64,000 bases of DNA from Octopus vulgaris (taxonomy: Eukaryota), in NCBI GenBank assembly GCA_951406725.2, contig OX597834.1:33914001-33978000 (forward strand), in the 5' to 3' direction. Shown piece after piece: positions 1-64,000 of this stretch. Every line of letters starts with the position of its first letter. The stretch's first letter is position 1. The notes under the pieces were generated by a model. That model saw only the letters and a list, made by a program, of their open reading frames with translations. It did not search any database and was not told where the DNA came from. Made by a program: the position numbers and the translations under genes.

Positions 1-622
1 GAGGACCTATCAAAGCTAACGAGTAGAGATTCCTGGCAAACTGTGAAATGCATCTCAGCTGTGCTCACTCGAAGACGATGATCACAATGATGATGATGAT
101 GATAACAAGGGCAAGTGTTATTGTTCAAAGTAGGGTGACCCCTATCCCATCCCTGCTCCAGCACACTTACAATCACAGCCAACCATGACCATCCAGTCTT
201 TTTTTTTTACCAAGCTTTGTGTATATTATAAAACTGAACTATCCAATGTCCTTCCATTTTTGAAAGAGTAAGGTGTAAGTTGAGGCATTTTTTTCTTAAT
301 TGTTTCTAGCATGTCAAGAGATTGCAAAAAAGACTTTTGCTTAAACCTCAATGGCTTAGGATGATGGTTGGTGGTGATGATAATGATGAATTTATGAATC
401 TATATAAGATGATGTACTTAAAAAAAAAGGAAAACAGGTGGGTATTGGTTGGTATACCTCTGGTTGTGAATCTGTTTAATCAGGAATGAACTGGGGTTAA
501 TCCTTTAGTATTTCGATTTCTCTGTCAAATGTTATGCTTGTTTATTTACAATGTCTTGAATTAATCATGCATTATCTCGTAGCTTCAAGATTTCAATGAT
601 TTGATAGTTTATTACAAGAATA

Positions 623-927
623 ACACAAAAGCCGTTCGATTCACTTCAACATTTAAGTTTAATTTGTCAAAATATTTTCAAGTCACTAAAATCATGCGAC
701 CTGTTCACTGACAAAAATCCGTGCTGCATCTCGGATTTTTGTCAGTGAACAGGTCGCGGATTTTAGTGACGAAAATATTTTGACAAATTAAACTTAAATG
801 TTGAAGTGAATCGAACGGCTTTTGTGTGTTTCTTAAATGGCTTACAAACACCTTCCACGCTGCAATTGTTTTCGTTCCAGCACACGATCTCAGATCAAAT
901 CACTTGCTATGCGAGTACATCTCCGTA
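623..927. mobile_element. Fold-back (palindromic) Penelope-like terminal repeat, family 1
   Basis: Near-perfect inverted repeat 623-827 with apex at about 726, plus a unique extension to about 927. Second copy at 4837-4999. Carries a hammerhead-like motif. Confidence 0.6.
738..787 (+). ncRNA. Minimal type I hammerhead ribozyme motif, G3-C8 variant
   Basis: Stem I tttgtca/tgacaaa; core GUGAACA plus one extra G; stem II gtcgc/gtgac; GAAA; palindromic helix III AATATT; cleavage nucleotide U780. Confidence 0.6.
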
Positions 928-1569
928 ATTCTAGAATAACATTGAAGGGTAAGTGTGATAGGCCGGATCTGGCCAGTTTGAAGATAAAACAGGTAGATTC
1001 TTTTGGCTGCATATGACTGGTTTAAATCTAAAAGGTTAAACAACAACAACCAAGGAAGTTGTATATACAGAGTGTGTCTTGTTGCTTAGGTTCAAGTCTG
1101 CTCTGATGGAAAAGGGTGATCTGTGGTCAAATGTGTTCAAAACCTCTTTTTTCAGATTTTATCTTCAGATATGTTTATCTAGGAGTCCACCAGTCAATGT
1201 GTTCTTCCTTTTCTTATTGTGAGAAATGTACTCATACATAATAAAAAAACAAAAAGAAAAAATACACAGGATGGCTGCGGTTGGAATACTTTTGATTGTG
1301 AATCAGCTTAGCCATGGAGAGATTAGCAACAAAGTCATTAATCTTTCCATGATTGCTTGAATCTAATTCAGTAGAACATTTGTGTCAACACAGTCATACA
1401 ATTTCCCGACAATTATGTGACCTTGTTCCAATGTAATTAGCAAATTATTATTTTTATCGTCATTAAGGTGGTAAGATGGTAGGATTGTTGGATCGTCAGA
1501 AAAAATGCTTTGATGTGACCTTGTCCCAACATAATTAACAATATCAGTTTCATTATTTTATCATCGTAA

Positions 1570-1780
1570 GGTGACGAGCTGGCAGAATCGTTAGCACGCC
1601 AGGTGAAATGCTTAGCGGTATTTCATCCATCTTTATGTTGTGAGTTCAAATTCCACCAGGGTTCACTTTACCTTTCAGGGTCAATAAAATAAGTACCAGT
1701 TGAGTACTAGGGTTGATGCGATTGACTTAGCCACTCCCCTGAAATCTCAGCCCTTGTGCCAATAGTAGAAAGGGTTATTT
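1570..1780 (+). mobile_element. tRNA-derived SINE family A (ATT tail)
   Basis: Head ggtgacgagctggcagaatcgttagcac, B-box-like gagttcaaattcc, core gtcaataaaataagtaccag. Many copies in the window. Confidence 0.75.
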
Positions 1781-1999
1781 TATTACCATGATTCTACCAA
1801 TGTTGATTTTTGCCTTTTGTCCTTTGAAGGTTGATAAAATAAATACCAGTTGAGCACTGAGGTCAATGTCATTTAAATAACCCCCCCACACACACACACT
1901 CACACCTGAAATTGCTGGCCTTGTGCCAAAATTTGAAACCATAATTATATTAAAGTGATAAGCTGGCAGATGTTTGCTTTCTCATTGGTTGTGCTTTTT

Positions 2000-2035
<36 letters not shown>

Positions 2036-2310
2036 TAAATGTAATTCTTTTCCCAAATAAATTGCACTTCATAGTCAAGGCTCTGGTGAAGCTATAAGAT
2101 GTTACTCAGGCACTCAACTATGAATCAACTGCATGTTGTAGCAGAAACAGCTGTAAGCCAATGAAGTTCATAAGATAATCATTCATTCCTTTGTCATCAC
2201 ATTTTCTTTTATATATATATATATATCTCATCATCATCATCATTTAACATCTGTTGTCCATGCTGGTATAGGTTGGACAGTTTGACCAGGGCTGGCAAGC
2301 TGAAGACTCC

Positions 2311-2352
<42 letters not shown>

Positions 2353-3127
2353 ATGTATGTCTACATGCATATACACACATACAAGTGTGTGTATACATAC
2401 ACACACATTTTTCTTTGTCTATTGAAATTGAGATATTGTTTACAAAATTTTAAAGAATCACAGAATTATGTTCATGTTCCATTTGTATCCAGTAAAAAAG
2501 GGTTCCATGTTCTTTGGTGCAGAAATATCAGTTAAGCATCACAAGCAAAAAGCTGAAGAGAATTGTTTAATTCTGCATAAGAGAGAGCCTAGATTTAATA
2601 AAAACATAGGTTTAATAAAAACAAGGCTAAAAATGAAAAGCTCCAGAAAATAAATAGCACAGCCATGATATACACTTTGTTTTAAAGTAGTCTAAATTAA
2701 AATGTTCCATCAAAATTTTCAAGTTTATTTGTTCCAAACATTGGCTTGATAGTGACTATTATTTTACTAAATTCTTAATTATTTTCAAAATTAAAAACAA
2801 ATGAGCTAAAAGGATCTAAATTTAAAACCATGCAACAAAATTTCATGTTGGTTTATATTCAAAACACTAATTCAATAATAACAAGGCTATTTTACAAAAT
2901 TCTTCATTATCGTCAAAAATAACCAAAATAAAAATAAATATGGTAACAAAAGGGTTTTTAAAAATGGATATATTAGGAGAGCATATCCAAAAGTGGCTTC
3001 CAGGCTGGACACAATTTCTGAGATTCTGTAAATCATGGTGCCTCTCAATGTATTTTTTAAAAATATATTTTTAAAACAAAGAGTTTTCACCATTTTCAAA
3101 GTAATAAGCTTATTATTATTATTCTCT

Positions 3128-3346
3128 TAATCCTTTTGATACCAAAATGTTCAAGACTTCTCTTGGTTCTATGATATCAACTTCTAGTTTTAAAGTGATC
3201 TAAAACCTTTCATCAAAATTCCATGTTATGTTCTGAATACCAGCTTAATAACAATAAAGTTATCTTACTAAATTCTTTATTATTTTCAAAATTATGGAAA
3301 CAAAATCAGTGCATTTTAATAGAAATTTGGTAAGAAAAAGGATTAA
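3128..3346. mobile_element. Second TTAA-flanked MITE family
   Basis: ttaa-tccttttgatacc ... ggtaagaaaaagga-ttaa. Related fragments at about 2650-2960 and 10230-10441. Confidence 0.45.
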
Positions 3347-4369
3347 ACAATTCTGGTTTCATTTAATTCTTATTAAAATTAGGGTGTCTGAATTTGGCCC
3401 CAAAATACTGACACTGGTTCTGTGATTTTTGGAAAACTGCCTAAGAATATCACAATAAGTTTTGAGAACTGCTGTGTTAGATAACGCAGTCCGAGAAATG
3501 CCAAAGAAACAGGGTGGGGAGGATTCAGGATAAGTCTGAATTGCTTCTGACCATGTATGCTCAATCAACACTGACCTACAGCTAAGCAACAATATCAATA
3601 ACAGCAACAATATTTCTTAATGCCCAAAATCAGTAGAGATAAAAAAAAAAATTTTTTTTAACTAATCCAATTAAAGAAAAGTAAAACTTTTTTAAATGCT
3701 GAAAAGTCATCATCATCATCATCATCATCATCACTGCCATTGTTTTAATGTCTACTTCTCCATGTTTGCAAAGGTCAGGTGGAATTCTTGAGGTAGGTTT
3801 TCTATGGCTGGATGCCCTTTCAGTCACCAACCTTCACCCGTTTGCAAGTAAGGTAATATTTCTCCATGGCCTGATACACTTTAATCGCAGAAAGTTGGAA
3901 ACAACTGTCATTAATGGTACAATGGTGACACCCGTTTACAACCACTGCATGTCAAGGCAAGGACACACACACAGACAGACACACACACACACACACAGAC
4001 ACACACACACATGATGAGCTTGCTTAAGCTTCTAAACCCACCCAAAATACTTTGGTCGGCATAGGGTTGTAATAAAGATACTTGCCCAAGGATCCACACA
4101 TTGGGGCTGAACTCAGGAACCAAATGGTTGAAGAGAAAGTTCTTAAACACACAGCCATGAGAAGGAAAGATTTTGGACCAATAAGCTCATTGCCAGCCAG
4201 TATATTTTAACTATTTACATCTTTATGTTGTTTTGATTGATTTGATCTGCTCTCACCATCAGAGATCATATTCCTGGATGTGTATATCATACCAAAATTT
4301 ATTTATAATATTATCTTGGTATTACACAAAGAAATAGTCTTGAAGAAACAAATGAGAGAGAAAACAGTT

Positions 4370-4723
4370 AAGAACAAGGGCACTCAGAGAGCACAAACCT
4401 CTGCCAAGGCAACACCAATGTTGCCTTGGCAACAATTAGACAGAGATGATTTTTAAAATGAGAATATCTGAAATAAACTCGACTACTCTCACAAACGAGA
4501 ATACTAAAATTAAGTAAAAACACAGGAAAAATAATCCAGAATACTTGTCCAGTACCAGATTGATCCCAAAATCTAATCAGTTCATGCCAGTCATGAGGCC
4601 AAACATCCCTGAAAATTTTGACTGAATCCATCCAGCAGTTCTTGAGATATCTTGTCCACAGACAAAGAAGCAAATGAACACGATTGAAAACAAGACCTCT
4701 GCCTTTGCTAAGGCGGCGGTAAT
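4370..4723 (-). mobile_element. Non-autonomous Helentron/DINE-like element
   Basis: Related motifs near both ends (acctctgccaagg near one; acctctgcctttgctaaggcggcggt hairpin near the other). Internal part repeated in opposite orientation at about 16040-16425. Confidence 0.4.
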
Positions 4724-4836
4724 TATGTGTACATCCAGAAATAAGAACACTAAGTGATAATAGGTGACCAAACTGATTGAAACATAAGGTAGATGTAAAT
4801 ATTGCCAATACACACTGTAAAGATGATCATCAGAGG

Positions 4837-4999
4837 TCACTGACAAAATTCCGTGCAGCATGGAATTTTGTCAGTGAACAGGTCGCAGTCTCAAAGCGGC
4901 GAAAATATTTTGGCAAATTAAATTTAAATGTTGAAGTGAATCTAACGGTTTTTGTGTGTTTTTAAATGGGCTTATAGACACCTTCCACACTGCAATTGT
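4837..4999 (+). mobile_element. Fold-back Penelope-like repeat family 1, copy 2, with G3-C8 hammerhead at 4867-4917
   Basis: Homologous to 707-868, with the same apex but a short arm of only about 20 bp. Motif tttgtca-GTGAACA-g-gtcgc..gcggc-GAAA-atatt-t-tggcaaa. Ends in a (CA)/(TA) microsatellite. Confidence 0.6.
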
Positions 5000-5009
5000 A
5001 CACACACAC

Positions 5010-5049
<40 letters not shown>

Positions 5050-5068
5050 ATACATACACATATATATA

Positions 5069-5230
5069 GGGAGAGTTTACGAAAAAAACAAAAGGCGAAG
5101 ACAGATGGTGTACAAAACAAACAGATGTATTAGTATAACGCTCAGGAATAGAAAAAGTCTTTTATGTTTCGAGTCTACGCTCTTCTACAGAAAGGGACAC
5201 AGAAAAAACAAGGAGAGAAAAAAATGTGTG
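5069..5230 (-). mobile_element. Penelope-like terminal repeat with degenerate hammerhead (5159-5194)
   Basis: Minus strand cttt-CTGTAGA-a-gagc..actc-GAAA-cat-a-aaag. Layout resembles the 34.4/35.4 kb family. Inserted in (TA)n. Confidence 0.45.
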
Positions 5231-5510
5231 TATGTGTGTGTGTATATATATATATAGTAAATATATATTTGAAAGAAGAGGACTAGAAGTTATACTTTGA
5301 CTGAAATGAAGTGAAGATATAAATGTTGTAAATATAGTCAATAAAGAAGATGATCAGAAATAAAATTATTTGAAATCATAAATGTGTGTGTGTGTGTGTG
5401 GGGGGGGGGTGTTGACTGGAAGGGCATCTGGCCGAAGAAAAGCTACCTCAGCAAATTCGATCTGACTCATACAAGCATGTTAAATGGTGACGACATTGAT
5501 GATGGTGAGA

Positions 5511-5548
<38 letters not shown>

Positions 5549-5652
5549 AGTACACATATACATACATGCATACATATACACACATACACAAATATATACA
5601 TACACATATATATATGTATATACATATATATATATACATACATACACACACA

Positions 5653-5714
<62 letters not shown>

Positions 5715-5796
5715 AAAATAAATATGTATTTGCGTGTGTGCACGTTCATGTATGCATGTATGTATTATGTTTGTGTGTGTATATAATTATAAATAT

Positions 5797-6174
5797 AAAG
5801 AATGGAATGCACAAATAATTTTACTACTTCATTTACAATTGTTTCGTCTTAGCTCAATACAATCACACTTGAACATTCTGCAATAATACGTACAACTATT
5901 GATTACTTTCCATGCGCTATTCAAGGTAACCTTCATCACATATGCTGAATAAGTCTCTGCAGAACTGCACACATAACAATATGCTGCTTTTTAATAATTT
6001 TGTATGCAACTCTGAAGCGCCTTAATCAGCAAGTGTTATAAAGGTTACCTTGAAGAGTATAAGAAAAGTAATCAATAGACAGTCATATTATTGCATAATG
6101 TTCCATATTGATTGCACCAAACTAAGACAAAGCTATTCTAAAGTAGTAAAATGAAATTATTGTTCCGTTCTTTC
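5797..6174. repeat. Old, diverged inverted repeat of about 375 bp
   Basis: Arms pair throughout, e.g. ttactactt/aagtagtaa, tcttag/ctaaga, ctattgattacttt/aaagtaatcaatag, ttcaaggtaacctt/aaggttaccttgaa. Confidence 0.75.
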
Positions 6175-6337
6175 TGTTTGTCATTTTATAAATTCTGTGG
6201 TTAATTGAGGATTCTTCAGATATTCGTTTGGAAGAACAAACGATATCGAGTTTACAATTTTATCTCTGATAGCCAATATCAGTGGATGAGCTCAATGTGG
6301 TAAACACCATGGTTATATAGTCTAGTAAAAACCATTT

Positions 6338-6375
<38 letters not shown>

Positions 6376-6671
6376 CATACAGATAACATATGTACTTGCA
6401 TCAGAGATCAAACTGATGAAATAATATAGTGTTTTTATAAGAAAAAAATTGATGACAAAGGAAGAAGCGATTATCTTATGAACATCATTACCTGAAGTTC
6501 ATTGGTTATTCCTTTGTCATTTCATTTTCTTACAACCATTCTGTACTCAACTAATGCCTTGTTCAGAAGTATACACATATCGATCTCTACAGCAGGTTAT
6601 TAGTATTGTTATCCCTAAATGAAAGATTAAAACATAAAAAGTCCCATCCAGAATTCACACACACACACAGA

Positions 6672-7327
6672 TTTGCTAGTACATGTGCCGGTGGCACATG
6701 AAAAACAACATTCGAGCATGGTCATTGTCAGTGCCGCCAGACTGGCTCCCGTGCAGGTAGCACGTAAAAACACCTTTTGAGTGTGGTCATTGTCAGTGCC
6801 GCCAGACTGGCTCCCGTGCAGGTAGCACGTAAAAACACCTTTTGAGTGTGGTCATTGTCAGTGCCGCCAGACTGGCTCCCGTGCAGGTAGCACGTAAAAA
6901 CACCTTTTGAGTGTGGTCATTGTCAGTGCCGCCAGACTGGCTCCCGTGCAGGTAGCACGTAAAAACACCTTTTGAGTGTGGTCATTGTCAGTGCCGCCAG
7001 ACTGGCTCCCGTGCAGGTAGCACGTAAAAACACCTTTTGAGTGTGGTCATTGTCAGTGCCGCCAGACTGGCTCCCGTGCAGGTAGCACGTAAAAACACCT
7101 TTTGAGTGTGGTCGTTGCCAGAATCGCCTGACTGGCCCTCATGCCAGTGGCACGTAAAAGTTCCCAATACACTCTCGGAGTGGTTGGCATTAGGAAGGGC
7201 ATCCAGTTGTAGAAACTTTGCCAGATCAGATTGAGCCTGGTGCAGACACTGGCTTACCAGTCCTCAGTCAAACTGTTCAACCCATGCCAGCATGGAAAGC
7301 TGACATTAAACAATGATGATGATGATA
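6672..7327 (+). mobile_element. (GAT)n-tailed retroposon family C with an internal minisatellite
   Basis: Conserved 3' block ggttggcattaggaagggcatccag...ccatgccagcatggaaa...(gat)n. Other copies at about 35650-35890, 50570-50812 and 57982-58470. Confidence 0.65.
6719..7113. repeat. Tandem array of six identical 65-bp units
   Basis: caccttttgagtgtggtc recurs at 6771, 6836, 6901, 6966, 7031 and 7096, with identical sequence between the occurrences. Confidence 0.95.
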
Positions 7328-7424
7328 CATACATACATACATACATATATACATAACTGTTGAACAATGAAAATGAGTGCTCAACACCACATTGTTGGAT
7401 AAGATTCCTTTATTTGTTTATTAA

Positions 7425-7482
7425 GGCTACCATTGGTTTCATGTTAAGGAAATATTTTAATATCTTAACAATTTTTCAAGCC
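7425..7482 (-). ncRNA. Hammerhead ribozyme motif, U3-A8 variant, partly decayed
   Basis: Minus strand ggc-TTGAAAA-at-tgttaag..cttaaca-t-GAAA-ccaatggt-A-gcc followed by ttAATAAA. GUA cleavage triplet. Confidence 0.5.
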
Positions 7483-7841
7483 AATCACATGGAGGAATGG
7501 TGTTCATCTCCATTTTGAAAGAAAACATGAAAGCTCTTGGGAATTCACAACATATATATATATACATACACACACACACATATGTGCACACGCACACACA
7601 TACACACATAATTTAATTTGTTTAAAGCAAATGCCTGTGAGTGCAGTTATGCTCCTAGGCTTCTTGTGGTTGGCTACCGTCTGTCATTCCCATTTTCCAG
7701 AGTAATCCTATGGGATGGTTATATATGCAAAACTCCTTAAAGTTTAGGATAAATATAAATGAACATGTGGGATACAGAAACATGTTGCAATACATTAATA
7801 AAGTTTTAAAATTTCCACCCACAACTAATTTTCATTATGAC

Positions 7842-7883
<42 letters not shown>

Positions 7884-8284
7884 TTGTATCTATACACACA
7901 CTACAGTTATGATAATCAGATAGGTTATTGACCAAACCATTATAATGGAGATATAATAATTACAGAGATATGCATATATGATAAACAGAGATGAAACTGA
8001 TTGAAAAAGATATAAATATTGTAAATACAAAGTGTATATATGATGAGCAAACCAGAGATCAGACTGATAGAAACAGATATAAATATTGCAAATATACAGT
8101 GTATATATGATGAGAGAATTAGAGATCAAAGTGATAGAAGCATAGTGTTGATGTAAATTATAGTAAATATTCACAGCAAATATGAGTTTGATAATTTTTC
8201 AAAGTATATATTCATATGTAGAAAGGTTTCTTTAAAAAATTTAAAGCTTTATAATAACATGAAATGGAATATATAAATATATAT

Positions 8285-8450
8285 AGGTGTAGGAGTGGCT
8301 GTGTGGTAAGTAGCTTGCTTACGAACTACATGGTTCCGGGTTCAGTCCCACTGCATGGCACCTTGGGTAAGTGTCTTCTACTATAGCCTCGGGCCAACCA
8401 AAGCCTTGTGAGTGGATTTGGTAGGCAGAAACTGAAAGAAGCCTGTCGTA

Positions 8451-8493
<43 letters not shown>

Positions 8494-8710
8494 ATGTGTG
8501 TGTTTGTGTGTCTGTGTTTGTCCCTTCCAACATCGCTTGACAACTGATGCTGGTGTGTTTACGTACCCGTAACTTAGCAGTTCGGCAAAAAAGAGACCAA
8601 TAAAATAAGTACTAGTCTTACAAAGAATAAGTCCTGGGGTCGATTTGATCAACTAAAGGCGGTGCTCCAGCATGGCCACAGTCACATGACTGAAACAAGT
8701 GAAAGAGAGT
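8285..8710 (+). mobile_element. Bipartite tRNA-headed SINE family B with an internal (TA)/(TG) microsatellite
   Basis: Head aggagtggctgtgtggtaag..ggttcagtccc and tail ggcggtgctccagcatggcc..gactgaaacaag. Many copies. Confidence 0.75.
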
Positions 8711-8993
8711 ATATATGAGGGCGCATGGCCTAGTGCTTAGGGTGTTGCGAGATTGTGGTTTCAATTCCTAGACCGGGTAGTGTGTTGTGTTCTTGAGCAA
8801 AACACTTCCTCTCATGTCGCTCTCTGATCACTTCAACACCTGACGCGTGGCACACAGTTCATCCCTGTAGACAGTGTCCATTTGATGGAGAGGGTGAGCT
8901 AATGTGTGGCATGAACATTTGATCACTATAAACAAATCATTCGTTTAACTATATTTGATGGCCTACATGGCATGGAGGTATATAAAATGCACC

Positions 8994-9134
8994 CAGGGTT
9001 GACTTAAGGCATGAGCATACAAGGGGCCTCACTGATCTAGTGGCCCCCTATGTATGCTACTGTTAATAAAAAATATGATAGGGTCTAGAACACTGATTTG
9101 CCTGAAGCCCTTTAAAGCTGTTAAGATGATCCTG
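8994..9134. mobile_element. hAT-type MITE
   Basis: CAGG...CCTG ends with an 8-bp target duplication aatgcacc/aatgcgcc (7/8 match). Confidence 0.55.
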
Positions 9135-9774
9135 AATGCGCCCCAATTTCAGCAGCACATATTCAAGAAAAACAGTTTTTAGTTCATTAAAGCAATTTAA
9201 TATTCAAGACAACCAAGTTTTACATTAGAAAAGTAAATTAGCAGAAAACATTACAGTATAATAATAATAATGTTTAAGCCTTTAGCATTTGAACTAATCC
9301 AATCCAGCCCACATATTCTACACATTTAATGTTCAAACTGGCCTGATCTGGCTTCTCACACCTACCCTACAAGGTCATTCTAAATATATTCACAACATCA
9401 AAATTGTGAAGCTACAAAATGTGAAGCTATAAAATTGTGAAGCTACAATGCACAATTTAATTCATAACAATGAGAATCAATAAGTATTACGTTTCGTTTG
9501 ACAGAATATTCTGAATTAAACGCACCCAGTTACACATTGTAAAGTGGTTGGTGTTAGGAAGGACATCCAGCTGGGGAAGCCATGTCAAAACAGACAAATG
9601 GAGCCGAAACAGCTATCCAGTTCCTGTCAAACCATCCAACCCATGCCAGCATGGAGAGCAGAAGTTAAATGATGAAGACAATGATGATTTTAAAGGGTTA
9701 CAGCAATCTAATATTACATTGCAAAACACCACAAAAGTGCCTTAGTTGTACCAGTAAATATTATTATTATTATT

Positions 9775-9812
<38 letters not shown>

Positions 9813-10145
9813 CAGCAACAATAAAATATTGTATTTATGTCTTTGGAGAAGACATGAAACTCATACCTTTACTTTTTTTTTATCTATTTCTAAAATTTAT
9901 ATACAAACTTAGACTTGTTATTATTATTATTATCATTATTATTATTATGATTTTAATTATTAAGGTAGTGAGCTGGCAGAATTTTTAACACACTGTACAA
10001 ACTGCTAAGCGCCATTTTGTCTGTCTTTACATTCTGTGTTCAAATTCTGATAAAGTAGACTTCACCTGTCATCCTTTTGGGGGTCAATGTAATTGATTAG
10101 CTCACTTCCCCCAAAGGTTCAGGCCTTATGCCTATAGTATAAAGA

Positions 10146-10178
<33 letters not shown>

Positions 10179-11049
10179 ATTATTATTATAAGGTGGTAGA
10201 TTAGCAGAATCAATAGAGCAATATTTTTTTAATTAATTGAAAAATGTATTTCAACAGAAATATGGTAACAAAAGGGTTAAAGTGATCTAAATGAAAAACC
10301 TTCCCCCAAAATTTCATAATTTTTGCTCCAAAATATCAACTTAATAATGAGAAAGCTATTTTACAGAACTTTTCATTATTTTCGAAATTAGTTGAAACAA
10401 AGCCTGTGTATTTTAACAGAAATATGATAATAAAAGGGTTAAATTCGGGGGGGGGGAGGAGAAGAAGAAGAAGAAGAAGAAGAAGAAGAAGAGTGTAATA
10501 TGATTGATTTTTCTTTATTGAAAAATATTTCAGCTGTTTGTCTGACTTCCACAGATTGAAAAAAAAAAGAAAGAATAACAAAAAAAATTGAAAATATACA
10601 GAAGTGCAGATATTCAAAAATTCATTTTCCAAGCCAAAAGAAAAGCGAGAGAAAAAAAGACATCAACTTTCACTCATTCATAACTGATTTTTTTTCCTTT
10701 TTTTCTCTTCTTTTTGTTATACCAAACTTATGAACAAGCAAGACTTTATGATGTCTCATTGTTTGTTTTCTTTTCTTTTCTTTTTTGTCTAGGAAGTAAT
10801 GCGGAATAGTTGAATTTTTTTTAATTTCTGCATTTCTGCAATTTTTTTTAATATTTTTTATTATTCCTGTCTTACTTTAACCTGAGGAAGACAGACACAG
10901 TTGAAATATTATTCAAGAAACAAAGTCAATCTGTGATGTTTCTTGGATTTTTTTTTTAATTACACATCATGCTTTTTTTTTAACTGTGTTTCACCTTTGT
11001 GAAGAGTTACACCAATTTTAATAAATCAGCGCCACCATCATTATCATCA

Positions 11050-12322
11050 TCATTATTATTATTAAGGCAGATATATTACTGTGCCTGACAAAAATGCTGC
11101 TCAGCATTTTCCAATCTTTAGATTCTGGGTTCAAATCTCAACAGGGTCATCTTTACTTTCCATCCTTTTGGGGTTAATAAAATGAGTACCAGATGGATAT
11201 TGAGACTGATGTAATCAATCAGCCCCCTCCCCACAAAATTACTGCCCTTGTGGCAAAATTTGAAACCATTATTATTATCATTATTATTACTATTATTGTC
11301 ATCAGCATAATTAATCATTATTATTATAATTATTATTATTATTATTATTATTAAAGTGGCGAGCTGGCTGAGTCGTTAGCATGCCAAGCATTTTGCCTGG
11401 CATTCTAACGACTTGGCCAGCTCGCCACCTTAATAATAATGATGATGATGCTGATGACAATAATAGTAACAATGATGATAATAATAATGGCTTCAAATTT
11501 TGCCACAAGGGCAACAATTTTGGGGGAGGGGATGAGTTGATTACATTCCTCCCCCCACCAGTGTTCAACTAGCACTTAATTTATTGACCTCAAAAGGATG
11601 AAAGGTAAAGCTGTCCTTGGCAGAATTTGAAATGCTTAGTGGTATTTCACACATTGCTATGTTCTGCGTTCAAATTGTGCCGAGGTCAACTTTGCCTTTC
11701 ATCCTTTTGGGATTGATAAATTAAGTACCAGCAGAACGCTGGGGGTGGTTGGGAATCAATGAACTCGACTACTCCCCTCCCCTCAACTTTCAGGCCTTGT
11801 GCCTTTAGTAGAAAGGGTTATTATTATTATTAAGGTGATGAGCTGATAGAATTGTTGGTATGTGAGAGGAAAATGCCTAGCAGCATTTCTTCAGGCTCTC
11901 TAAGTCCTGAGTTCAAATTCCACTAAGGTCAAATTTACTTTACATCTTTTTGGGGGAAGGGGAGGGGGTTGGTCAATAAAATATGTACCAGTTGAGCATT
12001 GGGGGGGGGGGGGCAATGTTAACAACTGTGACCCTCCCCCAAATTACAGGCCTTATGCTTACAGTAGAAAGAATTATTATCATCATCATTTAGGATGTCA
12101 AGATGGTAGAATTGTCAATAAATCAGGCAAAACACATAGAAGGATTTCTTTTAGCTTTTTTGCATTTTGGGTTCAAATCCCACCAAGGTCAACATAACTT
12201 TACATCCTTTCAGGGTCAATAAAATAAAGTATGAATCAAGCACTGGAGTTGATGTAATCAACTAACCTTCTCCCCACAAAACTGCCAAAATTTGAAATCA
12301 TTATTATTATTATTATTATTAT
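11050..12322. mobile_element. Chain of at least five family A SINEs in both orientations, linked by (ATT)n
   Basis: Repeated SINE heads and cores (gagttcaaat, catccttt..gataaa..agtaccag). Confidence 0.75.
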
Positions 12323-12966
12323 TGAGTGAGAGAGCAGTGCACTTCATCAAAGTAACACTGAGGTAAAATATATGAAGCCCAAGTATACCTATTACGACTA
12401 CCCATCTGATAAGGGTACACTAGGCATAGGCATCATAACCATATGTGCACGACATGATGATCTTATAATCAAGATAAACAGTGCATGACCTTACAGGTGG
12501 GGGCCCTGTTAGAATTTTCTTCAGATCGAGTAGCCCATCCCACTCAAAAGTAGGATATAAGCTTTTAGCAAAGTTTCCCATGCTGGACAGATCAAAAGAT
12601 ACCGACCAGATTAATAAGGATCACCTCTTCCTAACAAGAGCTGAGAGAGGAAAACCTTCCCCCAGAGAAACATCAGGACAATGTATAAAATGGGAAGGGC
12701 AGCAAAGTAGTAGGTGGGGATAGAAAGGGATTTACGTAGGGCCCACAGTCCTACCTAGAAAAAAGTAAGGTTACAGAAACATTAAGAATGGTTCTAATCC
12801 AATCCATGGGAAAAGGCTTTCTCTCAGGGAAACCAAAGCAAGATGGTACAGTCAAATCCGAAAGGAAGCACCAAGTTCCAGTTTGAGAGAGGCACAAAAG
12901 ACAACCCAAAGTCAAAAACAGTGGATAAAAGTATCTATGGCCAATGCCCCAGGGGAAGTGAAGAGC

Positions 12967-13192
12967 TTAACCCTTTAGCATTTAAACTGGCCACATCCGG
13001 CCCAAATATTCTACATGTTTTATATTCAAACTGACCAGATTCAGCTTCTCACGCATACCATACAATGTTATACTAAAAAATATACAATCACATGACTGAA
13101 ATCTTTGAAGCTGCGAGATAATGCACGATTAATTGAAACCGATTTCAATAAATAAGCAATTTGTTTGACTGAGCAATTTGCTAATGAGTTAA
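12967..13192. mobile_element. TTAA-flanked piggyBac-like MITE
   Basis: ttaa-ccctttagca ... tgctaatgag-ttaa. Body shared with other copies in the window. Confidence 0.6.
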
Positions 13193-14384
13193 TTAAGTAA
13201 ACTAACGTTAGGTATTACAATTAATATGAGAAGCTGCAAGAGAGATGCGTGAAGCATCTTTAGGAATGAGTGTTAGCAAAGTAAGGTGAATAAGTTGTCT
13301 TAAACTAGGAATTAAACTAGCATTTATATATGAGGGTTCACCTTGAGCTTTTGTTTTACTCAATGGTGTTGTTGGCATTTTATACAATATTGTTAGGTAA
13401 TAAAATTGTAACATTGATGAGTTTTAATTCAAAATTAACAAATACAATTAATGAAAAACAAATATCGCTGAAAAGCAAATAGCAATGGAAACATAGAGTG
13501 TATATGTATATATGTGTGTGTGTGTGTGTGTGTGTGGGTAGGTGTATATATGTGTGTGCGTGTGTGTATATATATCTATTTATCTATCTATATATAAATA
13601 TATATATATATACACATATATAAACACACACAAATATTATACATAATATGAAATATAAACTGACAACAGACAGAACTGACAAATAGAAAGATAGACCTAC
13701 CTGGCAGTTCAGAAGAAAGGTAAATGGACCTAAGTCTTGGAGAGAGAGCGTCAGAGAAAAGAGAGACAGACAGACAGACAGAGAGAGAATGACAGAGAGA
13801 AAGATAAAGGTAAAAAAAAATGGTCACAGAAAGAACTTGTTATAATTCCTCTATGATGGAATACGGAGATGATTACAATGGCAGAATGATAGTATACCCA
13901 AGCAGAACACTGCTAACACACGGCACAACAACTGTGGTAGCAATGGTGGTGAGATCTCACACTAGGTGGCCACACCTTTAATCTTTCTTCGGATCAGTTA
14001 GCAGTAAAAGCATCTTTACCACCACCATCACCACCACCACCACAACTATCAATCACCACTGCCACCACCATAACAATCAATCACCAATCACAACCATAAT
14101 CATCATCATCATCATCATCACAGAAAGCAGCAATAATAGTGAGAGGGAGGTTTATAAGGAGTGGTAGTATTAGTAGAGAAAGAAGAGGAGAAGAAAAACC
14201 CGATACAAAAATGGATGTGATGTGGGTAATTTTCTTTTTCTCTTGATAGCAATCAGGATTAGGGCGGAGGAAGCTTTATAGCTTTTCAGCTGGAATAATG
14301 TTAATCCATTCTAATCTGCTGTAATTTCAGTCGTTTTCATCATCGTTATTATTATTATTATTAATAGTGTTATTATCATCATGA

Positions 14385-15200
14385 AAAGCTGATTTCAGCA
14401 GAAGTAGTGGATGTGTTGAGCTGCTGTATGAGGACCAAATTTCCGGGACTGGATGGTCTGTTCAACAAAACTTTATCATTCTATTCCAGATTTGTTCGTT
14501 ATTAACTTGGAAGCATCAAATTGAGGGCACTCCCAGTGATTCGAGTCAAGGAGAGGCGATACTTCTGAAGAAGGATCCAGAGTAGCGGTATTTATAGACA
14601 ACATCAGGCCCGTAAACCTGCTAAGGTCGCCACTGTTAATCATAGTCATTCTGTGGGTGGTCTTGGATTTGGTCCCAGATGACCATGTTGGGGCTGCAAA
14701 AATTCCTGGACTATTATGCAATGAAGATAGAAAACAGGTGCAGCTACCATTCATGTGAGATATCTTTCTGTAGATCATCTCTTTGATTGAGTTGCTGTCT
14801 TAGATTAAATACAGACTGGCATTGGATATTTGTCATTTGGGATGTTGTCGGGTACTCACTGATCTCTACCAGTTGGACAATGAGGATGATGAAAAGTCAA
14901 GCTGAGTGTTGTGTAAGGGAGTCAATGGAGAGGGCAAATGACAAAGACCTGCAAATGATTCTGTGCTTCAATGAGAACAATCTGATCAATCGCTTTTGGA
15001 GGACTTTCAGGTTGGGGGTTTATGAACGATTTCCAAAAGTCCTTAGTCTGATAATGTCGGAGAATGAGGGAGAGCTTTGTTTGGGACAAGCTCTACAAGC
15101 ACAGAAGTACCAGTGACCAAACCTGTCTGGGATAATGCACAGGGCAAAGAAACTGTCCGGCACACACACATTTAGTGACAAGCAAATTACTGACCGGTGG
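14385..15200 (+). mobile_element. Decayed, internally deleted L1/Tx1-clade LINE ORF2
   Basis: Across frameshifts: LISAEVVDVLSCCMRTKFPGLDGL, LYHSIPDLF, ILLKKDP, IDNIRPVNLL (RT N-terminal motifs), then GGLG and WDKLYKH...C..C...ETVRH (C-terminal zinc motif). Confidence 0.6.
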
Positions 15201-15610
15201 GTTTTTGTCAAACAGCTCCCTCTCACCTACCCACCACCAAAAGCAAACCACAAATCAAACATTTAACCTATGCTGTTGAGGCCCCTTTGCAGCTTAAGTC
15301 AAATACTCCTCATCATCACCACAGAGAACCATGCAGTCATCATGTCTTTCAAGTTACCTCTTCAAATAAAAACTCCCAGTCTTTATTTACCTACAGAATG
15401 AAAGAAAGTCTTATACTGCTGCTGTGAATCTTAGGTAGCTAAATCCTTCCCTACATCATATATGCTCTTTCAACCATAATGATGGTAGCCAGACTCAAAT
15501 TTTGGACACACTGACAAATAAACCCATGAAGAGTAAGAATAAAAACCCGTTCAATGCAGTAAAGACTCTTTAGGTCTTCAGTCCAAATGGCAGGCAACTA
15601 TTATAATACC

Positions 15611-15840
15611 TCTTTCTTTACTGCCCACAAGGGGCTTAACACAGAATGGACAAACAAGGACAGACATCGGATTAAGTCGATTACATCGACCCCAGTATGT
15701 AACTGGTACTTATTTAATCGACCCCGAAAGGATGAAAGGCAAAGTCGACCTCGGCGGAATTTGAACTCAGAATGTAACGGCAGACGAAATACGGCTACGC
15801 ATTTCGCCCGGCGTGCTAACGTTTCTGCCAGCTCGCTGCC
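15611..15840 (-). mobile_element. Young family A SINE with target-site duplication
   Basis: CpGs retained. Flanked by ttataatacc at 15601-15610 and 15841-15850. Confidence 0.8.
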
Positions 15841-16500
15841 TTATAATACCACTGGCAACCATTATAATACCACTGGCATGATAAGCTACACCTTAATTGT
15901 ACACTGTGAAGAGATTTATGATTTATGATAGGTCCACCCTCAATAATTATTATCTGGTTCAGTGGCAGAATAAATGAAGATGTGCTAAAATGTAACCCTT
16001 CCCTTGTTAAGCTCTGCCATTTCTGCTTACCTTTTTACTGGCACAAACTGATTAGATTTTGGGATCGATCCAGTACCAGACAAGGATTCTGGATTATTTC
16101 TTATATTTACTTTACACGATTACGACCTTATATTAACTTTCAAGTCTTTCTCAATTATCTCCATTTAGGATGCAACTATTTTGAATGGTGTATTTGTTAA
16201 CTTTGGCTTGTAAAAGATAAGGATAAACTATTTATTACTGTTACTAAGTTTTCTACAGCCACCTTCAGATTTGATGACTACCAATGGGATCGATCAGGTA
16301 CTGGACAAGGATTCCGGATTATTTTTCCTGTTTTTTTACTTAATTTTGGAGAGCGGCCGGGTTCATTTTTAGTATTCTCATTTGTAAGAGCAGTCAAGTT
16401 TATTTCAGATATTCTCATTTTAAAAAGAGGATAAGTCAATGTAAACAACTTATCCTCTCCCCCAAAATTTCAGGCCTTGTGCCTATAATAGAAAGGATTA

Positions 16501-16534
<34 letters not shown>

Positions 16535-16783
16535 CATTACTATTATCAAGGGAGGTGGTGTAAAAGATTCATTAAAGTAGCAGAAAAAAATCTGCCTTGT
16601 GGCATCCGTTCCAGCTCTTTGCTTTCTGAGCTCAAATCCTTTCAAGGTCATCTTTGCCTTCCATCCATTTAGGGTCAATGAAAATACAATAACAATCAAG
16701 AACTGGGACCACCATAAACCAGTAGCCCTTTCCTCTGTAAGAAAGCTGGCTCTGTGACTAAATCAGAAAATCGTTGTTGTTGC

Positions 16784-16816
<33 letters not shown>

Positions 16817-17529
16817 AGTTGATGTTGTTGTTGTTGGTATTGTCGATGTTGTTGTTGTTCTCGATCATGGCATTTTAGACGAGATTATTAATCGGATCAG
16901 AGTGGAAGAGACAATCAGCCGATCAAATGTCAAGCATAATACCAGAGACATGGAAACTCTTTGTGTCATTAAGAGATGAGATCCTAATGGACACACAAAG
17001 ACAGGATGGTCAGACAATCCGGATGATGGTCGTGTGTATGATTCCACCCTCTCCTCTCGGTTCCACTCACTCACTGCGTTCTACATAATGGTGTCCTAGA
17101 GAAGGATTAAGTAGCAATGTTATCAATAAATATTATCATCATCATCATCATCAACATAGTCATCATCACCATCACTAGTAACTTCATGGTCAATATCATC
17201 ATCATCATCATTATATAATTATTTATTATCAGCATCACCATTGTTGTCATATCATTGCAGTCATCATCATCTTCCTCTGGGTCATTGTTGTCATCATTGT
17301 ATATCATTGTCCTCTTCCTCCTCCTCCTTGTCATCATCATCACCCTTGTTTTAAGTATTGTGGTTGCTATCATTGTCGTCCTCATTTTCACAGCCATCAA
17401 CACCATCATCTTCCTACTACGATCAGACAATCTCGCCCACCCAGCACCTGCACACATAACACTAGATCTACGAACACTAATACTACTACTATTAGACCTT
17501 CCAACTCACCTCTAACATTCCTAATAAAA

Positions 17530-17760
17530 GCAGTGGGAGATCTATTCACTGCTATACACCACCATTCGCTTTAAACATTAAGGGCCTCGCTGAAGCTTTC
17601 TTTAAAATAGCAGAATCCAATTTCCCACATAATCATAAGTACCATTCTATCTTTAACAGATTCACTTTGAAATTATTCTATTCATCTACACCAAATATAG
17701 AATCTATTACCACCTCACCTAATAAACGTAAACTTAGCTCTTATTATCTAAATGCATACA
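17530..17760 (+). mobile_element. Penelope-like element ORF fragment (linker between RT and GIY-YIG)
   Basis: Translates RSIHCYTPPFALNIKGLAEAFFKIAESNFPHNHKYHSIFNRFTLKLFYSSTPNIESI, matching the PLE pattern W.NPP(F/Y)...F..I..HFP..H.LH.IFNR.T.K.SYS..PN. Confidence 0.65.
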
Positions 17761-18191
17761 AACGTACCATAGACCTTCACAATGAAAACACTAACACCGA
17801 CTGCAATAACATCTCTAATACCCCTGGCCCAACCACTTTAAACAACTTAAACATAGATAATATGGTCCCCACCTCGGAGGGTAATGGGCGCACAGATGGA
17901 ACCAATGCAAACACTAATAGGTACACTGATACTAACAGTACTAACTATACTACAACCACTACAACTAATAATGCATATACTTCAACTACTAATAATATTA
18001 ATACTAGTGCCAACCGCAATATTACCATTACTGAAAACAGTTCTACTACTAACACTCCTACCGCAAACACAACTACTAATAGATGCAACAATAGCATTAC
18101 TAATACCACATCCTCTACCACTGCTAATACTAACACTACTACCAACGATACTACTACTGCTGCTGCTGCTACTACTACTACTATTACTAGT

Positions 18192-18482
18192 CCGAAATGG
18201 CACAATGGACAAAACAAGATTAGTGATGAAATAGGATGTAGATGCTGGAACTGGACTGGACACGTCCACAGACAAGATTGAGAAAGCAATTGTATGGTGG
18301 TCCTAAAGGGGCAAAGAGCAGCAGGGTGCCTTAATATCACATGGTGAAGGGCCATTGACAAGGAAAGGAGAAGAGAAGTGGGAGAGAAGCTAGAATGAAA
18401 CCAGAACAGTGGAACAGAGCTGGTAGGAGAGATCATGTTGTGACCTTATGTATCAAACGGCACAGAGAGAATCGACTGACTA
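18192..18482 (+). mobile_element. RTE-clade LINE 3' end
   Basis: Translates ISDEIGCRCWNWTGHVHR...KGQRAAGCLNITW*R...VVTLC, like the RTE C-terminus RW.W.GHV.R...G.R..GRP..TW.R...V.ALC. Contains stops. Confidence 0.65.
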
Positions 18483-19057
18483 ACAAATATTACCTAATGT
18501 ATCTTTCCTCTATATTTTTTCCTTAAATACTCTCACATGATTAGCAAGGTACCAGGGAGGACAGTGATCTGGCTGGCATTTCTAGCAGACTGAACAACCA
18601 CATAGATACTACCCAGATTCCAACAGAGCACTCTAAGCCACTGACCACACAAGGCTCTGCCCTAATCAACAACTAGCAAAATCAAAAACGGATATAAAAG
18701 AAAAAAGGAAAAAAAACAACCAAAATCATTGTATTTACATGAAATCCATATCATCATAAATCTTAATCTCAGATAGCTCTACTGAACAGATCTCAGTAAT
18801 CTCTTAAGAGGCAATATTCTAAATTTTCAACAGATTATTATTATTATTATTATTATCATTTTTGACATCATCAACATCGATGTTGCATGAGTGAATTATT
18901 ATGTGAGGTTAGAGAGAAATGAATGCTGAAAATATGTACGTAAGAGCTTGTGAAAGCAGCCAAGGCATTTATTTAAACTGGAGAATGGGCATCAGAGTGT
19001 AAATGCCAAATGATAAATACACACACACACATATAATGTGTGTGTATACAATATGTG

Positions 19058-19094
<37 letters not shown>

Positions 19095-20099
19095 ACACAC
19101 ACACACTAACACATATTCACACAAATACATATACATTTAAATATATATATGTGTGTGTATATATATGCTTATGCATACACACAAACACATACACACACAT
19201 TCAAGCAAACATAGAGAAATACAAAAATATCTTTAAAAAGAACTATAAAACTGGAACATAGACATTTTGTTAATAAAACAACAAAAATCCCCATCACCAC
19301 CACCACTCCATCATCATCATCATCATTTAACATCCACCTTCTGTGCTGGCAAGGCTTGACTGGTTTGATAGGAGCTGCTAAGTGAGAGGATTGTGCCAAG
19401 CTCCTCTGTCAATTCGGTCTTGGTTTCTACAGCCAGACGCCCTTCCTAATGCTAACCAGTTCATAGAGTGTACTGGACACTTTCTACATAGCACCAGCAC
19501 CAGTGAGGTCACCACGTAAGTTGCAAATTATTACCCCTCAACTGAGGAGGAAGCAATATTGTGGTGGGGTGCCTGTGTGCCAGGTGAGGAGATGTTAAAG
19601 TATGACAGAAGAGACAGGAGGAGGTGAATTTCAGTAGAGGAGACACACAGACACCCCAGCTGGAAAAGGAGAGAGAGAGGAGAGGAGAGAAAGATATTGA
19701 AGATGTGTTGGGGCATACACTCAAGTTACAAGGAAGTGTATATAAGTGGTATGTAAGTGGTATATAAGTGTATAGAAGTGGTATGCAAGAGGATTAGATA
19801 GGGTGAGTGGGCAGGTAAGTTCATGAGTGCAAAAGAGTGGGAGATGGAATGGAGGGGAATGTGGTGATGAGTTCAGAGGGAGAGATTCATGAGGGACAGA
19901 TTGTGTGCAGGGGCATGGAGGGCATTGGAGGAGGTGGCCTTGCACCAGGTGATGAGTGGTTAGAGTGTGACAGAGGGATACAAACAGGTGTCTAGCCGCA
20001 GAGGAGATACATGTATAAAAATAGAGAGAGAAGATATATGTGTGTATACACACACATATATGGTAAATGAAAGCTGGAAGATATGAACATTTTTATTAG

Positions 20100-20200
20100 T
20101 CACTACAATTGTTTCAACACATCTAGCATCGATCCCTCATGGGTGGGATACTTAACTAGTTCAGGAGCATTCGACAGTGTAGATGTGTCTCTTCAGGCGA
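20100..20200 (-). ncRNA. Type I hammerhead ribozyme motif with canonical core
   Basis: Minus strand tcgc-CTGAAGA-gacacatcta..tagatgtgtt-GAAA-caattgt-A-gtga, then ctAATAAA. 10-bp stem II, palindromic helix III ACAATTGT, GUA site. Confidence 0.7.
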
Positions 20201-20501
20201 TAAATAGATATAACTCGTTAAAATAACAGTTCCACAATGTATCATCTCATTTTGTGTAAAGAAAAGCAGCAAAACAAGGGATATATATTCATTTATATAG
20301 AAGATCAATAATAAAATAACAGATGCAAAAAAGAAATAAACACACAATACAGCAAAAAATAGTATTAAAAATAACCGTTAATGGATCTGGATGTATAAAC
20401 GCCCTTGCGTAAGTTGTATGGCACATGGACACTCGGTCATATTGTAGTGACAAGCCTGAATCACAATGGCAGTAAGAGTAGAAGAGAAAAACAGGTCTTA
20501 C

Positions 20502-20647
20502 CTTGGAATTTTAAACAATGCTCTCATGGGGTGCTGCTCAGAAAGGGGTGGGTCACCATCGGCTAATTCAATTGCAGTGACCCCTAGTGACCAAACATCA
20601 CACCGAATGTCATAGACATAATCAAGTTGTTGCTCACATGCAATTAC
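20502..20647 (-). CDS. MYO3: Myosin III kinase exon (subdomains IX-X)
   Basis: 146 bp, ttttgcAG|GTA...AG|GTAAGA. Translates [58 protein letters not shown] and [11 protein letters not shown] are myosin III-typical. Confidence 0.95.
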
Positions 20648-21339
20648 CTGCAAAAGGAGAAAATATCAACTCATTAGCAGGTGTGTGTGTTTGTGTGTCT
20701 TTGGGTTTGTGCTTGTCCCCCACTACTGCTTGACAACCAGCGCTGGTGTGTTTACATTCCCCTAAGCAAGCAGTTTGGCAAAAGAGATTGCTGGAAGCTT
20801 CTGTAGTTGAACCATCTGTGATTTGCACAAAGCTTAATGGGTTTTTATACACGATGGTGATCGCTTTAACAGTAGTTCATCAGGATATGTAACATGACCC
20901 ATCTGTTGACATTTCAAAATCATTATTATTGTCATCATCATCATCATAATCATAATCATAATCGTTTAACATACATTTTCCTCACTGGCATAGGTTGAGC
21001 TGTTTGATAGGATCCAGTGAGCTGCAGGGCTGCATCATGCTCCATGTCAGTTTTAGTATGGTTTCTACAGCTGGATGCCCTCCCTAACACCAACCTAACT
21101 GTCTACCTGGGTACTTTTTTCTTTTACCTTTTTTGATGTCAGTAGTACTAGTGAGGTCTCCAAGTAACTTGCAAGATAGGAAAACAACAACAAAAGGGAA
21201 AAAGTCCCTTTGACTGAAGGAAAGGTGGGGAAGAAGATTATTTGTGAGTGGGGAGAGATGGTTTTATGTGAGGGACAAGCAGAGGTGTGTTGCCATAGAG
21301 AAGATAAATTGTTATCCTGCATTATATAAGGATAGGTGA

Positions 21340-22290
21340 GAGTACATTTTCTGTCTTTTCCTTAATGATTTTAAACTCTTCTAGGATTCCTCTTTTCAGG
21401 ACAATGTGGTAGTCTTGGTCTGTCTTTGAGAAAGCTGTCTTGGTTCCATCTTGGGATGAGATCAATATGAGGAATAAATTCAATGATGGAGCATGGAGTT
21501 ATAGATGTTTGACACAAGAGGTGAGAGTGTAGGTTCTCTGCCTTTCTTTGGAAATGGCTTAATTGAAGGCTTTGAAGAAGTTTTCAGTTTGTTTCTTTTA
21601 CAGGTTTTGTTGAAATCATGGGATGCAGCAAAGTGGATGCAAAACTATTTTAGCAGATGAACTTATTGATTGAGTCAATATCACAAGATGCTGAACGGAT
21701 GAACAATCAACAAACGGTCAATGGCCGGGATCAAACACTTCAGTTAATGAACCACTGTTATCGTCTGTAGTCGTTGCATGCAACAGATGAGACAATCAGT
21801 TTATTGAAAGACTAATATGACAAGTTGTTCCAAGCAAGTTGCTCGACCGGATGATGATGGTAGTGGTGGTGGTGGAGGCAGTGTTAGTAGTGGTGGTGGT
21901 GATGATGATGATGATGGGAGATCACGTAACAGAAATCCATCAGACATTTGGGGACTCTTCAAGATGATGGCACAAGACTTCTTAATACATCTTGAGAATA
22001 CTAGACCCAAGCATCTCAATGCAAAGAAGCCATCAACGAGGTTGAAAGCCACCTCTTCTACCTTGTTCCAACAATCAGAGAGGTCAGTGACTTTAAGTAC
22101 CTTGGATCCTATGTTGCTGGCCATAAGAAGAATTTCCTGATATGCAAGGGACAAGCCTAGAGTTCCTGTAACAAGCTCCAAAACATTTTGCAATCAAGTA
22201 CTTCCAAATGAACGGGGCTGGCCTTCTTCAGGGGATGCAATAGGGAGACAAAACCTGAACTATGATGAAACAACTTCAAGATGGCCTTAA
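21340..22290 (-). mobile_element. Possible very decayed LINE ORF2 fragment
   Basis: Non-repetitive stretch with weak resemblance to the EN-RT linker of Jockey/CR1-group LINEs (NSFAST, LHAPSLNLF). No diagnostic motif. Confidence 0.25.
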
Positions 22291-22779
22291 TTATATTTAT
22301 ATCTTTTATCTTTAACCTGTTTCAGTCATTAGACTGAGGCCATCCTGGGGCAACACTTTCAATTTTTAGCCAAATGAATCAAGCCCAGGACTTTGTTTTC
22401 CAGCCAGGTACTTATTCTCTTGGTTCCTTTTGCCAAACTGCTAAGCTATGGGGGATGCAAGCACACCAACACCAATTGTCAAGTGGTGGTGGTGGTGGGA
22501 CAAACACACACACACACATACACAAACTATAGGCTTCTTTCAGTTTCTGCCTACCAAATCCACTCACAAGGCTTTGTTGGCCTGAGGCTACAGTAGAAGA
22601 CGCTCACTCAAGATGCCATGTCAGTGGGAATGAAGCTGAGATTAACCAATTGTGTTCAGCAAACATGTGGTTCTACAGTCAATCCTACTTCCGGCAACTT
22701 CTGCAAAACCACTTTATATATATATATATAATATCTACACAGCCTTGGGTTTTTTTAATCTCATTACGCAAAAAATTCT

Positions 22780-22819
22780 TATATATATATACATATATAT
22801 ATTTGCATAATTATATATA

Positions 22820-22853
<34 letters not shown>

Positions 22854-22929
22854 CATAATTATATATTTGCATAATTATATATATTCATATATATATATAT
22901 ATATATATATATTTTCATAATTATATATA

Positions 22930-22963
<34 letters not shown>

Positions 22964-22977
22964 CATAATTATATATA

Positions 22978-23011
<34 letters not shown>

Positions 23012-23027
23012 TTCATAATTATATATA

Positions 23028-23067
<40 letters not shown>

Positions 23068-23157
23068 TACATATATACACATATGCATACATAGATATTA
23101 ATGCATACATCATATATACATATATATATATATATGCATAATATGCATATACATGTC

Positions 23158-23200
<43 letters not shown>

Positions 23201-23295
23201 TCTTATATATTTATTTATGCAGATTCACACACACGTGTATATATGTGTATGGATACTCATATATATATTTTCATAATTATATATTTGCATAATTA

Positions 23296-23334
<39 letters not shown>

Positions 23335-23342
23335 CATAATTA

Positions 23343-23383
<41 letters not shown>

Positions 23384-23384
23384 C

Positions 23385-23429
<45 letters not shown>

Positions 23430-23443
23430 CATAATTATATATA

Positions 23444-23495
<52 letters not shown>

Positions 23496-23531
23496 TCATA
23501 TATATATATATATATATATATATTTTTTTCA

Positions 23532-23622
<91 letters not shown>

Positions 23623-23800
23623 TACATATATACACATATGCATACATAGATATTAATGCATACATCATATATACATATATATATATATATATGCATAATA
23701 TGCATATACATGTCTATACACACACTCACACACACACATATTCTTATATATTTATTTATGCAGATTCACACACACGTGTATATATGTGTATGGATACTCA
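22780..23800. repeat. Compound (TA)n array with ttttcataatta units and a direct duplication of about 200 bp
   Basis: The block gcatacatatatacacatatgcatac...ggatactcat occurs at about 23065-23260 and again at 23620-23801. Confidence 0.85.
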
Positions 23801-24921
23801 TGTATGCATAATTTCAATTTCAACTTTTTTTCTTTACAAAAAAGAAACATTTCAACAATAAACAGTTTAATCAGGACAAATTCAAAATGGAAGAAGGTGT
23901 TTTCAGTCGTTTGTGTCTCATCTTCCTCTCCGGTTGTTTAGCTACAATTTATATTGATTACATGCATCAATTGACTGAAATCTACTAAAAACCATAAAAA
24001 CTACATTTATCAGTGAATTCAATCCTTCTTTATGGCATCTAGTAAGTATTAATTGACAGTTAAGTAGTCACATCCCTGCCTGTTCTAGTTTCATTACCAA
24101 CCAGTTCGATTTTTACTGCAATGTGATATCAGAATATTTTTTCTACACCATCAATTTTTTTTTGGTTTCTACTTTATTTTCCTCCACCAACTTCATCCTT
24201 TTCCATATGTGTGTGTGTGTGTGTGTGTATACATATACATACTTTCATACACACACACACATATGTATATGCACACACGCACACACACACACACAGAGAA
24301 AAAGTGTTTGTCGTCATTGTCGCAATAATCATCATCATCTACCGCATCAGCATCATCGTCATCATCATCATCTGCTTCTTCTCTGTCACTCTTTGTCAGC
24401 TCATCTGCCAACCTTATCTTCAACCAGACTGCCAACTGCATTTATTACACTCACCCCTTCACCACCTACACCACCACCACCACCATCTCCTCTAGCTGCA
24501 CCACCAACCCCCAACCACATTAACCCTCCCCCATTCACTCATCGCCACCCCCACCACCTACACTGCACCTGTATCCTTCCCACTCCTCTAAGAAATCACC
24601 AACGACGCCTTCATATGATTCTTTGCCAAGCTAGGAACAGCAGCCAAATTTCTCTCAAATAAAATACCCACCATCTTAATCAAGGAAGGACACAGATAAT
24701 GTACTCTGAGTTATTTTTAAAAAGAAAGAAATGATGGTCATGGTTGGTTGGAAATGATTCTGCTTATAAGTCTGCTCAAGTCTGACCTACAGCAAAACAA
24801 CAATGACAATAACAACAACAATGACAATAACAACAACAATGACAATAACAACAACACTACCACCACATGTTAAATATTCCTCAAATCGCATCATGCCATC
24901 TTAGGAAATGACACATTAGAC

Positions 24922-25100
24922 CAGTGCTTTTCAAACTTTTTGCTGGAGCGGAACCCCAAGGAAACATTCCACTGGCTCGAGGAACCCCTGTGCAATAATT
25001 TAATAGTCTTATGCACACATATCTGCACAGGAGAATTAAAAATTACTGCCGATTTTAGCAGTTTTGTAACTTCTTGAGGAACCCTGGTTGAAAACCACTG
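24922..25100. mobile_element. hAT-Charlie-type MITE
   Basis: TIRs cagtgcttttcaa / ttgaaaaccactg. Perfect 8-bp TSD cattagac at 24914-24921 and 25101-25108. Confidence 0.85.
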
Positions 25101-25344
25101 CATTAGACACTGATAAGGTTGCTTGTGTAACAGTGATAGGGTTGGTTGTGTACTTCAATGACCATAAGAACAAGCTCCCTGGACATGAGTTTACAGAAAC
25201 CAGATGCCTGTCCTGTTGCCAACTCTTACCTGTTTCCAAGCAAGGTGACAGTTCCCCATGGTCAAACATATTTTCACAGAATATTAGAAATGAATGACAG
25301 TTGTTTACAATAATCTTAAGAAAGGACACAGCAGATAGCAGCAG

Positions 25345-25790
25345 GGTTGCTTGTGTACCCCAGGGACATGGGGAGCTATGCCAATGGAGAACAAGCTCCT
25401 AAGAAGGCCTCCCATGCTGGACAGGTCAAAGGATAGAGGCCAGACTTATAAAGACCACCTCTTCCCAGAGGTAAAAATGGGTTTACATGGGCCCAGATCT
25501 CCTACGTAGAAAAAATACTGAGTTACAGCAACATTGACAACAATTTAAAACCATCAAACCCCGGGAGGGGAAAGCCTTGCAGCCCAGAGTTGAGAAAAGT
25601 GAAGAAAAGTCATCGATGGGTGATGCTCCATAGGGAGTTAAAGGTTTAATGAAGAAGTGAATGTCCTCCCTCCTTTGAGTAAAGCCTGAAGAACAAAACC
25701 CTACCCCAAAACTCAAATTGCAAATAAATAGCTCGTCTGAGACCTAAATTGGGGGTAAGGGGACAGCATGATTGTCATCGATTGAGACAA
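25345..25790 (+). mobile_element. Dispersed repeat resembling an RTE LINE 5' region
   Basis: cccatgctggacaggtcaaaggata..cacctcttcc block shared with about 12570-12800 and 47650-47890. Confidence 0.4.
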
Positions 25791-26321
25791 AATTGAACAC
25801 CAAATAGCAGAAATATATGAAATAAGCTTACTAACTCTACTGTGTCACCAAAGACTGGGTGTTTGGTCTGATTGGTATCATCATCACCATCGTCATCATC
25901 ATTTAATGCTGGTAAAGCAAGAGCTGTACCAAGTTCCACTGTCTGTTTTGGAATGGCTTCTACAGCTGGATACCATTCCTAATGCCAATAACTTTACAGA
26001 ATATACTGAGTGTTTTTTTATCATCACCATTGCTTTCTATGTGGCACCAGCACCAGTGCCTTTACATGGCACAAACACCAGTGCTTGGCACCAACACCAG
26101 TGCTTTTTACATTCTAGAAAATAACATATGCTTCAAGCATTTACTTTTAGCTGTAGTTAAAGTTCCCATAGCTTGGCGGAGAGCAGGAAAGAGGGTTTTG
26201 TTTAGTTTATTTTGTTTTTAAATAACACCAGAACATAAGGGATGCAAATGAGACAAGATGTGAAAATAAAATAAAGTTAATGACTTAATACATGGGTTGT
26301 CCAGTGTGACAGACCACTTAC

Positions 26322-26398
26322 CTCTGGTGCCATCCAATAGGGGGTGCCTACAGAAGTCCTTCTGTTTGCTAGAGAATGATCAAGTAAGCCTGAAACAC
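26322..26398 (-). CDS. MYO3: Myosin III kinase exon (activation segment)
   Basis: 77 bp, tttcAG|GT...GAG|GTAAGT. Translates (G)VSGLLDHSLANRRTSVGTPYWMAPE, the STE20-family GTPYWMAPE signature. Confidence 0.95.
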
Positions 26399-26427
26399 CT
26401 GAAAGATAAAAGAAAAATTACAGATGT

Positions 26428-26880
26428 ATATTTCGCTTTTGGATTTGGTTTGCAAGATTCTTTATATGAGTTCGTGTGTTGAAGCATATTCTGTTGTGTC
26501 TGGGGAGAGTAATTTTTTTTGTGCCTTATTATGTAACACACCCACCGGTAAAATTTCCACTTTTTTCTTATTTTTATTTTCCTAAATTTTTTGTTGCGTG
26601 TTGCAACCTTTTTAATAGTTTTGAGAGTCAAAACTATTGAAAAGGTTGCAAGACGCAACGAAAATTTTAGGAAAATAAAAATAAGAAAAAAAAATTGGAA
26701 ATTCTACCAGTGAGTGTGTTACATAATAAGGCACAAAAAGAAAATTACTCTCCCCAGACACAACAGAATATGCTTCAACACAACTATTGAAAAGGTTGCA
26801 AGACGCAACAAAAATTTTAGGAAAATAAAAATTAGAAAAAAAGTGGAAATTTTACCGATGAGTGTGTTACATAATAAGGT
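26428..26880. mobile_element. Fold-back Penelope-like repeat family 2
   Basis: Inverted repeat 26475-26782 with apex ttttgagagtcaaaa, plus a partial third copy 26782-26880. Homologous to 59251-59578. Confidence 0.7.
26634..26670 (+). ncRNA. Minimal hammerhead ribozyme motif, U3-A8 variant
   Basis: cta-TTGAAAA-g-gttgc-aagac-gcaac-GAAA-att-t-tag. Palindromic helix III AATT. Stem I is only 3 bp. Confidence 0.5.
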
Positions 26881-27736
26881 ACAGATATATACACATATAT
26901 ATACATTATATATATTCTTCATAAGTTAAGAAACTGTGACAAATGAAAATTTTTTTGTAAATATAATTAAGTTTTCACTGTTTTTATTGACCATAGACAA
27001 TCATCAAATACTGAGGCATATACATTGAAGACCATTAAAAACGGGTATTAGAACATGTGGGAATTGAACCACATCTCTTATTTTCATGATATGTGTGCTA
27101 ACCAATTATAACAAAATACACAGCCATTCTCCCAGAACTGCAGGCCTTGTGCCAAAATTTAAAACCATTATTATTATTATCATTATTATTATTATTATTA
27201 TTATTAGGGCGGCAAGCGGGTAGAATTGTTAGCACGCTGGGAAAAATGCTTAGTGGTATTTCACCTGCCACTACATTCTGAGTTCAAATCCCGCCGAGGG
27301 CGACATTACGTTTCATCCTTTCAAAGTCGATAAATTAAGTACCAGTGAAACACTGGGGTTGATGTAATCGACTTAATCTCTTCCTCCAACTGCCCTTGTG
27401 GCCAAAAATGGAAACCATCATTATTATTATTGAGCTGGTAGAATCGTTAGCGTGCTGACCAACATGCTGAGCAGAATTTCATCCCTGCTGTACTCTTTCA
27501 CCACAACTTTCACTCCTTCTTTCTTCCTGTTTCCGTTGTATCTATACTTTAAAGGGTCAGCCTCGTCATATTGTATCACGCTGAATCTCCCCCAAGAACT
27601 ACGTTAAGGGTACACGTGTCTGTGGAGTGCTCAGCCACTTGCACATTAACTTCGCAAACAGGCTGTTCCGTTGATCAGATCAACCGGAACCCTCGTCATC
27701 ATAACCGATGGAGTGCCACAATATATATATATATAT

Positions 27737-28149
27737 ACTCTTTTACTCTTTTCTTTTACTTGTTTCAGTCATTTCACCGCGGCCATGCTGGAGCACCGCC
27801 TTTAATCGAGCAACTCGACCCCAGGACTTATTCTTTTGTAAGCCCAGTACTTATTCTATCGGTATCTTTTGCCGAACCACTAAGTAACGGGGACATAAAC
27901 ACACCAGCATCGGTTGTCAAGCAATGCTAGGGGGACAAACACAGACACACAAACACACACACGCATATATATATATACATATATACGACGGGCTTCTTTC
28001 AGTTTCCGTCTACCAAATCCACTCACAAGGCTTTGGTCGGCCCGAGGCTATAGTAGAAGACACTTGCCCAAGGTGCCACGCAGTGGGACTAAACCCAGAA
28101 CCATGTGGTTGGCAAACAAGCTACTTACCACACAGCCACTCCTGCACCT
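27737..28149 (-). mobile_element. Full-length family B SINE
   Basis: Reverse complement of the 8285-8710 structure, CpG-rich. Similar copies at about 22300-22645, 32535-32933, 46075-46440 and 58522-58972. Confidence 0.8.
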
Positions 28150-29485
28150 ATATATATATATATATAGGTGTATATATATATATATACACCACACACACAC
28201 ACACATATACATATATGTAACTGGCATTCTGTCAGTTATGATAGTGAATGTTCCAGTTAACCTAATCAATGGAACAGCCTGCTTGTGAAATTAATGTGCT
28301 TGTGGCTGAGTACTCCACAGACAGACATACCCTTAACATAGTTCTCAGACAGATTCAGCATGGCACAGGATGAGACAAGTTTGGTCTTTTGAAATACAGG
28401 AACAACTCATTTTTGCCAGCTGAATGGACTAGAACAATGTGAAATAAAGTGTCTTGCTCAAGGTCACAATGCACTACCAATATTAGTTCAAATAGTCACA
28501 TTAGTATTTGTAATCTATATTTTTCTAGACAATTTGAAGTGGAGTATGTGTGTGTGTGTGTTTGTGTGTGTGTATATTTGTGTGTATACATGTATGCTAA
28601 GAGTGCTGGAGTATTCTCAATTTTATAATAAATTTCTAATTTTTTTCAATTTTTTTATATTTTTAAATCCTATTGTTTTTCGTAATTTTTGTTTTAATGA
28701 TTTTCAGTATTTTAATTTTTATTTTTCATCCGCTTTGTTTTACGAAATTATTTTTTTTTCTCAATTAAATTTTCTATTTTTAGTCTGTATTTAAAAATTT
28801 TGTTTTCTTTCAAATATTTTTGTAACTTTGCTTTTTCACAAGTTTTTTTTTCTTTTTTTTGTTTTATACTTATCTATTCTATTCATTACAAGACAAGTTT
28901 TCAACAAAAAAGTGAGGAAACGTTTATTGAAGTAGAAATAATTAGAAGGAATGGTTGTTTTTATCATTTATAAAGATTTTCTTTGAAATTCCAATATATT
29001 TATCCCATCATGCACCACCCACAGAGTGCTGACAGCCACGCCCCTTTTATTCAACTTTCACTTTCAAATAAACATTACACTGTTGCATTAAGATATTTAC
29101 ACACATTCACACACATATTATACATACACACACATACTTATATGCATGCAAACACGCACATACAAACACATATACTCACACATACATAACACACATTTAC
29201 ATACATACACATTACTTCTTCCATAGAGTTATATATGTGTGTGTGTGTGTGTAAATATACAAACATATATGTATGTGTATATACATGTATGTATATGTAA
29301 ATTGAGGATATAATCATTAAAATGATTATATCAGTGACTAGCAAATAAAAAATGACTGTATCTCATTCCAGCGCCCCTAATTATAATTATATTTTTATAA
29401 TTATATACTTTAAAAAAAAAAATGTATTTATAGCTATCTATCTATCTATAAATATATATTTTTAAATCCTCTTTATATATATATG

Positions 29486-30026
29486 TTTATCATAGTCCTC
29501 TAGGCAATAACAAAGGAATTTAAGCTGGGTTTCCACTAGGAGCTCCTCTATGCTGATGATCTTGTTCTTAAAGCTGAATTTCTACCAGAACTGGAGAAAA
29601 AACTTCTGGGGTAAAAGGAAGGTTTGGAATCAAATGGCTTTAGAGTTAATTTAGAAAAAGCAGCCTTAGTAAGTTGGAAAGTAGACACATCACAAATCCC
29701 ATCAGGTACATGGCCCTGCTTGATATGTGGAAAAGGCATAAGTAGAAAGTCCATAAGGTGTACTTGATGCAGAATATGGACACATAAGAAGTGCAGCAAA
29801 ATCAGAGGAAGGTTAACAGGGGAAAATAGTCTTTGTGTGTGGCAGATGCACAGGTACAGTAAACACTAGAAATGTACAAAAAATAGACTCCATCAAATGC
29901 GAGGGGAGATACAGAGAAGTAGTTGATAGCTTTCATTACCTAGGTGACCAAGTCAGCAGTGGAGGTGGATGCTCTGAAAGTGTAGTTACTAGAATAAGAA
30001 TAGGTTGGGCATAGTTCAAAGAGCTT
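29486..30026 (+). mobile_element. RTE-like LINE reverse-transcriptase pseudogene fragment
   Basis: FIIVL*AITKEFK..ELLYADDLVL (YADD at 29549-29560)..GLESNGFRVN, a Cys/His cluster, then EVVDSFHYLGDQVSSGGGCSESVVTRIRIGW. Contains stops and frameshifts. Confidence 0.85.
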
Positions 30027-30626
30027 GAACCTACAGAATTTAGCCAGGGGAGTGGTATTTAAAAAAAATATAATTTGGAAGGGAGAGGGTGGGGAAGTAT
30101 TTTGGTCATTGGGGAGAAAGAAAATGTGTATGAATAAAGCAAGGCAGAGTGAGGGATTTAAGCACAGTTATTTGACTGTTGGTATTCAAAGAGCTTCCAC
30201 ACAGTTTCCATCAACTAATCAAAAGGAACTACTCAGCCTGGGGCTATGGTAGAAGAGACTCCCACAAGATGCTGATCATTGGAATTGATCCCAGAGTCAC
30301 ATAGTTATGAAACAGATTTGTCATGCTTAGGTTCCTCCAGGTTAAGCAACCTCATAAACACATGAGCACAACATGTTCAAGCATTACCTCATGTTACTCA
30401 ATGTCTAATCAAACTCACTACGAGGCCCCATCACTCAATACATTACCTTGTACGCTTGATACTCTGACACACAGAAACAAACAAGTCGTGTGTCTCACTC
30501 AACGAGGACAAAATCAATAACTGCGGCAAATTTTGAACTCACAAAAACCTGGCTCAGCTGCACCCATAAACATGACCAGATGTTTCATATTACCGCTTGA
30601 AAGGAACTCAATATCTAATCAGGTTT

Positions 30627-30852
30627 ACTACCCATTAGCATTTAGATTAATCAGTCCAATGTAATGCTCATTTATTCATTATTTTGAATTAATCCTGCAT
30701 TATCTTGTCACTTTGAGATTTCCACGATGTGTTTATTTACTTTTAGAATTAAATTGTAGGGTAGGTGTGAGAGGCAAGATCTGGCCAGTTTAATCATAAA
30801 AAAGGTAGAATATTTGGGCTGGATATGATCAGTTCAAATGCTAATGAGTTAA
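30627..30852. mobile_element. TTAA-type MITE, same family as 12967-13192
   Basis: cccattagcattt ... aaatgctaatgag-ttaa with the shared internal sequence. Confidence 0.55.
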
Positions 30853-31289
30853 CACACTGCCATATAAAAACACGTTGTGCATCTTGCTCAATGAAGACAA
30901 GACTAATAATTGTGGTAAGCTTTAGACTCATGGTCAGAAATTGGTTATCTGGTAACTAATGTACTTAACCAGTGGAGTGGGGAATTCTGTACAGAATTCA
31001 ATAATGCAAGTGATTTATTCCATATTGGCAAGCGATTATGGATACAGGAAAAGAAGAGAAAAAACTAAATATAATATATAAATAAATATATATGTATGTA
31101 TATAAGCCCTGCAACTTCAGGGAAGGTTTTATTTTTAATTAATTTCACTGATTTCTCATCTTCAAACAGGAGGAATATGTGTCGACATAACAGTAAGAAA
31201 ATGTAATAAAGATTTTGAAAAATAAGCAACAGCAAATAAAAGGGAAAAAAAACAAGAAAGGAAAATCAAAATAGAAAGAAGACATCATA

Positions 31290-31693
31290 TTATATATATT
31301 ATATATATATATACATACATACATACACACACACACACATATATATATTTAGATAGACAGATAGATATACATATACATATATATAAACATGCACACACAC
31401 ATATAATACACAAACATATATATGTACACACACATACATGTATGTGTATATATATGCATATACATATGTATACATATATATACATATATATGAATATATA
31501 TATACATGTGTATACATATATACACATATATATAAATATATATATACACATATGTATACATATATACACATATATATACAAACATATGTATATGTACACA
31601 TACATATGCATATACACATATATATATACATATATATACAAACATATGTATATGTACATATATACATATGCATATACACATATATATACAAAC

Positions 31694-31724
<31 letters not shown>

Positions 31725-31825
31725 TAAATGTACACATATATAAATGTACACATATATACATATATATACATATATAAATGTACACATATATACATATGTA
31801 TATACACATATATATATATGTATAT

Positions 31826-31859
<34 letters not shown>

Positions 31860-31990
31860 GTACATACACTCATATATATATATGTACATACACTCATATA
31901 TACATGTATATATACACACACACATGTATATATATATACACACACACATCTCATACAAAGACATGTGTGTGCATGTATGCATGCAGATAA
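31290..31990. repeat. (TA)/(CA)/(TACA) compound microsatellite
   Basis: Direct inspection. Confidence 0.9.
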
Positions 31991-32305
31991 TAAACACACA
32001 TGTATCACGACAACACAGCTCAACTCATCCAAGCAGGCAGACACAGCATACCACGGTAGACATACTTACACCCTGAAAATGCTCGACCAGAAATTTTAAA
32101 AAGTTCTAGAACTAATTATACTAATTGGATATGGACCTACAGCCATATCTGCATCAATCAAAAAATAAAACACACAAACAGGAGGAAAGAATCTCAAATA
32201 CAAACATCTGCATCAAACTTAAAACAGAATACACCCTGACGGATCAAAACTAAATAGACACCTCTCATGATGCCACTGTGTCGGCTTGACTCTGTGTCTG
32301 CTTGA

Positions 32306-32355
<50 letters not shown>

Positions 32356-32370
32356 GTATAAATATATATA

Positions 32371-32411
<41 letters not shown>

Positions 32412-33109
32412 ACATATATATATATATACTATGATACTCAAACAAGTTAAAGCATTAAAAAACCCACACAAGGCATGTCTACTAATTACTAGATTAATTA
32501 TCTAAATGAATCAAAGGATATTATTTTGTTTATCTTTAATATTTCTGCTTGTTTCAGTCATTAGACCGTGGCCATGCTGAAGCACCATCTTGAGGAATTT
32601 TTAGTCGAGTAAACTAACATTAGTACTACTTTTTTTAAACCTGGTACTTATTCTATTGGTCTCTTTTGCTGAACTGCTAATTTATGAGGGGACATAAACA
32701 CACCAACACCAGTTATCGACAACCATAGACACACATACACAGGTATGCACACGCACACATATATACATACGAAGGCCTTCTTTCAGTTTCTGTCTATCAA
32801 ATCCACTCATAAGTCTTTGGTAAGGCCAAAGCTATAGTATAAAAGACTTGCCTAAGGTGCCACACAGTAGGACTGAGCCAAGAACCATGTGATTGGAAAA
32901 CAAGGTCCTTACCACACAGCCACACCTACACCTGTTTCTAGAAATAAATCTTTCAAAAAAAAAAAACGATGGCGTCTATTTACTTTTGAGATGTCTATGC
33001 ATCAGAAAACGCACACCCTCATGAATAACGCTTAATGCTTAACGAATAAACAAGATGGAGGTCTGTTCTGTTTAAGACTTACATGCTTGATTGTCAAAGA
33101 AACACTTAC

Positions 33110-33209
33110 CAAAGTCGACCAGTTTGATGGAACCATCACTTGTCATTAGGATGTTGTGTCCTTTGATATCCCGATGCATATAATGACATTTATGCATATG
33201 ATTAATGGC
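33110..33209 (-). CDS. MYO3: Myosin III kinase exon (catalytic loop and DFG)
   Basis: 100 bp, ttgcAG|GCC...TTTG|GTAAGT. Translates AINHMHKCHYMHRDIKGHNILMTSDGSIKLVDF-G. Not in the ORF track. Confidence 0.95.
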
Positions 33210-33665
33210 CTGCAATGGAAGAAGTAAAAACATGATAAATTTTGCTAAAAATGGAGTTTGTTTGGCCTTAACTTCATCATTTCCGTTTCAATTATTATTT
33301 TATGTGTCAGGTTAAAAGATGCTTCATTCGATAGAAACTCAATACTTTTGATTGCTAGTGTTAATTTCTTTGCTTTTCTTTCATTTTACTTCTTTTGCTC
33401 TTTCCATTTTTGTTAAAACCTTGTAAATTATAGCTTTTTTGTAGTGTGTGTGTGTGTGGTTTATATATGTGTGTATACATATACATATATACACATATAT
33501 AAATATATGTATATACATATAAGATGATGATCATGGTGATACACATACACACACATATCGACTGGAGAAAGAGAAGGTTCTGGCAAATATTCAGTTATTA
33601 TATATGTATGTATACATATGTGTATGTATACAGAGTGTGGGATAGATAAATAGGCATATTTGTGT

Positions 33666-33696
<31 letters not shown>

Positions 33697-34404
33697 AGTG
33701 TAAAGGAAAACATGTTTAAACATTAAATATTAAGCTTTCTATTCCAAGTTTCCAGCACAAAAAAAAAAAATATACATACATATATGTACATGTGTGGTTT
33801 ATTCAAATTTCGGCAATTTTCCAGCCAAAAAATACTGTACATTTAAGACAAATTAATGAGGAAGCCTCTATGTTGTCACTTGAGATGCTAGAAAGAGCAA
33901 CCAAATTTCCCCCAAATCACATACTAACCAATCTATCATGACCGTATATCTCACCAAAAACCCCATTGCCCAAGGACCTGAAAATAATCTCACAGTAATA
34001 TATATCACATGAAAGTGACATATAATCAAAAAGGTACCTCCAAGAAGGATTAGAGGAACATGTCTCATACATTCTTTGCTCTCTCTCTCTCTCTCTCTCA
34101 CACAGACACACACACAGAGAAACACACACACACACTATATCGTCATCATTATCATCATCATTTAACGTCTGTTTTCCATGCTGGAATGAGTCGGACAGTT
34201 TGACAGGAACTGGCAAGCCAGAGAGCTGTACTGGGTCCTAGTTGTCTGTTTTGTGCCCTTACAAATGCCAACCATTTCACAGAATGTACTGGGTGTTTTT
34301 TATATGGCACTAGCAGAGATGCTTTTCACATGGTACCAGTACAAGTGCTTTTTATGTAGCACCCACCAGCACAGGCAGTTTTTAAGTGGTATCAGCACTG
34401 ATAT

Positions 34405-34605
34405 ATATGTGACCGCATGTGAACCGTTGGCGATTTTTTTCCCTCTGTCTTCCCTTCTCTGGATCTTTCCTTCTCCTATGTTTCCGACGAAGAGCTCCGC
34501 TCGAAACATTAAACCCTCCTTCTTTCCTGAGCGTCCAATAATACTATATTTGTTCCACGTCCTCGCGTTGTGTTTTTTTGTGCTTTCTTGTTTGGATTAA
34601 CTTTA
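34405..34605 (+). mobile_element. Penelope-like terminal repeat family 3, copy with a mutated hammerhead
   Basis: gttt-CCGACGA-a-gagc-tcc-gctc-GAAA-cat-t-aaac at 34480-34514. Inserted in (TA)n. Inverted partner at 35350-35540. Confidence 0.6.
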
Positions 34606-34630
34606 TATATATATATATACACACACATAT

Positions 34631-34672
<42 letters not shown>

Positions 34673-34770
34673 TGCAAATTTAGGGTGAATTATGAATGAC
34701 TATAATAATAACAAATCACTAATTATGAAGGAACTACATAAAAAATATAAGATCACATCTATAGAAAACC

Positions 34771-34808
<38 letters not shown>

Positions 34809-35287
34809 ACGAATTAATAAATAAAACATATGCATATATACATACATATATGTACGTACCAACTAACATATGTACTATTACCACACAATAATAATGAAGT
34901 GAAAGTAATATAACCGTGTGTGTATTATTTATTGTAAATTTCTTAACTGTCACTCAGCCAAAACCATTATTCCAGTTTCTCTACACTGCCTCAGATTGAA
35001 ATCACTTGCCAAAAGAATTTAACAAACACATACATATACATGCACACACACACACATGTGGTTGTCCTTGCATACAGGCTTCTCCTTTGCATCCCTCTCC
35101 AGCTGAGTATTCCTAATCATGTGGGTTCGTGGGTGCTGGTGCCATATAACAAGCACCTGTACCAGTGCCAGGTAAATACACCTGTGTTGCTGTGTAAAAG
35201 CACCTAGTACACTCCGTGAAGTGGTTCGCATTAGGAAGGACATCCAGCCATAGAAACCATGTCAAAACAGACTATGGAACCTAGTGA

Positions 35288-35330
<43 letters not shown>

Positions 35331-35349
35331 TACATACATATATATATAT

Positions 35350-35540
35350 AAAGTTAATCCAAACAAGAAAGCACGAGGACGTGGAACAAATATAGTATTA
35401 TTGGACGCTCAGGAAAGAAGGGAAGAAGGAGGGTTTAACGTTTCGAGCGGAGCTCTTCGTCAGAAACATAGGAGAAGGAAAGATCCCGAGAAGGGAAGAC
35501 AGAGGAAAAAAATCACCAACGGTACACATGAGGTCACATA
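35350..35540 (-). mobile_element. Penelope-like terminal repeat family 3, copy with an intact hammerhead core
   Basis: Reverse complement of 34405-34605 with small indels. Both ends lie in (TA)n. Confidence 0.65.
35433..35467 (-). ncRNA. Minimal type I hammerhead ribozyme motif (C3-G8)
   Basis: gttt-CTGACGA-a-gagc-tcc-gctc-GAAA-cgt-t-aaac. Palindromic helix III ACGT. Confidence 0.65.
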
Positions 35541-35541
35541 T

Positions 35542-35574
<33 letters not shown>

Positions 35575-36917
35575 CACTTTATATATATATATATATAATC
35601 ATCATCACTAGCTTAATGATAAAGTTAATTTTTAAAATTCTTTGTTTATCATCATCATCATTATCTAATGTCCGTTTTCCATGCTAGCATGGGTTGGACG
35701 GTTCGACTGGGGTCTGGGAAGCCAGGATGCTGCACCAGGCTCCAGTCTGACCTGGCAGTGTTTCTACAGCTGGATTTCCTTCCTAACGCCAACCACTCTG
35801 TGAGTGTAGTGGGTGTTTTTTACCTGCCAGAGCAGGCTGGCAAATGGCCACGATTGATTGGTGCTTTTATGTGTCACCGACACGGACGCCAGTATATCAG
35901 GGATGTGCTGCCTAGGTAGGCAAGGTAGAAAATGCCTACCTTAAATAAAATAGGTCGATAGTAACATTTTCCTTTTATGGCAAAATATGCACCTAATTAT
36001 AAAGGTTACTCTGATTACTATGCATAAAATGCAAAATATTTTATTTTTTTGTAGATAAGGAAGGCATAATTCGTCCCTGCTTTTCAATCTCAGTATTTAA
36101 GCTATGCATAGTGCTGCTGTAGTACACATGCTGCATATACTCCTACAACACTGTTTTCTTTAAGTGCTATAAAGGCAGAAGTAAATCTACCTTCAACTCA
36201 CCCGCACACCTGTGTTTCACTTTTTTTTTTTGTGTTTTCCTACATAAAAGTCACCAACTGTGCACCCTGGGTAATTACTGATGGCACATGCCTGATATAT
36301 ACTCACATATACATTTGGCAGGGGGGGGGGCTTCTGTTTCATTTTACCAAATCCACTCACAAGGCTTTGGTTGGCCTGGGCAATAGTAAAAGACACTTGC
36401 CCAAGGTGCCATGCAGTGGACATGAACCCAGAGCCATGTGGTTGCAAAGCAAACTTCTTACCACACAGCCTTGCCTGAGCCTAATGACTGAGAAGAGAAC
36501 AGGGATCATGTAATCAACTTCATTAGCTGACAGCAGTTTCTGCTATAAGGAGGAGTGTGCTTAGATCTGAGTGCCAATGTAACATCTCAGTCACACACAG
36601 ACACACACACACATTCATCTAAAACTGGAAATTCCCGATGCTGTTATTCAGAATTCCCTTCAATGCAGAATCCTTTAGATGACAAAAAAAAAAAAAATCA
36701 ATAAATTTATTTGTGGATATAGTTTGGTAATTAGTAAGGCGTAGGAGTGGCTGTGTGGTAAGAAGCTTGCTTCCCAACCACATGGTTCCAGGTTCAGTCC
36801 CTCTGCATGGCACCTTAAGCAAGTGTCTTCTACAATAACCTCAGGCCAACCAAAGCCTTGTGAGTGGATTTGGTAAACGGAAACTGAAAGAAGCCTGTAG
36901 GGTATATATATATATAT

Positions 36918-36952
<35 letters not shown>

Positions 36953-37289
36953 CATACATACATAGAGAGAGAGAGAGAGGGGAGGGAGAGAGAGAGATAA
37001 ACACTTGTAAACATATGCACATACATGCAAGTTTGAGAGTGTGTGTGTATTATGGTTGTGTGCATTATGTGTTGGGGGATAAGCCGAAATAACAAGAAAA
37101 CTGAAATCTGGACACACACACACACACACATACATACACAATTATGCACACGTGGTTTCATATGCATGCACACACACAGACTCTCTTTCTCTCCCTCTTT
37201 TTCTCTATCTACCTATCTCTCTCAAGCACACAATTTCTTTCTGTCTCTTACACACACCAAATTTCTCTCTCTCTCTCATGCACATACAC

Positions 37290-37359
37290 AAACACATATG
37301 CAAACATACAAACATACAAGCATATACACAGACAAACACACAGAAAGACAGACCTACAC

Positions 37360-37390
<31 letters not shown>

Positions 37391-37767
37391 TACACACAGA
37401 CAGACTTACACACAGACAAACACACAGAAAGACAGACCTACACACAGACAGACATACAGACAGACAGACAAACATACACATAGACAGACAAACATACAGT
37501 CACGTAGACAAACATACACAGACACACAGACCTACCACAAGCACACACAACCATACAGACAAACCTACACACAGACAGACAGACAAACATACAAACACAA
37601 AGACAGACCTACACAGACAAACAAACATACACACAGACAGACAGACAAACACACACAACCATACACAGAGAGGCATACACACACATACACAGACAGAACT
37701 ATACAGACAAAAATACCCAAAGACAAACATACAGACAGACAGACATACATACACAGACAGACAGACT
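37290..37767. repeat. (ACAG)/(CA)-derived low-complexity array
   Basis: Direct inspection. Source of the spurious 307-aa ORF. Confidence 0.9.
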
Positions 37768-38176
37768 GTAGTATATCGCCGTTACCTTACATGTTGGGCG
37801 CCGTTTGTAAATACAAACAGTAAACAAGTAATCACAGTTCAACTGCCACCAGATACAACAACTGAAGCCACAGGTAGAATGCCACATTTTACACAGATTC
37901 TTCACGGTTCACTGAATATTCAACAAGGTTCACTGAATATTGGACAAGGTTCACCACAGAACATTGAACACAGTTTGTCCGAAATATCCAAACATGGTCG
38001 GAACTCAGTGAGTGATGCATTGTGTACATGCGTGTGTGTGTGTGTGTATTTATGCGTGTGGTTGTAAGTTTATATACATATGTGTGTATGTATATATGTA
38101 TGTGTGTGTGTGTGCATGTGTGTATGTATATATATATATATATAATGTATGTATTATATATATGTGTGTGTGTAAA

Positions 38177-38214
<38 letters not shown>

Positions 38215-39169
38215 TAATTTTGTGTGAATGTTTGTATGTATATATATGTGTCGGGGTGGGTATATATATATATGTTTGTGCGTGTATATATATATAGGTA
38301 TGATTGTATGTATTTATGTGTATGAGGCTCTCTGAGTGTTGCTGGTATGTTGATGTTTAGCTGAGGTCAGCTCTGATCCAATTGATCCGTGATCAAAAGA
38401 TGTTCCAGTCATGTTAATCCAACACTTTTTGTTACTGTTTTCCAGATACAGTGTACCTAGGACTACATTATCTCATGAGTCCTTTGTTGTTGCTCAATCC
38501 AGATCATATAGCAAACCCATGATCACACATAATCCCACCATGGCCATCCTGGTATTTTCTTTGTTTTTCAAATATGCCTTGTCTAAAACTACATCATCCA
38601 ATGTAGTCCATCTTTTTTATGAGTCTCAAGGTATGATTTGAGGAAGATTCGGCTACTATTTCTGGCAGTTTGAATGACCATGTATTCGTCCCCACATTCA
38701 CTCTGTTTATGTCTCCATGTTTGTGAGTCTCAGAAGGAGAATAAGGGGACTAGCAAAACTGGTCCCTGACAAAAAAAAAATGTAACCAAGGGTCCCCAAA
38801 CAAGAGCGCCAAAGTCAAGGAATTCTGCCTTAGGGAGCCACAAACAAAATTTGGCATCTCTTTTCTCCATGATTGTTGTTCAGTACACGTGCGATTGTGC
38901 AGCAGTTGGAATGAAGACTTTGTTGAATTCTTCAGCACCCAAACATGGATAGGGGAGACATCGGATCGTGGTTGGTGGAGAGAACAAACTCAGGGATTTA
39001 TCCAACAGCAGACACTGGACATGTGCAAGGATCACAATGTGTGTGTGTGTGTGTGTGTATGCAGGATCCAACAGAATCAAGGTATTTTAATAAGGACACT
39101 AAAGTAGTGAACCTCGGCCCATTTGTGTTGTTTTATATATGTGTGTATATATGTAAGTGTGTGTATGTG

Positions 39170-39219
<50 letters not shown>

Positions 39220-39478
39220 ATATATATGTATGTATGATTGTATTTGTGTATATGTGTATATATATATATATATTTATGTATGTATGTAGATATATATGTA
39301 CATATATATGTATGTATATGTATGTATGTCTGTATGTATGTATGTGTGATTGTATTTGTGTGTGTGTTTATATATATATATATATTTATATATGTATATA
39401 CTTATGTATATATATGTATATGTATGTATGTATGTGTGATTGTATTTGTGTGTGTGTATATATATATGTATGTATATA

Positions 39479-39517
<39 letters not shown>

Positions 39518-40834
39518 GTGTGTGTATGTATGTATAGGAGATGTCTGAGTAATTTTGCTGTGTGTGTGTGTGTTGTTGTTTTCCTCAGCTCAGTTCCGAA
39601 CCTCCAGCTGATCCATGATTAAAGAAGGTCCATAGTTGAGTGACCCTGAATGATGACGATGACGACGATGAAGAAAGCGAATAGGGGACGAGATAAATGG
39701 AAACTGGTCCCCTCACACAAAAAGTGGGGGAGAAAAAAAATAACGGTAACCAAGAATTCTCCGCCAAAAAAGTGTTAGCTCCAAAAGAATGCTATCAAAA
39801 AGAGAAGCCGACAGAAAGAACTAGGCTCTTTCTTCTTTCACGGTCGTTGTTCGTTTGGTAAACGTAAATACTGCATCGCGACAAGACAAACAACCAAAAC
39901 AACAACAGCATCAACTATCATAATACAACAACAACAAGAACAACAACAAAAATCAACAGGCTTTAATTACAACAACAACAACATCAAAGAATTTTAGTTG
40001 TGTAAAAAGACATGAAATAGGAGATGGTGACATAAGATGTTTTCCGATGTAAGAGAAAGAGAGAAAAAGAGAGAGAAAAAGAGAGAGAGAGAAAGAGAGA
40101 GACAGAGACAGAGAAACGAAGTTTTTCTTTGCATTTTTACTGAGGGTTTTTTTTTTCTTGAGGTTTTTGTGGCATTTTTTTGCATTTGTTTTTATTTGTT
40201 GTTCATTTTCCTCAATGATTTCTGTTTTTCCTGTTTTCTTTTTATCATCATTCTTCTTCTTTGTCATCATCATATCATCATCAGCATCATCATCATCTTC
40301 GTTCTTCTCCATCATCTTCCTTTTCATCATCATCTTCAGCCTTTTTTCTTCATTTTCTCCTTCTTCTTATCATTATTATTCTCATCATTATTATTGTTGT
40401 TCTTCTTCTTCTTTACCTTCTTGTTCTTCTTCATCTTCATCTCCATCTTCTCTGTCTTCATTTTCTTCACCTTCTTCATCTTGTTGTTGTTGTTGTTATT
40501 TTTACTGTTGTTGTAATTATTTCGTAGTTTCTTTGAAAATTAAAAGTGCTGTAACAAATTAGATACAATTTCACAGAAATGGATCAGCTGACAGATATTT
40601 AATCTTTCATTGTTTGGGATTGTGCGTTTCTTCCATTCAACATTTGTGTATTTATGTGTGTGTATACGGTGTGTGTCTGTGTGCGCACACGAGAGAGAGT
40701 GTGTGAATGTATGTATATGACAGAGTGTGTGAGTGTACGTTTGTATGAGGGAGAGAATGTGCATATGTATGTATATTCTTGGAGAGTACAGACGAGAGAA
40801 AGGGTACTCAGTATGTACATATATACATGCATAT

Positions 40835-41121
40835 ATACATACATACATAATATATATACATATATACACATACAAACACACACACATACATAATATATAT
40901 ACATATATACACATACAAACACACACACATACATAATATATATATACACATACAAACACACACACATACATAATATATATATACACATACAAACACACAC
41001 ACATACATAATATATATACATATATACACATACAAACACACACACATACATAATATATATACATATATACACATACAAACACACACACATACATAATATA
41101 TATACATATATACACATACAA

Positions 41122-41180
<59 letters not shown>
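40835..41180. repeat. Minisatellite of catacaaacacacacacatacataatatatata units ending in (TA)n
   Basis: About seven recognisable units. Confidence 0.85.
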
Positions 41181-41184
<4 letters not shown>

Positions 41185-41835
41185 TTGATGCATTTGACAA
41201 AACATTCTTCAAGGCAATGCCCCAGCATGGCCACAGTCTAATGACTGAAGCAAGCAAAAGACAAAGGATATATGTAGAAGACTACCCCAGGCTACTGTGT
41301 CTGTTTTGGCAGTGTTTTTATGGTTGGATTCCCTTCCTAACACCAACCACCCAGCAGAGTGGACTGACTGCTTTTTACATGGGACCAGCACAGGTGAGGT
41401 CAGTTTTGGCAAGGTTTTTACTGCTGGATGCCCTTCCAAATGCCAACTACTTTACAGTGTGAACTGGATACCTTTTATGTGGCACCAGCACTGGCAGGGT
41501 CACCAAGTAACTTGCAGGATGAGGAACTTTGGAAGATGATGGGGCATTAGAAGAGGGGATCTTGTGTTAGATGAGGAATGATGAGAGTGTGACAAAGGCA
41601 CAAAAAAGTGTCTTGCTATAGAGGAAGAACATGGTTACCTGGCCAGAGAGAGGGAGAGGAAGAGAGAGAGAGAGAAAGAGAGAAAGTACCCACATAATTT
41701 AGTATCGTTACAACAGTCTGATGAATGGTCACATGAAACTCCAAGTAACAGTTTGTGAAGATATTTTGGGCCTTAATAAACCTTTGGTATTCGAGCACTA
41801 TCTTTTGCATTTATCTACTTACTTGTGTGTGTGTT

Positions 41836-41889
<54 letters not shown>

Positions 41890-41933
41890 GTATATGATAT
41901 ATATGTATATAAATATATATGTATGTATGTATG

Positions 41934-41970
<37 letters not shown>

Positions 41971-42357
41971 CTGTATACGAAAGGGAATGTTTTTCCTGCC
42001 TTTTTATTCTTGAAATAATGAAGAAAACTTGATAAGGAATTTTTTTAACAAATGGTAAAAAAACTATCATTAAAAATTCAATAAAGAAATAATTAAAACT
42101 ACAGTTGGATTGGGGGGGGGGCAAATGGGGGAGGGTAGAGTAGAAGGAAATAAGGAAGGAAACTAAAGTATGTCAATTAGCAACAATGAATTAGAGAAAT
42201 ATTCTAATAAAAACTATAAATTAGAAATATTTATTATCATCAAATGAAAGAGGGGTGGAGGGAGAGATGAACAGAGACAATGAAAGGGAGACAGAGAGAG
42301 GGGGGCAAAGAGAGGAAGAGACAAAGAGAAAGACATATCTATACACAGACACAGAGC

Positions 42358-42630
42358 GAGACATGGAGAGAGAGAGAGACATGGAGAGAGAGACATGGAG
42401 AGAGAGAGAGACATGGAGAGAGAGAGAGACATGGAGAGAGAGACATGGAGAGAGAGAGACATGGAGAGAGAGAGACATGGAGAGAGAGAGACATGGAGAG
42501 AGAGAGACATGGAGAGAGACATGGAGAGAGAGAGACATGGAGAGAGAGAGACATGGAGAGAGAGAGAGAGATGGAGATAGAGAGAGAGAGACATGGAGAT
42601 AGAGAGAGAGACATGGAGATAGAGAGAGAG
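42358..42630. repeat. [(GA)n-CATG] minisatellite
   Basis: Repeated gacatggagagagag units. Confidence 0.9.
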
Positions 42631-43420
42631 ACAGACAGACAGATAAACAGACAGACACACACACAAAGTGAGAAAGACATATACAGAGACACAAACAGAA
42701 AGAGAGGGACATGGAGAGAGACAAAGAGAGAGAGAGAAAAACAGGGCAAGAAACAGTGTGAGACATATAGAGAGAAAAACACACAAAAGGAGAAAGATAC
42801 AGAGAGAGACAGACAGAAAGAAACACAAAGAGAGAAAGAGAGAGAGAGACAGAGAAAAAGACAGAGAGAGGCAAAGAAACAGAGAGAGAGAGAGAGAAAT
42901 TCAAAGAGACAGACAGAGAAAGAAAGAGAAGAAAAAGAACATTACCAATGGAAACAACAACAACAACAACGACGACGAGTCGGAGATGTTGACGAATGCA
43001 AAAGAGTAATTATTCTTAATGATTTAATTGAGATGGGAAGGAAATTGGAGATTTGTTCCAGGAAAAAAAAAATGAGAAGAACAAAAAGAAAAAGAGACAT
43101 TAAAAGACAAGTTGCAGGAAGAAAGGAACAAGAAAGGAATAAAGTATAAGAAGAAAAAAAAACCACAAAAAAAACCACCCCCTCCCAAAGGACCGACACC
43201 CCACCTCCCCACTCTCGCAATCGAAATCGCAATAACTGGCTTTTGTTTCCTATTTCTTAAGACCTTATCAAGCCATTTTCTTAAAAAAAAAAAAGTCATT
43301 AACCTTCTGTTTAAAAAACAAAAAAAACCCCCAAAAATGTCTTCTTACACAATTGACTTAATGCCATGATACAGCATTGCTTTACATTCTAGCTTAAAGC
43401 CTATTGACCTATATTGTGTG

Positions 43421-43465
<45 letters not shown>

Positions 43466-43589
43466 GTTTGGTGGTGTTTGGGGTGGGGGGAGGTTAGGTT
43501 TACGATTCCCTGTTGCAGCTAATTGCACTTTTAATTGTGTTGCTAAGGGTAGTTTTGTAAGAAAAGGGAGAGAGTAAACAAAGAATAAA

Positions 43590-44026
43590 TGATGAAGGAA
43601 TGAAGAAGGAATGAAGAAGAAGAAGAAGAAAAAGACAGAGAAGAAGAAGAAGAAGAAGGAGGAGGAGGAGGAGGAGAAGGAGGAGAAGAAGAAGAAATGA
43701 AGAAGAAGAAGGAGAAGAAGAAATGAAGAAGAAGAAGAAGAAGGAGGAGGAGGAGAAGGAGGTGAAGAAGAAATGAAGAAGAAGAAGAAGAAGAAGAAGG
43801 AGAAATGAAGAAGAAGAAGAAGAAGAAGCTGAAGAAGAAGAAAATGAAGAAGATGAAGAAGATGAAGAAGAAGAAGCTGAAGAAACTGAAGAAGATGAAG
43901 ATGAAGATGAAGAAGAAACTGAAGAAGAAGATGTAGAAACTGAAGAAGAAGAAAAAGCTGAAGAAACTGAAGAAGAAGCTGAAGAAGAAACTGAAGAAAA
44001 AGATGAAGAAGAAGAAGAAGAAGAAG

Positions 44027-44056
<30 letters not shown>
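43590..44056. repeat. (GAA)n-rich polypurine tract
   Basis: About 470 bp of interrupted GAA/GGA triplets ending in a pure (GAA) run. Confidence 0.95.
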
Positions 44057-44057
<1 letters not shown>

Positions 44058-44559
44058 GGTGGTAGTTTTGGCAACAGTAGTGGCAGTGGTGATGGTGGTG
44101 GTTCTTATTCTTTAATGGATGAAATGGGCTGGCTGAACCATGAGTGTTCAACAAAATGCTTTGCTCTTTACATTCTGAGTTCAAATTCTGCCAAAGCTAT
44201 CTTTGCCTTTCCTTTTTTCAGGTGTGGAAGTGGCGATGGGTGGGGGTGGGGGGTTAGAGTCAATAAAATAAAGTACCAGTCAAGTACTGGGTTCAATGCA
44301 ATCAAATGAATCCTTTCCCCTCTCAACATTCCAAAGGTCTTAAGCCTAAATGAGAAACAATAAAAAAAACAATGGTTTGGGAGAATCGGTAGAGCATTGG
44401 GTAGAATGCTTTGTGGTATTTGGTCCATCTCTCTAAACTCAGAGTTCAAACCCAGCACAGGTCGACTTGGCCTTTCATCCTTTCAGGGTTGATAAATTAA
44501 GAACCAGTTAAACCGAGAGCATCGACGGATGGATGAATGCGCATCCAGGCTCAGTGGTT

Positions 44560-44779
44560 GCGTAGGTAGGAAGTCGGGGACAAGAAACAGGAAGAAAGAG
44601 TGAGAGAAAGTTGGAGCGAAAGAGTACAAAAGGGGTCGCCACCACCCCCTGCCGGAGCCTTGTGGATCTTTTAGGTGTTTTCGCTCAATAAACACACACA
44701 ACGCCCGGTCTGGGAATCAAAACCGCGATCCTCCGACCGTGAGTCCGCTGCCCCAACCATTGGGCCATTGCGCCTCCAC
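44560..44779 (-). mobile_element. tRNA-headed SINE (further family)
   Basis: Minus-strand head gtggaggcgcaatggcccaatggttggggcagcggactcacg..ggttttgattcccagacc with A/B-box-like motifs. Related head at about 8717-8800. Confidence 0.6.
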
Positions 44780-45347
44780 TGCTGTTGATGCTACTGGTGG
44801 AGGCTGGGGCCTGGCTTGTGTCCTTGCAGGACTTAGGAACCAAATGAAACATCGTCAGCGAGGAACTGACCAAACCTTGAGTTGTCCTCAATGGGTCTAG
44901 GAAGTGGACATACTCAATCAGAAGTCGATTTCCATCAGGTGTGCATGTAATTAAGGCTTATATATTTATTAGACTAATGATTCTATTCACTTGTGGAAGA
45001 AAAAAAATCCCCCAAATTCCAACCAACCAACCAACCAACCAACCAGCCAGCCATACATCAAACATTACTTCAGATATGTAATAGAATAATCACCTGACTG
45101 TCTACACAACTCTCTACTAGACATTTAAAGAGCTTTCTGGAGATATCCACAAGCGGATATATATTACAGTGACAGAACAATAACTACATAATCTTTCTCT
45201 GTCTTTTCTCTCTCTCTCTCTTTCTCCCTCTCTCTCTCTCGGTCATACACACACTAGCAAGTTCATGTGTGAACACTCACATACATAGGCTTGATTAAAC
45301 ATACATAGGTGAAAATGCATATAACATTACATGGAGAGATATACATA

Positions 45348-45382
<35 letters not shown>

Positions 45383-47652
45383 TGACTAAACATACATATA
45401 CATGTATAGACATACATACACATATATGTGTGCGTATATATATATATATATATATATACATACATACGTGTGTATATATATATATATATAGATACATACA
45501 CATATATATATATACATACACACACATATATATATATATATACATACACAGACATATATATGTATACATATATATATATATATATATGTATGTATATATA
45601 CAAAGAAATTTACATACATACACATATATATATTTATATATACATATAGAGAAAAGGTGTAGATATATATGTATAGAGAGAGAGAAAAAGAGAAAGATAT
45701 ATATATATCCATCAAATGCACACACACACACACATACTTGCACATACACACACAAACCCACCCACTCACAATGTCTGATGAGCTAAGTAATTACTAATAG
45801 TAATAAAAAACGAAGACATTGCAAATGAAAAATAATATGTTTTAAAAAAAAAATCCTTCCATCATAAATATAATAACTCTTGTAAAATGATTATGTAAAA
45901 TGTTAATAGGATGTTAATGTAAAAAGTTCATATTCATTGGTAATTGAAATATATATGTAAATAGATTCAGGTATTCAGGTGTTCAACCAGTCTATAATTA
46001 GTGGATGCTTAAAAGGTCTCTACCATTGTGCTGACACTTAGAGACAAGTTCAGATTTTTTTTATTTATTAATATCTTTTATCTTTTACTTGTTTCAGTTA
46101 TTGGACTGTGGCTATGCTGAAGCACCACCTGCAAGTGTTTAGTTGAACAAATCAAACCCACTGCATTTTTGTTTTTTAAGACTAGTACTTATTCTATTGG
46201 TCTTAGAGGTATGTAAATACATCAACACCAATCATCAAATGGTGGTGGTGGGGGAAATACACACACATACACACACACAATAACCTTCTTCCAGTTTCCA
46301 TCTTCCAAACCCACTCACAAGAACTTAGTTGGCCCAGGGCTATAATGGAAAACATTTGCCCAAGGTGCCACACAGTGGGACTGAACCAAAGACCACACAG
46401 TTGGGAAGTAAGTTTCCTAACCACACACCCACACCTGCATCTACATATAGTCTTTTGTTGGTATGTTGAGCATCATTAACGCCCCAGTATATATATGCAT
46501 GTTTGTGTATGTATGTATAACTATCATCATCATCATCGGTTTTACATCCATTTGATGAAGATACACACACACACGCACACACACACATAGAAAGCACACT
46601 TTGTGAAATGGTTGGTATAGGAAGAGCATCCGGCTGTAGAAACCATGCTGAAACAGACTGGAGTCTGGTGCAGCTTCCTAGCCTGCCACCTCTGGTCAAA
46701 CCATCCAATCCATGTCAGCATGGACAATGGACATTGAATGATGATGCTGATGATTCACAAACAAATTAGCACACACACAAGTGCATTAATAATATTTTTC
46801 TTTAACTAAGGCATCAAGCTGACAGAATCATTAGCACACCGGCCAAAATGCTTAGCGTTATTTCATCTGCTGCTACATTCTGAGTTCAAATTCTGTCGAG
46901 GTCAACTTTGCCTTTCATCCTTTCAGGGTCAATAAATTAAGTACCAGTTGCATACCGGGGTTAATCTAATCGACTGCCCCCCTCCACCTCCCCAAAAATT
47001 TCGGGCCTTGTGCTTAGAGTAGAAAAGAATATTTTTGCTTACTTCCCATTCACTTGCTGGATCCAAAAGAAATGAAATAGTGACCTTAGTTTTCACAGTC
47101 CCTTGTAGACCAATGCTTTTTAAGTGGAACCAGCACCAGTGCTATTACATGGCACCAGCATGGGTACTATATATGCAACACCAGTACAGCTGCTTTATAC
47201 ATGATACTGGCACAGGTGCTTTTTATGTGGCGCCAGCATAGGTAGTGAGGTTACCAAATAATTTACCAGACAAGCTGTCACTGCACTGTTCCAAAGTCCC
47301 ACCCATTCTGTCTCGAGTGGTGACCATATACTGCAATAGCTTGGGATTCAAAGCCCTTAAGCTACCTTCTTTTATTTCCTTCCCAACTACTCTCCCACTC
47401 ACCCCTATGCTAAGTGGGTTACCCGGGTATTTCTTCAAAAGTGAGAACTGTGTTCTTGTCTGTCTATCATACTTTAGCCTTTCAACACCCAGCATGAAGC
47501 CATCTTCACTCTCTAGGGAGAGACCTAAGTAGGGTGGGTATCCCAGATGGCCGACATTCTGGGAACCACAATGTGACTCAGTTCTTGTGCAGTGTGGTGG
47601 TTTGTCTGGCTCAGTAATCCTGAGAGCTGTGTTAACGGAGCGCAAAGGCCTG

Positions 47653-47888
47653 GTAAGGTCTCCCATACTGGGCAACTCAAAGGATAGAGGTAGGACCAAT
47701 ATAAACCACCTCTTCCCTGAGGTAAAAATGATGAGCTTGTGTAGGACCAACACCCCCACCTAGTCAACAAGTAAGGTCTCCCATACTGGGCAACTCAAAG
47801 GATAGGGGTGGGACCGATATAAACCACCTCTTGCCTGAGGTAAAAATGCTGAGCCTGTGTAGGACCACCACCTCCACTTAGTCAACAA
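47653..47888. repeat. Tandem duplication of a 118-bp segment of the RTE-5'-like repeat
   Basis: gtaaggtctcccatactgggcaactcaaaggatag starts at 47653 and again at 47771. Confidence 0.85.
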
Positions 47889-48619
47889 GCAAATTTACAG
47901 GAGCATCAATGACAATTCAAAACTAACAAGACATGGAAGATGAAGGCCTTCCCTCTTGACATTGCATAACAGCTGTAAATGAGTGTCACTGTTATACAAG
48001 CAGTGTCATTCATTTCCAATTAGTTATAGAGAGACGTAGACAGATTGAAAGGGCAGAAACGATAGGAGCAGGGTAGGAGATGGGGTGAGGAAGGGAGTAT
48101 ATTGTGGACAAGGAAGTTGTTGTCATGATACCAGTAACATCACTACCTCCACCACCATTACCACCACCGTCACCACCGCCACCATCATCATCATCACGAA
48201 CACTCTTGTTGCGTTAATAACACATTTATGGTTTTTCTTCTAGCAAGTAAATTTTTCTTTCGCAGTTTTATATTATTAAATTTTTTGGTTTAAACAAGAT
48301 AAATATGGTGGTGGCAGTGGGAGGAGGAGGAGAAGGGACAGACAACTAATCTTCACATCCACCACTGCCACCGCCGCTGCCAACACCGGCATTTTAGCCA
48401 ATAACAAGGAAAAAAAAAATCAATGTAAGTTGTAGACTAAAAGCAAAATAGAAAAGCAACAAAAACAAAGAAAAAACATAAAAGATCAACAAGAAGGAAA
48501 CACGAGGATGGAAGACAGAAAAAAAGAGAGAAGAGAAATAATTCAAGATGTAAGAATGCAATTACTGATGCATTAACAGTGTCTTGTTTGTTTCACTACT
48601 GAAGTGAACTAGGAAATAT

Positions 48620-48765
48620 CATATATATACACACACACACACATATATACATATATATAGGTATGCATATATATATATATCCACATATATATACATATAA
48701 ATATATATATATATATATATCCACATATACATACATATATATATCCACATATACATATATACAAT

Positions 48766-48799
<34 letters not shown>

Positions 48800-48845
48800 C
48801 CACATATACATACATACACATATATATATATATATATATCCACAT

Positions 48846-48881
<36 letters not shown>

Positions 48882-48887
48882 CCACAT

Positions 48888-48919
<32 letters not shown>

Positions 48920-49064
48920 CCACATATACATACATATATATACATATATATATATACATATATATACACATACATATATATACATACATACACACATATA
49001 CATACATACACATATACATACATACATATATATACATACATACATATATACATACATACATATA

Positions 49065-49098
<34 letters not shown>

Positions 49099-49115
49099 CA
49101 TATATACATACATAC

Positions 49116-49153
<38 letters not shown>

Positions 49154-49276
49154 ATACATATATATACATACATATATATATATATACATACATATATATA
49201 TATATACATACATACATATATATTCATATATATACATACATACATATACACACATATATACATACACACACATATA

Positions 49277-49314
<38 letters not shown>

Positions 49315-49320
49315 CACATA
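48620..49320. repeat. (TA)/(TACA) compound microsatellite
   Basis: Direct inspection. Confidence 0.9.
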
Positions 49321-52129
49321 TCAGGATCTAGCTAAATCCAGCTGATCCATCCCCTCCATCACCCACTGTTTGCATCCTCCCTTATTCCCATCTTCTCATA
49401 CCTTCACAGTTTCCTCTGGCACCCCATCACTACCTTCTTTTATCTCCTTCCCAACTACTCCCACCCACCCCTATACAATAGTGAGACTTCTATAGTGAGA
49501 CCCCTGTGCTTGTCTCTCTATCATATTTTAGCCTTTTAACACCCGGCATGAAGCCATCTTCCTTTTCTCAAATACCCACCACCACTACCACCAGCTTTTT
49601 CCTTTTTCTTTTTCCCTATTCTTTTTTCATTTTGCAAGTTACCCGACAACCTCATAAGTGCCAGAATCCTGCAAAAAGGCACCCAGTAAAACTCTGTGAA
49701 GTGGTTGGCAATAGGAAGGGCATTCAGCTGTAGAAACCATGGCAAAGCAGACAATTGGAACTTGGCACAGCCGTGTGGCTCACTGAATCATGTCAAATCA
49801 TTCAAGTTATGTGACCATGGAACACGGAATTTAAATAATGATGACAATGGCAATGATGATGATGATGATGACAATGATCTCATAGAGAAAGACATGGTAT
49901 TTACATCAGTCTATTACATACAGTGTTAGCTAAAATCTATAGATATATTTTAAAATACATCGTGAGATTGAATCAAAGCAATTAATCAAACAAGCTACCA
50001 AGAATGTATTTGTCATCAAAATCAGCAGCAGCATCGTTTTAATGTCCACTTTTCCATGCTTGCATGGGTCAGACACAATTCACTGAGGCCAATTTTCTTC
50101 AGCTGGATGCCTTTCACGTTGCCAATCCTCACCTATTTCCAAGCAAGGCAAGATATTTATTTCCCCATGCCAAACATGTTTTCAGGAAAGAAAGATTGGA
50201 AATGAAGGACACTGCTTATGTGACAGTGATGCTTTTTTACGACTATCACATGATGTCAAAACAAGGAAACACATAGAGACATATAGTGTAGAAAGTTTTT
50301 GCCAAAAATACTTGATACAGTCATGATATTTAAAAAAAGATTTTCTTAGAATAAAAATTATTAGTTATACAAAACAAAATTTTTAAAAATATGGAATGAT
50401 ACTATTTATGTGTGTGTGTCTCTGTGTGTGTATAGATTATATATACAATATATATTATATACATATAAATTCATAATATATATATATACTATATGATATA
50501 TATATATTCTACATATATTTTATATATATCATGATGACGATGATGATATTTATATATATATAATCATGCCAGTGGTACGTAAAAAGCACCAACTGATCGT
50601 GGCTGTTGCCAGCCTCCTCTGGCCCCTGTGCCAGTGGCACATAAAAAGCACCCACTACACTCACGGAGTGGTTGGCATTAGGAAAGGCATCCAGCTGTAG
50701 AAACACTGCCAGATCAGATTGGAGCCTGGTGCAGCCTCCTGGCTTCCCAGACACTGGTTGAACCATCCAACCCATGCTAGCATGGAAAACGAACGTTAAA
50801 CGACGATGATGATAATACATATATATATATATATATTTGATAGATTTTTATCAGTTTCTGTCTACCAAATCCACCCACAAGGTTTTGGTCAGCTCGCTGC
50901 CATAGTAGAAAGAACTTGCCTTACATACCACACACTAAGATTGAACCTGAAGCCAAGTGGTTAGAAACACCTGCAGCTATAGCCACACTTACACCTATGA
51001 CATGCATCCATCATCGTTTTATGTCCACTTTCCATGCTGGCATGGGTTGGACGGTTTGACACGAAGCTAGCTAGCAGGGGAGATGTCCAAACTCCCACTG
51101 TCTGTTGCAGCATGGTTTCTACAACCGGATGCCTTTCCTAATGCCAACCACTTAAGAGAGGGCGGGAGGTGCTTTGTGTGTGCCACTGGCATGGGTGCAT
51201 TGATTCAGCACCAGCATAGGTGTGTTAGCACAGCACTGGCACAGGTGCCATTTAAGTGGCACCAACATCTGAAAGAACAAACCTGTATGTGTAGAAGACA
51301 CACTGGTTTTACTTAACCTGACATGGTTTAGCAAGTGCAGCAGATCACCACACGCAAATTAGTCTCAAGAATTTCTCTAATCATTTCAATAATAGCAAAG
51401 TAATAAAGAGTATCTCCATGGATAGTCAAAGTGGGTACTCGGTCATTTGTATAGGATTGAAATTAAACCGGTTGACCCTTTGCTGTCTTTTTTATTTTGT
51501 TCTTGTTTATAGTTTTATATGTAGACATCTTGTTTACATCTGTTTATTACAAACAGCATTGGCTAAAAACAACAACAACAACAACAACAACAAACAGAAA
51601 TTATTGATATTAGTCTGTAACATGAAAATAAATATAACTGAAGAGGAGGAAGACGAGCGGAAGAGAAATGCATGAAGGAAACGGAGAAGACAAAGGAAAT
51701 ATTTGAAAGGGGGGAGTAAAGGGGTAAAAGTAAGAGGAAAGACAAGGGAAAAAAAAATCGAAGATTTGTCTGGTATCGAATATTTCTGATGTTTTGTGTC
51801 ATTGCTTAATAAAAACAAGAGGGGAAAACAAAAAAAGCCATCACCAATCTAATTATCTGGTTCTAATTAACTATGAAGGAGAGTAATGAAAAAAACAAGT
51901 TTACAGCGAACAGCTTGAAAATAAGAGCTGCTAAAACAGCATGGAAGGAAAGGTGGGGAATTGGTTTAGAGAGAAACACCTGAGACTGTTTTTATGGAAA
52001 ATATTGTTTGTTAGACACATCTCAGTTTGAACATGTGTGTGTATATATGTATATAAGTGTGTGCATGTGTGCATATATGTGTATGTATAATTATTATGTA
52101 TATATATATGTATAATTATTATGTATATA

Positions 52130-52169
<40 letters not shown>

Positions 52170-52545
52170 CATATACATATATATATATAATTATTTGTGT
52201 ATATGTGTAATATGTTCATTATTATTATTATTATTATCAATACATATATAAACATATATATATATGTACATACAGTAATGTAAGTACATATACATATGTA
52301 TAAATGTGTGTATGTATATATATATATAAAGTTGTAATGAAAGCTCTAGCCATTTTCTTTTTAAAGTAAATATCAAGTTAGATTTTGAAGGTGTTTAACT
52401 TCTCAATTCTATTTGAAATACAACAAAAACATCAATATATCATTTCCTTCCATTTTCTTTCAGATTTTATCAATTTGATCATAACTGAAGTTGTTCACTT
52501 CATGTTCACTTCAAGCAAAGAATACATTCGTCATTTTATTCTTTA

Positions 52546-52938
52546 CCAGCAGTATTGCCCGTCGTTGCTCAGGTTTATTTCAACCCTTTAGAATTGGAAT
52601 TTTTGAAAAGTAAATATTTTGAATTATGTAGCTTGTTATTCTGTTTAAGTGAACATTTTTCTGGTTCAAATACACCGAAAAATGGTGACACAGCAGTCAA
52701 AAAACGTAAAAAATTGGGATTTTCATAGAAAAATAGCACCTTTTTGATGTAAATAATTTTTGGTGTTAACATGGTCCGATTTGAATTTTTTCTTCTATGG
52801 AAGAAAGAGCAAGCCTTCTTCTACCATACTCTTAATTTTGGTCAACTTGCATGGTAGGGTCTCGAAGGAGATAGTGTTAGTTGAAGGCTACCAAACCTGC
52901 CATACACAGACAACTTTAGCTTTATATATATATAGAGA
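52546..52938 (-). mobile_element. Non-autonomous Helitron
   Basis: Minus strand begins A|TCtctatatatatataaag and ends with a GC-rich imperfect hairpin cctgagcaacgacggg followed by CTGG|T (CTRR). Inserted between A and T with no TSD. Confidence 0.65.
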
Positions 52939-53079
52939 TGAATTTCAAAAAAGTAACAGTACAAGTGTAGCAACAAAGACACTCCAAAGCATTAATGGTT
53001 CATATCACGGTGCGGCATCTTAGAGCAAGTGTCTTCTCCTATAGCCCTGGGCCAACCAAAGCCTTGTGGGAAGATTTAG

Positions 53080-53232
53080 TAGGTTCATCCGGGCCCTTAA
53101 ACAACAGGAAGTTAAGTTTGTTCTTGGAAACATCTACCCCAACTTTATGTAGACCTCTCAGATATTTTGGCAAGGTATTAAACAGCTTAAGGCCTTTGAA
53201 TCCCAAGCTATTGCAGTATATGGCCATCACTC
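53080..53232 (-). mobile_element. CR1-like LINE ORF2 C-terminal fragment
   Basis: YCNSLGFKGLKLFNTLPKYLR...KNKLNFLL..PDEP matches the CR1-type NS...G.RLFN.LP..IR...FK..LD..L..PDEP tail. Related piece at about 47240-47365. Confidence 0.6.
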
Positions 53233-53293
53233 AAGACACACATTCACACATACATAATTGCTAGTAAGTGAAAATATTTGCAGGTTTACCTAC

Positions 53294-53398
53294 CTTCAGT
53301 GTTTCCCTCAAGATGAAAGCAATCAGGACTTCATCCAGCCGATTCTTACGCGTTACCAAGTCTTTCGAAAGATCTGTTACAGATCCATTCTGACACAA
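53294..53398 (-). CDS. MYO3: Myosin III kinase exon (subdomains V-VIa)
   Basis: 105 bp, ttccAG|TTG...AAG|GTAGGT. Translates LCQNGSVTDLSKDLVTRKNRLDEVLIAFILRETLK, similar to MYO3A LCSGGSVTDLVK...LIAYILHEAL. Confidence 0.95.
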
Positions 53399-53469
53399 CT
53401 GGAAAAGAGGAAAATAAACAAATGATTCATCTTTCAGATGTGGAACAATGAATGAAGGAATCTCTACAT

Positions 53470-53739
53470 CAAAGGTCCTCAACCAATTTTTTTTTACCTG
53501 TGGACCCCACTTTGATTTCTATTTTACTCGGGTGGACCTTTATAGTCATTTGGTGTTTAAAAAAATCCTATTGTATTTTCATAATTAAATATTATTAGAA
53601 ATTGTAATTAAAAAAGAAATTTGTTGAAATATTTTGAGTGTTGAAAAAGTATAAGCAATCTTATTGCAGATAAATTTTAACAAGAAAATCTTATAAGGAC
53701 CCACAAGGGTTCATGTGGGACCCTGGTTGAGAAACACAG
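53470..53739. mobile_element. hAT-Charlie-type MITE
   Basis: Decayed TIRs caaaggtcctcaacc / ggttgagaaacacag. Perfect 8-bp TSD ctctacat at 53462-53469 and 53740-53747. Confidence 0.75.
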
Positions 53740-54030
53740 CTCTACATATACAGAGAGAGAGGGGGAGAGAGAGAGAGCATATACAATGAACAACAAAATG
53801 AACAAAGGGGGATGCAGAGGAGGAGGAAGGGGAGGGCAGAGGAGGAAAAGAAGGAGGAAGAGGAATATGGGAAGAGGAGATGAGGGGATGGAAGAAGGGG
53901 AGGGATGAAGAGGAGGGCAAGGAGGGGAGGAGGAAGAGGAGGGGGGGGGGAGAAAATGATAGTAACAAAGACACAAAGAAAGGCTAAGAAATTCAAAGGA
54001 GATGGAAAGAAAAGAAAAGCCATCACTCAC

Positions 54031-54203
54031 CTCCATGACAATCCATAACTGGTCATCCAGTTTGTTTTCTTTCTTCAGGTACAATCCATAGAATTGTGGG
54101 AAATTAGGGTTATTACTCACAGCCTTTAGAATCTGATATTCCTGCTCGATCTCTTCAACGGTTTCGTGGATGTTCTCCAATATTTTGGCAGCAGCCTTTT
54201 GGC
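54031..54203 (-). CDS. MYO3: Myosin III kinase exon (subdomains II-V)
   Basis: 173 bp, gttgcAG|GC...GAG|GTGAGT. Translates (G)QKAAAKILENIHETVEEIEQEYQILKAVSNNPNFPQFYGLYLKKENKLDDQLWIVME, with the catalytic Lys and alphaC Glu. Phase matches both neighbours. Confidence 0.95.
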
Positions 54204-54307
54204 CTGCAACAATATCAAAGACAGATGGAATAATGCCTGTCTGTATCAGTCATCACTCATACTCCCCCCACCATTCTCCTATATGTCATGTGTCACTGGT
54301 CATCCAC

Positions 54308-54612
54308 TGGCACCTCATCGGTTATGATCGGATCAATGGAACAGCCTGCTCATGAAATCAATACGCAAGTGGCTGAGCACTCCACAGACACGTGTACCCT
54401 TAATGTACATCTCAGGGAGATTCAGTGTGACAAAGAATGTGACAAGGCTAACTCTTTTAAATACAAGCATCACTCATTTTTGTCAGATGAGTGAACTGTT
54501 ATCAATGTGAAATAAAGTGTCTTGCTCAAGGACATAATGAGCCACCAGGAATTGAACACATGGCCTCACAATTCATGAGCCAAATGTCCTAAACACTAAG
54601 GCATGTATCTTC
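54308..54612 (-). mobile_element. tRNA-derived SINE family D
   Basis: Shared body gtggctgagcactccacagacacgtgtaccct. Other copies at about 27550-27718, 28221-28478, 59960-60257 and 61880-62050. Confidence 0.7.
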
Positions 54613-55414
54613 ACAGCAATCACTAAATCCACTCTCCATCCCTCTCCAGTCTTTACAGAGGTTACCTCACTTCCCCTCACCTCAACCATTGCTCAACTTT
54701 CACTCCACTCATATGCTCTTGCAAACTCCATCCATCTACCCACAATCTTGGTTCCTCTATTCCATTCATTCCTACTCACCTTGTACCCTGAGGGTCACCT
54801 TCTCATTCATTACCACCATTTTTATCTCTTTCCAGCCCCACCTAATCATTCCTACTCTCTCTTCTAAAGTGCATCTCCTCTACAACAAGAAACCAAAGGA
54901 CCCCTTCCCTCGTACTTTTACCCATGATCTTCTAGTGTACCTCAGGGTTTATAGTCCTACAAGCCTCATGGCACCACATTAGTGCAGGTGGCATAAAGAA
55001 GCACCCAGTATACACTTTAAAGTGAATGGCATTTAGAAGGACATCTACATATAGAAACCAGGCCAAAGCAAACACAGGAGTGATGCAGTCCTTAGGCTTA
55101 TCAGAACTCATGAAACCTCCAACTGATGCCTTCATGTATGGCAAGCATGGCAGTGCTCAAGCATGGCCTGAACATAGACAAAGGGTTAAATTTAGTAAAA
55201 GAGTAATATTGATGATGATGATGATGATGGTGATGATGACAATGACAAGAATGACAATGGTGAGCATGACCATTAAAACGACGGTGGTTGTGGTGATAAT
55301 GATGATTGTAGTGGTGGTGGTAATGATGGTGTTGATGACAGAGAAGGATGACAGTCCTACTGATGACAACGATGATGATGGTGATGATAGATGTGACAAT
55401 AAGGATCATCTCAC

Positions 55415-55553
55415 CTGTTTGTTTGTTTCTCACAGCGTACACCTCTCCATAGGTGCCTTCTCCAACCAGTTCCTGTAGCTCCCATATTTCCGTGGGATCT
55501 TTAAGCTGGTCGAAATTAACTATCTTGCTGTACTTGGAATACATTTTTAACAT
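55415..55553 (-). CDS. MYO3: Myosin III (kinase-myosin, ninaC/MYO3A-like), first visible coding exon; whole exon 55415-55618, ATG at 55553 or 55544
   Basis: Translates MLKMYSKYSKIVNFDQLKDPTEIWELQELVGEGTYGEVYAVRNKQT-G, with the Gly-rich loop GEGTYG and resemblance to the MYO3A N-terminus ([23 protein letters not shown]). Acceptor ttttcAG at 55619-55620, donor G|GTGAGA at 55413-55414, phase 1. Confidence 0.9.
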
Positions 55554-57981
55554 ATCTGCCCTTTGAACATCACGTTTAGGACTTCCCAATGGGGCACGGC
55601 GCTTGGAGCTGACTCCCACTGAAAATAGAAAAATTTGAAAACAAATGTCAATATTGATCATTCAAAACGAATTGTGAAACAGATGAGGGAAAATATAAAA
55701 CAGATGCATCAGATTTGAAAACAGATTGAAAATTTGAAAACAGACAAGGGGAAATATAAAACAGATGCAGAAAATTTGAAAACAGAAGTAAATATTAGTG
55801 ACTGAAAATAGATTATGAAACAGATGTGAGGAAAAACCAACAGATGTAGAAAATGTAAAATGGATGGACAGATGTAAAACAGATGTGAAATAGATGCTCT
55901 TTTTTTATATTCTTTTTGTCTCAAACAAGAATTAAGGTCTCTGTAGCATAAAGGACTTCAAAAACTGAAAAGAAGGGGCCAACAAATTCAAAAGATGTTG
56001 ATTAATAGGCATGGCTGTGTGGTAAGAAATTTGCTTCCCAACCATATAGTTCCAGGTTCAGTCCCACATATAATGTATGCATGTATGTGTGTGCATATAT
56101 ATATATATATAAATGAGAAACTGCTTTCAGTTTCTGTATGCCAAATCCACTCATAAGGCTTTGATCAGCCTGAGAGTGTAGTAGTAGACGTCAGTGTAGT
56201 GGGTGCTTTTTATGTGCCACTGGCACAGAGGCCAGAGGAAGCTGGCAACAGCCATGATCAGTTGGTGGTCTTTACGTGCCACTGGCACAGAACCTAGTCG
56301 AGGCGGTGCTGGCATCAGCCATGTTTGGATGGTGCTTTTTACGTGCCACTGGCATGGGTATCACAACAACAATTTCCATTTGATTTTTATTTTGATGTTA
56401 ATGTACTTGACTCAATAGGTCTCCTCAAGCACAGCAGATCGCCCTATGATCCAAGGTACTTTTGAATGGACTGGGGCTGGTTATGCATAACTGGTGTAGG
56501 ATACAGCCGGGAACTCACTTTATTTGCTGGGTCACAGAGCATCTCGAAATAAATACGGTAACAAATGGGTTCAATGATGATGACAATGATGATGATGAAA
56601 AAGATGTAAAGCAAAAACATTAATGAGTAATTTAAATATTGTTATGTCTAGGTAGGGTCATTGTGCCAATATCAATAACACATGCACTGGTTCAATTCCA
56701 CTCCTTTATTATTAGTCAGTTGGCTACATATTTATGCAACTAATTGATCGTTTGTTTAATTTGTTGGCTAAATAGTCAATGGTTTCTTCTGTTGTTGTTT
56801 TTGTTTGTCAAAGTTCTTCCATCACCATTTGAAATATTATCAGTGTCTATCTTTTCCAATTCGCTACGGAGGCCATGTTTAACTTGCAAAAATGAAGTAA
56901 AATATTAACCTTTAACAGAAGTGAAAATTGGGTTTGTCATCAAAGCCTAAGATTAAGTGAATGAGTTACACTCAAAGATGTGAGTAGTCGTAGCTGAGTC
57001 TCAAAGACAACTGAGTTGGTTAGAGTCATACATAATGCCAGGCTCAGCAGGCACACAAATCCAGGCTCAACCAATGAGCCAAACACTCAGTATTCATTCA
57101 TAGAAGACAACACACACGCACACACACACACACAGAGGCTCTAACACAAGCGTGCATGCACACACAGCTGCACAAACACACATACACACAGAAACACAAG
57201 TACAGAGACAGATACAAACACACAAACACAGGCTCTAACACAAGTGCGCATGCACACACACACATATACAAGCATAAACATACACATGCAGTCGAGTACA
57301 AATTCACACAGACAGGTATACATGCACACACATATAGGTATGCATATATACACACACACATACACAAAGACACGAACATACACACATGCAGAGAGGCACA
57401 AACACACACAAGTAGATACACAGATACAATCAAGATTGAGTTTTATTATTTTCTTTTCTTACACTTTTAGATTTCCATTGATTATTATTCTCCAGCATTT
57501 ATATATATATATCTTATAGATAATCCCGTTTATAAACTCTACACACCTCCAGATGCTCAAACAGAATAAAAAACAAAAATAGTAATAACAACAACCCAGA
57601 AAATTTCACCAAAAGTCATCGAACTGGAGCAAAAAAATCAATAGGAACAGCAGATTCAGGTTGAAACATGAGAATAAATGCGAAATTAAATATCTTCTCA
57701 ACCCCAAATTTTTTCTATATTTAATATTTGCTGCGCACCTTTCGTGCAGCAGACTTTTTATGGAAGCCACAAAGTGCTGAGATTTCTTTATCATCAAAAT
57801 GATGAGGAAGTTATATAAATGCAGGTTCTATTAAATTTTCCTTATTTTTCTTTATTTATTATTTCGTAATATTGAAGAATGGGTTGGGTAGGAAGAGATT
57901 GTATTTTATATCATTTTCAAACATGCTATCACATGGATTTAATAGTTTTACAAATGAATATATATATATATATATATATAT

Positions 57982-58470
57982 ATCATCATCATCATCATCA
58001 TCATCGTTTAATGTCCGCTTTCCATGCTGGCATGGGTTGGACTGTTTGATTGAGGGCTGTTGAGCCTGAAGGCTGCACCATGCTCCAATCTGATCTGGCA
58101 AGTTTTCTACAGATGGATGCCCTTCCTAATGCCAACCACTCCAAGTGTGTAGTGGGCGCTTTTACATGCCACCGGCATGAGGGCCAGTTACGTGGTACTG
58201 GCAATGACCACGCTCAAATGGTGTTTTTTACGTGCCACCTGCACAGGAGCCAGTCTGGCTGCACTGGCAATAACCACGCTTGAATGTTGTTTTTCACGTG
58301 CTACCAGCACAGGTGCCGGTAAGACAATGCTGGCAACGATCATGCTTGAATGGTGCTTTTTGCATGCCACCGGCATGGGGAGCAAATCAATGGCCCTGGC
58401 AACGATCACGCTTGGATGTTGCTTTTAACGTTCTACTGGCACGGGTGCCAATCAGGCGGTACTGTCATCG
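57982..58470 (-). mobile_element. Family C retroposon with a diverged internal tandem array
   Basis: (CAT)n tail, conserved 3' block and about five degenerate units related to the 65-bp repeat at 6719-7113. Confidence 0.65.
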
Positions 58471-59250
58471 GCAAATCAAAATCGCTGATGGATGGATAGA
58501 CGGACAGACAGACAGATAGATAGGCACAGTTGTGAGGTTAGAAGAATGCTTCCCAACCACATGGTTCACACACAAAGACACAAACATACGCACATGCAGA
58601 GAGGTACAAACGCACACAAGTAGAGACACAGACACAGATATTAAAGCATTGTGTGGATTTGGTAGATGGAAAGTGAAAGAAGCCAGTGTGTGTGTGTGTA
58701 CATAAGCAGAGAGAGAGAGAGAGAGAGATGGACAGGTATGTACGTATGTCCATGTGTACATATGTCTGTGTTTGTCCCACACCACTGCTTGACAACTGAT
58801 GTTGGTTTGTTTACATCCCCATAACTTAGCTGTTTAGCAAAGGCGAGCAATACAATAAGTACCAGGCTTTAAAAACAAAACCATAGGGGTCAATTTTTAC
58901 TTGACTAAAACTCTAAAGGCAGTATTCCAGCATGGCTGCAGTCCAATTACCAAAAAAAGTAAAAAGTACAAGATATATATATCGTCATCACCATCGTTTA
59001 ACATCCGCCTTCCCTGCTGAGAGACAGTTTGTCAGGAGCCAGCCAGGCAGAGGCCTGCACCAGACTTCCGTAACCATTTTGGCAGAATTTTTACAGCTAG
59101 ATACCCTTCCTAACACCAACCACTCAGAAGATCAGAAGAGAGGACCTAATGCTTTTTACATGGCCCAAGCACAGGCAATGTCAGTTTTGGCAAGGTTTTT
59201 ACAGTTGCCAAAACTGACCTCACCTATATATTGGAAAAAAAAAAATATAT

Positions 59251-59573
59251 ACTGTTGTGCCTGGGGAGAGTCATTTTCTTTTTGTGCCTTATACCACTCA
59301 CCGGTAAAATTTCCACTTTTTTTCTTATTTTTATTGACCTAAAATTTTTGTTGCATCTTGCAACCTTTTCAATAGTTTTGAGTCAAAACTATTGAAAAGG
59401 TTGCAAGACGCAATGAAAATTTTGGGAAAATAAAAATAAGAAATAAGTAGAAATTTTACCAGTGAGTGTGTTACATTATGAGGCACAAAAAGAAAATAAC
59501 TCTCCCCAGACACAATAGAATATGCTTCAACACATGAACTCATATAAAGAATCTTGCAAACCAAACCCCAAAA

Positions 59574-59578
<5 letters not shown>
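59251..59578. mobile_element. Fold-back Penelope-like repeat family 2, second copy (hammerhead motif 59389-59425)
   Basis: Palindrome about 59251-59520 with apex ttttgagtcaaaa. The long arm runs into (TA)n. Motif cta-TTGAAAA-g-gttgc..gcaat-GAAA-att-t-tgg. Confidence 0.7.
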
Positions 59579-59611
<33 letters not shown>

Positions 59612-59619
59612 GAAATAAA

Positions 59620-59766
59620 ATATTTACATAGTAGACTGGTTTTGCTTGTGCTAATCATGACTAAGTAATTAGTAATAATGTTATTTTGATTGCATGAAAA
59701 TATAACATTATCACTAACTATTCAGTCAGGATTAGCATAAGCAAAACCAGTCAACTATGTAAATAT
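59620..59766. repeat. Imperfect palindrome of about 147 bp (MITE-like)
   Basis: atatttacatagtagactggttttgcttgtgctaatc ... gattagcataagcaaaaccagtcaactatgtaaatat. Confidence 0.8.
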
Positions 59767-59959
59767 GACTAAAGTGTGGGGGTGTGGTAAGAAGCTTGCT
59801 TCCCAACCACATGGTTCCAGGTTCAGTCCCACTGCATGGCACCTTGGCCAAGTGTCTTCTATAATATCGGTTTCCATTTTTAAAATAAAGGCACAAATAT
59901 TGGAGAAGGGGGTTTATTGATTACATTGACCCCAATAATTGATTGATACTTATTTTGCT

Positions 59960-60257
59960 AAGCACATGGGTTAATGGTTAGGGCATTCGGCTCACAATCA
60001 TAATGTCATGAGTTCAATTCCTGGCCCATTGTGTCCTTCAGCAAAACCCTTTATTTCCCATTGCTCCAGTCCCCTCAACTGTAATTACAAAAGGGCCAGC
60101 TTTGTCATATTCTGCGTCGTGCTGAATCTCCCTGAGAACTACATTGAGGGTACACGTGTCTGTGGAGTGCTCAGCCACTTGCATGTTAATTTCATGTTCA
60201 GGCTGTTCCGTTGATCAGACCAACTGGAACCTTTGTTGTCATAACCGACAGAGTACC
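59960..60257 (+). mobile_element. tRNA-derived SINE family D
   Basis: Head gcacatgggttaatggttagggcattcggctc..gagttcaattcc plus the shared body. Confidence 0.7.
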
Positions 60258-61662
60258 AGGATTTTACAAACTCTGGAAGAGTTAGAGACAAAGACAACCA
60301 AGGCAACATTTGAAATCAGAATGTGTAGAGTCACAACTAAACACCATGAGACATGATTTTGATTATAAAATAAATACAAGGTATTTTATGAAAACAACAT
60401 AAAAAAACCCAAAAAAACAGCATACATTTTCATAAATAACAACTTGGGAATGAAAAATTAAATATGAGTCTACCAACAGAAATTGAACTCGCCACCACTT
60501 GCTTACTGGTTAAACATGCTAACCAAAGATCATTGACTTACTTGTATCAAACTCCACCAGTCTTAAAATAACTCCATCTCCCAGCATTCTCTGACCAATT
60601 CTGGTACTAACTATAGTCAATTGTCCATTTAAATTAAAGCCGGTATATACATCATCATCATCATTAGTATTATGATTGTCATCGTTTTAACATTCCCATG
60701 TCAGCATGATTTGGGTGGACTTCCCATAATGCAAATCAATTATCATTTAAGTTGTTTCATCAACTGTTCTCTTGAGTCCAGGGTTCTGATATCAAACCTC
60801 TTTACTTCCTCCTATGCCTTCCATGGTCTTTAATGTATGTTTATATGCTGCATATGGACATGATGTATATAATGTACATAAAATGTGTGTATGTGAGGAA
60901 CTTCGTCATAAAAGGTGTATAGCAATGTATTGAGCTATAAAATATATATATATATATGAATTTTATCCACCAATGCAGTATTGAGCACTCACTCTCATGG
61001 TTCGTCATTTATGTGTATGTATATATATGCATGTGTATGTGTGTGTATATATATATATATATATGAAATGGACAAAAGTTGTAAAGTAAATGTGTGTATA
61101 ATCTATAAAACAATATTGATGATCAACACTTTGGAGTTTCAGTGAATGAATGTGGAGCTTATAGCCAAAGAATTAGGGTCCAGCAATGAAATATAGGGAT
61201 TAGTAATCAAAATGTTAGACGCACTCAATCAGAGGTTCATTTGTCCTTAGTTAGAAACATGTGGCAAAAAGCATGAGGTTGGGGTGGTGGGAGTGTAGCT
61301 TTCATTAGAATTGAACCCACAATAAAATTTCGTTTTTTTTTAAACTCCAAATAAGGATACTGTAAGGATATATGGTAGATTGCTCTGCAGTTTAAGTGGG
61401 AATCTTGTTATCTGGCAAGAAAGAGTGTTGATTCTTTTTTTTATATAATCATCATCATCACTGTTTAACGTCCTCCTCCTATGCTGGCATTGGTTGGACA
61501 ATTTCACAGGACTTGGCACTAGACTTCTTTGCCTGTTATATATATATATATATACACACACACTTTAGAGTGGTTTGTATATATTTGACTACTATTTTTA
61601 GTGTATAGGTGATGGTATTCCAGAGCCCTTATTTATAATTATATTGTATAATTATATACTTA

Positions 61663-61702
<40 letters not shown>

Positions 61703-63319
61703 ACACACACACAGTTACAACATCAATTTTCCAGAAGCTTTGGTTCCAAAGCCTATTTTTCTGAACCAGAAGTGGCCAATTTGGTCAACACTCTTTAAAT
61801 TAAACAAATATTAAATTGACTTTGATAATTAAATGAAATACAGGTATTTCTACATTAGTGTAAATTATTGCCGATTATAACTGGCACTCGGCTGGTCACG
61901 ATGACAAAGGTTCCAGTTGATCTGATAAATGGAACAGTTTGCTTGTAAAAATGATGTGCAAATTGCTGAGCATTCCACAGACACACATACCCTTAACAGG
62001 GATTTTGCATGACACAGAATGTGACAAGGCTGGCCCTTTCAAATACAGCATTTGATTATAAGAGACTCCAGATCATAAGTGTCCAGAAAATTGGTGTTGT
62101 GTGTGTGTGTGTGTGTGTGTGTTGTTCTTTAAAAAGATATCAGAAATGTATATATATGTATGTGTTGTGAACAGGGTGATTTAAACAAAGCCTTTTTTTT
62201 TTCTGTATAGAAACACTGACAATATCGTAAAGTCCACTGTTCTGTCCGAATTCCTGAATATTAACATGAAACCATAGCACTGCTCTCTGTGGTACCGTTG
62301 TAGTAATGGAGAAGAGGGAACCAAATTCTAAGCTTGGTTGTCCTAATGTGTTGGAACAACCCAATGTATTGTTATCATTTATTAATTAAAAATATACGAG
62401 AATAGACAGACAGACACACAAAAATAGTGAGAAAAAGATAGGTAGATAGGTAGAAGGATAGATAAAGAGAGAAAAATAGGCAGAGAGAGAGAGAGAGAGA
62501 AATATGCAAATAGATAAGAAAGAGATAGAGAGAAATTGAAAGAGGGGGAAGAGGGGGGAATGAGGTTTAAATGTGTCATTAGTTCTGATGATGATGTTGC
62601 CAAATTTATCGCTGCTGCCACAAATAGAAGGCCTTCATCAAGTGAGGGGAGGTGGTTCGGAATAAAAATAATATCTTGAAACCCCAGACTCTAACCCTCC
62701 TCACCCATTCCATAGCCTCACAACTGCTGCCCACCCAACCACCTTGTTTGTTGAAGATGATCCGGCAACGAGGGTGACTGGAAAGCGAGAAACCTGGATC
62801 CTTGTGTCACGTATCGTCACCTTTCACACACACACACTCACACATGCACGCACACACACACACACACATGCACGCACACACACGCTCACACACACATGCA
62901 CACACTCCAACAGACAAGTGACACCAGCAAGGTAGGGGATGAGAGAAGATATGAAGAATTAAAGGTGGGTTTTTTTTTTTCCTTTTTCTTTCAGATGAAA
63001 ACTAAACCAGGGGGACTCTCCTCACATAGGTGGAGAGTCTCAAACTTCTCACCCTGTCACCAACATGTGGTACAGTGCATTCATATTGATTGATTCACAT
63101 GCAATAAGTACAATTCAAGGATTTAAACATTTTTCAGTTTTGTCTCGTTCTTTACAAAACATCAATATCTCCACCAACACAACCACCACATCCATCTGTA
63201 CAAATACATTCATACATGTGCGCACACACACACACATACACTCACACATGCATACGCACAAGTGTGTGTGTGTGTGTGTTGTTAATGCTAGTTTTTATGT
63301 TCAGTTATAATCCTTTCAG

Positions 63320-64000
63320 CTATAGGCAAAAGGCCTAAAATTTGGGGAGAGTGGTTAAGTCGATTACATCGACCCCAGAGTTTCACAGGTACTTAATGTA
63401 TTGAACCTGGAAAGATAAAAGGCAAAGTTGTCCTCGGCAGAATTTGAACTTAGAACAACATAAAGAGAGATGAAATATCACTAAGCATTTTGCCCAGCGT
63501 GCTAACAATTCTGCCAGCTTACCACCTTAACAATAATAATAATAATTCTTTCTACTAAAGGCACAAGGCCTGAAATTTGTGGGGAGGGGTTAAATCGATT
63601 ATATTGCCCCCAGTGTTTCACTGGTATTTAATTTATCGACCCCGAAAGAATGTAAAGAAATAGGTATTTCGTCCATCTTTACATTCTCAGTTCAAATTCT
63701 GCCAAAGTCAACTTTGCCTTTCATCCTTTCAGGGGTCGATAAATTAAGTACCAGTTGCATACTGGAGTCGACTGCCCCCACTCCCAAAATTTTAGGCCTT
63801 GTACCTATAGTAGAAAGTATTATTATTATTATTATCATTAAGGCGGCGAGTTGGCAGAGTTGTTAGCATGCCAGGCAAAATGTCTCCATGTTCTGAGTTC
63901 ACATTCTACTGAGGTCGACTTTACCTTTCATCCTTTCGGGGTCAAGAAATTAAGTACCAGTGAAACACTGAGGTTGATGTAATCGATTAGTCCACTCCCC
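63320..64000. mobile_element. Cluster of family A SINEs in both orientations
   Basis: Four partial or full copies separated by (AAT)/(ATT) runs. Confidence 0.75.

What the first reader, a model, noticed from the sequence alone, without database searches (positions are those of the whole stretch)
623..59578. Intronic collection of minimal hammerhead ribozymes showing three covarying versions of the 3-8 core pair
Seen: about ten motifs in at least five repeat families fit the type I hammerhead order stem I - core - stem II - GAAA - helix III - UH - stem I. Cores are CUGANGA (20100-20200, 35433-35467), GUGAACA (738-787, 4867-4917) and UUGAAAA (7425-7482, 26634-26670, 26784-26820, 59389-59425). 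Positions 3 and 8 change together (C-G, G-C, U-A), the known tertiary Watson-Crick pair of the core. Most have one extra purine after A9, and helix III is a short palindrome (AATATT, AATT, ACGT, ACAATTGT). Established: minimal hammerheads with palindromic helix III, thought to act as dimers, occur in Penelope-like element terminal repeats. Inference: this genome carries diversified ribozyme-bearing non-autonomous PLE/retrozyme-like families that a CUGANGA-only search would miss. I cannot tell whether these particular families are already described.
Basis: partly seen in the sequence, partly recalled or inferred. Interest (0 to 1): 0.8.

Follow-up and report, generated by a model that had tools for sequence, protein, structure and literature searches.

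The report
Octopus Penelope hammerheads swap core pair
These motifs are hammerhead-type, predicted self-cutting RNA folds at the ends of broken Penelope-like jumping genes scattered through an octopus gene's introns; this is a known arrangement, but sister elements here carry four different versions of one key base pair of the catalytic core, including a G-C version I could not find reported in nature.

Summary
The motifs are real. A descriptor leaving positions 3 and 8 free finds 6 strict hits in the window, all Watson-Crick at 3-8 (shuffles 0.05); a relaxed one finds 9, two dead at G12. Most lie in introns of a myosin-III gene of an octopus genome. They are not mainly non-autonomous elements: four of five families are the 3' ends (pLTRs) of reverse transcriptase + GIY-YIG Penelope-like elements, often as hairpins with the PLE tail. 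PLE hammerheads, palindromic helix III, the extra base after A9 and U3-A8 are published (PMC4209133). Not found in the papers I could search: a high-copy family fixed for G3-C8, and one PLE clade holding G3-C8, U3-A8, C3-G8 and an older U3·G8 subfamily that may be the stepping stone. The youngest sister has A9C. Short copies keep the uncut ribozyme. Cleavage is untested, and a key paper (Lünse 2016) was unavailable. One earlier scan note mentions G3-C8 in a phage (unchecked). New variant of a known kind.

The parts
623..732 (-). F1 inverted arm; hammerhead core at 708-702 (G3-C8) with a 2-nt insertion before GAAA
   Evidence: self-BLAST 623-834 vs 827-616, 93%; hairpin 623-827 folds at -152 kcal/mol
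733..929 (+). F1 pLTR 3' end: hammerhead 738-787 (GUGAACA-G, stem II GUCGC/GUGAC, helix III AAUAUU, predicted cut after 780), ORF start at 837 (MAYKHLPRCNC...), first end 869, tail to 929
   Evidence: the last bases match the start of the ORF-bearing copy L339
4837..4999 (+). Second F1 copy (other loop II), short inverted arm 4837-4877, hammerhead 4867-4917 (G3-C8), ends at the first end without tail
7425..7482 (-). F2 hammerhead (U3-A8; helix III ACCAAUGGU); 3' region of a Neptune-type PLE
   Evidence: GIY-YIG frame upstream in L219, collinear over 825 nt with L215
20100..20200 (-). F3 hammerhead (C3-G8; 10-bp stem II, 54-nt loop, helix III ACAAUUGU); 3' region of a Neptune-type PLE
   Evidence: GIY-YIG ~0.4 kb upstream in 4 of 25 loci, collinear with the window copy
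26424..26623 (-). F4 inverted arm with tail; core at 26615 has G5A (predicted dead)
26624..26883 (+). F4 sense arm with hammerhead 26634-26670 (UUGAAAA-G, GUUGC/GCAAC, AAUU, predicted cut after 26667), then a tandem partial copy 26779-26883 with G12A
   Evidence: hairpin 26475-26782 folds at -212 kcal/mol
34402..34619 (+). F5 copy, U4C core (CCGACGA), helix III broken
35345..35540 (-). F5 copy, ~190 nt with fixed ends; hammerhead 35433-35467 (C3-G8, GAGC/GCUC, ACGU)
59247..59380 (-). F4 inverted arm; motif 59339-59372 has G12A
59381..59575 (+). F4 sense arm, hammerhead 59389-59425 (U3-A8), tail ending in (TA)n
20501..55553 (-). Host myosin-III gene (kinase-domain exons); the gene runs on past window position 1
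   Evidence: tblastn with kinase + myosin-head proteins P0122, P0133, P0148; splice boundaries

Best explanation
The motifs are minimal type-I hammerhead folds in the terminal repeat (pLTR) of Penelope-like retrotransposons, left in these introns as short, mostly hairpin-shaped 3'-end copies, and the 3-8 core pair is likely kept by selection on the parent elements for a predicted, untested self-cleavage that would need a partner copy or the element's own protein. Steps. Shown: in long copies the order is RT, Cys linker, GIY-YIG, ~0.5-1 kb UTR, hammerhead, first ~30 codons of the ORF, with two alternative 3' ends. Shown: sister families fix G3-C8 (F1), U3-A8 (F4) and C3-G8 (F6), and an older F4 subfamily is mostly U3.G8. 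Shown: short copies keep the whole ribozyme and their 5' ends pile up 10-20 nt before stem I. Inferred: that site is the pLTR transcription start; the uncut RNA is reverse-transcribed from internal sites in the ORF start into AT-rich targets, as shown in vitro for a lizard PLE. Inferred: the ribozyme acts on tandem element transcripts, not on the myosin-III pre-mRNA. Inferred: the U-A state arose from C-G through the U.G wobble.
For: Descriptor against shuffles. ORF links: PLE frames upstream in 13 of 30 F1 loci picked by UTR and a ~1000-aa copy with one in-frame stop; 8 of 30 F4 loci; 4 of 25 F3 loci; 1 of 25 F2 loci. The window copy's end equals the ORF start. Inverted partner within 1.5 kb in 22/30 F1, 25/30 F4 and 10/25 F2 loci. 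State fixed per family: F1 27 of 28 G-C, F4 32 of 33 U-A in copies picked by upstream UTR, F6 21 of 21 C-G. F1+(F4,F6) is one protein clade, 96/97 and 99/98. Eight clade motifs: 48 of 48 cells paired, 3-8 types GC 3, CG 2, UA 2, UG 1; 0/500 shuffles, slid controls 17-60% paired. Old-type F4 rows: 14 U.G, 8 U-A, 2 C-G of 24; young-type 77 U-A of 81. With columns 3 and 8 removed and F1/F6 as outgroups, U-A copies nest within U.G ones (93/85; young group 100/100). 5' ends: 15 of 46 F4 copies at -10; 21 of 45 F1 copies within a 5-nt span; none starts at the cut site among F1, F4 and F5 pieces in the 800-kb sample. Papers: PLE hammerheads, dimers, low activity (PMC4209133); tail, internal priming, protein-assisted cleavage, partial C3G/G8C rescue (PMC11167929).
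Against: No cleavage or expression test. The youngest, intact sister F6 has A9C in 21 of 21 copies, about half of F5 copies have U4C (13 of 28 read CCGA), and a U.G subfamily amplified, so the core tolerates changes expected to lower activity. Helix III of F1 and F4 is too weak to pair unaided (-0.2 and +2.2 kcal/mol), and the free dimer MFE is not the hammerhead for F1, F4, F5 or F6. The 8-row covariation set was hand-picked for fitting the fold and its rows are related. The U.G-first order rests on ~190 columns, an unstarred node and a poorly aligned F6 outgroup; the old set was fetched with a G8-bearing query, one old-clade copy (L394) is U-A, and rows include both arms of hairpins. No route to G3-C8 was found. 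G3-C8 gave no strict hit in the random 800 kb, though F1 occurred in 4 of 80 stretches. Hairpin junctions could add to the 5'-end pile-up.
Confidence: 0.7

Rival explanations
1. Same elements, but the fold is kept for a non-cutting role (a binding or folding site for the PLE protein, or 5'-UTR structure next to the promoter and start codon), with cleavage slow or dispensable.
For: A9C is fixed in the most recently active family and also seen in a metagenome relative (L367); U4C and U.G subfamilies amplified; copies derive from uncut RNA; hammerhead mutants did not affect insertion in vitro for PAc (PMC11167929).
Against: U4, G5, A6, G12, A13, A14 and A15.1 are invariant across the 8 clade motifs while the 3-8 pair, which positions the catalytic G8 ribose, is compensated rather than lost (PMC8495972). 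An active-site-like shape needed for binding would look the same, so this only weakens the rival.
Confidence: 0.2
2. The families are non-autonomous SINE- or retrozyme-like elements that only borrow PLE enzymes.
For: F5 has fixed ends (~190 nt) and no ORF was found upstream in the loci held; most F1 and F4 copies are short with shared 5' ends, so they may spread like SINEs; true tandem ~360-nt retrozyme-like arrays exist elsewhere in the genome.
Against: Four of five families run on into RT/GIY-YIG frames; longer F5 versions with CA-rich upstream sequence exist (L170, L248); direct tandem partners are rare (0-2 per 25-30 loci).
Confidence: 0.06
3. The host has co-opted the motifs to cut or regulate the myosin-III pre-mRNA.
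For: The window holds 6 strict motifs per 64 kb against 20 per 800 kb in the sample; three intact or near-intact ones (7425, 20100, 35433) are on the transcribed strand.
Against: Orientation is mixed; the F1 and F4 arms would be locked in long perfect hairpins on either strand; several copies carry core-killing changes; the same families occur genome-wide.
Confidence: 0.03
4. Chance matches in AT-rich, hairpin-rich DNA.
For: Low-complexity non-WC hits do occur at a low rate.
Against: 6 against 0.05 and 20 against 0.4 expected; same position in homologous elements across families and species.
Confidence: 0.01

Closest known systems
Minimal type-I hammerheads in PLE pLTRs (Cervera & De la Peña 2014, PMC4209133)
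   Same: Type-I order, extra base between 9 and 10.1, G10.1-C11.1, palindromic helix III, mostly single truncated copies, opposite-strand pairs; U3-A8 in Schistosoma Cercyon elements; one U3.G8 row (Saccoglossus) in Fig. S3.
   Different: None of the 56 rows of its Fig. S3 has G3-C8 and no cephalopod is listed; it does not trace the pair across sister families or report A9C.
PAc (Poseidon of Anolis; Frangieh et al. 2024, PMC11167929)
   Same: Hammerhead beside the start codon in the pLTR, two internal RT start sites giving an optional tail, AT-rich targets, uncut RNA as template; engineered C3G/G8C partly active.
   Different: There G3-C8 is a laboratory double mutant; here it is the natural state of a high-copy family. 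F1/F4/F6 have a Cys linker, unlike Poseidon, and a ~58-nt tail.
Nematis and Neptune clades of EN+ PLEs (Craig et al. 2021, PMC8557442)
   Same: C-terminal GIY-YIG with a CX2-5CxxC linker, partial tandems, inverted truncated copies, (TA)n targets. F2 and F3 match the Neptune-like family seen at window 17.5 kb; the F1/F4/F6 linker and EN resemble the Nematis rows of Figs S2/S7 by eye.
   Different: Clade not tested by tree against reference elements; F1 and F6 RTs have a longer stretch between motifs A and B than the Nematis rows shown. That paper lists only Naiads for Octopus in the rows I saw.
Natural hammerhead core variants (Perreault et al. 2011, PMC3088659)
   Same: C3-G8 to U3-A8 covariation in nature; U10.1.U11.1 mismatch as in F2.
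   Different: The section read reports no natural G3-C8.
Animal non-LTR retrozymes (PMC7229834; bioRxiv 10.64898/2026.07.22.740005)
   Same: Type-I hammerheads, likely PLE-derived; such ~360-nt arrays exist elsewhere in this genome (L091, L344).
   Different: The window motifs are not in tandem monomer arrays and belong to protein-coding elements.

Membership tests
Minimal type-I hammerhead (PLE type) | Stem I - core - stem II - GAAA - helix III - UH - stem I order | tested here: met
   6 strict, 9 relaxed motifs; shuffles 0.05
Minimal type-I hammerhead (PLE type) | Paired positions 3 and 8 | tested here: met
   6 of 6 in the window, 20 of 21 in 800 kb WC with both positions free; GC/CG/UA/UG across the clade
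Minimal type-I hammerhead (PLE type) | Invariant U4 G5 A6 A9 G12 A13 A14 A15.1 U16.1 | tested here: inconclusive
   Met in F1, F2, F4; A9C fixed in F6, U4C common in F3 and F5, G12A or G5A in single window copies
Minimal type-I hammerhead (PLE type) | Extra base after A9, G10.1-C11.1, palindromic helix III | tested here: met
   Met in F1, F4, F5; partly in F2 (U.U, odd palindrome), F3 (no extra base) and F6 (AGAACU)
Minimal type-I hammerhead (PLE type) | Self-cleavage after position 17 (dimer or protein-assisted) | not testable with these tools
   No assay; public runs were contigs only
EN+ Penelope-like element | Single ORF with RT and C-terminal GIY-YIG | tested here: met
   F1, F4, F6 1311-1312 aa in 8 of 11 stretches fetched; EN side only for F2 and F3; read from motifs, Pfam gave only a sub-threshold GIY-YIG hit for the Neptune-like family; none found for F5
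EN+ Penelope-like element | pLTR holding the hammerhead and ORF start, partial tandems, inverted truncated copies, optional tail | tested here: met
Nematis clade (F1, F4, F6) | CX2-5CxxC linker before the EN | tested here: met
   CQSNCAVC (F1), CTNDNCMVC (F4), CTDNYCTVC (F6); shared with Neptune
Nematis clade (F1, F4, F6) | RT phylogeny with reference Nematis elements | not tested
   No reference sequences held; resemblance by eye to supplement rows; no BLAST similarity to the window's Neptune-like RT piece
Non-LTR retrozyme | Tandem 170-400-nt monomers, each with a hammerhead | tested here: not met
   Direct partners in 0-2 of 25-30 loci per family
Non-LTR retrozyme | No protein-coding capacity | tested here: not met
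   F1-F4 are ends of RT/EN elements; open for F5

The most novel reading that the evidence does not exclude
One octopus Penelope clade preserves a fossil record of a ribozyme active site changing letter by letter: C3-G8, then an amplified U3.G8 stepping-stone subfamily, then U3-A8, beside the first natural high-copy G3-C8 hammerhead, while the currently active sister thrives with A9C. The short copies are full reverse transcripts of uncut, pLTR-started RNA. Together this would show that PLE hammerheads are protein-licensed, weakly constrained ribozymes, and supply an intact 1312-aa element to test it.
Probability: 0.35. Interest if true: 0.7.

Novelty: new variant of a known kind. Interest (0 to 1): 0.5.

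Why it matters
What PLE hammerheads do is an open question: they cut poorly alone and were dispensable for insertion in the one in-vitro system. This genome offers matched natural variants of the catalytic core (G-C, U-A, U.G, C-G, A9C) in closely related elements, one of them with many identical intact ORFs, so activity, protein dependence and the need for cleavage can be compared directly. It also shows that CUGANGA-only surveys undercount: strict hits extrapolate to roughly 40,000 loci (19,000-69,000, from 11 of 80 stretches), and three of the window's five families would be missed. Natural G3-C8 would extend the known natural core variants, if it is not already in Lünse et al. 2016.

Tried and rejected
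Rfam scan: the 150 best of 322 matches shown were microRNA/snoRNA models on simple repeats and hairpins, none at gathering score and no hammerhead among them. Repeat finder swamped by microsatellites. The Neptune-like remnant at 17.5 kb and 20 extended relatives gave no hammerhead directly 3' of their ORFs by the strict descriptor; older, decayed family, link left open. Pfam does not name the F1/F6 proteins. A first search for the host protein used the wrong exon coordinates and found nothing. Splicing as the cause of the F1 5'-end pile-up: a branch-point-like CTAAC, pyrimidines and CAG precede the site, but no matching donor was found; left open. An extra 5' G (cap copying) is seen at many pile-up ends but hairpin junctions can supply it; not used as evidence. 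Expression: no RNA holder listed; four contig sets of guessed kind cover the repeat but cannot show ends, strand or level; not used. Free two-strand folding does not favour the hammerhead dimer except for helix III in F2 and F3. Of 12 metagenome relatives only 3 showed a hammerhead-like motif 3' of the ORF (L369 C3-G8, L367 U3-A8 with C9, L371 C3-G8 with U15.1-A16.1, the last read by eye); none G3-C8; several contigs end too early. F5 ORF not found. Print searches for natural G3-C8 or octopus PLE hammerheads; G3-C8 appeared only as an engineered variant (PMC11167929, PMC8495972, PMC3884650). Lünse 2016 is not held.

Full report
Setting. The window is G000:C21:33914001-33978000 in a 2.8-Gb genome. 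A database protein labelled Octopus vulgaris (P0002) is 96% identical to one of the elements studied, so the animal is very likely an octopus. A myosin-III gene (kinase plus myosin head by Pfam on its homologues) runs on the - strand with exons at 55553, 54204, 53407, 33215, 26399 and 20647 and continues beyond position 1. All motifs except the 59.3-kb pair are therefore intronic.

Observation. With positions 3 and 8 left free, a strict type-I descriptor gives 6 hits, two each of G-C, U-A and C-G; 60 shuffles average 0.05 paired and 0.18 unpaired hits. A relaxed version gives 9, two of them G12A. In 80 evenly placed 10-kb stretches, 20 of 21 hits are paired at 3-8 (16 C-G, 4 U-A; 11 stretches, 7 hits in one array) against 0.4 in 8 shuffles; no strict G-C hit occurred there.

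Families. Genome searches scored only the best 40 of 709 to 2757 candidates per family, so counts are lower bounds. In the random sample F1 occurred in 4 of 80 stretches, F4-like pieces in 9 (one is the F6 ORF start) and F5 in 11. Copies share 3' ends, have two alternative end points, often abut (TA)n and often carry an inverted copy: 22/30 F1, 25/30 F4, 10/25 F2, 2/25 F3, 2/25 F5. These are the PLE hallmarks described in PMC8557442 (passages) and PMC11167929 (parts 1-2 of 4).

The parent elements. Walking upstream from F4 reached RT, thumb, Cys linker and GIY-YIG frames in 8 of 30 loci, the hammerhead lying about 0.7 kb after the stop. For F1, 13 of 30 loci did so, about 1.0 kb after the stop. 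L339 holds ~1000 codons with one in-frame stop and a frame break near its start, and begins with the same bases that end the window copy; the window copy encodes MAYKHLPRCNC... from 837. F3 has a GIY-YIG frame ~0.4 kb upstream in 4 of 25 loci and F2 in 1 of 25, both Neptune-like. F5 (~190 nt, fixed ends) has longer CA-rich versions but no ORF in what I held. A search with the F1 RT returned 32 F1-like and 118 rows at 63-65% identity. The latter are a third sister, F6, with 1311-1312-aa frames in 8 of the 11 stretches fetched and a hammerhead at both pLTRs that reads CUGAUGC-G, that is C3-G8 with A9C, in 21 of 21 copies; an older relative (L291) has A9.

The 3-8 pair across the clade. F1+(F4,F6) is one protein clade (96/97; F4+F6 99/98; 22 rows, F4 a 169-aa fragment). 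States are fixed within families even in copies picked by upstream UTR: F1 27/28 G-C, F4 32/33 U-A. For 8 hand-picked clade motifs, including two metagenome relatives, all 48 cells pair; the 3-8 pair shows GC 3, CG 2, UA 2, UG 1, and four of five stem II pairs change on both sides. The rows are related and chosen for fit, so this describes rather than proves. An older F4 subfamily, defined by sites outside the core, is mostly U3.G8: 14 U.G, 8 U-A, 2 C-G of 24 rows, against 77 U-A of 81 young rows. Position 3 is not in a CpG, so this is not simple decay. With columns 3 and 8 dropped and F1 and F6 included, U.G copies sit in the basal polytomy, a group of mostly U-A copies nests inside (93/85) and the young group is derived (100/100). 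This fits C-G to U.G to U-A, but the support is moderate, the F6 alignment is poor, the query carried G8, and only 10 of the young copies were used. No intermediate toward G3-C8 was seen.

How the short copies arise. 15 of 46 F4 copies start exactly 10 nt before stem I and 21 of 45 F1 copies within a 5-nt span about 13-17 nt before it; all 28 F5 matches start within 5 nt of one site (one or two F5 matches may be spurious). None of the F1, F4 or F5 pieces in the random sample starts at the predicted cut. I infer a pLTR transcription start and reverse transcription of uncut RNA from internal sites, as shown for PAc. Helix III of F1 and F4 is too weak to pair unaided, and the hairpin copies would sequester the motif, so activity in the host intron is unlikely. 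The best reading is conditional cleavage in element transcripts (0.7); a non-cutting structural role is the main rival (0.2).

Against what is known. PMC4209133 (main text parts 1-2 of 4; supplement file 2 parts 1-2 of 3; file 1 could not be searched) already reports PLE hammerheads, the extra base, the palindrome, dimers and U3-A8. Of the 56 rows of its Fig. S3, 2 are U3-A8, 1 is U3.G8, none G3-C8, none a cephalopod. PMC3088659 (section 8 and passages) reports natural U3-A8 only. G3-C8 appears as an engineered variant in PMC11167929, PMC8495972 and PMC3884650 (passages for the last two). PMC7229834, PMC6765202 and PMC6155905 were seen as passages and the 2026 retrozyme preprint as part 1 of 5 (its supplements are closed). 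Nine searches found no natural G3-C8 and no octopus PLE hammerhead survey, but figures are not searchable, and Lünse et al. 2016, a survey of PLE hammerhead variants, was seen only as a reference title; it or Repbase may already hold this. An earlier scan note (e1-5996897) mentions G3-C8 in a phage array; I did not check it. Hammerhead numbering and the Neptune/Nematis/Poseidon labels for frames read here are partly from recall and by-eye comparison, not from a tree with references.

Verdict. Real feature, known kind of element and ribozyme, with a likely unreported core variant and an unusually complete series of core states in sister elements. Interest 0.5.

Noticed in passing
L352-L362 (e.g. 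G000:C15:42991500-43000000): A very young PLE family (F6) with near-identical intact 1311-1312-aa ORFs in partial tandems and inverted pairs; 118 of 150 scored RT matches; its hammerhead has A9C. A candidate for in-vitro PLE work.
   Followed up: partly
L091:2272-4763; L344:5112-5514; L240:7071-7772: Two retrozyme-like tandem families with ~360-nt monomers and canonical-type hammerheads sharing loop CAAUA: one C3-G8 (359 nt x 5.6), one U3-A8 (361-362 nt). They share little sequence outside the ribozyme.
   Followed up: partly
window 17496-17800 (+): Remnant of a Neptune-like PLE ORF (thumb/linker region) of an old family with 7945 first-look candidates; no hammerhead found 3' of its relatives.
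   Followed up: partly
F5 and F3 copies (L241-L265, L171-L195): U4C (CCGA) is common: 13 of 28 F5 and at least 6 of 26 F3 copies.
   Followed up: partly
L017:1455-1490 (F1 upstream of stem I): Branch-point-like CTAAC, pyrimidine tract and CAG just before the 5'-end pile-up, recalling the intron next to the D. virilis Penelope hammerhead; no donor found.
   Followed up: partly
L086:1-995: An F4 copy sits next to an antisense Poseidon-type RT frame of at least 300 aa, a further PLE clade in this genome.
   Followed up: no
L371 (metagenome contig), 3' of the ORF: Hammerhead-like motif with U15.1-A16.1, read by eye.
   Followed up: no
window 6636-7220: 65-nt tandem repeat, several copies at 91-97% identity.
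   Followed up: no
window 11349-11434: Long hairpin of another dispersed repeat that follows (ATT)n tracts; related copies at 9923, 10146, 11793, 27167, 63801.
   Followed up: no
all loci held: At least a dozen further hammerhead families, mostly C3-G8, plus two more U3-A8 types (stem II GGUC, GGUUC); G3-C8 was seen only in F1.
   Followed up: no
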